DNA of 64,000 nucleotides from Thalia democratica (Eukaryota): NCBI GenBank assembly GCA_965202585.1, contig OZ241829.1, positions 77,810,001-77,874,000 of the forward strand. Reading direction: 5' to 3'. The notes under the pieces were generated by a model that saw only the letters and a list, made by a program, of their open reading frames with translations, made no database searches and was not told the origin of the DNA. This document shows positions 1-64,000 of this stretch, piece by piece; within the stretch, counting starts at the first letter, position 1, and the number at the start of each line of letters is the position of its first letter. Both the position numbers and the translations under genes were made by a program.

Positions 1-1660
1 AAATAAACTTTAAAGTAGTTTTAGGCTACGTTTTCTCTATTGTCCTCATCAATCTCTTTTTATAATTTTTTTATAACTTGAACATAATTAAATGTAGTTT
101 ATTTAGTTTGTACATTATATCTTACTTAATGGTACTTTATGTTTAATATTGTTAATTTTGCTAACTGCGGGCTCTAGTTACCCTAAGTTACCCCCCCCAC
201 AAGTTACTTTTCAGCCAAAAACTTATCTTTATAAAAATGTGATAAGAAATTTTTAATGGTATTAGCTTACAACTAAGCTCATGATTTTAAAACTGCTAAG
301 TTTTATCAGGTTTTAGTGTTATTTTCATTTATAACAAAATGAAAATATATGCGATGAGGTAATATAATAATAAAGCAAAATTTTAAGATCATCTATACCC
401 TTATGCCTAACCAATCTTTTAAAAAATGTTTAATCTACACCGTAATCCCTAACCCACCGTACCAAAACATACAAAAAATAAACCAAAAGAAAAGTTTACT
501 ACTTAAAACTTGAGTAAATAAAGTTTTATTCAATCAGTTAAAGCGATCTTAGGTCTGCAGCCGACGCGTTAGTTTGTATATATTTAGTCTTTATATCGTA
601 ATGATTAATAATTGACCTATAAACGTTTAGATAGAAAACGTACAGCGCAATTTAAATGTGCAAGCCCAAAGATCAAAACATGAATATAAACTATTTAAAA
701 AGTTATGCAAAATTAAACGAAAAATAATATAAATGCAGTTGAAGTTTACATACATCATTATTGTAGTATAAGTGTTGACAGTTTATAAAAGAATTCAAAA
801 TGATAAATGAACATTATTAAAACTTTATAAACTTAAACTATCTTTTTCAATAAACAAAATTTAGTAAAAGCTTGATGAAACATTCATTAAACTTTTAATC
901 AAACTACTATAAGTACTACGTATATTTTAAGCCTACAAGAAAACTGAAGATAGATTTAAAAACTGTGTAGGCTGACTATAATTATCAATAATTAAATATT
1001 TACGTTTAAATACTCAATATTTCTTATATCCTTTCTTAAAATTATTTTTTTAAGTGAAAGTATTTGTTTTTGGGGATTTTGTTTAAACAGTTATTTTTAA
1101 ATATTGTTGTTTTTAAATTGATGCGTTAGGCTTAATGTAGGTAAATAAAATCAAAACATTTCGAGGTACGTTTTGCAAGTTGCCAATATTTAGTATTTTA
1201 AATAGGTGATAGTCTCTATGTTTCGATTTTAAAACTGACAAACTATGAGTGATTTATAACTAATATTTAGTTAAACATATTATTAACTTTACACTTTTAA
1301 TCAGTAATATGTTTTTATAACATTTAATATTATTGTTTTCTCAGATAAACAGTACTATTTTTTTAGGTTTTTTAATGTAATTTTAATAATATTCATAGAG
1401 AAAATTTAAATTTTTAAGGATAAACAAATTATGTGTTTACCAAATTTTAGTTAAACATCAAAGACATATAATGTTTTAAGTCTAAGTATAAGTATTACTT
1501 ACTTAATTGTTACTTTAAACTTTGCAAGTTTTTATAATAAACGTTTATAAAAATTTATATAATTTTCACTCACCTGTTATGTAGTTTTGCTTAAAATATG
1601 TTACATTTAATTATAGTTTTTTTGTTTTTAGACTAATTTTATCCCTCCAAAATATCTATT

Positions 1661-2647
1661 ATGCATAAAAAAAGCAAGTCAACTCTTTTTAATGTGCAAA
1701 AAGTTTTGTAGAAAAACAGATATTGTAACCAAGAAAGCTTCAGTGTTTTGGCTTGTGGAGGAGAAGACATAAATGGAAAACTAACAAACGAAGTTTTAGA
1801 ATTGGAAATTCCTAGTTTTAAAGTAAATAAATTCCCTTCAATGGCAGAACCGCATTACTATTTACGTTTAGTTAATACCAAATCTGATATACTTGCTGTT
1901 AGTGATAGAGCAGTTTCAAATAAAATTTCAGATGAGTCAGTTGTATCTGTCGAAATTTATTCTAAAAAATCCAAAACTTGGACTCATCAATATTTAAAAA
2001 TGAAAGAACGGTCTTGTTATTGTATTACTTCATTCAAGAATAAAGTGTATTTAATTGGAGGATATAATCAAAACAAGGAAAAATATCTTAATTCGTGTTC
2101 TACTTATGATATCAATAGTAAAACATGGAATGAAATAGCAGATTTAAATGAAGCAAGAAGTTTTATGGCTTGTGCAGTTTTTGAAGGTAAAATTGTTGTC
2201 ACTGGAGGCTACATCTATACTCAAGGAAAGTTGAAATCAGTAGAAGCATATGATTATTACGAAAAAAAATGGAATTATTTACCAGATATGATCGAAGTAA
2301 AATTTAATCATGCTGCAGTTAGTATGGGTAATAAACTGTTTGTTATTGGTGGAGATAAAACTACAAGCTGTGAAGTATTTGAAAGTTATTTAAGAAAATT
2401 TACAAAAATTAATTCAGAAATTAAACTTTTTGATTGGGAAATATGCCATTTTTCTGCATTTAGCATCGGAAATAGCATTGTGGTATTTCAAAATTTCGAT
2501 TGTTATCTGACAGAAACAATCATTTACTTGTATGATACTGATAAAGAAAAATGGTTAAACATTCAGTGTGATTTTACTAAAAACATGTCATATTCAAGTT
2601 TTGTAAAGTACTACACTTTATTGTCAGAAACAATAGAAACACGTTAA
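1661..2647 (+). pseudogene. K1: Kelch-repeat beta-propeller gene with an early nonsense codon
   Basis: ATG 1661 (MHKKSKSTLFNVQKVL*) hits an in-frame TAG at 1709-1711 where paralogs read TAT GAA (YENRYC). The frame stays open from 1712 to 2647 with Kelch motifs CGG, LIGG, VTGG, VIGG, YD..W. A downstream in-frame ATG at 1841 exists. Confidence 0.85.
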
Positions 2648-2904
2648 ATAAAGTAGTAATAAAAGCTATTTTCATTTTGTTTGATATAAACTTTAACCTA
2701 CTTTCGTGACTATTTTTTTGATTTTAGCTATAGATGACTTTGTTTCTTTTATTTTTATTGAAATATTAGTTTATTTAAAAACATTAATTTTTGTTTTAAT
2801 GAAGCATATTTGATAAAAATGTTATTAGTTTATATTGACTTTTAGTTGGTTATCAGAGTAATTATTTATAATTTGTTTAATGTTAGCTTATTAGTTTAAG
2901 TTTT

Positions 2905-3970
2905 TTATAATGCTTTATTGTTACCCAGACTAGGAGCCTCACTGGTTTCCTTCGAAATTGCCTCGGTTTCAGTCTCAACAATCTCATCGGATTCCAGGTT
3001 AGCAGTAGTCTCGGAACAACTTATTTCGGTGCGCAACCGAGTTCTGGGTGCTTTCAGGACTAATGCCTTTTTTAAGGGTTTTAAGGACATAATTATATAA
3101 TTATGTAACTAAATATAATGAAAATAAATAATGTTGGTTTATTATGTACAAATACGCAATGACAGCTCACAATAAGTATAGACACTTAATGTTAACAAAT
3201 AGAAGTAAATTGTGCTCCGGATTCCCCCCTTGACGTGTCACTGGTCTCAGGTCGCTCAACTTCTGGCATTCGACGTTGGTCCGTCTCGTTTGCAGAATCT
3301 TGCTAAACGTTGCGTGGTCTGTTTTCCTTTCCTTTCCATAATCGGAGCGTGGTGATAAAATACGATATTAAATAGGCACGATGATATAAATATGTATAAA
3401 TATTACAATACAAATACAATAGTGAATAAATGCGGTGATATAAATATATATAAATATTACAATGCAAATACAATAGTGAGTATATATTATAATATGAATA
3501 TATATAAACAATACGATATAATTAAACAGTATGAACTTGTTCGTAGAAGTGTAGCTAAGGTTGACGCCCAGTCTGTGTGGGTTTACTTGCTGAGATGGAT
3601 GTTCACTTAAATCTGATTGAACGCTGTGACTCAATCGTGGAGTCCAGCTTAGAGTATTTGATGAATGAGTACTTCCAGTACTTAAATTCTCGATGCCACA
3701 TAATGCGTGGGCTTCTTCGATTAGGTGGTTGTTGAAATCTTATTGCTTAAAGATTGACGATGTTATTTCTTTTGCGGAGCAGAGTGTCGCTTCGTGCTTG
3801 TTTCGAGGTGGATTGCCCGCTTCATGCTCTGATCGGGCGTATTTATAGATTTTGAATTCTTTTTCTAGAATTTTCCATAAATCACGCGATCTCTCATTTG
3901 ATTCTCTCATTTTCCTGGACTTTGGACTGTAGATCACTTGATCTCTCATTTTATTCTCTCATTTTCCCTT
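2905..3970 (-). other. GC-richer, coding-like degenerate insert of unknown origin
   Basis: Composition is clearly more GC-rich than the flanks. Short minus-strand ORFs at 2905-3090, 3368-3634 and 3740-3949. The TAA at 3740 is GAA in the duplicate near 50151. No recognisable domain. Confidence 0.35.
3383..3515. repeat. 54-bp period minisatellite, about 2.5 units (duplicate near 49790-49925)
   Basis: GATATAAATATGTATAAATATTACAATACAAATACAATAGTG starts at 3383 and recurs at 3437; a third partial unit follows. Confidence 0.8.
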
Positions 3971-5160
3971 AGCCACACCCATTAACAAGCAATTTCCAGT
4001 TCAATCAAGAAATCAAAGACAACAATCATTTTAACTAGCACTTATTTTGTTTGTGAAAAATAGTTTTTTCTTTGGAAATCAGTTTTACTATATTTATTCA
4101 TTGTTTTTTTTTAAAGAAAAATATAATATCAAGTGAAAAACATTAATTCCTTTAAATTGTAAAAATTTGGACACAAGGCAAAACAAGATTTTGCACAAGT
4201 GTCCTACAGCTTTATTAAAAGTATATTTAGATGTAAATACAACTCAAACCAAATGAAGTTTGTGGTAAAAGAATTTTTTCTATAAAACAAAACTAAAATG
4301 TTTTTGGAATGAATTCTAAGCTACAAAAATTTTCGAGGCAACAGTTAGACAGATTGTTACTTGGTTTTACTTTCACATGTAGGATTTAAATTTAATACCA
4401 ATTATTTAGTCACAATATACATGTCACAATACATACAGTTTCGATATTTTTACAATTTTTTAAACTACAACTTTTTTTTATCACTTTTATTGTAAGAAAA
4501 GTGAAATTCCAACATCAATGGTACTACAGAAAATTATATTTAAAAAAATATAGTTTTTATTTCTTCTACTTCGGTTTCATAAAGTGCACTTTTTAATCTT
4601 TCAGTCTTTTTATATATCGTTAATTTGTCGTAGTCATTTACTAGCACCCCCATTTTATGATGACATCTGTATAAAATTCAGAGCTTAAAAAATATAACAA
4701 AGTATATTAAATCTTTTTAAATTTTGTTTGAGTTACACTTTTACCAATTCTTTTGACTATTTTTTTTGGTGATTTAATATAACTTACATTCATAAAATAC
4801 ATTTTTGTTTTTAAATAAGCCTGTTAACTTAAGAATACATAAAAAGTATTATCAGATACTAGCTTGTTGTTTTAGTATTCAAAGAGTTTTATCGAGTAAT
4901 TTAGTAGTTATTTGGTAATGTAAACAATATAAGTTTCTCATAGATTATTGTTTTATTAATAGTATTATTAAAAGTTATTTTGGTTTTTTAAGTTCAACAT
5001 AAACTAAATAATACTTGTATTAAATGATATGATATTCTAGAGTAAAAGTTTTGTCTTTAAACCTCAAATTTTCAAAGAAATTAATTAGAAAAATAAAGAC
5101 TTTGGATATATTAAAAAATGTGTATGATAAAACTCTTAAGGATAGTCTAGTTAAGTCTGC

Positions 5161-5584
5161 AAATTTAGATGGAACAAAATAAATAGTTTAAATGCAGCAA
5201 GAGGTAGTGCTAAATGTACAGTTTTTGAAGGTAAAATTGTTGTTACTGGGGGTGAAAATAATTGGTATGTATTAAAATCAGTAGAAGCATATGATCATCA
5301 TGAAAACAAATGGACTTGTTTACCTGATATGATTGAAGAAAGAAGTAATCATGCCGCAGTTAGTATGGGTAATAAATTGTTTATTATTGGTGGAGCATAT
5401 ACTACAAGTTGTGAAGTATTTGACAGTTTTTCAAGAAATTGGTAACAATATTTTGGTTTTGAAATTCTATTTTAGCGAAACAATAGTTTACTAATATGAT
5501 GTTGATAAAGCAAAATGGTTAAAAGTTCATTGTGATTTTACTAAAAACATGTTTGACGCCAGATATGTTAAGTACTACATCTAA
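5161..5584 (+). pseudogene. K2: 5'-truncated Kelch fragment with a 66-nt internal deletion
   Basis: Starts mid-gene (AAATTTAGATGGAACAAA, ..WNK..LNAARGSAKCTVFEGKIVVTGG). Lacks the 66 nt present at 51875-51940 in the duplicate. Ends YVKYYI-TAA at 5582-5584. Confidence 0.9.
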
Positions 5585-5854
5585 CTTTAATAAACTGTAG
5601 TAACGCGTGTTTACAATAAAAGGGAAAGCTCATCAAGTTTATTTCATTTCTTGTTTTTGTTTTGTTTAACATTTTGTTTTAAAATACTTTTTTACTCTCA
5701 TATTTGTAAAAGATTTTTTTTATTAATAACTTTCTTAGAACTTTTGTTAAAATAAAGCATATATAAAGAAAGATGTGGTATATGAAATTATCATTTTATA
5801 AAAGTGTTATAAGAGTTTTGTTGTATAACTAACAGTTCGTAATATAGTATATAA

Positions 5855-5912
5855 CAGTGGCGTAGCGTGGTATTTTGGTCAGGGGATGCGCAAATTTTTT
5901 TCTCAAAAAATC
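5855..5912 (+). mobile_element. Single DNA-transposon terminus (hAT-like, CAGTGGCGTAGC)
   Basis: CAGTGGCGTAGCGTGG begins exactly where homology to the duplicate stops. CAGTGGCG-type ends are common in hAT-family elements. No second end or TSD is visible. Confidence 0.5.
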
Positions 5913-5920
5913 CTCAGAAA

Positions 5921-6581
5921 TTTATTCTGATAAAAATAAAATATGGACTCATAAATATTTAGAAATTGAAACAAATATTTGCTATTATGTTTGTTCATTC
6001 ATGAGTAAATTGTATTTGATCGGAGAATATATAGAAAACAGTCATAAAAGTCCTAGTTCATGTTATGCCTATGATATCAATAGTGATACATGGAACAAAG
6101 TAGCAAATTTAAATATAGCAAGAGATTGTGGTAGATGTACAGTTTGTGAAGGTAAAATTGTTGTTACTGGAGGTGTTAATAATTGGTCGACAGTAAAATC
6201 AGTAGAAGCATATGACTATCTTGAAAACTTTTATGACTTTTATCTGATATGATCGAAAAAAGAAGTCATCATGCTGCAGTTAGTATGGGTAATAAAATGT
6301 TTGTCATTGGTGGTTATAAAAATACAAATTATGAGATATTTGATAGTTTTTCAAGAAAATTTACAAAAATTGCTTCAGAAATAAAATCGTCTTATTATCA
6401 TTTCTGTTTTACTGCATTTAGCATCGGAAACAATATTGTGGTGTTTCAAAGACTTAAGAAACCCTTTCAACAAGAAACAATTGTTTACCTATACGATGTT
6501 GAAAAAGAAAAATGGCTGAATGTTAAGTGTGATTTTATTAAAAATAGGTTCGAATTAAGTTTTGTTAAATACTATGTCTAA
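5921..6581 (+). pseudogene. K3: 5'-truncated, frameshifted Kelch gene
   Basis: Begins at EIYSDKNKIWTHKY directly after the TE end. There is a frameshift near 6230-6250 (ORFs 5875-6252 and 6249-6581). It ends FVKYYV*. Confidence 0.9.
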
Positions 6582-7732
6582 ATGTGAAAAACAATTGAAA
6601 CGTGCGTACAACTCTGTCATATTAAATTTAGCAAAGTTTGTTTTATTTCATTTGAGTTAAACTTTGACACCGTATTCGTTTAATTTAGTATACTTATTTG
6701 TTTTACTGACAATATTAAGTTAAATTATCTCGTTTCCTATTTATTAAACAAAACTTATGTTATTAATTACATTTGAGTCTTTGTTACAATAAAGCAAAAA
6801 TAAATAAAAAACTGTCATTAAAAGTTAATTTGTTAGAACTTCGTAATATAATACTTAATTATTGTTAATCTCAAGTTATTGCAAACAATTGTATTGGATA
6901 AAGTAATATATGACATAACTAACGTTAATTTCTTATTAGAATATTTTATAGCATGATTAAAAGAATTCTTATTTTTTTTTAAATACAACATAAACCAAAT
7001 GTACTATGTAATAAGTAAAAATTTCAGAAATTAAATGTAAAAGTTTAAAAATTAAATACACCTATTGAAAAAAATTAGTTTAAAATATATTAGTAAAAAA
7101 GGTAGATATTCAAACAGGTTATGATATTCATATTTACCTTTTCATATAAATTTTAAAATTAAATGTTATGATTTTTTAATAAGTAGAAGTGTATTTTAAC
7201 CACATGGGTTTTTGATATTTGAAACTATATTTGTATTTAAAGTTTATAGTGATGTAATCAAAAAATGTAAATCATAGGTTGTTAAAATTTGTAAAAAAAG
7301 TTTCAGGTAGTTTATATGTTTTAATTTTGTACACTATTTGTTAACTAAATCTGTTTTTTATAAATGTTATATTATTTTCTTATAGTTTGAACAAGTCTTT
7401 CGTTTTCAATTTTCAAGAACTCATGTTAAGAATAAAACTTATATTTCAAATTTATTGATAAATAACTAAAGAAAAAAGAGGCTAGTTAATAATATATTAA
7501 TATTAGTTATTTATTATAAATAAAATTTTAATACAAAGTTATGGTGTTTCTTTCAAACTTAGTTTGTAAATTGTACTTTATATTTTTTTTATACTAAAAA
7601 GTTTTTAGTTTTGTATACACGAACATGTTAGTGGTAATTATTCTTAACTAATTTTAAATCAAAAAAATAAAAATAAAATCGTAAGCTGTAAAACAAGATT
7701 CCGATTTTAAGCTGTTTAATTGTTTGCTCCTC

Positions 7733-7838
7733 TAGCAATTTTGTTTCCTCGTGCAATTTTGGCTTCGTGCAATTTAGTCCCCTAGTGCAGTTTAGTAACC
7801 TTGTGCATTTTTGTCTTCGTGCAATTTAGACCTGTTCC
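7733..7838 (+). repeat. GTGCAA-unit minisatellite element, copy 1
   Basis: About 6 degenerate units of (C/T)GTGCAATTT..., ending GACCTGTTCC; related to 36502-36662 and 60266-60347. Confidence 0.75.
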
Positions 7839-8788
7839 AAAATAACTAAGTTTAATAAATAGGGTTATTTAAATGTTTAAATATTTTGCTTAGTTTTGAA
7901 TGTATGAATTAGTTTTATGATACAAAATATTAAATTTTGCAATTATTTAGATCCATAATCATCAAATAATGTAGAGGTAAATCAAAATACAAAGTAATAT
8001 CTTTGATAAAGTAAATTCTAATAAAGCTATAATTAGATTTAACAAACTTATTAACAATTTTAAGCTGTTACATAAATAAAATAATTTTATTAATATTAAT
8101 TAAAATAAGAAAAGTATCTGTAAAACTGAAACTAAAAAAAGTCTGATCACTTTTAGTCTAATAAAAAATATTTTTTTTTAAATAACCAAACAAATAAATC
8201 CTAGGTAATTTAAAGTTTAATCTTAAGATGATTAACAAGTATTGATTTTGTAGAAATTGCTTTACCTATTACAAGTTTAACATAATTTTGGTTATTTGTA
8301 ACTTTTTAACTTTACTCAAAAAGAAGCATTACTACTTTTTCCAGTAAAAACAACTTTTTAACATAAGTATTTGGTAATTAAAAGAAACACAGCTTTCAAT
8401 AAACTCAATTTTTTTAATTGCTTTATGTGTTTTTTTTCGGTTTTTTGTTTGTATGAAATAAGATACAACAAAATATATAAAAATTAAACACGTAGAAGTA
8501 AGTTAATTAAGCGTACTGAGATGACTAAGTACTAGTTTAATTGTTGAAATGTTTTTGCTGTGTATATGTTTAAGTTTTACGTGTGCAACGTTTTGTTCAG
8601 CGGACTAGGTGTGGTAAAATGTAATTATTAGTCAGCCAGAACGTCTAAGTTTCATTTGATACACGAGAAAAAGTAAATTATCATTGCCAAAATGCTAATT
8701 TTATATGACCTTTTTTAATTGTAAGTTTTTTATTTCTATTTATGTTTAAACAATAAATTTCTAAAGAGTTTCATACTTAAGGAGCCTT

Positions 8789-9364
8789 TATACAATTAAG
8801 ACAACGTTTATATTGAGTTTATTACTTAACAATTGTTTCACGCTAGATCGATGATCTCAAGTAAAAAAGTAAATAAACAAACATGCAATAGACAAACGCT
8901 TTATATAGTTTTAGATGAGTAATTAGTTGTTTAGGTAATTAGTTGTTAATTTTAAGTTTATTATTAAAGAGACTCGAAAATGCATTTACAGAAAACAACA
9001 AGCTTTTAAATTTAAGCTCAGAATTGGTGGAAAAATGTAGACATTTCACAAAATTTTATTTGAAGACTTAATTTACTGAATTTAAGTTCAATTTATCTAC
9101 CTTTGTTTTCGTTATATATCTTTGTTTTGTCTTTTGTTTTTTGTTATTATTTTATTTTACGTTAATGAATAATTTATTTTGCTGAAAATTACTAAAATTT
9201 AATTAATTAAATAATTACCGAAACAACTAATTACTCTTTTAAAACTATATAAATTGTTTGTCTATTGCAACTTGTAGTTTATTCACTTTTTTACTTGTGA
9301 TCATCGATCTAGCGTGAAACAATTTTTTAGTAATAAACTCAATTTAACTTTTGTCTTAATTATA
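8789..9364. mobile_element. Foldback/MITE-like element with about 155-bp inverted arms
   Basis: 8789-8942 is the imperfect reverse complement of 9210-9364 (e.g. TTGTTTCACGCTAGATCGATGA vs TCATCGATCTAGCGTGAAACAA). TA lies at both outer ends. Confidence 0.8.
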
Positions 9365-9429
9365 CTTTTTTTATTTCCTCAGAGTTAAATTTAACAACTT
9401 ATTTAATCGTTTATACTTTTATTCCTAGA

Positions 9430-11420
9430 ATAACTAATGTAAGTTTAACCTCTCCTGGCCGGATTTTACTTAAACTCTGTAAGAATTTTCAGAATGGCTA
9501 TATTCTCTGTGGTTCCTGAAGAAAGTTGTTGTAAAGTTGTTAGTTGTTGGAAAGTTGAAATTATTATAATAATTCACATTAGTCAAAACGCTACAAATGA
9601 TATTTCAAAATGTTTACTACTATGTTGTAGATATTTTATTAAACTTTTTTATACTGAAAATTTGTATAATTTGTCTTTTATTATCTAAGTCATTTTAAGC
9701 TATCAAAATAAGATTGCAAAATTATTTTTTCAGCTCAAGATACAACTTAAAATATGTCCTCAAAAAAAACTTAATTATTTGTTAGATTTCTAAATCATAT
9801 CATTCGTGCTTCAAGTTTTACTTTGTTTATAACTATAAGCATTTTTACTAAAAAGATTACTAAAGTTATAGATTATTATGAACTAGCGAGAATATAGCCT
9901 AATAATTTTTTTAAACAAACCGAAACAATGTAAACAAATTGATTTTGTGTATGATTTGTTTTTACTTGTTTCTTCTACTATTTTTTTTCTTTGTACATTT
10001 TATAGTTAGTTTAAGAAGTGCTTTTGCGTTAATTTTTTCTAATTTTCTAAATTCTTTAATGAAAAACTAACATAAAGATACTTTTTGTGGTTTTTTCTTT
10101 TTCGTGATAAACTATGTTTTAAACTTTTATGCAGTAACGTTTTTGAAGATATGCAGTAATAATATATTGAAAAGTTTAACAATAGCATCTGAGTATTTTT
10201 TATATGTTTCGATTAAATTACAATAGACTGATGTTTGTGTAATAATATAAAAACTAAATGTAATAATCATCAAGAGAACTAATCCGCTAATTTCAATTTT
10301 TGCTTTGTGTTAAAAATTAATAGTTTTTAATGAAACGGAAACTTTTTACTGTTGTTTAATGTGGAATATGAATTAATAATTAAAATTATAGATTTAATAG
10401 TTTACATTTTAAGTATATGTGTAAAAAGATCTACTTAATTATAAATAAATTTGGTCAACAAAAACATCGGCGAAAGTCTGCAGAGCAGAAGCTTGGACTT
10501 ACGTTTGCCGTGAGACAAGCTTTAGTTTAACGGAAGTTTTGATCATGCCAATTCGATCATCAGACACCATGTTTCGGTTGTGACTGATTGATTAGTCTTA
10601 ATAAGGACGAAAACGGTCTCAAAAATTATCACTATTTAAACATGAAATCCTTAAAACAAACAAACTAATAGTTAGATCAATAAATGCTAATCGAGCTAAA
10701 TTAACGCTCGTTAAACCAAAATATATTTTCGTCAAAATATTAACATTTTTAAGTTGTAGTCAAATAATTTTATAAATTATTAGAACAAAATAGTGACAAT
10801 CCTTGAAAACTTTAATCTAAAATAGTCAATTATAAAGTACTTTTCAATTTTTAAAATTATTAGATATAATTAACGAACTATTTATATTCGAAACCAGTTC
10901 ATCAACTTGTTGTTTATAGAAGAATCAAAAAAATATATATTGTTAAATAATTTTTAGTTAACATACTTTTTTTCAAAAATAAACTTTTAAAGCTTTATTA
11001 AACTTCTGTTTTTAATCTGTTTTATATTATCGATTATTTGATTCGTACACAACTAATTTCTTAAAAAGTTTAAACTTGAGACAGTCGAAATTTCCATAAT
11101 AACCTTCAATATATTGGTATAAATTACCAAAATAAAACTTTTATTTAAATGAAAATAAGTTTTTTATCAACAGTGTACAGCTTTTACTACAGGGATATGT
11201 ATAAAAGATTTTGTAAGTTGTAAAAATTTTCTGTTGGTAACTAGTAATCAATTTGAGCTAACAAAGAAAATATCGTACTTAAAACATATTAAAAAAATAT
11301 TGGTTAAGTCACTTATGCTAAATTTTTAGTATACCATTATTGGAAATTTAAAGCTTAAAGTTTATGCTTGGCTGTAGCTAAATAGAAATTGTAATCGGGT
11401 TTTACCACTTGAAAAAAGTA
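9430..11420. repeat. Non-coding block duplicated in inverted orientation at 29640-31450
   Basis: 10471-10560 is the reverse complement of 30545-30655, and 11161-11285 of 29825-29950. Colinear inverted similarity continues towards about 9600/31400. Outer boundaries are approximate. Confidence 0.8.
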
Positions 11421-12121
11421 TTAACTTTAAAACTAATAATTTTAAATTCTGTAACTTCGTTTGTAAATTATCAACTTATGCATTTCCTACACAAATTAAA
11501 ATACTTAAGTATTCTTGTCCACAATATCTGTTTTCATATATAACTGTTGGTACTTGAATGTTGACTTATACTTTTCTTATCATTATAAATATAAACACTA
11601 ATTATTTATGTTACATCTTTTTGAATAAAATTCGCTTCAGTAAGTTTATTTTTGTATTTGATAAACTTAACTACTAATTTTTCTTATTATCAATTTTTAT
11701 ATAATAGGCAAATTATTTTTTGTTTCAGAATCAAACTTAAACTGGTTTATACTTTACAGAAAAAGTTAAACATATTTTAAAAATAAAAACTAATAGAATA
11801 TTTATATATATTTATTTATTTGCTAACAATATCACCATAAACAATTTAACAATACACACCAGACGAAATTAAGAAATAGTAACAATTTATTGAATATGTA
11901 TTAAAACAAAAATTAGAGCTTATTACCAAAAATAGTTTTGTGATATTCATTAAAACAAAAACAAAAAAGTGATTTAAAATTAAACTTAAGTATAGCAATC
12001 AAAGTAGGTTACAAGTTTTGGATAGAACTGAAACAAAATGAAATCATCTCAAAATAATTTCTTCTTTATTTTTTTAAACTTGTTAATAAATGTTCTATTA
12101 GTGCTAGTACTTTAAAAATTA

Positions 12122-13065
12122 TTAATTAAACATAGTTTTAGTAAAATCATAATGAATATTTAACCATTTATCTTTTTCAACATCATATAAGTAAACAACT
12201 GTTTTTATGAGAGGTTTTTCAAAATCTTGAAGTATAACAATGTTTCTGCCAATACTAAATGCTTGAAAATACCAATCTTTTATATTAGAAAATTTTATTT
12301 CCGAATTAGTTTTTGTAAATTTTCTCGAACAACTTTCAAATACTTCACAACTTGTAGTATATGCTCCACCAATAACCAACATTTTATTACCCATACTAAC
12401 TGAAGCATGATAAAATCTTTCTTCAGTCATGTCAGGTAAATGATTCCATTTGTTTTCATGAAAGTCATATGCTTCCACTGATTTCAATTCACCATGATTT
12501 ATGTAAAAACCTCCAGTAACAAAAATATTACCGTCAAAAACTGTGAAAACAACACAATGTCTTGCTACATTTAAATCTGCTATTTCATTCCATATATTAC
12601 TATTGATATTAAGGGTATAACACGAACTAAGTCTTTTATCACTGTTCTTAATCCAGACTCTTATTAAATATAATTTATTCATGAATGAAATAATAAAACA
12701 ACAAACCTTTCTTTCATTTGCATATATTGATGAGTCCAAGTTTTAGTTTTTTTAAAATAAATTTCAGTTGACAAAACTAAGTTATTTAAACTTTCATCAA
12801 AATTTATTCTATCACTAACAGCAAGTATATCAGATTTGTTAGCAACTAAATCTAAGCAGTAATGCGTTTTTACCATTGAAGGAAACTTTTTCACTTTAAA
12901 ACTAGGTATTTCTAATTCTAAAGTTTCGTTTGTTCTTTTTCCGTTTTTGTCTTTTCCTCCAATAATCAAAATACCGAAGCTTTCTTGGTTACAATATCTG
13001 TTTTTGTACAAAACTTTTGGTATATGAAAAGGAATTGTCTCTTAATTATCACACATCATAGACAT
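12122..13065 (-). pseudogene. K4: Kelch pseudogene
   Basis: Minus-strand ATG at 13065 (MSMMCDN*) has an early TAA. There is a frameshift near 12700 (ORFs 12679-13011 and 12122-12739). The C-terminus stops at FTKTMFN*. Confidence 0.9.
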
Positions 13066-14443
13066 TTTGCAAGAGCAGAAGTGAGTCTAAAAACACAGAC
13101 TAAAATAAAAATTCTTTAATTTTATATAAAATTTCATTAAAAAAATTTGTTTAACTTATTTTCCAAATAAACATCCTTAAAACTAACAAAAAAGTTAGGG
13201 AAAATATATTTATTATATTCGATTCAATTTGTGTATTAGTAAATTAGTATAAACAAATGATGTGTTTGAAGCTAAAAAATATTTTCAAAAATTTCTGAAT
13301 TGAATAAATATCATGGATACTTTGAAAAAAAGTGCTAATTATCATGAAGAAAAAAAAAGAATAGGTTTTAAACACATAACATTAACTGTAAATACAAGTT
13401 AAGTTGTTTAGTTGACTAAATAATAAGTAAAGTTTGTTCTTAACTAGTAACCATCTTTATTAAAGTATTAAGACTATTAACAGTAGTAGATATTAAAACA
13501 ACTGTATTTAGTAAGTATAAACTGATTAACATAATTAAAAATGCAAATATTATTAATATAAAACAATTATTTATTTGGTTTCATTGAAAATCAATAATAT
13601 TTTTTTTATAGTCTTGTATATTTGAAACGATTTCTTTTAAATAAATGAAATTATTAAATTAGTTCACAGTAGTTTTAATGACCAAGTAATGTTTTTAACA
13701 ATACAGTAATGATTTGTAGGCTTACAACTTATTTACAAGTACTTTAGCACACATTCAAAAATATTACAATAATTAATTACCTAACAAATACATTTCTTTA
13801 ATTGAGCTTGTTGGTTTACTAATGATAAAATTAACCTGCTATGATATTTTTTTAAAGATTAAATATTATCTTAAAAAGGTGGTTGTACTAGACAATAAAT
13901 CTTTTATTTAGTTAGAAAATCAAATGAAAATTTTACTTTTGTAATTCATAACAATACATATTAAAAGTTCATATAAATTTTTCGTTTTTCTAAAGTTTAT
14001 ACTGTTTTATAAACTAATAGTATACCGATTAATAACTAATAATAGAAAATCATTAACAAATGAAGTATAAGATAGCTGAAGAAGTTTATTTTAGAAAAAA
14101 TTAGCTAATAAAAAACTGTTTAGCAATAAACAAAGTCTTTTTTCTTCACCAAATATAAAGATAATTAATTGAATTCATACCAATATAGCTACATTTTATA
14201 TCTATTTGTTATAACAATTTAAAAGTACTAAATAATTGACTAGTTTTTGGCTAAAGTTTTCAGGCATTGTCACTTTATTAATCTTATTAATATATATATA
14301 ATTCTATATAATAAAAAATTTACTTGGCAACTATTTAAACGCTGTTTATATTTCTCATTTAAATATATTTATATTTAGTTTTAAGTATGTTTATATGCTA
14401 ACCTTAACATATAAATTTCTTTTTTAAACAGGATTCTGTTAAA

Positions 14444-14960
14444 ATGACTAAGGTTTCATTAAATTTTGATGTTTTTATGATCAAAATATTCTTTGATTTT
14501 GCTAGTCTGTCTGTTCATTTATTTTTTCTACAAATATAAAAAGCAAGTTTGTCTGGAAGGTAGAAAATTTATACTTGTGTGTAAAAGTTAAGAAATATTT
14601 TGTTAAAAGTAAAAATTTTGTAGAAAAACTCAAGTTTTTAAGTTTTTATCATTCAAAACAAAAAATTATAGCCAGTGCTAAAACAAGTCAGCTTGTAAAG
14701 CTTTTATTAAGTTGCAACTAAAAAAAAGTTTGATAAACAAGTTATAAGAAATGTTCAAGGTCTGTTTACCATGTTCTACAATGGGAAAAATGTGCATCAA
14801 TATGTTGATGTAGACTTTAAAACAGCACTTAAGCGATTAAAACAAATTTGGGTCATGTAAAAAGAGAGTAAGTCATGGCAGTAAGGAACTAAACAGTTAA
14901 GATACAAATAATAAAAGCTCTGATTGAGCGACGCTAACTGAAAAAAGTAATATAAAATAC
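14444..14960 (+). pseudogene. Decayed paralog of the non-Kelch gene at 27502-28983
   Basis: TTTTTAAACAGGATTCTGTTAAAATGACTAAGGTTTCATTAAATTTTGATG matches the minus-strand start of the 28983 gene. Further weak peptide similarity (FKTALKRLKQI vs YNAVDKRLRNI) near 14810; the 3' extent is uncertain. Confidence 0.6.
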
Positions 14961-15820
14961 GCAGTAAATTATAAACGTGTACAGAAAGCAATCAGTAGTA
15001 ATCTAACCTGTTATTCAAAAATTAAATTACTACTTAAAGGAAATCAGAAAAGATAAAATATTGCTTTGATTGTATTTTAAATGAATTTGATAAAATTACT
15101 AAGAACGACAGTAAAAAAAAAAGTTATTTAGAGACAACTTTTTATTTTTTAATAAAGGTAAAGATTATTCAAAGACAAAAACTCAAACAAAAGTTTAGAA
15201 CTGTTAAAAACTTTTTTTTATTGAATTGTCTTAAATTTTTAGAATTTGTTTTATAATGTTAGTATAGTGAAGAAACAGAGCAAATGTTAATATTAAGTAA
15301 GATTTATACAAATTTATAAAAGTTTACTGTATTAAATTGTATCAAAAACTATGATTAAAGTTTGTGGGAATAATTTTAGTTTTACTTTAAATAAATAACT
15401 TAAAGACGTCATCGGAAATAACAAGATTTTCATTTTATTATTTTCTATAAATAATATCTAATATCTTTATGTTAGTTTAATTACTAAATTGACAGCATTT
15501 TGTTATCAATAATCTATTCTAAGTTTAAATATGTTATTTATAATATATATTTTTGTGTGAAGTGAATTATATTGTAAATTAAAATTATACTTTTTTTATG
15601 TGAAAAAATCTGGTTACCAAATTTGAGTCAAACAAATGAAAAACAACTTTTAGTTAGAATCTGTATAAATTTTTTCTAACTTATATGTTATGTTAACTTT
15701 GCTTATCTTGATAATAATTGCTTTTTTGAAAGCATGAAATTTCAACATTTTATAATTATGTTTTACTGTTACAATTTAAATTATTTTTTCTGTGTTTAGA
15801 CTAACTTTATTTCAAGTAAA

Positions 15821-16781
15821 ATGTCTCAGATGCATGAAAAAAACAAGTCAAATCCTTTTCATGTGACAAAATTATTGTATGCAAACAGATATTGTAACCA
15901 AGAAGGCTTCAGTATTTTGATTTGTGGAGGAAGACAAACATATTAAAATACAAACAAATTTTATGAGTTTATAATACGGAGTTTGAAAGTAAATAAATTT
16001 TCTTTTATAGTAGAGCCATTTTATTATTTCTACTTAGCTACTATGAAATCTGATATTATATCTTTTGGTAATATTTGAGAACTAAATCAATTTTAAGATG
16101 AGTCAAATTTATTTCTTGAAATTTATTCTGAAAAAACTTAAACTTTGACTGGTGATTGTGTTGGAAAGAAATAACGATATTGTTACTGTGTCAGTTCATT
16201 CATGAGTGAATTGTATTTAATAGTTGGGTGAGTTGGAAGCAGTGGGAAAAGTGTTAGTTGGCCTCACAGATCACATCAGAAGAAGAAGATGGAATGAAAT
16301 AGCGGATTTAAATGTAACAAGAGATTGTGCTAGATTTACAGTTTTTGAAGGTAAAATTGTTGTTACTGGAGGTAACAAAAAATGGTCTACATTAGAATCA
16401 GTAGAGGCATATGACTATCATGAAAACAAATGGACATTTGTATCTGATATGATCGAAAAAAGATGTAATCATGCTGCAGTTAGTATGGGTAACAAAATGT
16501 TTGTTATTGGTGGATACTATAATAAAAGTTGTGAAGTATTTGATAGTTTTCCAAGAAAATTCACGAAAGTTAACTCAGAAGTTTAAGTTCGCAATTTAGA
16601 AAAGCAATACTTTGATGCTTTCAGCATTGGCAATAATATTGTGATTTTTCAAGGTTTTAGAAAATTTCTGACTAAAACAGTTGTTTACTTATACGATGTT
16701 GAAAAAGAAAAATGGCTTAACAAACAATACGGTTTAACTAAAGGCTTGTTTGATTTAAGTTATGTGAAGTACTTTACCTAA
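15821..16781 (+). pseudogene. K5: Kelch pseudogene (closest paralog K13)
   Basis: MSQMHEKNKSNPFHVTKLLYANRYCNQEGF start, then several stops and frameshifts in 15960-16225. ORF fragment 16224-16586; ends YVKYFT-TAA at 16779-16781. Confidence 0.9.
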
Positions 16782-18954
16782 TTTTAAAAAACTATAGGAA
16801 ATGAGTGCAGCAGTATTATTTAAAGCTTATCAAGTTTAAGTTATACTTAAAAACTGTAACCTATTTATATGATCGACTCAAGCTTTTGTTGTAGAACAAT
16901 TCGTTTTTTGAACACTATTTCCTTATTTAAGTTTCTTTTTATATTGAAATAAAGCATGTAAAACAGAACAATAATTAAGGATGTCAACTTAGTTTTTTAA
17001 ATATGATTAAACAAACTTATTATGTAATAAAAGTTTTTTTTTTCACATCACTCAATTTCTAAATTAAGTTTTAAATTTGTAAATTCTAGTTATTTTCAAT
17101 ATAAATAAATAATATTTAATACGAAGGATAAACCTTTTCTGAAGCATAAATATAAGTTTAAGCTTTACATTGGACCTTAAAATCTATTTAAATCGTTAAA
17201 AAATAAATACAGTAAAAAAAGAAGACATTAGTATGAAAAATATGTCATATAATTAGGCAAGACACAACTATTCCAAATCTAAACTTAACAAGTAAAATAT
17301 TAAAGTACTTTATTCTACTTATCTTTAAAATGCTTTGTGTTAATTAATCTAGCTCGTTGCTCGAAGACCGTAGAATGCGAAAAAGTTTTTTATACGGACA
17401 AGGATTCAAAACTACAGTTTTTATTTTAATTTATAACCAGTATAACAATAAATAAAATATTAAAGAAATTTCAATTACAAATTTACAAGGTAGAACTATT
17501 TTTTGTTAGTTTTACCACAAAAACTTTAATTTATTGTTTGTTAAATTGTTATTTATCTAGCTGAAAACTACCTCGCAAGTTATTGATTATTTAAGTGCCA
17601 CATTTAGTCCGCGGGTCGAATCTTTTTAAAGCTTTAATTTATTAACACTAAACACAGTGCATTTCAACAAGCCTGGTATTTTATGTCAAAAGCACTTTAC
17701 ATTTTTACATTCAAACAAACATGAAAAGTTAATGAATTTAACAATGTTTTTAAGTTTTAAATTTGTAGGTGAGATTTATTTTATTTCTTATAGTTAACTA
17801 CATCTCATAGTTGTGAACATATAACATTTATTTTATTGATCTTTTTTAATCGTAAAGTGGAGTTTTGCAAATCAATCTTAGTCTTGTTTTACGAATATAG
17901 TCCACTAATTCTAGAATTGGCAGCAATTTTGAAACTATGAGTGAGTGTAATTAGTAAAAGTAAAGTTATTGGGTAACTGACTAATTAACGGGCGAGTATT
18001 TTTAAACTTGTGTGTTTATGGAGACGCATATAGAGTGATATTACGAAGTTATAGTTTCTATTACTACTAGAATAACTAAATACTTGTTTTGTATTTACTG
18101 AAACCATAAATGAAACAAAGATTCTTTTAGAGAAAACTTTTTTTTTTACTTTTAGCATAATAAAGCTTATCACCTACTTAAGCTAAAGTTATGTTGGACG
18201 AAAAAGTTGATTGCTGAACTTAAGCTATCTTTCATTTCATTAAAAATAGAATAAACATTTAATGTAATGTTTTACATTTATACTTTTAACAACAGCTTTT
18301 TTAAAATAACTGAATATATAATATTAGTTGCAATAATTTTTTTAGCTATAGTGTGAAAAATAAGTTATTGATTGTATTTAGCTAATCTTAAAAGTTTACA
18401 AAAACAAACAGAAGAGACTAGTTGATAAACATATACAATTTTCAGTATTATAATGACGTCACTTACTAATGTTAGCTTACAATTGGTTTTATATGAATTA
18501 GTATGACTATAAGTAAGTGCTATGGAAACCCAGGATATAGTTTGTAAGGCTTATTTAAGCCTTTATAAAGATGTTTATTGCGTAATTAAAGCTACAAACT
18601 GGGTTTTATTTTATTTTTCTCAAGTTGAATTACATATTTCTATTTTGTTGATTATGAGACAAGATTATTTGTTCATATTGACTCAACAGTCAGTCACAAC
18701 AGAAAAACTTGCTGTCGTCTACAAAATTTTGTTTTACAATCAAGTTACCGTTTGCTAACATGGTCAGTGACGTCAGCATTGAATAGTTGCAGTACAATGT
18801 TTAATGTATTGTCAAATTAAGCTAAACAACTGGTATTTATGGTATTCGTTTTTTATGCGATCGAATAAAACGTCATTGTAAATTAATCAGGAGTCAGCTT
18901 GTACTTACGTGTGCTGTTAGACAAGCTAAAGTTAACATAATGTTTGATCATTTC

Positions 18955-19083
18955 AATAATCGGACCACAAGCCTTCGGTAGACTGATACCCAGGTTTTGT
19001 TCTTATTAACACTAGTCAGTCGGTCGCAACCGAAAAGGTTGCAGTCTACCGAAGACTTATTGTCTGATTATCGAAATGGTATG
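18955..19083. mobile_element. Small inverted-repeat (MITE-like) element
   Basis: Arms AAGCCTTCGGTAGACTG (18969-18985) and CAGTCTACCGAAGACTT (19042-19058) extend outward imperfectly; inner hairpin GCAACC-GAAAA-GGTTGC. Related copies lie at 10544, 18680, 30509, 44281 and 44605. Confidence 0.65.
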
Positions 19084-19715
19084 ATTAAACCTATAATGTG
19101 ACCTATAATTAAATAAATAATATAAACCTATGATTAAATGTTTATTTTAGCTTGAGCTAACACATTTATAAAGTCAAGGCTTAGGCCTGATAGATAGACG
19201 CCGTTGATTTCTTCGATTATTTGAGTAATAATTTTACATTTATTCATTCTAAAATATAAACAATTTAACATTTTAACTATAACAAAGAACTTTAGTAACA
19301 CTAAAATATTCTTTACATTTATTTTATTTTCGTGTCTGACATTATTTTTTATTTCAAAGCTATGTTAAACAAGCATAAAAATAAAAATCTTTATCCAAAG
19401 GTCAAAAATGTAGAGTCTAATAAACAAAAAACTTATCAAAATTATTATCATAACTTACTTAAGTTACTCAAAATCACTGGTTTAAAAAATGCCATAACTG
19501 CTAAGTTGTTTGGTTCGTTACGGTTTATTATAACAAAAACTAAAACTTAAATTTAAAAAATAAAACTTTGTTAATATACGAAAAGAAGCATTCTAAAACA
19601 AAACTTTAAAACCTGTCATGTAAATAAGTTGCACTTTAAAAAGATGAATCAAAAAGTAAAGAAATGAGCTTTACTAATTTTTACTATTATTTAATTACTT
19701 TTTTTCTTTTAATTG

Positions 19716-20681
19716 CTAATCATTAGAGGAATACTTCACATAATTTGATACAAACATGTTTATATTAAAACCACACTGATTCTTTACCCATTTTTCCTTA
19801 TCAACATCATACAAGTAAACAATTGTTTCAGTAAGAGCTTCTTGAGTATCCAGAAATACCACAATATTGTTGCCAATGCTGAATGCATCAAAGTACCATT
19901 TTTCTAAATTAGAAACTTTAATTTCTGACTTTATTTTTATGAATTTTCTCGAACAACAGTCAAATACTTCACAATTTATATTTTTCTCTCCACCAATAAC
20001 AAACAGTTTATTACCCATACTAACTGCAACATAAGAACGTCTCTTTTCAATCATATGAGGTAAATAAGTCCATTTGTTTTCATGATGATCATATGCTTCT
20101 GCTGATTTCAACGGAGACAAATTATTTTCACCTCCAGTGACAACAACTTTACCTTCAAAAATTGTACAAGCAGCACTATTTCTTCCCATATTTAAATTTG
20201 CTATATCACGCCATGCATTACTATTGATGTTGTAAGTGTAACACGAACTGACATTTTTATAATTATTTTTAACCCACCCTCCAATTATATACAATTTACT
20301 CATGAATGAACTAACACAAAAACAAGTCGGTTCTTTCATTTTCAAATTTTGATGATTCCAAGCTTTATTTTTTTTAGAATAAATTTCAACAGGTACAGCT
20401 GACAAATCAAAGTTTTTATTTTGATCTTCACAATAGCAAATAGCAAGTATATCAGATTTGATACTAACTAAATCTAAGTAGCAATGTGGTTTTACCATTG
20501 AAGGAAATTTGTTCACTTTAAAACTAGGTATTTCCAATTCTAAAACTTCGTTTGTAACTTTCCCATTTTTGTCTTCACCTCCACAAATCAAAACACTGAA
20601 GCCTTCTTGGTTACAATATCTGTTTTCATATAAAACTTTTGGTATTTGGAAAGGAATTGAGTTGTTTTTTTCAGGCATCAT
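19716..20681 (-). CDS. K6: intact Kelch-only beta-propeller protein, 321 aa
   Basis: Uninterrupted ORF with six predicted blades (ICGG, ILAIC, IIGG, VTGG, VIGG, IVVF; YD..W spacing) and no BTB/BACK. Confidence 0.9.
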   Translation of the reverse strand: MMPEKNNSIPFQIPKVLYENRYCNQEGFSVLICGGEDKNGKVTNEVLELEIPSFKVNKFPSMVKPHCYLDLVSIKSDILAICYCEDQNKNFDLSAVPVEIYSKKNKAWNHQNLKMKEPTCFCVSSFMSKLYIIGGWVKNNYKNVSSCYTYNINSNAWRDIANLNMGRNSAACTIFEGKVVVTGGENNLSPLKSAEAYDHHENKWTYLPHMIEKRRSYVAVSMGNKLFVIGGEKNINCEVFDCCSRKFIKIKSEIKVSNLEKWYFDAFSIGNNIVVFLDTQEALTETIVYLYDVDKEKWVKNQCGFNINMFVSNYVKYSSND

Positions 20682-22982
20682 AGTTTTTTGTGTGAGATAG
20701 GAAAAAGCTAAATATTAGAAATTAAAGTTAAACAAAACAAATAATGAAGAAAATTATAAGATGTATTAGTTATAACAAAATAAGTTCTTCAAAAATAAAT
20801 CATAATAAAAATATGCCTATTTCAAAATTTTAATATTGTAATTAAAAACTATATATATTAATTCTAAATAACAAGTGCTTCATAAATTTTACTTAGATTT
20901 AGTAAAATTGTTTTATTTAGACTTTAAAGCTTTAATTTTATCTCATCATATTTATTTTACGCTACTTTGTTTATTAATGATAGAAAATACCTCAAATAAT
21001 TTTTTTTAAACCAAATACTTTTGTTAAAAAGTTATTTTACTAGACAAAGTAGTATTGTTTTTTAAGGAATCACTAAAAAAGTTGTTCTTTTTGAAGTTTG
21101 AATTTTACCAAGTTTAGTTAGTTTAAAAATATCTATTTGTGACATTATATTATTTACTTAAACACTTTTCACTTCTTAGGTTAAAAAATATAAATACAAA
21201 ATTACAAGTAAATACTAAATGTAAGAAGGTAAATAAACTAAAACTTATGGCGTTAAGTTAATTATTAAAGTTTTGTAATTAAATTAACTTAAGCAACCTA
21301 AAACCCAAACTATAAGGTAAAACTTTAAAAGTATAATTTTACAAAAACAACTAAGGCTTGATAAAGTTTGAAAATTTAAAGTTGTTTTTGTCAGCTCCAT
21401 GGTTTGCAGTTCTCAATGCTTAATGATTTATTATATCTATTGATGTTTTAGACTGTAAAAGTATTTAAACTAAATATCTAAATAATAATAACATAAACGT
21501 TTAAAAAAACAAAGTGCATCTAAATTTAAATTTGCAAGCCTAAAACTTTAAAACAAAGAAGTATAAACTATTTGAAAAGTCATGTTAAATTAAGATAAAC
21601 GAAAAATGATAAAAATGCAATCGACATTCACATAACCCATTATTGCAGTATGAATGTTAAAAGTTTATAAAAAGACTCTAAATTGTAAATTAACATAAAT
21701 AAAATTTTATAAACTCAAACTTTCTTTTTCAATAAACAAACTTTAATAAAAGTTTGATTAAATACTCATCAACCTTTTTTTTAATTAGTAAACAACTATA
21801 TGCACTAAGTAGTTTTTTAAACCTACAAGGAAATTAAAGATAGATATAAAACTGGGTAGGCTAATTCAAGATATCAATAATTAAATATTTACGTTTAAAT
21901 ACTCAAAATTTCTTATATCCTTTCATAAAATATGTTTTGTTTTTTAAGGAAAAGTATTTGTTGTTTGGGATTTATTTTAATAGTTATTTTTTAATTTTGG
22001 TAGCTTTTAAATTATTTTCATTAGGCAAAATGTAGGTACACAAAGACAAAAATTCTTTAGGTACGTCTTGCCAGTTTGGTACGCTCTTTTGCGCAGTGTT
22101 CAAAATGTATACCTATTTAGCAGTTTACTGCACCTTAACTGTCTGTTAAACTACTTATAAATAAATTATTAATCCTATAATCATTGCTGTATTCTTAAAT
22201 AAAGTGTTAGACGCAAATGTTAACTTATTACTTACTTGTAAGTAATAAAACTAAAACAATAATTTGATGGGTTTAGATACTAAATATATTAAATGACAAA
22301 ATCCGAGGCTTTTTAGTTAAGTTTAATATAAATTTATTACAAATTAAGGAGAATTTCACAACATGGTAATAAACTACCTATATTATTTTTATAAAAGCAA
22401 CTATAATCTGTAGTTTTTAACCTACTGTAAACTTACTAGAATATTTTAAATTACTCAATAACTTTTTTTACGCTTCTACTTAGTTAAATAAATTCACACT
22501 TTTTCAATATTTAGTATCTAATACTGATAATAGACTATAAGTTTCAATTTTTAAAGCTGACAAATTATAAGTTATTTATAATAAATATTTAGTTAAACAT
22601 GTTATTGACTTTATAATTTTAATCAGTAATATGTATTTATAACATTTAATATTATTGTTTTCTAAGATAAACAGTACTGTTATTTTTTAGATTAAATTAT
22701 GTAATTTTAACAATATTCATAGAGAATTTTAAACTTTTTAAGAATAAACATAATGTTTGTTTCCCAAATTTAAGTCAAATACCAAAAACAGTTATTTTTT
22801 TAAGTCTAAATATAACTATTATTTACAAAATTGTTACTTTAAACTTTGCGAATTTTTTATCATAAACGTTTATGAAAAATTTTTAATTTTCATTCATCTT
22901 TTATATAATTTTGTTTAAAATATGTTAGGTTTAACTATATTTTTTTGTTTTTAGACTAATTTTATCCCTGCAAAATTCTATT

Positions 22983-23927
22983 ATGCATGAAGAAAACAAT
23001 TCAGTTCCTTTTCAAGGACCAATAGTTATGTATGAAAACAGATATTGTAATCAAGAAGGTTTCAGTATTTTGATTTGTGGAGGAGAAGACAAAAATGGGA
23101 TAGTTACAAACGAAGTTTTAGAATTAGAAATACCTAGTTTTAAAGTAAACAAATTTCCTTCAATGGCAGAACCGCATTATTATTTAGATTTAGTTAATAC
23201 CAAATCTGATATACTTGCTGTTAGTGATAGAGTAAATTCGAATAAAACTTCTGATGATTCAGTTGTATCTGTTGAAATTTATTCTAAAAAAAACGAAACT
23301 TGGACTCATCAATATGTGAAAATTAAAGAACGGTCTTGTTATTATATTACTTCATTCAAGAGTAAAATGTATTTAATTGGAGGATATAATACAAACAAAG
23401 AGAAATATCTTAATTCGTGTTCTACTTATGATATCAATAGTAAAACATGGAATGAAATAGCAGATTTAAATGAAGCAAGAGGTTTCACGACTTGTGCAGT
23501 TTTTGAAGGTAAAATTGTTGTTACTGGAGGTGAAATTGATTTGTGTTCATTGAAATCAGTAGAAGCATATGATTATCATGACAACAAATGGAAGTATTTA
23601 CCTGATATGATTGAAACAAGAATTGATCATGCTGCAGTTAGTATGGGTAATAAACTGTTTGTTATTGGTGGATACAAAAGTACAAGTTGTGAAGTATTTG
23701 AAAGTTTTTCAAGAGAGTTTACAAAAATTAATTCAGAAATTAAAGATTTTGGTTTAAATATATGGTACTATTATGCTTTCAGCATTGGAAATAATATTGT
23801 AGTGTTTCAAAATTTTCAAAATCTCTGTACAGAAACAGTTGTTTACTTATACAATGTTGACAAAGAAAAATGGTCAAACTTTCAGTGTGATTTTAATAAA
23901 AATAACTTTGTAAAGTACTATACCTAA
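22983..23927 (+). CDS. K7: intact Kelch-only beta-propeller protein, 314 aa
   Basis: Uninterrupted ORF MHEENN...FVKYYT with the Kelch GG/Y/W motifs; in-frame 4-codon deletion near the C-terminus relative to K1. Confidence 0.9.
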   Translation: MHEENNSVPFQGPIVMYENRYCNQEGFSILICGGEDKNGIVTNEVLELEIPSFKVNKFPSMAEPHYYLDLVNTKSDILAVSDRVNSNKTSDDSVVSVEIYSKKNETWTHQYVKIKERSCYYITSFKSKMYLIGGYNTNKEKYLNSCSTYDINSKTWNEIADLNEARGFTTCAVFEGKIVVTGGEIDLCSLKSVEAYDYHDNKWKYLPDMIETRIDHAAVSMGNKLFVIGGYKSTSCEVFESFSREFTKINSEIKDFGLNIWYYYAFSIGNNIVVFQNFQNLCTETVVYLYNVDKEKWSNFQCDFNKNNFVKYYT

Positions 23928-25044
23928 TTGTCTGAAGTTATAGGAACGCATGTTTAATAACAAGGAAAAGAGTTTTTCAAACCGGTTTTAACTTCGTTTA
24001 AGTTAATATTTCAAACTGGAACGTATTTTCAAATGTCGTATCAAATTTTTATTTTGACTGCTTTTCTTCGCTTATGTTGAACAAAAATCATTCTGTTGAT
24101 AAAAAGTTTTATTTTGTTTTGCAAAGAACATAAAAAATCAAAACCGTTTATTTACTACATTTTATTATTAGTAAAGATTTTCATTGGATTATTCCATTTT
24201 TCAACTAAACATTTTTCAGTTAGAAATATTTGTTTTGATAGTTTTGATTCGCTTTTGTTCATTAAAAAATTTAGTTAAAAAAAAAAGTTTTTTTGTTTTC
24301 CAAAGAATAATAATAAGCAAAACAACCAAGTTTTCGAAAATTTCTTACAACTAACTTTAATGTAAAATATGTTTATTCTTTATTCAATTTAACCAAGTGA
24401 GTTTAATTTTTTGAGCATCTTATAGAAAAATAAACAAACTATCTAAAAAGTGATTAAATTAAACTTCTGTCATAAGATCAGTTGATAAACAAAGTTATTA
24501 GTTTTCAACTAAAAAAAAATATTAAAGTTTAATTCATTGATTTAAAAACTGTAGCTGAAAACTAATAAGTTAAAGATTCTTTTGAGGGCTACATTTAGCT
24601 CGTAGCACGAAACTTACCATATTTTGGATTATTTATCTCAAACTACAGCAGTTTTTACCAAAGGTACTTTATGTAAAAAATATAAATACTTTATTGTAGA
24701 AATAATAATTAAATATTTACACTTTTTTTGTTCAAATACGTAAATTAGGTGCATACATTTAAACAAACTTAATTTTCTTTGTTTATATCTTTTAAAATAT
24801 CAAAATCGTTTTTTCTGTTTGTTAATCGTGCAGTCGAATTGATGTAACGATGTCAGTTTGGTTTTACGGTATCAGTTAAAGATTAGTATTTTAATTGTTT
24901 TCAATTATTATTAGTTATAATAATTATATACGTATATTTTTTTTTATCTAATCATTTGAGTCATGAAGTGGAGTTTTGTAATTTAATATTAGTCTTGTTT
25001 TACGCCTTGTTTTATATTATGTTTAATATTGTAAATTTATCTAA

Positions 25045-25330
25045 CAGCGGGGGTCGGCAAATTGAAGCCCTAATCCTAAATGCTTCTTACAAAATTATCT
25101 TACAAAATTCAAAATACAATTGAAGAAAACTTGATAACTAATATAAGTACTAAGTATAAATTCATTTATAATTTAAACGCATGTATTTGTGGGTGACGTC
25201 GTTAAGATATCTATAATCACAAAAAACATGTAGCTATTATTTTCTTAAACTTAAAATTATTGTTTTTCTTCTAAATTATTTAAGCTGTCTATCGCAATCT
25301 CTTGCCACCGAAACCGGTCGCGAATAAAAT
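25045..25330 (+). mobile_element. hAT-like non-autonomous element remnant
   Basis: Begins CAGCGGGGGTCGGCAA, resembling CAGGGGTCGGCAA hAT termini; GC-rich CTTGCCACCGAAACCGGTCGCG near 25305. The right boundary is uncertain. Confidence 0.35.
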
Positions 25331-25553
25331 ATACAATTTGCATAATTCTATTTCAACTATTCAAGCAAAATATAAAATTTTTGTAACTATTACAAGCACA
25401 AAATTACTTATATTTACAATATTCTGTTAACGGTAAAATTTAGCTTGATTAAAATGCATCAAAACTTAGGCCTACTTTTTACTATTAACATATTACTATT
25501 TATTATTAATATTTCATTTAAGAAATGTTTACTTTGAAAATCAACTAGAAAAT

Positions 25554-25820
25554 NNNNNNNNNNNNNNNNNNNNNNNNNNNNNNNNNNNNNNNNNNNNNNN
25601 NNNNNNNNNNNNNNNNNNNNNNNNNNNNNNNNNNNNNNNNNNNNNNNNNNNNNNNNNNNNNNNNNNNNNNNNNNNNNNNNNNNNNNNNNNNNNNNNNNNN
25701 NNNNNNNNNNNNNNNNNNNNNNNNNNNNNNNNNNNNNNNNNNNNNNNNNNNNNNNNNNNNNNNNNNNNNNNNNNNNNNNNNNNNNNNNNNNNNNNNNNNN
25801 NNNNNNNNNNNNNNNNNNNN
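25554..25820. other. Assembly gap (267 N)
   Basis: Run of N characters. Confidence 1.
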
Positions 25821-26338
25821 NATTTGTGTTGTTCTTTGATTTTTAAACTAAACTAAAATTTAAATTTTGCCACAAATTCAAACCTAGTAATATAAGTTAA
25901 TTTGTTATTTTTTTAGGTAAAAAATTCGTTTTAACTATAAGTTTTTTTATATAAAGCATTTAAGCGGGATTTCAAAATTTCATAGTAATTAAAAGCGCAA
26001 GATTGTTATATTTTTAATAACTACGTCACAATTAAAATAAGCTACATTAAATTCAATTCAATTTTAAGCTCACTTTATTAATTATATTTTTGCTTAAGCA
26101 ATGTTTACTCTGTAAATTAACTAGAAGTAAAAAAAGGCTACATACAGCTTTTATTATTATTGTTTTTATATCGATTTTAAAACTTAGCTAAAATTTAAAC
26201 TTCACCTAAAACTCAGTCTTAATATTAAAATTTAATTTGTTAAGTTTCTTAAGTAAAAATTTTGAGTAAAAGTTTGGTTTTATTCAAATTTAATTGTTTA
26301 AATGCTATTTTTCATGACTGTCACATATCTTTTTAAGA

Positions 26339-26392
26339 TTTATTTAAGCACTGAAGAGGTCTTTAGACCGAAACTTAGTTTGTAAAATAAAG
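26339..26392 (+). ncRNA. Minimal type I hammerhead ribozyme-like motif (Penelope-type), copy 1
   Basis: CTGAAGA (26351-57), stem II GGTC/GACC with TTTA loop, GAAA (26370-73), C...G-TA (stem III plus GUA site 26382-84). Flanking TTTATTT/AAATAAA could form stem I, offset by 5 nt. Confidence 0.6.
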
Positions 26393-27501
26393 TTTTTGAA
26401 AGAATAAATCCATCAGAAATATTTAAATTTATTGGTTTATTGATTAACTGAACTATGTCTTATGAAATAATACCTGTTTTTCCTTCTCAATTTATTATTT
26501 CTTGTAACTTTTTTAATTTATTTCTGTTCTGAAGCAGTATCAAACTACTATTATATATGCTATTTCATATGACATTATTTATCAAGCATGTATTTATTTT
26601 AATAAGAAATGATACCTGTAATCAAGTCAAAGTTTATTTTGCATTTTCAGATTTTAGTTTTAAACTCAAATCATTTAAAAATAGTGTAAATTCTCAAAGT
26701 TTATTTCTACGAAAATTAAATAGGTCAAAATATTTAACAATATTATATCAATTTAGAAAATAATGTAGTTAAATAAACTTAAAAAACTTTCCTCAGAGCT
26801 CACTTGAAGGGCTTTTAAAACATTGGTTTTAAAATAACTTGGGAGGTAATAAAAAGAGCACAGCCAATAGCAGATGGTAGTAGCTATGATAAGTAGCCAA
26901 AGTTTAAATGCTAGATAAGGGTACAGGGTAGGAAAATAAAAAATAATGATACTATAAAATTATGACCCTGTCGATACAATTATTTTCTATTTTTCTTCAT
27001 TAATTAGAATTCTTACAATTTCTACACAATATTTTACAATCATCTGGATAACTAGTTTGTGCGTTTATGTTAAAATTTCTTTCAAATATTCGGAGCTTTT
27101 AATTATATTTTTCAGAAATGTTGTAATGAAATAAAACTTGTTACTTTAATTATTTTGAATTTTATCAGTCAAGTTATACTACCCATCTGTTTAACTAACA
27201 GTGTAAAAATTATTAATTATTTTGAAGTATTATTTTGTATCCAAAATAAATTAACAATTTTATAATGTATGAACCAGTAGTTAGCGGAGTAATTAAAAAA
27301 GTTTAAGAAGAATTAAAGATTAAGTATTTTTTATATTTAATCAAACAAAAAGTACAGCATGAAAACATAACTAAAACGGGTATCACAATAAACATAATAA
27401 TCTATAAAACGCACAAAACAATCTTTCAAATAATCATTTGTTTTACATACATGGTAAAATAAACACATGTCTAATACAAAAATAATTGAAATCTTGTAAA
27501 G

Positions 27502-28983
27502 TCAAAGTAGATTTTTTGCAGAAATCGCATCATTTTTGTATTTGTCGATAAACTTCTTTAAGCTTTCTATAGTATCAACATCTAAATTATGGACATTTGG
27601 GTCAATTAATCTAAGTTCCTTCAGTGTGTCAAGAGTAATTTTTGATCTTTCATTCAACACATTTAGCTTTTTATCCGTATCTTTTTTGATAACTTTTATT
27701 TTTTCTTGTTTAATGTTCTCACAAGCTAACGTATCATTCAGCTTAATAAATAAAAAATCAATTGCTCTGTAATTGTACATATACTAGCATAAAGGTTGCC
27801 GATCATTTTAAAAGTTTCAAAATTCAAAGGTATATAAAATTCTAGCTCCGAGTCGACAAGATCACTATCAATCAGTATTACCTTTATTTACACCCAAATG
27901 TCTTTCTCAATCATACACATCACTTTAATTAACTCATTGCTGCTAGACTCAATGTTCCGCAGTCTTTTGTCAACTGCGTTATACATATCTTTGTACGTTC
28001 TATATAATTTGTTGCTGCCTTGTGCCTTTTTAAATAGATCATACTCTATTTTTACTAGAGGTTTAAAAATTTTAATGAACTTTAAAGATTCAGAACAAGT
28101 TCTTCTAACATCAATGTTTTTGCTGCTCGCATATTAAACGGGCTTACAACTATTCTTATCATCCTTACCTATATTATCTGTCACTACGTTTACATTCTCA
28201 ATCATAATTGATACATCTGACTTTTCTGTTTTGTTTGGTTCAGCCGTTGGCTTAATATCTATCTCTACAAGTGACACATTTTCTTTATGTGTTTCCAGAA
28301 CTTTTTCCTCAGTTTTACTTGCACATTTATGACTGGTTTAATGTTTGTCCACATCAATAGTCATTTCAGAAACTAACTCCAATGTGTTACTTTTGTTTGT
28401 GTTTTCTTCAGGTGTTGAGATATTATCTAGCTCTTTAGATGGCGTTTACTCATCATTTTTATCAAAACGTGTTATTTCAGTCTTACTTGCACATTTATGG
28501 CTGATTACAAGTTGTTTTCCATCACTAGGCATATCAGGAACTAACTCCAAATTATCAGTTTTGTTGTCAAAGCTTACTTTTGCACCACCAAAGTTCTTGT
28601 CAAATGTGTGTTTTGCTTTTACTTTTGTTGAAGGTATCACAACACTTACTACCTCTAATTTGTCACATTACTATTGTTTGCTTCATTTTTAACAACCATT
28701 TTTGTTCGGAGATGCTTTTTGTTTTTTAGTTTATTATTTGAAGTTCTGAAATACATGGAGCAATTCTTTTGTAATTTACATTGCTGAACGAACAATAAAG
28801 ATTGGTTTTAGAAGTCTTTTTGCTTTTTACATCACAACTAACATTTTCTTTACTATCCAGATAACGTTGCTTGTATTTCTTCGTAGAAAAATAATGAAAA
28901 GCACCAACTACTACAGACAGGCCAGCAAAACCAAGAAATATTTTGCTCATATTGACGTCAAATTTCAGGGAAACTTTAATCAT
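27502..28983 (-). pseudogene. Intronless-looking orphan pseudogene (about 490 codons; N-terminal hydrophobic anchor, repeat-bearing middle, charged C-terminus)
   Basis: ORF fragments 28726-28983, 28446-28640 and 27502-27780 join into one frame path across stops and frameshifts. Hydrophobic IFLGFAGLSVVVGAFHYF near the N-terminus; an internal repeat LELV...SHKCASKTE occurs twice; TTTTTAAACAG lies 12 nt before the ATG. Confidence 0.7.
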
Positions 28984-29639
28984 TTTTACAGATTCCTGTT
29001 TAAAAAATAATTATGTTTATGTTCAAACTAACAGTCAAGATTTCTATTATTATAAATAATATAACACAATTAAGCATTTTGTTAGTACAAACCTTCTTTT
29101 TAAAAACTTAGCTTAAAGTTAAAATACAAAATAGCATAGAAACTATTTAAAAAATCTTCGTAAATTTAAATTACTTTGTGAAAATTAATATTTCACATAA
29201 CGGTTAACAAGAACACTATTACTCTTTTAAAGTATTTATAAAAAACCAATTTTTCAATCTAATCGTTTCACATGGAAACGTTTTTATTTCCTTTTTTTTG
29301 TTGAAATCAAAACAAAACTAACAAAACTGTTTAGTTCAATACTTTAAATTTTAATAAAAACTTTAAAAAGTAGTCTGTTTATAATGTACTAGTTGTGATT
29401 TTTTTAAACATTAACTAGTAAATACAAGACATAGGTGTTGAAAATAACACCATATCAAAATAATCAGTAATCATAAAAAATACTTTGATATGATTACAAT
29501 AACAACAATTATTTTAGTAAAACTTAAAAGTATCATATGAAGAAAACCAAAATAATAAGTTGTGCAAAAAAGCTAGATACAAAATTTAAACCTCATCAAT
29601 GTTTAAAAAAATATGTACAATTACAAACCAAAAGTGTTA

Positions 29640-31450
29640 GTATAATATTTGTTTAAGCAAACTGCTGTAATTAAATGTTAATAACATTATTTTTTTGTTT
29701 TCAAAATTTACACCAAACATTAATAAACTTTTAAGCCAAGCATAAACTTTAAGCTTAAAATTTTCAATAACGGTATATTAAAAATCTAGCACTAGTGACT
29801 TAACCAACTATTTTTTAATATATTTTAAGTACGATATTTTCTTTGTTAGCTCAAATTGATTACTAGTTACCAATAGAAGATTTTTACAACTTACAACATC
29901 TTTTCTATATATCCCTGTAGAAAAAGCTATACACTGTTGATGAAAAACTTATTTTTATAAAAAAAAAGTTTTATTTTTGTTAACTTGTAATAGTATATTG
30001 AAGGTTAGTATGGAATTTTCGACTGTCTCAAGTTTAAACTATTTAAGAAATTAGTGCGTACGGATCTTATAATTGATAATAAAAAACAGGTTAACAACAG
30101 AAGTTTAATAAAGCTTTAAAAGTTTATTTTTAAAAAAAGTATGTTGACTAAAAACTATTTAGCAATATACATTTTTTTGATTCTTCTCTAAACAACAAGT
30201 TAATTAATTGGTTTCATATATAAATACTTCGTTAATTATATCTAATAATTTATAAACTTGAAAAGTACTTGATTATTGACTAGTTTAGATTAAAGTTTTC
30301 AAGGATTGTCACTATTTCATTCTATTAACTTATAAAATTATTTGTCTACAATTGAATATGTTGACATCTTGACGAAAATATATTTTGGTTCAAAGAGCGT
30401 TAACTTAGCTCGATTAGCATTTTTTGATTTATTTATTAGTTCGTTTTTTTTTAAGGGATCTCTTGTTCAAATAATGATAACTTTTGAGACCGTTTTCGTC
30501 CTTATAAGGACTCATCAGTCAGTCACAACCGAAACTTGTGATCTGATGATCGAATTGGCATGATCAAAACTTCCGTTAAACTAAAGCTTGTCTCACGGCA
30601 AAAGTAAGTCCAAGCTTCTGCTCTGCAGACTTTCGCCGATGTTTTTGTTGACCAAATTTATTTATAATTTAGTAGATCTTTTTACACATATACTTAAAAT
30701 GTAAACTATTAAATCTATTTCTTAAGTTATTAAGTCATACTCCGTATTAAACAACAATACAAAGTTTCCGTTTCATTAATAACTTTCAATTTTTATAAAA
30801 AAGCAAAAATTCAAATTAGATGATTGGTTCAATTAATGTTTAATACATTTATTTGTTATATTAGTAAACAAACATCATTCTATTGTAATTTAATCGAAAC
30901 ATATAAAAAATACTCAGATGCTATTGTTAAACTTTTTAATATTTTTTCACTTCATATCTTCAAAAACGTTACTGTAGAAAAGTTTAAAACATAGCTTATC
31001 ACTAAAAACCACAATAAATATCTTTATGATAGTTTTTCATTAAAGAATTTAACAAAAGTAGAAAAACAATCATCGCAAAAACATTTTTTAAACTAACAAT
31101 AAAACAAGCAATTAAAAAACTTAGTTAACTAAAGAAATAAAAACATTTTATACACAAAATCAACTTGTTTATATTGTTTCGGTTAGTTTAGAAAAATCTA
31201 TTAGCCTATAATGTCACTAGGTCATATTAATCTATAACTTTAGTAATCTTTTTAGTTAAAATGCTTATAATAGTAGACAAAGTATAACATGAAGCACGAA
31301 TGATATGATTTAAAATCTAACAAATAATTAAGTTTTACAAGTAATTAAGTTTAAGGACACGTTTTAACTAATATCTTGAGTTGAAAAAATAATTTGCAAT
31401 CTTATATTGATAGGTTAAAATGACTCAGGTAATAAATAACAAAATGATGC
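29640..31450. repeat. Inverted copy of 9430-11420
   Basis: Reverse-complement matches as listed for 9430-11420; boundaries are approximate. Confidence 0.8.
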
Positions 31451-32573
31451 AGATTTTTAATTATAAGTTTAATAAGGTATCCGCAACAAAGTAGTAAACA
31501 ATTTGAAATATCATTTAAAGCGTTTTGACAAGTGTGAATTTAAATAGTATCAACAATCCAACAACTAAAGATTTTCAATTTACCACACTTTAAAAATTTC
31601 TTTTTTTCTATTAAATCAGCAAAATGTTTTTTTTTACTTATAACAATTCATTTTTCTTATAAAACTCCTTATAACTTCTAAATAGATTTTTTTTGTGGCA
31701 AACCTATTAGAATAAGTCTACTTATTTAGTTATTTCTAGCTAAAAAAGTATTTCTTTTTCATAACTACTATTTAGTCAAACAAAAAACTAGATTATATTT
31801 TCAATGAGTATTATTTGTATAGTATATTTAACTTTTATTATACTTAAAGACACACTGTACTTTTTTTTTCAACATATTTATTTTTTGCTTAAACTCAAAA
31901 GTATATATAACAGAAATATTTTTTTAAATGTTTAAAAATATAAACTATTACAAAATTTCAATTAAAATAAACGCTTATTGAAAATTACTTAATATTAACT
32001 AACTGTTTGTTTTAAATTGCATATTTCTAAAATTATTGAATAATTATAAGAACAAGTAAAAGAGTTTACTGTTTTAACAATATATTTTACTAATTATTAA
32101 AAGATTTAAAATTTGTTTAAGATGTTTTTTTGTAATATCTTAAGTTATAATAAATCTAATTATTTATATTTGTAAAACTGCAAAATTTAAAGTAATTTAT
32201 AGCTAATATTAATAAAATGAACAGACAACAGAAAATTTTCAATGAGTATCATTTGTTTAGTGTATTTTACTTTTATTTTTCTTGAAGATAATCAGTACTG
32301 TTTTTCATAGTGTATTTATTTTCTGTATTATATTTAAGGAATATAAAGAAGAACATACAATTTTTTAAAATTTTACCAACTGTTTGCGAAGTTAAAATTT
32401 ATAAGAATCTAATCAAAAATATTAAATAATATTTATTAACAGATAATTTCGACTTGTATTTTTCTACACGAATTGCGTTTTAAGTGATACATTATATCGT
32501 TTTGTTTTAAATGTGTCTAGTTTCATTTTAATTTCTGTTTTTAGACAAAATTTTTTTTTCTGGCAAAGTGTCT

Positions 32574-33536
32574 ATGATGCATGAAAACAGCAACTCAATT
32601 CCTTTTCAAGTACCAAAAGTTATGTATGAAAACAGATACTGTAACCAAGAAGGCTTCAGTATCTTAGTTTGTGGAGGAAAAGACGAAAACGAAGATATGA
32701 CAAACGAAGTTTTAGAATTAGAAATACCTAGTTTTAAAGTGAATAAATTTCCTTCAGTGGTGAAACCACATTTATTTTTCTGTTTATCGACTATCAATTC
32801 TGATATACTTGCTATTGGTAATACTAAAGAACTAGAAGAGTTTTTAGATGAACGATATCTATTTCTAGAAGTTTATTCTGGAAAAACTAAAACTTGGACT
32901 CATAAGTATGTCAAAAATGATAAAAAGCTTCATTGTATTAGTTCATTTAGTTGTGTAAGTTCATTTAGGTGTAAGTTGTATTTAATTGGTGGTTGGAACA
33001 GTAGTTTGTGCTACATTTACGATATTAATAAATTTACATGGAACAAAATAACAAATTTAAATGCAGCAAGAAGTAGTGCTAAATGTACAGTTTTTGAAGG
33101 TAAAATTGTTGTTACTGGGGGCTACTACTATCCTCAAGGAGAATTAAAATCAGTAGAAGCATATGATTATTATGAAAATAAATGGACTTGTTTACCTGAT
33201 ATGATTGAAAAAAGAAGTGATCATGCTGCAGTTAGTATGGGTAATAAAATGTTTGTTATTGGTGGAGCATATACTATAAATTGTGAAGTATTTGATAATT
33301 ATTCAAGAAATTTTACAAATATTTGTTCAGAAATTTATCCTGATGAAGAAAAATGTTTGTTTGATGCATTTAGCATTGGTAAGAATATTGTGGTTTTTAA
33401 AACCTTGAAATACTATTTAAGCGAAACAATAGTTTACTTATACGATGTTGATAAAGCAAAATGGCTAAATGTTCAGTGTGATTTTACTAAACATATGCTT
33501 AGATCAGATTATGTTAAGTACTACACTTTACTTTAA
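32574..33536 (+). CDS. K8: intact Kelch-only beta-propeller protein, about 320 aa
   Basis: First ATG at 32574 (the ORF track's GTG at 32568 is not a likely eukaryotic start). Open frame with Kelch motifs to YVKYYTLL*. Confidence 0.9.
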   Translation: MMHENSNSIPFQVPKVMYENRYCNQEGFSILVCGGKDENEDMTNEVLELEIPSFKVNKFPSVVKPHLFFCLSTINSDILAIGNTKELEEFLDERYLFLEVYSGKTKTWTHKYVKNDKKLHCISSFSCVSSFRCKLYLIGGWNSSLCYIYDINKFTWNKITNLNAARSSAKCTVFEGKIVVTGGYYYPQGELKSVEAYDYYENKWTCLPDMIEKRSDHAAVSMGNKMFVIGGAYTINCEVFDNYSRNFTNICSEIYPDEEKCLFDAFSIGKNIVVFKTLKYYLSETIVYLYDVDKAKWLNVQCDFTKHMLRSDYVKYYTLL

Positions 33537-35499
33537 GTGACTATAGGAATGCGTATTTAACAATAAAAAGGATAGTAAGTATTAATTTATTTTGTATGTT
33601 ATTTTTGTTTTATTTACAATTTTGTTTAAATACACTTTGTTACATTTATATTCATTAAACAATTATTTTTATTAATAACTTTGTTAGAACTTTTGTTAAA
33701 ATATAGCGTTTATAACGGAACATTTTTATTTTAATGTTCAAAGATTGTTATTGAATAACTAACAATCTTGTAATATAGTATATATTTATGTTAATCTTAA
33801 GTTATTTCTAATGATTGTATAAATTATTGTATGATGTAAGTATGTAGTGAAGTTTCTCATCACATTATTTTTTCAGAGATATTAAAAGGATGTTTATTTT
33901 TTTAAGTGCAACATAACCCAAATGTAAGTAAGTAAAAGTTTATAAAGCAAATGTTAACTTTTAAAAATAGATAAATCTATTTAATATTACGAACTAATTA
34001 AATATATGTTATCAAAAAAGGTAAATTATCAAAAAATGTTTTGATTTTGATACTGTATAGCATTTTTAAAAGTTCTAAGTTTAATGCTATGATTTCTAAT
34101 TCAATTTGATTCTATTTTAACTCTTTATTATCATTTATTATCAAAAATGCTCTTTATTAAAAACTTGTAGTGACTTATTCAAAAATTTAAATCGTAAGTT
34201 CTCAAAATTTGTAAAAACAGTAAAAATATTAGGTTAAATATCGGTTTTAAATTTTTCAGATATAGCTAATATTTCAAAATTTTCATAGACTTAATGATAT
34301 TTTGCATCAAACTAAACAATTTTTTTGCAAGTTTAGAATCATAACTTATTAAATTCAATAAAGTGTAATGTAGGTAAACTATCGATGCTCATGAAGAAGT
34401 TATTTAGAATTTACATTTGGTCTGAATTTCACCAACAACAGTTTGCAATGATATTAAACATTAGTTTTAAACTATGACTGACGTACAGTTTGCTGTTTAA
34501 ACATGTAACATTAGAAAAAATTATCATATTTGACTTTAATTTTTTATTCTACTGAATTTTAGAGAATTTTAGCAACTGTTTGGTTTACTTAACTTAACAT
34601 AGGGGCATGCATTTCATAAGCTGTGAGATATGTTTATATGCTTTTAGTTTAAATTAATGTATAAACTCATATAGTAACTATAAACTCAGGATTTTTTTAA
34701 ATACCCATTTTAGGTTAGAATTTATTTTCTGAGATTGAGCCTGGTTTTGATATTTGATTAACAACCCTTTTTACCTTAAAACTAATGTTTAAAATTGTGT
34801 GTTTGTTATAACTTTAATATTTCAGGTAATCAACAAGTTTGCCACACAATCAGAATTATCCTGGACACTTCAAAATTTTGAAAATCTTTTATATTTTCTA
34901 AGGTATGAGTCTAAATTGATCTTTTAAAAAACTATAACTATAGCAATAATTTAAAAAGTTTACTTTTAAAGTACAAAAAGTCTAAAGTCTAAAAAGAATA
35001 AGTTCTACTAATTTTTCGAAAAAAAATTAAAAGAAACTTGTCTTCTTTTTATATATTTTACTATACGGTTACAAGTTTATTGTCCATATGATTGAACAAG
35101 GCATCAAAACCTAGACCACTTAAACTGAAAGACACATAAAGAAAAAATTAATACAAGTAGTTTGTTTATTAAAACAAAGATAAAAACATAATTTGATATA
35201 AAATTCATACGTTAACATATAAATAAAATTTTAACCACAAACTTATGCTTATTTACGCTTTGATGTAGAACGATCAACGTCAAACAATTGAATGCATTAA
35301 CTAACAACAAAAGTAAAAACCTAACGCTCCAAGGACATTAACAATAGACTGGCCAGATGATTAATCATTAAATCTATTAAAAAAGGACTTATTATTAATA
35401 GAGTATATGTGCTGCTATTAAATGGAACTATAAACTAAGCTAAATATTAAAATTAAATTAACGGTTGATAAAAGTTACTTATTACTTTTACTAACACAA

Positions 35500-35720
35500 A
35501 CATAATTCTGATTAAATATTTTTAACTTTAATCGAAATTCTTTAAAAGTTTTGCAAGAAGCAAATTCATTTGTGAGTTTGTTCCATACTTCAACTGACCG
35601 ATAAAAAAAGAATTCTGCCAAGCCTCATTATTGAAATGTTGCAGCGGTTAAAGACTAATATGGTATATTTTCTTTGAACATTAGTTCAAACTTCCAAATG
35701 CTACTATCTTATTGGCTTAT
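35500..35720 (-). mobile_element. CR1/L2-type LINE ORF2 C-terminal remnant
   Basis: The minus strand translates AEFFFYRSVEVWNKLTNEFASCKTFKEFRLKLKIF, matching the FF.R.V..WN.L....F..KL tail typical of CR1/L2-clade ORF2. Confidence 0.65.
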
Positions 35721-35738
35721 CATGATCATGCAACATTG

Positions 35739-36076
35739 TAGAAATGAAGTAATCCTAGTTTAAATCATGAACAATGCGCTATGTTATTGCTCTTTTTATT
35801 CTCACACCGAATAAAAAAAAAAAAAAAGAAAATAAACATCAAGTAAAATCTGAAATACCTTTTCACTTCATAAATTAAATAATTTTAATTTTAATTTAAC
35901 AATTGTTTAAAATTAAAATACATTTAAAAAGTTATTTTAACAACTATATAATTTTAATTGAAAAATTAATCAGATTTTACTTTTATTTCAGTTTATTTTT
36001 TAATTTAGTGCGATAATAAAAAGAGCAACAAAAGAGCGCATTTTTAATGATTTGAACTTGGATTATTTCATTTCTA
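35739..36076. mobile_element. Foldback/MITE-like element with about 110-bp inverted arms, TA at both ends
   Basis: TAGAAATGAAGTAATCC...TTGCTCTTTTTATT (35739-35800) pairs with AATAAAAAGAGCAA...GGATTATTTCATTTCTA (36015-36076); the arms continue inward (GTAAAATCTGA / TCAGATTTTAC). Confidence 0.8.
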
Positions 36077-36289
36077 TCCAGTTTATGTTTCTGCTTAAAA
36101 ATTAACGAGATTCAGACCATTTTTATTTAGGGTATTCAAAATTGTTTTTATTTAGAATTAGAAACTTTAGTTTATTTTAGTTAATCATCTAGTTTATTTT
36201 TATTAAGATAATAAATATTAATTAATGAATTGGGGTACGTAATTATATTGTTATTCGTAAAACTTCAAATAAAAACTGTTTTCAAGAAC

Positions 36290-36341
36290 TTTGTTTAAGC
36301 ACTGAGGAGGTTTTTGACCGAAACTTAGCTTGTAAAATAAA
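36290..36341 (+). ncRNA. Minimal type I hammerhead ribozyme-like motif, copy 2
   Basis: CTGAGGA (36302-08), stem II GGTT/GACC with TTT loop, GAAA (36320-23), C-TTAGCTT-G-TA, then AAATAAA. About 90 bp around it are homologous to copy 1. Confidence 0.55.
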
Positions 36342-36501
36342 TTTTTGCAAGAATGAATTCATAAAAACTTTACATTAAAATATCATTAAAAAACTACCAT
36401 ACTTTATTCATTCAAAACAACTTGCGTTTAAAAGCGAATATAATTTAAGTTGACAAAAAAATATTTTGTTTAAATTTTATTTGAAAAAATAAAGATGCCT
36501 G

Positions 36502-36662
36502 CCTGCAAAAGTGACGCCGTGCAAAAGTGTCCCTTTATGCTAAAGTTTTGCTCGTGCAAAAGAGTCGCCGCGTGCAAAAGTGTCCCCTCGTGCAAAAGTG
36601 ACGCTCGTGCAAAAGTGTCCCTTCGTGCAAAAGTGACACTGGTGCAAAAGTGACCCGTTCCC
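36502..36662 (+). repeat. GTGCAAAAGTG minisatellite element, copy 2
   Basis: About 9 units of GTGCAAAAGTG(A/T)C... with a 16-19 nt period, ending GACCCGTTCCC. Confidence 0.85.
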
Positions 36663-37743
36663 GTACATAGATATCTAGAACTACTTAAACATATATTTTA
36701 TTCTTCCTTGACATTCTTCTTGTCTGTGAAAATTATATGTGTTGTACAATTGTATATTTTTAATTTATTTTTGCATGACATTTTAATCTGAACGTATATG
36801 TTTTAGTTATCTATTGATTTTCCAAATAAATACGTTTAACAAAGTTTTTTTTTTCATTTTTCTCTCTTAACACCTTGAGTTTTATAGATTCTTATAAAAA
36901 GAGTATTATTTTTCTCTTGTACTAAACCGAATTTTTCAATTTTTGGAACATTGATGGTTTTTATGTGAGTTATTTGTGAATTTACAAAACTCTAAACCTA
37001 ACATCATTTTAATTTAATTTAATACTTTTAGGTTTCAATTCTATTTACAAGCTTCCTTTCTTTTACCGATTAATTTAAAACTATAATGCAATAAGTTTTC
37101 ATTTTATTCTATTAATAAAGTTAAATTAGTTTAAATTTAAAATAAATATAATTTTATTTATTTCTAACATATTTGTGTACAATATAAAAACACTGTTAAA
37201 TATATTTAATAAAACTACTTGCAATTCTTTTAATCAATTTAAATTTAATATATTTTTCACAAATTTGTAACTTAACTTATTTATTAAATATATGTCATAA
37301 TATACTATCGATCAGCTCTTTTGTCGAAAAAAAAACACATTATAAAGTTCAAATAAGGCAAAATTACAATTTTTACGTTTATCATACCCTTTGGTTCAAA
37401 CTTTACAGGGCTATATTGAACACATGTATATAAGTTAATAATTTAAGTTAAAAATATAAGTTAAATAGGTTTAAATTAAGTAAAAAATAGAGTACTCTTA
37501 AAAAAAAACTTTTATAAAGTAAGTTACTATATATTACATAGTTTTTTATTATCTATAAGTTATTTTGTTTATTATTATACTTTATAAACAAAATAATAAG
37601 AATATAAGTTAAGTTAAGCTAAAAGAACTTTGAAACTAGATATGAAAATAAGGTAGGTTTTAATACAGCTTTAACAAAATGTAGTAGAATTTACTAAACT
37701 TTTACTGTTATTGCTACACAGGTTTTCCTATAGTTTGTTACGA

Positions 37744-38712
37744 TTAGGAGTAATACTTCGCAAAACTTGAATAAAACCTGTTTTTAGTAAAATCACACTG
37801 AACGCTTAACAATTTTTCTTTTTAAACATCGTATAAGTAAATGTATGTTTCTTCGAAGCTTCCTTGAAAATTTTGGAACACTACAATATTATTTCCGATG
37901 TCTAATGCAAAAAAATTGCATAATGGTTTAAGAGAATTTTTAATTTCTGAAAAATGTTTGTGAACTTTCTCGAACAACTGTTAAATTTTTCACAACTTGT
38001 AGTATATTTTCAACCGATAACATACATTTTTTGACCAATACTAACTGCAGCATGATTACATCTTACTTTAATCATATCAAGTAAATAAATCCATTTGTTT
38101 TCATGATAATCATATGTTTCTACTGATTTCAATTCTCCATGATCATTGTTACAACCACCAGTATCAACAATTTTTCCTTCAAAACCTGAACAAGCCGTAA
38201 AACCTTTTTCAACATATAAATTTGCTAATTTATTTCATACATTACTATTGATATCATAAGTAGAACACGAACTAAGATATTTATTATTGTTTTGATTAAA
38301 TCTTCCAATTAAATACAGTTTATTCATGAATGAAGTAATACAATAACAAATCCTTTCTTTTATTTTCACATATTGATGAGTCCAAGTTTTGTTTTTTTTT
38401 AGAATATTTTTCAACATATTCAACTACCTCATCAAAAATGTTACTTGATTTTGCTTTATTACTAACAGCAAGTATATCAGATTTGATATTAACTAAACGT
38501 AAATAATAATGTGATTCTGCCATTGAAGGAAATTTATTCACTTTAAAACTAGGTATTTCTAATTCTAAAACTTCGTTTGTAAATTTTTCATTTTTGTCTT
38601 CTCCTCCACAAGCCAAAATACTGAAGCCTTCTTGGTTACAATATCTGTTTTCATACAAAACTTTCGGTACTTGAAAAGGAACAGACTTGCTTTTTTCATG
38701 CATCATAGACAT
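37744..38712 (-). pseudogene. K9: Kelch pseudogene (inverted paralog of K7)
   Basis: ORFs 38320-38712 and 38235-38423 show a frameshift in an A-run near 38395; further stops downstream. It ends FAKYYS-TAA at 37744. Its upstream AG acceptor is mutated to AC. Confidence 0.9.
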
Positions 38713-41700
38713 TTTGCAGGGATAAAATTAGTGTAAAAAGAAGAAACTACAATTAAATAAAACACATTTTAAACCAAATCATATAATAGATGAGTAAAAA
38801 TTGTAAATTTCAACTAAATGTTTATTATAGAAATATACAAAGTTTAAAATGACAATTTAGTAAGTAATATTTATATATAGACTTAAAATAATAACTGGCT
38901 TTGATATATGACTTAATTTAGGTAAAAAAGTTTTTTGTTTATGTTTAAATAGTTTTATTTTTTCTATTAATATTGTTTTAGATGCGAAAAACAAAACTTA
39001 AAAAAATAGCGTTATTTATCTAAGAAAACAATTAAAGTTAAATCTTAAAAATATAATACTGATTAAAAATGTGGAGTAAATAATATGACTAAATATTAGT
39101 TATAAACCACTTATAATTTGTCAGCTTTAAAAATTGAAATGTATAGTCTATTACCAATATTAGATTCTGAATATTAAAAAAGTTTGAAAGAATTTAAATA
39201 AGTAGAAGCGTTAAAAAATAGTTGAGTAGTTTAAAATGTTCTAGTAAGTTTACAGTAGTTTATAGTTCATTCTATAGTTATAATATAATTTAGTTTACTA
39301 ACATGTTGTAGGATATTCCAAAATTTGATAAATTTTTATTAAATTTAACTAAAAAAACCTCACATTTTGTCATTTAATATCTAAATTATTTAAACCCATC
39401 CAATTATGACTTATATTTTATTACTTACAAGTAACAAGTTAAAAATTTCCTTTAACACTTTATTTCACAACACAGCAAACATTTATAAGATTACAATTTA
39501 TTTATAAGTAGTTTTACAGACAGTTAAGATGCAGTAACCTTTTAAGTAGGTATACATTTTGAACACTGTGCAAAATTGTGCACCAAACTGGCAAGACATG
39601 CCTCGGAAATTGTTGTCTTTGTTTACCTACATTAAGCCTAATGCAAATATTTAAAAGCTAATAAAATCTAAAAATAACTATTAAACCAAATACTTTCACT
39701 TAAAAAAACCATATTTGTTGAAAATTTATATAAGAAATTTTGAGTATTTAAATGGAAATATGTAGTTATTGATATTTATAGTCAGTCCACACAGATATTT
39801 TATCTATCAGTTACGTTGTAGGTTTGAATTACTTAGTACATATAACTGTTTACTTATTAAAAAAAGGTAGATGAACATTTAATCAAGCTTTTATCACATC
39901 TTGTTTATTGGAGATGAAAGTTTAATTTTATGAAAACATTTTTTTGTTCATTTATCAATTTATCTAAAAATCTTAAAATCTACACATTTATGTCAATTAT
40001 CAAAATTTAAATAATGAAGTTGATTTTTCCTCTTTTAATAGACAACTTGTCTTAATGTGAAACTACTTGAAATGCTAATTGAGATTCTAACTGTTTTTTG
40101 AATACTTTTAAAAATTTGAAAATCAGAATTTTTAACAACCGGCTACTATGGAGCTGACAAAAAAAAAGTTTTGATTACTTATTAAATTTCAAACTTTTTC
40201 AAACCTTAATTGTTTTTCAAAATTATACTTTTAAACTTATGACTTGTAATTTGGGTTTTAGTGAGTTCAATTTAATTTAGTAACAAAACTTTTATTAGTT
40301 TAACGAAAATCAAAAGTTTTAGTTTAATTACTTCTTACATTTAATACTTATTTATTATTTTTATATTATAAATCTAAACCTAAGAGTTAGTTAAAAGTGT
40401 TTTAGTAAAAAAACGAAATGTTTATTTTAACCTCAGGTTAACGAATATGCAAAGCATACTTCAAGAAATTAATATCACAAATAAATAATTATAAAATATT
40501 AAGGCTCATTTAGCCACACAAATACTTGAAAAATATACAAAACTAAACTAAATATCGTTTGTTGATACCGTCATTATTTAATTAATATTTTTATTACTTT
40601 TTTTTAATGAAAATTAAAATTTTGTTAGTAGATAAATAACAGTTTGAAGTTCTATGTAAAGGTTGTTTCTTTACTTTACTGATTATTTACAATACTTTAA
40701 GTTACTAGCTAATGCTTTGGTACTGGTCTATTTGAAGTAAAAATACTTTGGAAGCGCAAGAAAAATATTTACTTTTTATCAATACCAAATTAGATTTATT
40801 TTTAAATTAAATTATTATATTAAAAACATAAGCTTTGTTTATAAAGTGATCACTACGAGTTACTCTTTTGTTTAAGTTTAGAACTGTATAGACTTTATTT
40901 TAGCTTTATTACTGTGAAATTTATTTACTAAAAACTTTAGAATTTGAAACTTAAAATTTCTAAGACATACTAAATGGTCATGGTATAGTTGTTTGTTTTA
41001 ATACACAAGTATACTAGTCACTTAAACAAAGTAGTACATCTGAGTTGTACAGTTTTAATCAATAAAGATAACGAATGACTTAATAGCTAACGTTGCTCTT
41101 ACTATCAAAGATTAGCTACAGTTTACAAAAGAAGCAGAAGCTTTGTGAGGAAGTTTGTAAAACAGGGAAAGTGATTTTTGAAAACTCAGTTGTGTAAGAC
41201 TCGATAACCGAAAGTTCTGTTGTACACCACGTCCTTAGAACAAACTTTTGAGTTTTTTTAATATACAGTTAACCAACATCTTCAAGGTAAAGAAATAAAA
41301 CTATTTAAATATTTTTTGTATAACTAATGGTCTAATAGAAAATACTTAGATGAGCGAAAATACAATATCTTTTCGCATAGTTATATTAGTTTTATGATAC
41401 AAATTATTAAACTTTACAGTCATTCAGGTCCATAATCATTAGATATGTTCAACATAAGTAAAAAATGCAAAGTAATATTTTTTATGAAGTACATTCTAAT
41501 ACAGCTTTAATTATGTCTAACAAATTTGCAAACATGTATAAGCTGTTACAAAACTAGTTTAAATACTAATTTAATTTAAAAAATATATATATCACTTAAA
41601 AATTTCTACAAACCTAAAACATAAAAATCTGATCACTTTTAGTCTAATATGAAAATATACTATTTAAATAACAAAACAAATAGAATTGTTGGTGAAATAA

Positions 41701-42762
41701 GTTTGATATTAAAATAATTAATAAATATTGAAAATGTACGAATTTGCATTACCTATTTCCAGTTAAACGTAATTTTGATTAGTTGTAACTTTTTAACTTA
41801 ATTAAAAAAGAAGTAATACTACTTTGTCTGGTAAAATAACTAACTTTAACATAAGTATTTGGTATTAAAAAAAATGTTTTAGGTATATTTTATAATTAGT
41901 GAGCAAAGTAGTTTAATTTTAATTATTATGTACTTATTTTTAGTTGTCTATAGTTATAATTTATATGTATATTGAAATACTAATAAAAATGTTTAGAGCA
42001 TCTAAATAATTGTTGTATTTAAAAAAATAGTGTTTAACTTAAAATCCAACTTATTACTTGTATTAAAAAACATCATAACTTGTTGCGTTTAATATATTTA
42101 GTTATAAAATGTGACGTACTTTATTTAAATTAATAGAAATTCAATAGAGTACTGAAATACGACAGTAATCTATCTGTAATACTCTTTTGAACTTACTACA
42201 AAATTTTAAACTAAATGATTTGTTTTCAGCTAATACATCGTTTTGTTAAACGTTTTTACCTGAATACTTTTCGATTTTAGAATATGATTTTTTATATCTG
42301 ATATCCGTGGAAGTTTATTTATTTTAGTTTTCAGTGCTTACAAATTATGAGTAACTAAGTAAATTATTACTTAGTAAAACTAATTTATGACTTATTATTT
42401 TCAATTCAATATTTACGTTTCCTTTTATTGTTATCTAAAATGAACAGTACTTTTATGAATTATTTTAAATTTTAATTTAGTTTTAAATAAACATGATGAG
42501 ATAAAATTAAAGCTTTTAAAGTTTAGATACAGCTGTTTTACTAAAATTATTTAAAATATATGAAGCACTTGTTATTTAGAATCGATATATATAGTTTCTA
42601 ATTACAATATTAAAATTTTGAAATAGGCATATTTTTTTAATGATTCCTTTTGAAAAAAATATTTTGTTTCAGCTAATACATCTTACAATTTTCTTCATAA
42701 TTTGTTTTGTTTAATTTTAAACTCTAATATTTAGCTTTACCCTATATCAAAAAAAAACTATT

Positions 42763-43719
42763 ATGCATGAAAAAAACAAGTCGATTCCTTTCCAAGTACC
42801 AAAGGTTTTGTATGAAAACAGATATTGTAACCAAGAAGGCTTCAGTGTTTTGATTTGTGGAGGTGAAGACAAAAATGGGAAAGTTACAAACGAAGTTTTA
42901 GAATTGGAAATACCTAGTTTTAAAGTGAATAAATTTCCTTCAATGGTAAAACCACATTGCTACTTAGATTTAGTTATTATCAAATCTGATATACTTGCTA
43001 TTTGCTATTGTGAAGATCAAAATAACAACTTTGATTTGTCAGCTGTACCTGTTGAAATATATTCTGAAAAAACTAAAGCTTGGAATCATCAAAATTTGAA
43101 AATAAAAGAAGCGACTTGTTTTTGTGTTAGTTCATTCATGAATAAATTGTATATAATTGGAGGGTGGGATAAAAATAATTATAAAAATGTCAATTTGTGT
43201 TACACTTACAACATCAATAGTGATACATGGAATAAAATAGCGAATTTAAATATGGCAAGAGATTGTGCTGCTTGTACAGTTTTTGAAGGTAAACTTGTTG
43301 TTACTGGAGGTGAAAATGATTTGTCTCCGTTGAAATCAGCAGAAGCATATGATCATCATGAAAACAAATGGACTTATTTATCTGATATGATTGAAAAGAG
43401 ACGTTCTCATGTTGCAGCTAGTATGGGTAATAAAATGTTTGTTATTGGTGGAGAGCAAAATATAAATTGTGAAGTATTTGACTGTTGTTCGAGAAAGTTC
43501 ATAAAAATAAATTCAGAAATTAAAGTATCTGGTTTAGAAAGATGGTACTTTAATGCATTCAACATTGGCAACAATATTGTGGTATTTCTGGATACTCAAG
43601 AAGCTCTTACTGAAACAATTGTTTACTTGTATAATGTTGATAATGAAAAATGGGTAAAGAATCAGTGTGGTTTTAATATAAACATGATTGTATCAAATTA
43701 TGTGAAGTACTACATCTAA
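42763..43719 (+). CDS. K10: intact Kelch-only beta-propeller protein, 318 aa (inverted paralog of K6)
   Basis: Uninterrupted ORF, closely similar to K6 (AICYCEDQN, SPLKSAEAYDHHENKW). Confidence 0.9.
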   Translation: MHEKNKSIPFQVPKVLYENRYCNQEGFSVLICGGEDKNGKVTNEVLELEIPSFKVNKFPSMVKPHCYLDLVIIKSDILAICYCEDQNNNFDLSAVPVEIYSEKTKAWNHQNLKIKEATCFCVSSFMNKLYIIGGWDKNNYKNVNLCYTYNINSDTWNKIANLNMARDCAACTVFEGKLVVTGGENDLSPLKSAEAYDHHENKWTYLSDMIEKRRSHVAASMGNKMFVIGGEQNINCEVFDCCSRKFIKINSEIKVSGLERWYFNAFNIGNNIVVFLDTQEALTETIVYLYNVDNEKWVKNQCGFNINMIVSNYVKYYI

Positions 43720-44280
43720 CATTCAGCAATTAAAGGAGAAAAGTATTTCAATACAGTAAAAAATCAGTAAAGCTCGTTTTTCTTTTTTTGATTTATTTTC
43801 AAAAGTGCAACTTATTTACATGACAGGTTTCAAAGTTTTTTTTTAGAATACTTTCTTTTCGTAAGTTAACAAAGTTTTTATTTTTAGTATAAGTTTCCGT
43901 TTTTCGTTATAATAAACAGTATTAAACCAAACAATTTAGCAGTTATGGCATTTTTTAAACAAGTGATTTTGAGTAATTTAGGTTAGTTATGATAATAATT
44001 TTGAAAGTTTTTTTGTTTATTTGACTTTTATGAAGTTTATTTTTATGCTTGTTTATTGTAGCTACAAAATAAAAAAATTATCAAACACAAATATAAAACA
44101 AACATAAAAAAATATTTCAGTGTTACTCGAAATCTTTGTTAAAGTTAAAATGTTAAACTATACTTTAGTAAATTTAAAATTATTACTCAAATAATCAAAC
44201 AAATTAACGGCGTTTATCTGTCAGGCCTAAACCTGGACTTTATAAAGCCGTAAGTTCAAGCTAACAAAAAGGCCATTTCG

Positions 44281-44391
44281 ATAATCAGACAAGCCTTCGG
44301 TAGACTGGAGCTTTTACGGTTGTGACCGACTGACTAGTCTTGATTAAAAAAACCTGAAAAAGAATCTACCTAAGGCTTGTGGTCAGATTAT
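44281..44391. mobile_element. Inverted-repeat element, paralog of 18955-19083
   Basis: ATAATCAGACAAGCCTTCGGTAGA (44281-) pairs with TCTACCTAAGGCTTGTGGTCAGATTAT (-44391). Confidence 0.65.
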
Positions 44392-46155
44392 TAAAATCGC
44401 CAAACATGTTAACTCTAACAGCACATGTGCGTCCAAGCTGAATCCTGATTAATTTACAATGACGTTTTATTTGATCGCACACAAAACGAGCATACCAGCG
44501 GTTTAGCTAAATGTGACAATGTATTAAAAGTTGCACGGAATATTCAGTTCTGACGTCACTGACCACGCCAGCAAACGGTAGCTTGACTGTAAAACAACAT
44601 TTTGTTGATGACAACTGCGAGTTTTTTAATTGTGACTGGCTGGTGAGTCCTACAAGCGTCTCAATCTATTAAAGGCTTTTGGTCTGATGATCGAATGGTA
44701 TGTACAATCGTTTTGTTAAATTTAGCTCATGTAATAAACATTATACTTTATATTGTACATGCTTTTTCTCTAATTATAAAAAAAACTAATTAGTTAAAAC
44801 AATGTGATACATAAAAAACGTTAATTTCAATTGAAAATTATATCAATTGTAGAATAAAGAGTATGTTCAATAAAAGTTAACAACTTTAAAATAACATCTT
44901 TCAACCACTTTTCTAATAAGCCAAAATATAAAAACAGAACTTTTTTGATTTAAGTTACATCTAAAGTTTTGATAAATTACCTGTAACATTAAATCTATGT
45001 GAAAAAGCTTAATTTGTATAAAAACTATAAGTCAAAATTGTTTTTTTAATTTTTCTTCTTGTTAACATTAGAGTAATTGAACTTCAAAATTAATCGGCTT
45101 CTGAGTTTATTCCGTACTAACTGAACTTTACAACAGATTACTTGACTAGATAATGTATTATTTTAGTAATATATTTACCTGTTTTCCTTTAAAAGTTTGG
45201 ATATTGTAATTTAAGTAAATTTACTTAAATTACAGAAAATTTCAGGAAAATCGAAATATTTGCATCATTCTTGAACAATTATTGTCTAAAAATTTGATCT
45301 ACCGTTAATTTTTTTTTCAAACCTTCCAAAGTGATTTTTTAGTTAAAATGTTTCAAATTTAAACTGTTTAGTTATTTTATTATAAAATGTTGTGTAGGTT
45401 AAATAAAATTATAGTTTTATTTATGATTTTAAAACGTATATCTAAGTAAAACTGAGCTTGTGAACCTAGTTTAAAAATAGCTAAGTGAGGTGTAAGCCCA
45501 AGAAACTCTTTTAAAACTTTATTTGTCACAATGTTTAACAAATTTATATACAACTATGTTTAACTTTGCATTCAAATGCTTAATATAAAATACCTTGTAA
45601 AGTTTCCAATTAGTTTTTTTGTCGCCGATATTTATCAAGTTCAATACAAAAATTTATAAAATTATTTTATTTCTAAGACAACAGTAGTAGGTGACGTCAT
45701 TTAAAAATTTAAAATTGTAGAATTTGTTTTTCGTTCCTTCTAATCAATTTTTAACGAGGGTTATTTTGGCTCGTTTAGTTTTTTTTTGTAATTTTTGAAA
45801 AACTTCCAAACCTTAGATCCAATTACTTTCCTTATCTTCAGAGCTAAATTAGATTTTCAATTCTAGAGAATGCTCCTTTGCCTTAAATTAGAAAAAAATC
45901 ATTGTATTGGGGTTTGAATTTAGTAGTTGAACCCCTTTAAAAATTTACCGTTATTTTAATATTTTACCTATCTTAGATTATCCCAAAAAATATTATACTA
46001 TAATAATATTTGATAATAGCAACTTTGTGTTTTACATAATATAAATAAACAAATCAAATTTGTTCAAAATTTAAGTAAAATTATTTGAACTTACATTAGA
46101 GGTGACGTCAATATAATACAAAAACAAAAAAAAATCAAACTTGCAATCCTTAGAT

Positions 46156-46200
46156 CAGAGGTCGGCAAGCTTGAGGTACTTGCGAGCGAAATTTAGAGTT
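46156..46200 (+). mobile_element. hAT-like terminus remnant
   Basis: CAGAGGTCGGCAAGC, similar to the terminus at 25045. Confidence 0.3.
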
Positions 46201-48074
46201 TAAATCATTTTCGCAGTTTTAGCTTTGATAACGCATTTAAATTTGTTTACTTTTAGTTTTATCAGTCTGATACTTGAGTCAGAGTGAGTTTTAAAAATAC
46301 TTGTTATTAATAAGTAAAGTTGTGGTTTTGGTCTTAATGCACTCACTATCTGTCTAAACAACTAATATTTTATGCATAGTTATTTAACTACTTAACTATT
46401 ACTTAGCATCGTAACAAATAAACTTTAAAGTAGTCTTAGACTACGTTTTCTTTATTGTCCTCATCAATCTCTTTTTATAATTATAACTTGAACATAGTTA
46501 AATGTAATTTATTTAGTTTATACAACATATCTTACTTAATGGTACTTTATGTTTAATATTGTTAATTTTGCTAACTGCGGGATCTAGTTACCCTAAGATA
46601 CCTTCCCCCCACAAGTTACTTTTAAGCCAAAAACTTATCTTTATATAAATTTGATAAGAAATTTTTAATGGTATTAGCTAACAACTAAGCTCATGATTAA
46701 AAAACTGCTAAGTTTTATTAGATTTTAGTGTTATTTTTATTTATAACAGAATGAAAATATATGCGATGAGGTAATATGATAATAAAGCAAAATTTTAAGA
46801 TCATCTATACCATTATGCCTAACCAATCTTTTAAAAAATGTTTAATCTACACCGTAATCCCTAACCCACCGTACCAAAACAAAGAAAAAATAAACCGAAA
46901 AAAAAGTTTTACTACTTAAAACTTGAAATAAATAAAGTTTTATTCAATCAGTTAAAGCGACCTTAGGTCTGCAGCCGGCGCGTTAGTTTGTATATATTTA
47001 GTCTTTATATCGTAATGATTAATAATTGACCTATAAACGTTTAGATAGAAAACGTACAGCGCAATTTTAATGTGCAAGCCCAAAGATCAAAACATGAATA
47101 TAAACTATTTAAAAAGTTATGCAAAATTAAGCGAAAAATAATATAAATGCAGTTAACGTTTACATACATCATTATTGTAGTATAAGTGTTGACAGTTTAT
47201 AAAAAAAATTCTAAATGATAAATGAACATTAATAAAACTTTATAATCTTAAACTATCTTTTTCATTAAACAAAATTTGGTAAAAGCTTGATGAAACATTC
47301 ATAAAACTTTTAATCAAACTACTATAAGTACTACGTATATTTTAAGCCTACAAGAAAACTGAAGATAGATTTAAAAACTGTGTAGGCTGACTATAATTAT
47401 CAATAATTAAATATTTACGTTTAAATACTCAATATTTCTTATATCCTTTCTTAAAATTATTTTTTTAAGTGAAAGTATTTGTTTTTGGGGATTTTGTTTA
47501 AACAGTTATTTTTAAATATTGTTGTTTTTAAATTGATGCGTTAGGCTTAATGTAAATAAATAAAATAAAATAAATTCGAGGTACGTTTTGCCAGTTGCCA
47601 GTATTTAGTATCTAAATTAGGTGATAGTCTCTATGTTTCGATTTTAAAACTGACAAACTATGAGTGATTTATAACTAATATTTAGTTAAACATATTATTA
47701 ACTTTACACTTTTAATCAGTAATATGTTTTTATAACATTTAATTTTATTGTTTTCTCAAAAAAACAGTACTATTTTTTTAGGTTTTTTAATGTAACTTTA
47801 ATAATATTCATAGAGAAAATTTAAATTTTTAAGGATGAACAAAATATGTGTTTACCAAATTTTAGTTAAACATCAAAGACATATAATGTTTTAAGTCTAA
47901 GTATAAGTATTACTTACTTAATTGTTACTTTAAACTTTGCAAGTTTTTATAATAAACGTTTATAAATAAATTTATAATTTTCATTCACCTGTTATGTAGT
48001 TTTGCTTAAAATATGTTACATTTAATTAAAGTTTTTTGTTTTTAGACTAATTTTATCCCTGCAAAATATCTATT

Positions 48075-49055
48075 ATGCATAAAAAAAGCAAGTCAACTCT
48101 TTTTAATGTGCCAAAAGTTTTGTATGAAAACAGATATTGTAACCATGAAAGCTTCAGTGTTTTGGCTTGTGGAGGAGAAGACAAAAATGGAAAACTAACA
48201 AACAAAGTTTTAGAATTGGAAATTCCTAGTTTTAAAGTAAATTCCCTTCAATGGCAGAACCGCATTACTATTTACGTTTAGTTAATACCAAATCTGATAT
48301 ACTTGCTGTTAGTGATAGAGCAGTTTCAAATAAAATTTCAGATGAGTCAGTTGTATCTGTTGAAATTTATTCTAAAAAATCCAAAACTTGGACTCATCAA
48401 TATTTGAAAATGAAAGAACGGTCTTGTTATTGTATTACTTCATTCAAGAATAAAGTGTGTTTAATTGGAGGATATAATCAAAACAAGGAGAAATATCTTA
48501 ATTCGTGTTCTACTTATGATATCAATAGTAAAACATGGAATGAAATAGCAGATTTAAATGAAGCAAGAGGTTTTACGGCTTGTGCAGTTTTTGAAGGTAA
48601 AATTGTTGTTACTGGTGGCTACATCTATACTCAAGGAAAGTTGAAATCAGTAGAAGCATATGATTTTACGAAAAAAATGGAATTATTTACCTGATATGAT
48701 CGAAGTAAAATTTAATCATGCTGCAGTTAGTATGGGTAATAAACTGTTTGTTATTGGAGGAGATAAAACTACAAGCTGTGAAGTATTTGAAAGTTATTTA
48801 AGAAAGTTTACAAAAATTAATTCAGAAATTAAACTTTTTGATTGGGAAATATGCCATTTTTCTGCATTTAGCATCGGAAATAGCATTGTGGTATTTCAAA
48901 ATTTCGAAAGTTATCTGACAGAAACAATCATTTACTTGTATGATATTGATAAAGAAAAATGGTTAAACATTCAGTGTGATTTTACTAAAAACATGTCATA
49001 TTCAAGTTTTGTAAAGTACTACACTTTATTGTCAGAAACTATAGAAACACGTTAA
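48075..49055 (+). pseudogene. K11: Kelch pseudogene, near-identical to K1, with two frameshifts
   Basis: 4-nt deletion near 48240 (GTAAATTCCC vs GTAAATAAATTCCC) and net 2-nt loss near 48665-48678, giving ORF fragments 48075-48281, 48251-48694 and 48660-49055. Confidence 0.9.
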
Positions 49056-49309
49056 ATAAAGTAGTAATAAAAGCTATTTTCATTTTGTTTCATATAAACT
49101 TTAACCTACTTTCGTGACTATTTTTTTGATTTTAGCTTTAGATGACTTTGTTTCTTTTATTTTTTTTGAAATATTAGTTTATTTAAAAACATTAGTTTTT
49201 GTTTTAATAACGCATATTTAATAAAAATGTTATTAGTTTATATTGACTTATAGTTGGTTATCAGAGTAATTATTTATAATTTGTTTAATGTTAGCTTATC
49301 AGATTAATT

Positions 49310-50400
49310 TTTTATAATGCTTTATTGTTACCCAGACTAGGAGCCTCACTGGTTTCTTTCGAAATTGCCTCGGTTTCAGTCTCAACAATCTCATCGGATT
49401 CCAGGTTAGCAGTAGTCTCGGAACAACTTATTTCGGTGCGCGACCGAGTTCTGGGTGCTTTCAGGACTAATGCCTTTTTTAAGGGTTTTAAGGACGTAAT
49501 TAAATAATTATTTAACTAAACATAATGAAAATAAATAATGTTGGTTTATTATGTACAAATACGCAATGACAGCTCACAATAAGTATAGACACTTTATGTT
49601 AACAAATAGAAGGAAAATGTGCTTCGGATTCCCCCCTTGACACGTCACTGGTCTCAGGTCGCTCAGCTTCTGGCATTCGACGTTGGTCCGTCTCGTTTGC
49701 AGAATCTTGCTAAACGTTGCGTGGTCTGTTTTCCTTTCCTTTCCGTAATCGGAGCGTGGTGATAAAATACGATATTAAATAGGCACGATGATATAAATAT
49801 GTATAAATATTACAATACAAGTACAATAGTGAATAAATGCGGTGATATAAATATATTTAAATATTACAATGCAAATACAATAGTGAGTATATATGATAAT
49901 ATGAATATATATAAACAATACGATAGAATTAAACAGTATGAAAGCAACTTGTTCGTAGAAGTGTAGCTAAGGTTGACGCCCAGTCTGTGTGGGTTTACTT
50001 GCGGAGATAGTTGTTCACTTTAATCTGATTGAACGCTGTGACTCAATCGTGGAGTCCAGCTTAGAGTATTTGATGAAAGAGTACTTCCAGTACTTAAATT
50101 CTCGATTCCACAGAATGCGTGGGCTTCTTCGATTAGGTGGTTGTTGAAATCTTCTTGCTTGAAGATTGACGATGTTACTTCTTTTGCGGAGCAGAGTGTC
50201 GCTTCGTGCTTGTTTCGAGGTGGATTGCCCGCTTCATGCTCTGATCAGGCGTATTTATAGATTTTGAATTCTTTTTCTAGAATTTTCCATAAATCACACG
50301 ATCTCTTATTTGATTCTCTCATTTTCCTGGACTTTGGACGGTAGATCACTTGATCTCACATTTTATTTTCTCATTTTCAATTAGCCACACCCATTAACAA
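49310..50400 (-). other. Duplicate of the GC-richer coding-like insert at 2905-3970
   Basis: Near-identical sequence; stop codons fall at different positions than in copy A. Confidence 0.35.
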
Positions 50401-51592
50401 GCAATTTCCAGTTCAACCAAGAAATCAAAGACAACAATCATTTTAACTAGCACTTATTTTGTTTGTGACAAATAGTTTTTTCTTTGGAAATCAGTTTTAC
50501 TATATTTATTCATTGTTTTTTTTTAAAGAAAAATATAATATCAAGTGAAAAAAATTAATTCCTTTAAATTATAAAAATTTGGACACAAGGCAAAATTAGA
50601 TTTTGCACAAGTGTCCTACAGCTTTATTAAAAGTATATTTAGATGTAAATACAACTCATACCAAATGAAGTTTGTGGTATAAGAATTTTTTCTATAAAAC
50701 AAAATTAAAATGTTTCTAGAATGAAGTTTTAGCTACAAAAATTTTCGAGGCCTATAGTTAGATAGATTGTTACTTAGTTTTACCTTCACATGTAGGATTT
50801 AAATTTAATACTAATTATTTAGTCGTAAGTTTTTAACATTGAGTAAAATACTTATGTCGTAATACATACAGTTTCGATATTTTTACAATTTTTTAAACTA
50901 CAACTTTTTTTTATCACTTTTATTGTAAGAAAAGTGAAATTCCAACATCAATGGTACTGAAGAAAACTATATTAAAAAAACATTGTATTATTTCTTTTAC
51001 TTCGGTTTCATAAAGTGCAATTTTCAATCTTTCAGTCTTTTTATATATCGTTAATTTGTCGTAGTCATTTACTAGCACCCCCATTTTATCATGACATCTG
51101 TAAGAAATTCAGAGCTTAAAAAATATAACAAAATATAGTAAATCTTTTTAAGTTTTGATTGAGTTACACTTTTACCGATTTTTTTGACTATTTTATTTCT
51201 AGATAATTTAATTTCACTTACATTCATAAAATACCATCTTGTTTTTTAAAAAAACCTGTTAATTTAAGAATATATAAAAATGTTATCAGATACTAGCTTG
51301 TTATTTTAGTATTCAAAGAGTTTATCGAGTAATTTAGTAGTTATTTGGTAGTGTAAATAATATAAGTTTCTCATAGATTATTGTTTTATTAATAGTTTTA
51401 TTAAAAGTATTTTTAATTTTTTAACTTCAACATAAACTAAATAATACTTGTAGTATATGATATAATATTGTAAAGTAAAAGTTTCGTCTTTAAACCGAAA
51501 ATTTTCAAAATAATGAATCAGAAAATAAAGACTTTGAATATGTTAAAACATATGAATGAGAAAACCCTTAAGGATAGTCTGTTTAAGTCTGC

Positions 51593-52084
51593 AAATTTAG
51601 ATGGAACAAAATAAATAGTTTAAATGCAGCAAGAGGTAGTGCTCAATGTACAGTTTTTGAAGGTGAAATTGTTGTTACTGGGGGCTACTACTATCCTCAA
51701 GGAGAATTGAAATCAGTAGAGGCATATGACTATTATGAAAACAAACGGACAATTGTATCTGGTATGGTCGAAAAAAGATGTAATTATGCTGCAGTTAGTA
51801 TGGGTAATAAAATGTTTGTTATTGGTGGAGAACATACAACAAATTGTGAAGTATTTGATAGTTTTTCAACAATTTTCACAAATATTTGTTTAGAAATTTA
51901 TCCTGATGAAGAAAAATGTTTGTTCGGTGCATTTAGCATTGGTAACAATATTTTGGTTTTTGAAATTCTATTTTAGCAAACAAAAGTTTACTAATATGAT
52001 GTTGATAAAGCAAAATGGCTAAAAGTTCATTGTGATTTTACTAAAAACAAATTTGACGCCAGATATGTTAAGTATTACATCTAA
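51593..52084 (+). pseudogene. K12: 5'-truncated Kelch fragment (duplicate of K2; K8-like)
   Basis: Same truncation junction as K2 (AAGTCTGC|AAATTTAGATGGAAC). Carries GGYYYPQGELKSVEAY as in K8 and ends TAA at 52082-52084. The 3' flank to about 53225 is homologous to the K8 flank 33540-34625. Confidence 0.9.
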
Positions 52085-55000
52085 CTTTAATAAATTATAG
52101 TAACGCGTGTTTTACAATAAAAGAGAAAGTTAACCAAGTTTATTTCATTTATTGTTTTTGTTTTGTTTAACATTTTGTTTTAAAATACTTTGTTACTCTC
52201 ATTATTGTAAAAGATAATTTTTATTTATAACTTTGTTAGAACTTTTGTTACAATAAAGCATTTATAAAGGAAGAGGTGGTATATGAAATTATAATTTTAT
52301 AAAAGTGTTGAAAGAGTTTTGTTGTATAACTAACAGTTCGTAATATAGTATATAATTATATTGATCTTAAGTTATTTCTAATGATTGCATTGCATAAATT
52401 ATAATATGATGTAAGTACATGAATGTAAGTTTCTTATCACATTATTTTTTCATTAATTTTTAAAGGATATTCAGTTTTTTAAGTGCAAGATAACCAAAAT
52501 GTAAGTATGTAAAAATTTATTAAAGTTTAAATAGTTTAAATGTAGTTTAAATAGTTTTAAAATATAAATATATCTATTTAAAATAACGAGCTAATAAATA
52601 TATGTTATCAAAAAAAGTAAATCATCAAAAAGTTATTAGTATTAATACTGTACAGCTTTTTTACAAGTTTTAAATTTAATGCTATGATTTCTAATTCAAT
52701 TTGAGTCTTTTTTAAACCGCATATGTTTAAATTATTCAAAAATGCTTTTTATTTAAAATTTGTAGCGATTTATTCAAAAATTTAAATCGTAAGTTCTCTA
52801 AATGTGTAAAAACAGTAAGACTGTTAGGTTAAATATCGGTTTTAAATTTTTCACATATAATTTATATTTCAAAATTTCCACAGACACAATGATAATTTGC
52901 ATCAAACTAAATATTTTTTTGCAAGTTTGGAATAATAACTTATTAAAACCGAAAAAGTGTGATATAAGTAAACTATCGATACTCATGAAGAAGTTATTTA
53001 GAATTTACATTTGGTCAGGACTTCACCAACAACAGTTTGCAATGATTTTAAACATAAGTTTTAAACTATGACTTACGTACAGTTTGCTGTTTAAACATTT
53101 AACATTACAAAAAATTATTATATTTGATTTTGATTTTTTATTCTACAGAATTATAGGGAATAAAAGGTTAGCATCTGTTAGGCTTACTTAACTTTACACA
53201 GAGGTATGCATTTCATAAGCTGTTAAGATATGTGCTCTAGTTGTAAGTTCAAACAGTTTATAGTAAAACAAATTGTATAAGTTTGTCTGTTTATTTATTC
53301 ACTTAAACGTGAAGTAATTATTTCTTTATAAAGTTTAAAATTACTAATACAGTAGGGACGTAAGAAAGGTACGCAGTTTAAAAGGTATGCACTTGCGTAA
53401 AGTACGCACTAAAGTAGGCAAATGAATGCGACATAAGATGATTGTAAAAAATTCAAATGAAGTTTAAAAAGCTTAAATTTATTCTTTATATAGTTTATAG
53501 ATAAAAGTCTCATATTTTTAAAAATCGAGCAACTCTTTAACAAACTAAAGGAGACAGTATTTTTCATAAAAATGAGTTTATTTCAGCTGTATTTGATGCG
53601 AAAAATATAAAATTTGTTCAAATCTGTAAGACACCTTTTTATTGCTTCAAGGTTTGTACCTTCAAGGTTATTATACATTTAGAATTTCTATTTACTAAAC
53701 GTCGTTATGTAATCATTTACCTTTTCTTTACATGTAACCGTATTTTTATTGTTAAAAACCGTTTTTCTTAAACTGGAGAAAACCTTTTTCCATAATACAA
53801 GTTGGTAGAGGTCATTATCTAGACTTGACATTAACCAATTCAATGATGTTTTTTTAAGAAGTTAATCTGATTGTAATCAAAATTTAAATTTCTGTAGGCT
53901 ACTGGTTCGGGGGGATCGATCAAATATGATAAGAAACAAATATCTTATATTTGTCTTTTTAAACTCATTCAAGTCCCTAGCAAGTTGGCTGCTACTAGGC
54001 CTAAATAAATTATGTCCATAATAACTAGTAAACTTTGTTTGTGTATTAAATTTAAATTCTTAATAATTTAAAACTAATTTTGGGTCACCATCTACTTAAC
54101 GTAGAAATTTTAACAAAGGTAGCTGCTCAGATGCCGGTGTCATCATGAAAAATTTTACAATATGTGTTTGGTTATATTTGCAACGGGGGCCTGTCAACTA
54201 ACTGACTTGACGCGCTAATATAACGTAATTCTAAGATAGTTCTTAAGCTAGTTTGTACCGATCTTGTTAACTAATAAAGCAGGTTTGTAAACTGTTAATT
54301 GAACTTAAATTATTATTTTGATTAGTTATATAAGTGGTTGTTAAACCTTCACTACTGTTTATGCAAATAGGATTATAAAGCTGTTAGATAATTAAGCTAT
54401 TGTTTATTGTAGTAGATATATAAGAGGGGAATTAGATAAGATATATATAAGTAGGTTGTTAGAATGCTTAAACTACTGGTATAACTAAAGTCTATAAGTT
54501 TAAAGTATATTTACAATGAATATATGTGCTAAAAAATACAAAATGTGTTAGCAAAATAATACAAAACAGTGTACTTCATCTTAACAGCTCTTCAGTTCTG
54601 TAAAATAAAGATATTATTACTAGCGGGAGTATAAATGTAAAAGCTCGCGAGAAGATAAAACTCCTTAAGCAAAGGTAAAACCTAAAGTCAAACTTATGCA
54701 AGTTCATTGCTTATAAGATAAGATTTGACGGAAGATAATGAAAGAAGATGAAATTCTGCTAACTGTAGCAGAGCTGTACAACTGTATAACATAGTATAGT
54801 ACATATGATTTCAATTTATTTATTTAAGTACAATTTTCCAAAATTTTACTCTTTGTATAAAGTATATCACGATACATATTTTATATTTACATATTCTTAA
54901 TTAGCTCGGATTGTTTTTTGTGGGATGCGTCTAGTTGAAACATTCCTTCAGAAGTTTTTAATTAAAAATCAAAATTTCAATTTTAATTTTTTCCGTATAT

Positions 55001-57535
55001 TTTTTTTTCCTTTTCAGAAAGTTTTATTTGGTTGTATAAGAAATATTTTTAGTTTAGCTTAAAAGATTTACTTATTTTTAAATCGTTTGAATAGCTTTGT
55101 TGTTTTATGCTTTTCTTTACAAAATTGAAAAAAACTTGTTTATCGACGACTTTTTTTAATTAAACATAAGCGAACAAAACAAACAAAACAATAGTTTAAA
55201 ACTAAACTTAAAGATAAACAGTTTCTAAAGTTAACTCAATCAAAATTTCAAAATTCACAAACTATCTTGGTTATTGTTATACTTCTAACAGTTAGGTGTA
55301 ATGCTTCACATATATTAAAAGTTATAAGTGTAATATCTTAAAAGTTTATTACTGTTTTGCAGCTTGGTTCTTAAATTTCTTTTTACTTTAGCTAAATATC
55401 AATTTAATTTTCGATATCTTAATAATTTAAACCTATCGTAAAATGATTCTGAAAAAATAAAGTTATGTTAATAAATAAAACTACTAATAGGTTTACTTAT
55501 TGAATATTTAATTCAAACTATTTTTGCTCTAAATTTTACTTCTTAAAAAACATTACTACATATTTATTTAGTAGAGATTGTTTTGCGTTTTAATAAACTT
55601 TAATCATTTTTATCTAACCTTATTTAAATTCCCATTAAAGTTCTTCTAAAATTTTTAATGTTCACAATTTGTTTATAAGTTAATGATTTTGTGTAAACAT
55701 ACAAAGTATCATATTAAACTAATATATCTTGCATATCTTTTTATTAAAACCTATATGACTTGTCTTTATATAAACTATTAAATACTAATATTAACATTAG
55801 GTTATTTAACTAGCCAAATTATATATATTTATTTTAATAAAAACTAGCAAGTTTTTGAGGAAATAAAAAGTTTTTTTAAAAATGCTAAAAGTGTTAGTCT
55901 AAACTAACAAATAAAAAAATAAAAGCAATGTTAAAACTTTACTTTAATTACATTTCAAGTTTTACAAACATAAATTCATGATATGAATCTATAAAAGCGT
56001 TGCTTGTTTATTAATTATAATAGTAAAGAAATATACATATTTAAAATATATAAATACTTGATTTTACGAATTTTTAAATATGTTAATGGAATTTTGTTAA
56101 ACGTAATTTATTTAATTAAAACATTATTAAATCAGAAAAAGTAAACATTTTATCAGAGCACGTTTTTTGTTGTTTATACTTGTAAAATAACAACTTTTAT
56201 TTTCTGTTCAAATTTCCTTGAGTAGCTTTTCATTAGTAAATCCCATAATATAGTAATTTGATTAAGTTTACCTTATAAACAGTACTAACTTATTTTTTTG
56301 ATTTCAAATTAAAAATAATTGTTTATACTTTTTTTTAACAGTAAAGCAAAGCATTTATTTTATATTTACAAATTTAAAGTATGTAATCGTATAAAATCCG
56401 TCCGTTAAATCTTAATTTTTCAAGTTCTATAAGAACATGTTTTGATTTCAGATTATTTTAATCAGTTAAGTTTAAGAACATAAAATAAGTTGAAGAAATA
56501 TTAGTTAAATTGTACACGTAGAGAAATCTGCTTTGAAGGCTGTCAGCTTCTAATAAAATCACATAACATTTATAACAAGATGTTAACAAATAGGTTACTT
56601 TAAAATAATAAAAGTCTTATCGAAATTTTATTTTACTCATCATCTTTATCAAAATACTTCTAGGTTTTGATTGTCTGTTTGTGGCAGTTTTTCTTTAAAT
56701 AAAAGTAAATAATCAGAAACTTAAGTAAAATGCAATAATAAATATGTTGTCAGAAGTAAAAAATTTGTAGAAAAAGCAAAAGTTTTTAGTACTTACAATT
56801 AATAGTTAGACATTACTTCAACTAAATTGATTAGTTAAATTTGTATAAAAAGAACTAATTAAAAGTAACAAAAATTCAAAAAAAAGTTTTAAATTTTCAA
56901 AACTTTTTTATATTGAATTGTCTTAAATTTTCAGATTTTTTTTGTAAATATAGAGCAGAAACAGAGCAAATGTTAATATTAAGGAAAACTTAAGTAAAAT
57001 GTGTAAAAGTTCACTACATTAAATTGTATCAAAAACTATGTTTAAGGTTTATGGGAATCATATTTTGCTTTACTATAAATAAATATCTTAATTATGTCAC
57101 CGAAAAACCAAAGATTTTCAAATTATAATTTTTATAAAAAAAATATCTGATATCTTTATGTTAGTTTTATCACTCAATTGACTGCATTTTGTAATCAATA
57201 ATTTATTTAAGGCTAAAATATATTATATGAAGTATAAATGTTTAGTGTAAACTGAATTAATTATAAAATAATCCAAAATTATACTTTTTTATGTTAAACA
57301 CAACATCTGGTTACCAAATTTGAGTAAAATATATAAAAAACACTTTTTAGTTAGTATCTGTATAATTTTTTCACTTATTAATATGTTATGTTAAGTGTGC
57401 ATATCTTGATGATAATTGCTTTTTGAAAAGGGTAAAAATTGTTTACTGAAATATTTAAAGACTTTGTTTTTATTATTATAATTTGCATTAATTTTCTGTG
57501 TTTAGACTAACTTTATTTCTAGCAAAATAATTCAG

Positions 57536-58497
57536 ATGCATGAAAAAAACAAGTCAATTCCTTTTCATGTGCCAAAATATTTGTATGAAAACAGATATTG
57601 TAACCAAGAAGGCTTCAGTATTTTGATTTGTGGAGGAAAAGACAAAAATAAAAAAATACAAACGAAGCTATAGAGTTGGAAATACCTAGTATGAATGTTA
57701 ATGAATTCCCTTCAATGGTAGAACTGCATTATTATTTCTACTTAGCTACTATTAAATCTGATATTACAGCTTTTGTGTTAGTCCAGAACTAAATTGCTTT
57801 TTAAATGAGTTCAATTTATTTCTTGAAATTTATTCTGGAAAAACAAAAACTTGGACTAATCACATTGTTGGAAAGAAAAAACGGTATTGCTATTGTGTCA
57901 GTTCATTCATGAGTGAATTGTATTTAATAGGAGGGTGGGTCGGAAGCAGTGGGCAAAGTGTTAGTTGGTCTCACAGATACGACATCAGAAGAAGAATATG
58001 GAATGAAATATCAGATTTAAATGTAGCAAGAGATATTGCTAAATGTAAAGTTTTTGAAGGTAAAATTGTTGTTACAGGAAGTAACAAAAGTTGGTCTACA
58101 TTAAAAACAGTAGAGGTATATGACTATCATGAAAACAAATGGACATTTGTATCTGATATGATCGAAAAAAGATGTAATCATGCTGCAGTTAGTATGGGTA
58201 AAAAAATGTTTGTTATTGGTGGATACTATAATACAAGCTGCGAAGTATTTGATAGTTTTTCAAGAAAGTTCACAAAAGTTTACTCAGAAATTAAAGTTCG
58301 CAATTTAGAAAAGCAGTAATTTAATGCTTTCAGCATTGGCAATAATATTGTGATATTTCAAAGTTTTAGAAAACCTTACATTTCTTACAGAAATAGTTGT
58401 TTACTTAAACGATGTTGAAAAACAAAAATGGCTAAACAAACAATATGGTTTTACTAAATACTTTTTTAATTTAAGTTATGTGAAGTACTTTACCTAA
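57536..58497 (+). pseudogene. K13: Kelch pseudogene (paralog of K5)
   Basis: ATG 57536 (MHEKNKSIPFHVPKYLYENRYC); frameshift and stops near 57780-57805; stop at 58317-58319; ends YVKYFT-TAA at 58495-58497. Confidence 0.9.
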
Positions 58498-60265
58498 TTT
58501 CAAAAACTTTAGGAAACGAGTGCAGCAGTATTTTTAAAAGTTTATTAAGTTTTAGTTAAACTTTGAAACTGTAACCTATTTTTCATGATCGACTCAAGCT
58601 TTTGTTGTAGAACATATTGTTTTTTGAATACAATTTCCTTATTTAAGTTTCAATTTTACATTGAACTAAAGCATTGAAAACAGAAAAATTATTGGGGATG
58701 TCAACTTAGTTTTTGAAATAAGACCAATCTAACCTGTGATGTAATTAAAAACTTTTTTTCCGAATCACTCATTTTCTAAGTCAAGTTTTAAATATGTTAA
58801 TACTAGATGCATTCAATATAACTAAGTATTATTTAATACAAAGGATGAACTTCTTATAGAGCAGAAAAATAAGTTAAAGCTTTTCATTGGAGCTTAAAAC
58901 CTGTTTGAATCTTTAAAAAACAAATGCATCAAAAAAAAAAGACAATAACATGAAATTTATGTCATATAATAAGGCATGACACATATCTATTATAAATCCA
59001 TAATTATAAAAGTATTTTGTTCTAATTTCCTTAAAATGTTTTGTGTAAATTAAGCTAGTGATAATTAAAAGCATTATCCCTGACTAAGAAATTATGGATT
59101 TATACAATAATCCTATCGTAAGTTAAAAAACAATAGTAAAAATTTAAAACTTGTAAAATATTTGCTTCGCTTGCTAACAAACACTTTTATTTATTAATAA
59201 GTAGACCTTTAAAATGCTTTAAATTGTTAGTAGTATATAGTGCTTTTTTTTGGATTTATGTTAGTAAGAGTATAATTTAGATTTTTTATTCCGAAGTTAA
59301 CCATATTTTCAAGCTTAAGTTGTTGAAGTTTTAGTATTTTAAAATACATCTGTTGTTCATGTGTTTTTATTTAAAAATCAGTTTTATATACTTGAAAAGT
59401 AAAATATAAGTTCGAAATATCTATGTAGCTTATAAACTAATTACTTCTTGATTGTTCAAAATTCATAAAAGGTAAGTTTTAAATGATTGAATTTAATAAA
59501 CCAAAATGAAAATAGTATTTTTTTACTTGAATTATATTTGTTTTTCTTGAAGTTTGTAAAACTTTTTCAAAATGTAGATGTATAATGACAAGTTTCAAAA
59601 TCAAGAGTTTTATAACTATAATTAAAAATGACATAGTTTTTTGATGGATCAAAATATTAAATTGGTCTAAAATCAGACTTTCTATTCTTTACTTTTTAAC
59701 ATAAATGAAAAGGTCATTAATTTAAACAAAAGTCTATTTCCAAGAAAATGTTGCTCGAAGGTTCGCATAATTCTGAAAAAGTGTTTTTTACGGACCAGGA
59801 TTCAAAATTACAGTTGTTAACTTAATTAATAACCAGTATATCAAAAAATGAAGACTAAATCAGTCTCAATTGCTATTTATCAAAGTAGAACCAAACTTGT
59901 TAGTTTTTACTGCGAAAAACTTCAATTTATTGTTTGTTTAAAATATTATATATCTAGCTGTATACTACCTCGTAAGTCAATTATTATTTTAAGTGCCACA
60001 TTCAGCCCGCGGACCGAAGCTTGTCAAATCTTTGATTTTTCAGCATTAAACACAGTGCTTTTTAATAAGCTTGGTACTTTATGGAAAAAACGAACTACAT
60101 TTTTACATTTAAACAAGTATGAAAACTGTTATTTCACAAAACATTAATGTTTTAAGTTTTAATCTACTGGTGAGACAATTTTTTTTTAGTTAAATACATC
60201 TCGTAGTTATAAACATTTATTTTTTATATATTTTCAACTTTTTTCTGTTTTTTCACTATCGTTTA

Positions 60266-60347
60266 AAAATTACCCTTCGTGCAAAATTATCTTCGTGCAA
60301 TTCGGTTTTTGTGCAATTTTGTCCACTTGCAGTTTTGACCCGTTCCC
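60266..60347 (+). repeat. GTGCAA minisatellite element, copy 3
   Basis: About 4-5 units of CTTCGTGCAA..., ending GACCCGTTCCC. Confidence 0.75.
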
Positions 60348-60877
60348 ATACTTTGCATATGTCGCCGCAAATTTTGACGCAAAATTCAACTCTTATTGGA
60401 AAAATTTCGAGTTAAATTGTCAACAAAATCAATCAAATATTTGAGGCACCTAATAAATTTATCTAAAAAATTTTCCGGTTACATGACAACTTTAATACCG
60501 ACAATTCAAATTATTAAAAAAAACATTTATGAAACAATGACTTAAAAAGTAAAGAATTTGCAACGAACTTCATTTGGTTATATAGAACTTATTTTAAGTT
60601 TAGTTGAAAATTTGAGTAATCCAATAAAACTTTCACTAATTGAAAATAGATAGCATAAGCTGTTTTTTTATACTATTCTAACCAAAAAGAACTTAATTAT
60701 TAACAAAAACATTTTTTTATTAAACATAAGCGAGGCAAAGCAAACAAAGCAAAACTATAAACAAAATCTAATAATAATTTATAGTTAAAAAATAAACCCA
60801 AACGAATTAAAAGTTTTGACTCATTACACGTTATATATCCAATATTATTGTCTATGCGTTCCTAATGTTTCTGAAAA

Positions 60878-61829
60878 CTAGGTGTTGTACTAAACAAATC
60901 TTGATTGAAAAATATATTCAGTAAAATCTCTGTGAATGTACAACCACTTTTCTTTTTTAACATCGTATAAGTAAATAACACTTACTGCGTAAGTTTCGTG
61001 AAAGACAACAATATTTTTGCCAATACAAACTGCATTGAAATTCACTTTTTGGAAATCTGGTAAAATATCTGAAGTAATTTTTGTGAAAATTCTGGAACTA
61101 CTATCAAATACTTCACAACTTGTAGTAAAATTTCCACCAATAACAAACATTTTATCACCCATGCTAACTGCAGCATGATAAAATCTTTCTTCAATCATAT
61201 CAGGTAAAAAAATCCATTTATTTTCATGATGATCATATGCTTCTACTGATTTCAATGCTCCATTATCATATTTGTAGCTACCAATAACAACAATTTTACC
61301 TTAAAAAACTGTACATTCAGCACAATCTCTTGCTACATTTAGATGTGCTTTTTCATTCCATATATTACTATTGATATCATAAGTATAACATGAACCATGA
61401 GTTTTATCACTGCTATCTATATAACCACTAATCAAATACAGTTTATTCATAAACGAAGTAACACAATAACAAGACTTATCTTTCATTTCCACATACTGAT
61501 GATTCCATTTTTTAGTTTTTTTTAGAGTAAGTTTCAACAGATAAAAATGAATCATCTAAACTTTCATTAAATTTTGTTGTGTTCCCAATAGCAATTACAT
61601 CAGATTTAATAGTAATTAAGTCTAAGTAGTAATACGGTTCTACCATTGAAGGAAATTTGTTCACTTTAAAACTAGGTATTTTTACTTCTAAAACTTCGTT
61701 TTTCATATATCCATTTTCGTCTGTTCCTCCACAAATCAAAATACTGAAGCCTTCTTGGCTACAATATCTGTTTTCATACAAAACTTTTGGTACATGAAAA
61801 GGATTTGAGTTGCTTTCCTCATGCATCAT
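60878..61829 (-). pseudogene. K14: Kelch pseudogene
   Basis: Three ORF fragments (61512-61829, 61301-61555, 60890-61255) indicate two frameshifts; a premature TAG at 60890 replaces the conserved K of FVKY. Confidence 0.9.
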
Positions 61830-63923
61830 GGATATTTCTCAAAAAATTAAATTAGTCTAAAAACAAGAAAATAATTAAGGTGGAAAATTGTAAAAAACAA
61901 AATGTGAAAATTTTCAGTAGAAAATAAAGACAATTGAAAAACGAATAATTAGTGGAAACAATCAGTAAAGAATATTTAAAATTAAGATAACAATATAGTA
62001 AGTACAAGTTATATTTAGCTTCTAAATGACTTACTCTCTATCTTCTCTTTATGAATTATTTGACTAAAATTTGGTTAACAATTGTTGTGGTTTAACCTTG
62101 TTGTGTTTTAACTAAAAAGTTTAAATCGCTCTCGGAATAGTTTAAAACTTTCATAAAAACAATTTAAAAATATAACTCTTGATTTAAGAGTGTACTAAAG
62201 GAAATATGCATAATAAATAATACTGAATGAAAGTATAAATTAAACTATTTATTTAACTAGTTAGTAAATATTAGTTACTCCTAGTTCAAAAGCTTTAAAA
62301 ACTAAAATTTAATAGCTGTTAAAACCAATTAATCCATTTCGAAATTGTAAACGAACTTATATCAGTAATAGCACATAGTGTATTAAACCAAAAAGAACTT
62401 TATTGAAAAACATCAATCATTAAATTTTAAAATTAGGTATCTTTAAATTATTGCTATGTTTCATTATTAAAAATATTCTAGTTAATTTTCAGTAAAAGCA
62501 AATAACTTGAACAAAGTTTAACTAAAAACTAGTCAATTATCAGGTAATTTTAAATTGTTGTAAATGTTAGATATAAGTTTAGCTACTTAGGTATGAACCC
62601 AATTAATTAACTTCATATTTGGGGAAGAAAAAAAGACTTTATATATTGCTAAACAATTTTTCATTAGCTTATTTTTTTAAAATAAACTATTTTAGTTATA
62701 TTATACTTCATTTGTTAATCTGTTTTATATTATCAATTTTTAATCGGTATACTATAAATTTCTAAAACAGTATAAACTTGAGACAGTCCAAAACTTTATA
62801 TTAACCTACAATGTATTGATATAAATTACTAAAGTTGAACTTTCTTCTTTCGATTTTCTAAACAAATAAAACATTTATTTTCTAGTACAGCCACCCTTTT
62901 AAGATAATATTTAGAGTTTAAAAAAATAAAATAGCAGCTTATTTTTATCATAAGTAAACCAACAAGCTTAATTAAAGAAATGTGTTTTTTAATTGATTAT
63001 TGTAATATTTTTGAATGCGTGTTAAAGTAATTGTAAATAAGTTGTAAGCCTAAAATCATTGCTGTATTGTTAAAAACAGTGACTTTATTTTCAATTTATC
63101 ACTTTTAACTAAAAAAAAAAACTTATTTCAATTTGTGTAAATGATTTAGATATTTGATGATAAAATTAAACCTTTTTTTGTTTAAAATAGTTAAAACTTA
63201 AAAGACTTCTATATTAAAAGATTTTATGATAGTAAACTAACTTTGTAATAACTGTATAGCAACGTCTGTCATCCTTAGTCATTTTAACTACTGTAAACTT
63301 AATTGAATGATTTCATTTACTCAAAAGAAATACTTTAAAGTATAAAACCTAAAAAATACATGATTATTGATTTTTAATGAAATCAAATAAATAATTATTT
63401 GTTTTTATAAGTTTTACTCCTTTAATTACTTAAATCCTTTCATACATACTAACTATTATTTTTTAATATATAATACTGATAATAGTCTTTAAATTTTAAA
63501 TTTTAAGGTTAAAAGTTAGGACTAAACTTAACTTACTGTTTAGTCAACTAAACAATTTAACTTGTTTTTATAGTGAATGTTATGTATTTAAAGTTTTTTC
63601 TGCTTCGTTAATAAGTAATTCAAGTAAACAGTACTTTTTTTTTGAAGTCTTCAAAATTTCTATGAATTTCTAAAATTTTTAAAGGTAATTTTTTAAGTTC
63701 AAACAAAAAGTTTGTTAATACTAATATACTAACTCACAAGTTTAATCAAATATAATAAAATATATAACTTTCCCTAACTATATTTTTAATTTTAGGCTTG
63801 CGTATTACTTAATAATTACTTATTTGAAAAATAAGATAGACATATTTTTTTACTGAAATTTATTTAAAATTTATCATATTTTGTTTAAGCCTCTGTTTTT
63901 AGACTTACTTTTTCTATTGCAAA

Positions 63924-64000
63924 ATGTCTATGATGTGTAAAATTAATAAGTCAATTCCTTTTCAAGTACCAGCAGTTTTGTACGAAAACAGATATTGTAA
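63924..64000 (+). CDS. K15: 5' end of another Kelch gene (runs off the window; closest to K4)
   Basis: MSMMCKINKSIPFQVPAVLYENRYC is open to the window end and preceded by TTTTTAG|ACT. Its intactness cannot be judged. Confidence 0.75.
   Translation, partial: MSMMCKINKSIPFQVPAVLYENRYC

What the first reader, a model, noticed from the sequence alone, without database searches (positions are those of the whole stretch)
1661..64000. Dense cluster of 15 BTB-less Kelch propeller genes: possible variable-recognition or decoy family
Seen: 15 copies in 64 kb, each about 315-320 codons when complete, starting at a short linker (M..N.S.PF..P..LYENRYCNQE) followed by six Kelch blades. No BTB/BACK or F-box sequence was found anywhere in the window. 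Known: animal KLHL proteins are BTB-BACK-Kelch CUL3 substrate adaptors, and the propeller is the substrate-binding module. Inference: these are stand-alone propellers that may act as decoys or sensors, with birth-and-death turnover like that of immune or allorecognition families.
Basis: partly seen in the sequence, partly recalled or inferred. Interest (0 to 1): 0.8.

Follow-up and report, generated by a model that had tools for sequence, protein, structure and literature searches.

The report
Giant array of stand-alone Kelch genes
The window is a slice of a two-megabase tandem array of intronless genes in a marine animal (probably a pelagic tunicate); each gene encodes only the target-binding propeller of a ubiquitin-ligase adaptor, the fold is conserved while the binding-face loops vary, and whether the genes are expressed could not be tested.

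Summary
Five are intact ORFs of 314-322 codons, one has a single stop, six are frameshifted and four are fragments. The N gap lies in intergenic DNA and touches no copy.

The genes are stand-alone. No BTB, BACK or F-box was found. The start codon is conserved in 62 of 62 intact paralogs. A conserved splice-acceptor-like TTTAG sits 27-32 nt upstream, in no fixed reading frame, so no upstream coding exon can join there.

The cluster is far larger than reported. At least 115 near-full-length copies lie across 2 Mb of this chromosome, and the family's N-terminal motif occurs about 930 times genome-wide. The family descends from this genome's much-expanded BACK-Kelch genes by loss of the 5' part.

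The fold is under purifying selection (omega 0.4-0.5). The substrate-face loops evolve near neutrally (0.9-1.0), with a few candidate positively selected sites. Birth-and-death turnover is supported. Decoy, sensor or allorecognition roles are untested, because no RNA data were available.

The scan flagged similar Kelch clusters elsewhere in this genome.

The parts
1661..2647 (+). K1: full-length Kelch-only copy, pseudogene with one premature TAG at 1709-1711
5170..5581 (+). K2: 5'-truncated, frameshifted fragment (residues about 156-318)
5917..6581 (+). K3: 5'-truncated, frameshifted fragment (residues about 98-318)
11485..11559 (-). K4f: 25-residue N-terminal scrap
12107..13041 (-). K5: full-length copy with a frameshift (pseudogene)
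15830..16775 (+). K6: full-length copy with a frameshift (pseudogene)
19716..20681 (-). K7: intact ORF, 321 aa; the family-conserved ATG is at 20678 and the acceptor-like TTTAG at 20712-20708, 29 nt upstream
22983..23927 (+). K8: intact ORF, 314 aa; acceptor-like TTTTTAG at 22948-22954, 28 nt upstream of the ATG
25554..25821 (.). Assembly gap (268 N) in intergenic DNA; no Kelch copy abuts it
29739..29942 (-). Possible very decayed Kelch C-terminal relic (E=0.004, 31% identity)
32568..33536 (+). K9: intact ORF; the family-conserved ATG is at 32577 and the acceptor-like TTTTTAG at 32538-32544, 32 nt upstream
37750..38712 (-). K10: full-length copy with two frameshifts; the acceptor AG is mutated to AC (pseudogene)
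42763..43719 (+). K11: intact ORF, 318 aa, the reference copy that was modelled; acceptor-like TTTAG at 42730-42734, 28 nt upstream
48075..49055 (+). K12: full-length copy with two frameshifts; lies in the segmental duplicate (46416-53233) of 1-5854
51602..52081 (+). K13: 5'-truncated fragment, duplicate of K2
57536..58491 (+). K14: full-length copy with three frameshifts (pseudogene)
60887..61829 (-). K15: full-length copy, frameshifted (pseudogene)
63933..64000 (+). K16: start of an intact copy that continues about 892 bases beyond the window (locus L024); acceptor-like TTTTTAG at 63896-63902

Best explanation
SHOWN. The window is part of a tandem array of at least 2 Mb (contig C5, about 77.25-79.24 Mb) of intronless genes of about 318 codons. 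Each encodes only a KLHL-type six-bladed Kelch propeller.

The family arose from this genome's expanded BACK-Kelch genes by loss of everything 5' of the BACK-Kelch linker. The linker motif Y-x-N-R-Y-C-x-Q is shared by both families. The array grows by DNA-level segmental duplication and inversion, and it loses copies to frameshifts, stops and truncation (birth and death).

Selection keeps the reading frames open and the propeller scaffold intact. The B-C and D-A loops, which form the ligand pocket in KEAP1 and other KLHL proteins, change at close to the neutral rate.

INFERRED. Each gene is its own transcription unit. Its 5' UTR begins at a conserved acceptor about 30 nt before the ATG, most likely a spliced-leader trans-splice site. 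The products are cytosolic peptide-binding modules with many different specificities. They lack BTB (dimerisation and CUL3 docking) and BACK, so they cannot act as classical CUL3 adaptors. They most likely act by simple binding, that is by sequestering or masking targets, or by competing with the BACK- or BTB-bearing Kelch paralogs.
For: Copies and architecture.

Scale: 126 matches, 115 of them on C5 between 77.255 and 79.242 Mb, and about 80 without stops. The motif occurs 933 times against 2 for the control. Other clusters on C1, C2 and C4 are also Kelch-only.

No BTB, BACK or F-box.

Untranslated leader: the start Met is conserved in 62 of 62 paralogs. A TTTAG lies 27-32 nt upstream, at distances mod 3 of 20/16/23. 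The same layout occurs on a Tara Oceans contig.

Fold: pLDDT 85.5 with six blades. Foldseek gives KLHL17, KLHL12, KLHL20 and KEAP1 at TM 0.75-0.83. A PDB profile search gives KLHL12 at 3.7e-45.

Origin: a 480-aa BACK-Kelch gene of the same genome aligns from residue 185 to residue 15 of the Kelch-only protein, through the shared NRYC-x-Q linker, at 31% identity.

Duplication mode: close paralogs share 4.4-5.5 kb or more of contiguous homology.

Selection: omega is 0.40 in strands and 0.87-0.88 in the B-C and D-A loops. In 23 independent closest pairs, scaffold pN/pS is 0.50 (below neutral, p=3e-15) and loop pN/pS is 0.97; the difference has Fisher p=6e-6. 107 of 318 sites are under negative selection. 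A neutral ORF would be expected to collect about 16 stops over the family's depth. The blade-4 B-C loop has 34 different hexapeptides among 62 genes, against 6 variants of the A-B turn.

The role of the B-C and D-A loops as the KEAP1 pocket is taken from PMC12314335.
Against: No transcript evidence exists. Two searches found no RNA run that holds these genes, and the runs laid on the region were genomic DNA. Expression, the 5' end and trans-splicing are therefore unproven.

Loop omega is not above 1, so relaxed constraint explains the loop variability as well as diversifying selection does.

Most copies in the window are pseudogenes (11 of 16), and scaffold omega of 0.4-0.5 is high for an essential protein.

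No binding partner is known. The mapping of variable sites to the binding face rests on strand order in the model, not on measured coordinates.
Confidence: 0.6

Rival explanations
1. Genomic drift. The array is mainly a by-product of unequal crossing-over in a duplication-prone region. Copies are weakly constrained and largely redundant, and the loops vary only because surface loops tolerate change. There is no organised recognition repertoire.
For: 11 of 16 loci in the window are broken. Family-wide omega is about 0.6 and about 0.78 for the youngest pairs. Loop omega is 0.9-1.0, not above 1. No RNA evidence exists. Plant F-box families have been read this way (PMC3030570).
Against: About 80 long ORFs persist across a divergence at which a neutral ORF would carry about 16 stops, with P of about 1e-7. 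107 sites are under significant purifying selection. The start codon and the upstream acceptor are conserved. Subfamilies are shared with another planktonic organism's contigs. Seven sites pass a 10% false-discovery threshold for beta > alpha, mostly in binding-face loops.
Confidence: 0.25
2. Split E3 adaptor. The propellers still deliver targets to a ubiquitin ligase, but through a separately encoded partner (a BTB/BACK, RING or other protein). That partner would dock on the highly conserved N-terminal peptide (P-F-x-V-P-K-V-L-Y-E-N-R-Y-C-N-Q) or on the conserved face of the propeller.
For: The N-terminal linker is the most conserved stretch of the protein, with C22 and Q24 invariant and L16, Y17, N19, R20 and Y21 at least 90% conserved. 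It is modelled with low confidence, as expected for a docking peptide. The A-B and C-D loops on the opposite face are as conserved as the strands. First-stage notes report RING/coiled-coil/Kelch and CARD/Kelch genes in this genome (unchecked).
Against: The same linker is present in BACK-Kelch genes, so it may simply be a structural part of the Kelch domain. No partner was identified. No BTB, BACK or F-box lies in the array.
Confidence: 0.1
3. The ORFs are the last coding exons of longer BTB-BACK-Kelch (or other) genes whose upstream exons lie elsewhere in the intergenic DNA.
For: A conserved polypyrimidine-AG sits about 30 nt upstream of every ORF.
Against: The distance from the AG to the ATG is spread over all three frames, even among near-identical paralogs (28, 29, 30 and 32 nt). 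Ten genes have an in-frame stop in between. The ATG is conserved in 62 of 62. tblastn with this genome's own BTB and BACK sequences finds nothing in the window (best E 0.11). Genome-wide BTB, BACK and F-box hits do not fall in the array.
Confidence: 0.03
4. The copies are cargo of a transposon, a retroposed (processed) gene family, or viral DNA.
For: The genes are intronless. The young subfamily is scattered over 2 Mb. Homology between two copies in the window ends about 0.5 kb either side of the gene.
Against: Other members of the same subfamily share 4.4-5.5 kb of contiguous flank, including the promoter side, which retrocopies would lack. No spliced-leader-Kelch junctions exist in the genome. 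No transposase- or polymerase-like ORF was found in the window. Composition matches the host.
Confidence: 0.02

Closest known systems
KLHL (BTB-BACK-Kelch) CUL3 substrate adaptors such as KLHL12, KLHL17, KLHL20, KLHL3 and KEAP1
   Same: The six-bladed Kelch propeller is the same. These are the best sequence and fold matches (KLHL12 3.7e-45; TM 0.75-0.83). Blade 1 is closed by the C-terminal strand in the same way. Variability concentrates in the B-C and D-A loops that form the substrate pocket.
   Different: The BTB and BACK domains are absent, so the elements needed for dimerisation and CUL3 binding are missing. The genes are intronless and are present in hundreds of tandem copies, not as a few dispersed genes.
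This genome's own BACK-Kelch genes (for example L062, 480 aa; about 2640 first-look BACK candidates)
   Same: They share the linker Y-x-NRYC-x-Q, the blade motifs and C-terminal features, and they are single-ORF genes in large tandem clusters.
   Different: Identity is only about 28-31%. The Kelch-only genes start about 15 residues before the linker and lack BACK altogether.
Expanded substrate-receptor families: F-box and MATH-BTB genes of nematodes and plants, and plant F-box-Kelch genes
   Same: Hundreds of tandem, fast-turnover paralogs with many pseudogenes. Variation is focused on the target-binding domain. They have been read either as pathogen-driven or as genomic drift (PMC8120010 and PMC3030570).
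   Different: Those families keep the ligase-docking domain (F-box or BTB). Here only the recognition module is left.
Kelch-only proteins of animals (KLHDC family; the KLHDC2/3/10 CRL2 receptors)
   Same: A stand-alone Kelch propeller of roughly 320-400 residues.
   Different: From general knowledge, KLHDC2/3/10 carry C-terminal BC and Cul2 boxes. These proteins end within 0-10 residues of the last strand. Their nearest relatives are of KLHL type, not KLHDC type.

Membership tests
Kelch-repeat beta-propeller superfamily (Pfam Kelch_1, PF01344) | Kelch repeats above the curated cut-off that fold into a closed propeller | tested here: met
   Kelch_1 scores 76-96 bits against a cut-off of 20.1 in all four intact ORFs. 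The model has six blades at pLDDT 85.5. Foldseek probability is 1.00 to KLHL Kelch domains.
KLHL / BTB-BACK-Kelch CUL3 adaptors | N-terminal BTB/POZ domain | tested here: not met
   No BTB hit in the proteins. No BTB hit of the genome lies in C5 77-79.3 Mb. tblastn with the genome's own BTB sequences finds nothing in the window. The ORFs start about 25 residues before blade 1.
KLHL / BTB-BACK-Kelch CUL3 adaptors | BACK domain between BTB and Kelch | tested here: not met
   No BACK hit in the proteins. None of the 150 scored BACK hits lies in the array. tblastn with five BACK regions of this genome gives a best E of 0.11.
KLHL / BTB-BACK-Kelch CUL3 adaptors | Binding to CUL3 and substrate ubiquitylation | not testable with these tools
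   This needs biochemistry.
F-box-Kelch (SCF substrate receptors) | F-box motif N-terminal to the Kelch repeats | tested here: not met
   All 65 F-box candidates in the genome were scored and none lies in the array. The proteins give no F-box hit.
KLHDC-type CRL2 receptors | C-terminal BC box / Cul2 box after the propeller | tested here: not met
   The proteins end 0-10 residues after the last strand, at residues 312-317 of 318. The defining feature itself is taken from general knowledge.
Birth-and-death multigene family | Tandem duplicates, intact genes mixed with pseudogenes, and subfamilies shared across species with lineage-specific bursts | tested here: met
   5 intact and 11 broken loci in the window. 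Segmental duplicates are present. Marine-metagenome homologs interleave with subfamilies of this genome, and a 21-member burst is specific to this genome.
Diversified (immune-type) recognition repertoires | Positive selection on ligand-contacting residues | tested here: inconclusive
   Loop omega is 0.87-0.97, against 0.40-0.50 for the scaffold. A home-made site test finds 12 sites at p<0.05, of which 7 pass a 10% false-discovery threshold. Gene conversion was not controlled for.
Diversified (immune-type) recognition repertoires | Expression, and induction by infection or non-self contact | not testable with these tools
   No RNA run holds the genes. The laid runs were DNA.

The most novel reading that the evidence does not exclude
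The roughly 900 Kelch-only genes, together with the thousands of BACK-Kelch genes and the reported RING- and CARD-Kelch genes of this pelagic tunicate, form an intracellular diversified recognition system. In it the Kelch propeller plays the part that LRR, B30.2/SPRY or WD40 domains play in other animals' innate immunity. The stand-alone propellers would act as free binders or regulators of foreign (viral or parasite) proteins or of the ligase-linked paralogs.
Probability: 0.15. Interest if true: 0.8.

Novelty: new variant of a known kind. Interest (0 to 1): 0.55.

Why it matters
Large, fast-evolving families of ubiquitin-ligase substrate receptors are known from plants and nematodes, and those families always keep their ligase-docking domain. 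Here hundreds of genes, kept open by selection, retain only the recognition module. The closest sister group of vertebrates therefore offers a natural test of what a free Kelch propeller does: competitor, sequestering agent, or partner of a separately encoded ligase subunit.

The full-text searches run here turned up no description of a Kelch expansion of this size in tunicates. The array is also a clean system for studying tandem-array dynamics, because it combines segmental duplication, inversion and pseudogene decay.

Tried and rejected
RNA evidence. Two run searches (5.9 kb with two intact genes, and the reference gene alone) returned no RNA holder. The one read-laying run showed genomic contigs that cover intergenic DNA as well. 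Expression could not be tested, and this is not evidence of silence.

Upstream coding exon. Rejected on acceptor-to-ATG distances spread over three frames and on in-frame stops.

BTB, BACK and F-box remnants. None was found.

Transposon or retrocopy origin. Rejected because paralogs share 4.4-5.5 kb of flanks.

Spliced-leader-Kelch retrocopies as indirect proof of trans-splicing. A pattern joining the leader's 3' end to the 5' UTR start hit only leader-hammerhead elements and no Kelch gene.

Other features in the window. Pfam on ten non-Kelch ORFs gave nothing above cut-off. The bacterial promoter and terminator scan was uninformative.

Site test. A first run timed out, and a second was invalid because of a degenerate optimiser start. 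Only one search is used.

Array limits.

Literature. Searches for Kelch expansions in tunicates, salps or thaliaceans found nothing relevant.

Not used. Complex prediction was not run because no specific partner is claimed.


Full report
WHAT IS IN THE WINDOW

The window is very AT-rich, at about 24% G+C. Its only long ORFs are Kelch genes. tblastn with the intact copy at 42763-43716 finds 16 loci on both strands.

- Four are intact ORFs of 314-322 codons: 19716-20681(-), 22983-23927(+), 32568-33536(+) and 42763-43719(+).
- A fifth starts at 63933, runs past the window end, and is intact in the flanking DNA.
- One copy has a single TAG at 1709-1711.
- Six full-length copies are frameshifted.
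- Three are 5'-truncated and one is a 25-residue scrap.
- A further, very decayed relic may lie at 29739-29942.

The assembly gap (25554-25821) lies in intergenic DNA. It is 1.6 kb after one stop codon and 6.7 kb before the next start, and no Kelch-coding sequence lies beside it. It interrupts no frame. It only means the copy number is a lower bound.

ARCHITECTURE

All intact ORFs hit Kelch_1 strongly and no other domain type. An alignment of 77 family members gave an AlphaFold model with pLDDT 85.5. The model has 24 strands arranged as six four-stranded blades, with the C-terminal strand closing blade 1.

Foldseek's best natural matches are the Kelch domains of KLHL17, KLHL12, KLHL20, KEAP1 and Plasmodium K13, at TM 0.75-0.83. 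A profile search of PDB sequences puts KLHL12 (3.7e-45), KLHL3, IVNS1ABP, KEAP1 and KLHL2 on top among natural proteins.

ARE THEY REALLY STAND-ALONE?

I extracted 58 further intact paralogs from the genome. Four lines of evidence bear on this.

- The same Met, 18-19 residues before the NRYC motif, starts the ORF in all 62 genes. The upstream reading frame closes after 0-55 unrelated codons.
- A polypyrimidine-AG (TTTAG) lies 27-32 nt upstream of the ATG in most of them. The distance falls in frames 0, 1 and 2 in 20, 16 and 23 genes. It differs by single bases even among near-identical paralogs, and ten genes have an in-frame stop in between. This segment is therefore untranslated, and no upstream coding exon can be joined here in a conserved frame.
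- The same layout is present on a marine-metagenome contig that encodes a 60%-identical homolog.
- BTB, BACK and F-box models hit many places in the genome but none in the array. tblastn with this genome's own BTB and BACK regions finds nothing in the window (best E 0.11).

The conserved acceptor fits a spliced-leader trans-splice site. The Ciona-type 16-nt leader occurs in this genome (earlier scan notes). This remains an inference, because no transcript data could be obtained.

SCALE AND ORIGIN

The window is C5:77,810,001-77,874,000 of an 802-Mb assembly. The protein search scored only the best 125 of 5,705 first-look candidates. Of those, 115 lie on C5 between 77.255 and 79.242 Mb, and about 80 have no stop.

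The DNA motif for YENRYCNQE occurs 933 times, against 2 for the reversed control. Further clusters lie on C1 (18.7-19.4 Mb), C2 (62.6-63.8 Mb) and C4 (96.6-97.9 Mb). Sampled genes there are also Kelch-only, with different short N-termini.

The genome also has a very large set of single-ORF BACK-Kelch genes without BTB, with 2,640 first-look BACK candidates. One of them (480 aa) aligns from its residue 185, through I-Y-Y-T-N-R-Y-C-K-Q, to residue 15 of the Kelch-only protein, and then on to the C-terminus at 31% identity. The Kelch-only family is thus an old 5'-truncated derivative of BACK-Kelch genes, cut at the BACK/Kelch linker.

HOW THE ARRAY EVOLVES

Self-comparison shows repeated blocks around every gene and one 6-kb segmental duplicate, 1-5854 against 46416-53233. 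Members of the youngest subfamily, which is at least 87% identical in protein and is scattered over 2 Mb, share 4.4-5.5 kb or more of contiguous homology with the reference copy, including upstream DNA. Duplication is therefore at the DNA level, and these are not retroposed or transposon-borne units. Mixed orientation and truncated homology point to inversions.

In a tree, Kelch-only homologs from Tara Oceans marine metagenomes (PRJEB4352) interleave with subfamilies of this genome. One subfamily has burst to at least 21 members here. This is birth-and-death evolution.

SELECTION

- Pairwise omega is 0.5-0.8.
- Parsimony counts on the tree give omega 0.40 for strands, 0.42 for A-B turns, 0.54 for C-D turns, 0.88 for B-C loops and 0.87 for D-A loops.
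- In 23 phylogenetically independent closest pairs, scaffold pN/pS is 0.50, below neutral at p=3e-15. B-C plus D-A loop pN/pS is 0.97. The difference has Fisher p=6e-6.
- A home-made fixed-effects site test finds 107 of 318 sites under negative selection. Twelve sites have beta > alpha at p<0.05, and seven of them pass a 10% false-discovery threshold: 5, 6, 66, 84, 186, 232 and 301. Gene conversion among paralogs was not controlled for, so this is only suggestive.
- With 6% of point mutations creating stops, a neutral 954-nt ORF would be expected to collect about 16 stops over the family's root-to-tip divergence (P of about 1e-7 of staying open). Dozens of copies are nevertheless open. The genes therefore encode proteins that matter, or mattered until very recently.

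The B-C and D-A loops form the ligand pocket of KEAP1 (PMC12314335). In this family the blade-4 B-C loop has 34 different hexapeptides in 62 genes, while the A-B turn on the other face has 6 variants. Hypervariable sites are enriched in polar residues.

INTERPRETATION

The best-supported picture is a large repertoire of cytosolic Kelch propellers with a conserved fold and a diversified binding face, and no domain that could recruit CUL3. The N-terminus is polar with no hydrophobic stretch (by inspection). The most likely mode of action is plain binding: sequestration, masking, or competition with ligase-linked Kelch paralogs.

The main rival is non-adaptive genomic drift, supported by loop omega not exceeding 1, many pseudogenes and no expression data. 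A second rival is that the very conserved N-terminal linker docks a separately encoded ligase subunit.

A role as a surface allorecognition receptor is unlikely for proteins without a signal peptide. Immune or allorecognition involvement in general is untested.

THE ORGANISM

I could not identify the organism directly. Four observations fit the earlier scan agents' reading of a pelagic tunicate, which I adopt only as probable: the AT-rich 802-Mb genome, the Ciona-type spliced leader, homologs found only in open-ocean metagenomes, and dense intronless gene families.

The scan has flagged comparable Kelch clusters on other DNA of this genome (s1-311155, s1-311146, s1-301098; s1-311164).

NOVELTY

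The domain and the kind of evolution are known. A family of hundreds of KLHL-derived propellers stripped of BTB and BACK, kept open by selection, was not found in the literature searched. I rate it a new variant of a known kind, of moderate to good interest, limited by the lack of any expression or ligand data.

Noticed in passing
window 27505-29010 (- strand): A run of five consecutive minus-strand open frames of 67-94 codons, in slightly G+C-richer DNA. They have no Pfam match above cut-off (a weak IFT20-like hit, E 0.006). This may be an unannotated or decayed non-Kelch gene inside the array.
   Followed up: partly
window 2900-3960 and its duplicate 49295-50260: The G+C-richest block of the window (about 32%) has overlapping open frames on both strands and a 54-bp tandem repeat (3378-3508 and 49785-49915). 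It has no Pfam or Rfam match and may be a fragment of a repeat element carried along in the 6-kb segmental duplication.
   Followed up: partly
window 36504-36656: A G+C-rich tandem repeat (18/35/53-bp periods, unit CGTGCAAAAGTGTCCCCT) that is unlike the surrounding AT-rich DNA.
   Followed up: no
window 23491-23531: When genomic contigs were laid on the region, dozens matched only this 40-base piece of a conserved blade. They diverged on both sides into AT-rich sequence that ends in ...TTCAG on the left. Either other Kelch paralogs have introns here, or a short Kelch-derived repeat exists.
   Followed up: no
G000:C2:62617821-62617895, 62837013-62837087, 63421160-63421234: Three identical weak F-box-like hits (E 0.0099, 77-codon open frames) lie inside the C2 cluster of Kelch-only genes. 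A small F-box-like ORF may be co-amplified with Kelch genes there.
   Followed up: no
L087-L091 (for example G000:C2:40110910, C4:24262846): The full Ciona-type 16-nt spliced leader is directly followed by a hammerhead-core-like sequence (CTGACGAG...GAAAC) in dispersed copies. A related motif occurs hundreds of times (549 pattern hits against 65 for the control).
   Followed up: partly
   Followed up: partly
G000:C1:114.5-116.3 Mb, C1:89.0-89.4 Mb, C4:78.5-79.3 Mb: Very large tandem clusters of single-ORF BACK-Kelch genes of about 470-500 codons that lack a recognisable BTB domain (2,640 first-look BACK candidates genome-wide).
   Followed up: partly

Follow-up and report, generated by a model that had tools for sequence, protein, structure and literature searches.

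Probable short-tract gene conversion between paralogs in two truncated kelch pseudogenes of a tandem array

Introduction

Two truncated kelch pseudogenes, here K2 and K12, lie in the same 64-kb stretch of DNA (the window) and differ sharply in their middle part: between positions 5245 and 5440, 39 of 196 sites (19.9%) are different, a clear excess over the immediate flanks (Fisher p=1e-9). The first-pass annotation had drawn attention to this difference, quoting peptides and DNA motifs that are indeed found in K2 and K12 where they were said to lie, and had proposed that short-tract ectopic conversion produced a single mosaic patch in near-identical duplicates. The locus thus raises the questions of whether the patch has one origin, which of the two copies changed, and from what kind of gene the foreign sequence came.

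The Kelch-Only Gene Array

The window is located at C5:77.81 Mb of an 802-Mb genome and has a G+C content of 24%. In it are 14 copies of a kelch-only gene that has no introns and encodes 314-322 amino acids; four of these copies (K6, K7, K8, and K10) are intact. A fragment-query search of the genome returned more than 1200-1500 first-look candidates, mostly at C5:77.2-79.2 Mb, where they form a kelch-only array; the family is also found on C4 and on the unplaced contigs C399, C816, C1155, and C797. The paralogs number in the hundreds, at 80-93% identity. The family alignment comprises 85 loci, with 57 unique 3' halves, drawn from more than 1000 family copies. Among the sampled copies there are 18 unique full-length open frames, and about one-third have intact frames. 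A run of 268 Ns, representing an assembly gap or masked sequence, occupies window positions 25554-25821.

Kelch_1 repeats (PF01344) are recognized in K7 (96 bits) and K8 (78 bits) as well as in the K2 (68 bits) and K12 (52 bits) fragments, all above the gathering cut-off of 20.1 bits. In Pfam, the window proteins of 314-320 amino acids matched kelch models only, with no match to BTB or BACK domains. They resemble the BTB-BACK-Kelch (KLHL) adaptors in having Kelch_1 repeats that form a propeller, but differ from these in having neither BTB nor BACK, in being intronless, and in occurring as hundreds of tandem copies; distant database relatives, at about 35% identity to the window genes, do carry BACK. 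The closest database proteins in a word-based protein search are ENA metagenome proteins of at most 64% identity. Small shares of the window sequence are also present in marine metagenome runs, and two runs of organism A contain it. Exact scans of metagenome contigs for the K2 and K12 tracts described below gave no matches.

Truncated Copies Sharing One Junction

The copies that bear on the history of K2 and K12 are the following (window coordinates unless another location is given).

5161-5578, + strand: K2, kelch pseudogene of K8-like origin, truncated at the 5' end (first codon ~155)
51593-52078, + strand: K12, second truncated kelch pseudogene, with the same junction as K2
32577-33536, + strand: K8, intact, the gene in the window closest to the source lineage of the truncated fragment; shares YYYPQGE
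C5:78.513 Mb: L062t, junction-bearing truncated copy (locus L062, C5:78511401-78515004)
C5:77.791 Mb: L063t, junction-bearing truncated copy (locus L063, C5:77789051-77792660)
Unplaced contig C399: C399t, junction-bearing truncated copy

In K2 the upstream flank (...gtctgc) runs up to 5160 and K8-like sequence, from codon ~155, begins at 5161, which confirms the truncation junction that K2 and K12 had been said to have in common. The flank at 4560-5160 exists in about 12 genome copies, 6-7 of which run on into unrelated intergenic sequence; in five copies (K2, K12, L062t, L063t, and C399t) it is fused at the identical base to K8-like codon ~155. The use of one junction base in five copies indicates that the truncation arose once and was copied afterwards. 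In K8 the homology of the 3' flank extends to 33784, and the 3' flank at 5438-5854 is common to K2, K12, and C399t.

Read in the kelch frame, window positions 5170-5442 give ...GKIVVTGGENNWYVLKSVEAYDHHENKWTCLPDMIEERSNH... and positions 51596-51976 give ...GEIVVTGGYYYPQGELKSVEAYDYYENKRTIVSGMVEKRCNY..., respectively. Both fragments begin near codon 155 of a gene of roughly 315 codons, and both are without a start codon. Furthermore, K2 has a 65-bp deletion after 5437 (corresponding to 51873-51937 of K12), which causes a frameshift into a stop, and stops or frameshifts are also found downstream in K12, C399t, and L062t. K2 and K12 are therefore dead gene fragments, with their N-terminal blades lost and their frame disrupted.

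Two of the additional junction-bearing copies are themselves chimeric. L063t is K10/K6-like from about position 5282 on (K2 coordinates), with a frame open to the natural stop, and L062t is L022/L023/L028-like near its 3' end; each has a different 3' flank. A simple recent pairing of K2 with K12 in this region was also considered and rejected: where the kelch columns are unconverted, the sister of K12 is the C399 copy, and in the 5' flank K12 is nearest to L062t and L063t.

Duplicated Blocks A and B

K2 and K12 are the right-hand parts of two larger duplicated blocks, with an overall identity of 94% (blastn and MAFFT). Block A continues past the left edge of the window.

1-5854, + strand: block A, with K1, a solo LTR, flank, and truncated K2 with its 3' flank (blastn and MAFFT against 46416-52355)
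46416-52355, + strand: block B, with K11, a solo LTR, flank, and truncated K12 with its 3' flank (blastn and MAFFT)
4291-5160, + strand: 5' flank of K2, present in ~12 genome copies, 9.5% apart between K2 and K12

Along the blocks, the divergence between the K2 and K12 copies (K2 coordinates) is distributed as follows.

1-4290 (K1/K11 and the 1291-bp insertion at 2920-4210): 3.34%
4291-5165: 9.54%
5166-5252: 2.3%
5253-5298: 37%, plus a 3-bp indel
5299-5350: 25%
5351-5437: 10.3%
5438-5854: 6.25%

The description of the blocks as near-identical thus holds for the left 4.3 kb (K1/K11 and the solo LTR, ~97% identity) but not for the immediate flanks of the patch, which are 90-94% identical. The step from 3.3% to 9.5% at about 4290 (50700 in block B) is abrupt (Fisher p=2e-13), and to the right of it other block copies are closer to K2 and to K12 than K2 and K12 are to each other. 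This points to a long-tract exchange, or to a duplication breakpoint within an older block; the duplicated block is itself a mosaic on a larger scale. Over the 5' flank at 4217-5160, K12 is closest to L062t and L063t, followed at a short distance by C399t, and not to K2. Moreover, a 40-bp cluster of changes apparently private to K12 (window 50960-51000; K2 coordinates 4526-4566) is shared with L063t only. The patchy sharing therefore extends to the non-coding flank, outside the coding homology. Several nominally significant triplets in our scan of the flank involve L073, whose middle segment is poorly aligned (22% divergence), and these are not relied on.

Two Adjacent Tracts of Opposite Polarity

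To assign the changes to one copy or the other we used the three extra junction copies (L062t, L063t, and C399t) together with K8, in 5-copy and 57-copy alignments. The aligned sequences indicate that the apparent single patch consists of two independent tracts next to each other, K2 being the changed copy in one and K12 in the other.

5253-5296 (minimum) to 5251-5314 (maximum), + strand: K2 tract, 17 substitutions and a 3-bp indel, GENNW loop type
51734-51785 (core 51751-51769, maximum 51711-51807), + strand: K12 tract, K5/K13 signature at 5/5 consecutive core sites
16434-16457, + strand: donor-type signature ACATTTGTATCTGATATGATCGAA in K5
58143-58166, + strand: copy of the ACATTTGTATCTGATATGATCGAA signature in K13

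The two tracts lie side by side, so that a direct comparison of K2 with K12 resembles one mosaic patch of 100-150 bp. The suggestion of a single patch was accordingly right as to mosaicism, but the patch has two components, the GENNWYVL loop of K2, to which no donor had been assigned, and the K5/K13-like stretch of K12.

In the K2 tract, polarity is given by the loop peptide: YYYPQGE is found in four of the five junction copies and in K8, and GENNWYVL in K2 only. Across the loop segment K12 is identical to L062t (52/52) and nearly so to C399t (51/52). The YYYPQGE match between K12 and K8, which had been listed as part of the conversion pattern, is thus real but ancestral. The 3-bp indel in the K2 tract is a deletion, and all K2-tract states are common in GENNW-type paralogs; K2 agrees with the GENNW type in a run of 13 informative columns (three of them the 3-bp indel). 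The best match among the sampled copies is L073_355 (44/49), and the best in the genome covers 71 nt at 94% (C5:77595744). The core 32-mer of K2 is unique in the genome, the nearest 32-mers being three mismatches away.

In the K12 tract the situation is reversed. Among the five junction copies and K8, the ...ACAATTGTATCTGGTATGGTC... stretch is found in K12 only, while the TGGAC(T/A)T(G/A)TTTA(C/T)CTGATATGATTGAA form is kept in K2, C399t, L062t, L063t, and K8. In the same way, the TGGACTTGTTTACCTGATATGATTGAA shared by K2 and K8 is a real match but no sign of conversion, since the K8-like TGGACTTGT...ATTGAA stretch is ancestral to the truncated lineage. It is the GTATCTG of K12, confirmed as a match to K5/K13, that belongs to the piece we take as converted. 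Five sites of the core distinguish K5/K13 from the inferred K12/C399 ancestor, and K12 shows the K5/K13 base at every one of them. The tract agrees with K5/K13 at 33 of 38 positions, and its sister C399t falls below the 28/38 that ends the list of the 12 best matches. Ten other copies in the genome carry the 24-nt K5/K13 signature, which sets the direction of transfer as into K12; the K12 version has three changes of its own. One of the ten is K13, the next downstream neighbour of K12 at a distance of 6.4 kb and on the same strand.

Both foreign stretches are internal, with recipient-type sites on either side (pattern P...P QQQQQ P...P in K12, and P, Q-run, P in K2). DNA and pattern searches of the whole assembly recovered no exact donor for either tract, the best matches being 92% of 79 nt for K12 and 94% of 71 nt for K2. 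Within 51734-51785 there are 5-6 K12-only changes against about 1.5 expected from the background (p about 0.005-0.02), none of them carried by any of the ten K5/K13-type copies; counted over the maximal bounds of 51711-51807, there are six K12-only changes in addition to the five donor-type core sites. A lost donor or error-prone (mutagenic) repair synthesis is a possible source of this excess.

Diversity in the family is highest (0.30-0.38) at 5255-5278, inside the K2 tract, in the loop that follows the GG doublet in kelch repeat 4. On either side of this peak lie the family's two most conserved blocks, 5225-5239 and 5279-5293 (diversity ~0.05). In kelch propellers, the residues following the GG doublet form the long B-C loop of a blade, and this loop contributes to the substrate face. 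The ends of both tracts fall in the family's most conserved blocks, which could have served as homology anchors.

Statistical Support and Phylogenetic Conflict

The clustering of changes was examined with an exact hypergeometric random-walk (3SEQ-type) test, in which one parent was the inferred K12/C399 ancestor. When K13 or K5 is taken as the other parent of K12, the 5/5 consecutive donor-type sites among 114-116 informative positions give p=7e-7 (4e-5 when corrected for 52 donors). For K2 with L073_355 the exact breakpoint p is 5.8e-9, also significant after correction for 52 candidate donors. Private changes are concentrated in both tracts, with 17 in 44 bp of K2 against 2.2 expected (p=2e-10) and 11 in 52 bp of K12 against 1.5 expected (p=6e-7).

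Maximum likelihood trees of 26 copies tell the same story. Their partitions were picked after the tracts had been seen, so that we regard the exact tests as the primary evidence. In the unconverted columns the topology is (K2,(K12,C399t)), with K12 and C399t joined at 98/87 within a K8-like clade (98/97). In the K2-tract tree, K2 lies across a 100/97 split from K12, C399t, L062t, L063t, and K8, with K12, C399t, and L062t being identical over this partition, while in the K12-tract tree K12 groups with the mutually identical K5 and K13 (98/98). A single congruent tree, which would have spoken against mosaicism, was thus not obtained, the partition trees being in conflict at 98-100% support.

In an all-triplet scan of the family, leaving out L055 and L058 (partial rows with non-homologous 3' parts), 39 of the 55 copies sampled belong to a recombinant triplet that is significant after Bonferroni correction; the tracts measure 44-277 bp. 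The mosaicism of K2 and K12 is therefore the rule in this family and not an exception. Together with the chimeric structure of L062t and L063t, this bears out the earlier proposal of short-tract ectopic conversion among paralogs, pseudogenes included.

Read Support for the K12 Tract

We also examined Logan unitigs from two runs of one sample, which may be the assembled one, mapped to 50600-52900. Positions 51710-51803 are matched without a difference by a single 94-nt unitig (X3 record 12), which has a depth of 37.3 compared with 38-45 in neighbouring unique unitigs. The sequence of this unitig is unique in the assembly, and the unitig data list no variant letters inside the K12 tract. The K12 tract, including its private changes, thus exists in the reads at single-copy depth. 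The unitig stops short of the K12-specific flank variants, and so shows the existence of the sequence, not its placement.

Origin of the Tracts

Short-tract ectopic (interparalog) gene conversion in K2 and K12 is the best-supported explanation of these results, with a probability that we put at roughly 0.85. The shared junction, the polarity, the clustering of changes, the donor-type matches, the tree conflict, and the read support for K12 are direct observations, and from them we infer the repair mechanism, the timing, and which genes were the actual donors. In a K8-like kelch gene, a single deletion would have removed the first ~155 codons and joined the remainder to sequence that flanks a neighbouring gene downstream. 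The resulting unit would then have spread by copying through the multi-megabase tandem array of intronless kelch-propeller genes, to yield at least five copies. After their separation, each of the two window copies was probably patched once by non-reciprocal, homology-directed repair, with a different paralog as template. The simplest route would be synthesis-dependent strand annealing, in which a break in the dead copy is repaired from a nearby paralog and the short tract is resolved within conserved sequence. A GENNW-type gene would have given K2 its 44-64 bp, which cover the hypervariable post-GG loop of kelch repeat 4. The donor to K12 would have been a K5/K13-type gene, supplying 19-98 bp, probably close to 52 bp, immediately downstream of the site of the K2 tract. 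Because the recipients are dead, selection cannot account for the pattern.

Other origins have to be weighed against conversion. Reads of other paralogs misplaced on K2 or K12 during assembly or polishing might have written in a foreign patch, and a family of hundreds of paralogs at 80-93% identity, with tracts about as long as a short read, is a setting in which such an error could occur; in addition, the read support covers the K12 tract alone, through a unitig without a link to K12-specific flank variants. We nevertheless hold an artefact to be very improbable, given that the K12 tract and every one of its private changes lie within one 94-nt unitig at depth 37 whose sequence occurs nowhere else in the assembly, and that the genome-unique K2 core 32-mer, with its nearest relatives at three mismatches, was not pasted from any assembled paralog. 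Even more doubtful is an origin by clusters of untemplated mutations, through error-prone repair or local hypermutation, that came to resemble paralogs by chance. The 5-6 changes of the K12 tract absent from every K5/K13-type copy, and the location of the K2 tract on the family's most variable segment, would both be in line with it. Chance would, however, have had to supply the K5/K13 base at 5/5 differing sites of the K12 core, and the GENNW type in K2 over a run of 13 informative columns including the same 3-bp indel. The agreement of the loop between K12 and L062t (52/52) or C399t (51/52) shows that the loop is not hypermutable in these dead copies.

Unequal crossing-over, or duplication breakpoints inside the kelch homology, could produce chimeras with no conversion at all, and events of that kind would fit L063t and L062t, which change to K10/K6-like and L022/L023-like sequence, respectively, from mid-fragment to the end and have different 3' flanks. 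The step in K2-K12 divergence from 3.3% to 9.5% at about 4290 likewise suggests larger-scale exchange. For the tracts themselves, we judge crossing-over very unlikely: the foreign stretch is internal in K2 as in K12, with a return to the recipient type to its left and right, and the 3' flank at 5438-5854 is still the one common to K2, K12, and C399t. Crossing-over would need a second exchange within 100 bp of the first, and this would amount to conversion.

Comparison with Other Systems

Interlocus gene conversion takes place mainly above 80% identity, has mean tracts of 200-300 bp in yeast and rodents, and is recognized by GENECONV-type detection (PMC3924818). The K2 and K12 tracts resemble such events in tandem families in being internal patches nearest to another paralog, between array neighbours of more than 80% identity (PMC3924818). 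They are short, however (minimum 44 and 19 bp, maximum 64 and ~98 bp), in comparison with the reported means of 200-300 bp (PMC3924818), and they also depart from typical cases in that no surviving exact donor was recovered from the assembly and the K12 tract has excess changes of its own. Exchange of sequence involving dead copies is a further likeness, to the CYP21A2/CYP21A1P pair (PMC3843699) and to immunoglobulin V pseudogene conversion (PMC13183705). In the present case, in contrast, the pseudogenes K2 and K12 are recipients, with no sign of a donor role or of a programmed or somatic process.

The two tracts are a well-polarized new instance of a known process, in an uncharacterized and very large kelch family. 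The mechanism is an ordinary one, and no new mechanism is revealed by them. Their value lies in the extra junction-sharing copies, which reveal which copy changed in very short interparalog conversions. Copies in the kelch array do not evolve independently, and therefore family trees, dating, and orthology calls must allow for mosaicism. A more far-reaching and improbable reading is that the array is a diversifying recognition repertoire, in which variable loop cassettes between highly conserved anchors, the post-GG loop among them, move between hundreds of genes through conversions of very short tracts. The exchangeable pool could then include dead fragments like K2 and K12, and repair synthesis could add new point changes, at which the excess of K12-only changes in the K12 tract might hint. 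If true, the array would be comparable, in the germline and with propellers as its basis, to variable-gene families that are fed by pseudogenes.

Solo LTR of the Duplicated Blocks

The insertion upstream of the truncated copies provides an additional clue to the history of the blocks.

2920-4210, + strand: solo LTR, 1291 bp, ~6 bp of target duplicated (6-bp overlap at the join)
49327-50622: twin of the solo LTR in block B

Among the sampled block copies, only those of K2 and K12 have this insertion, which was found in none of the 10 other flank copies. The solo LTR family has at least 373 candidates in the genome, at 90-97% identity, many of them same-strand pairs 12.4 kb apart, a spacing that implies an LTR element of roughly 13.7 kb, active around the time of the block duplication.
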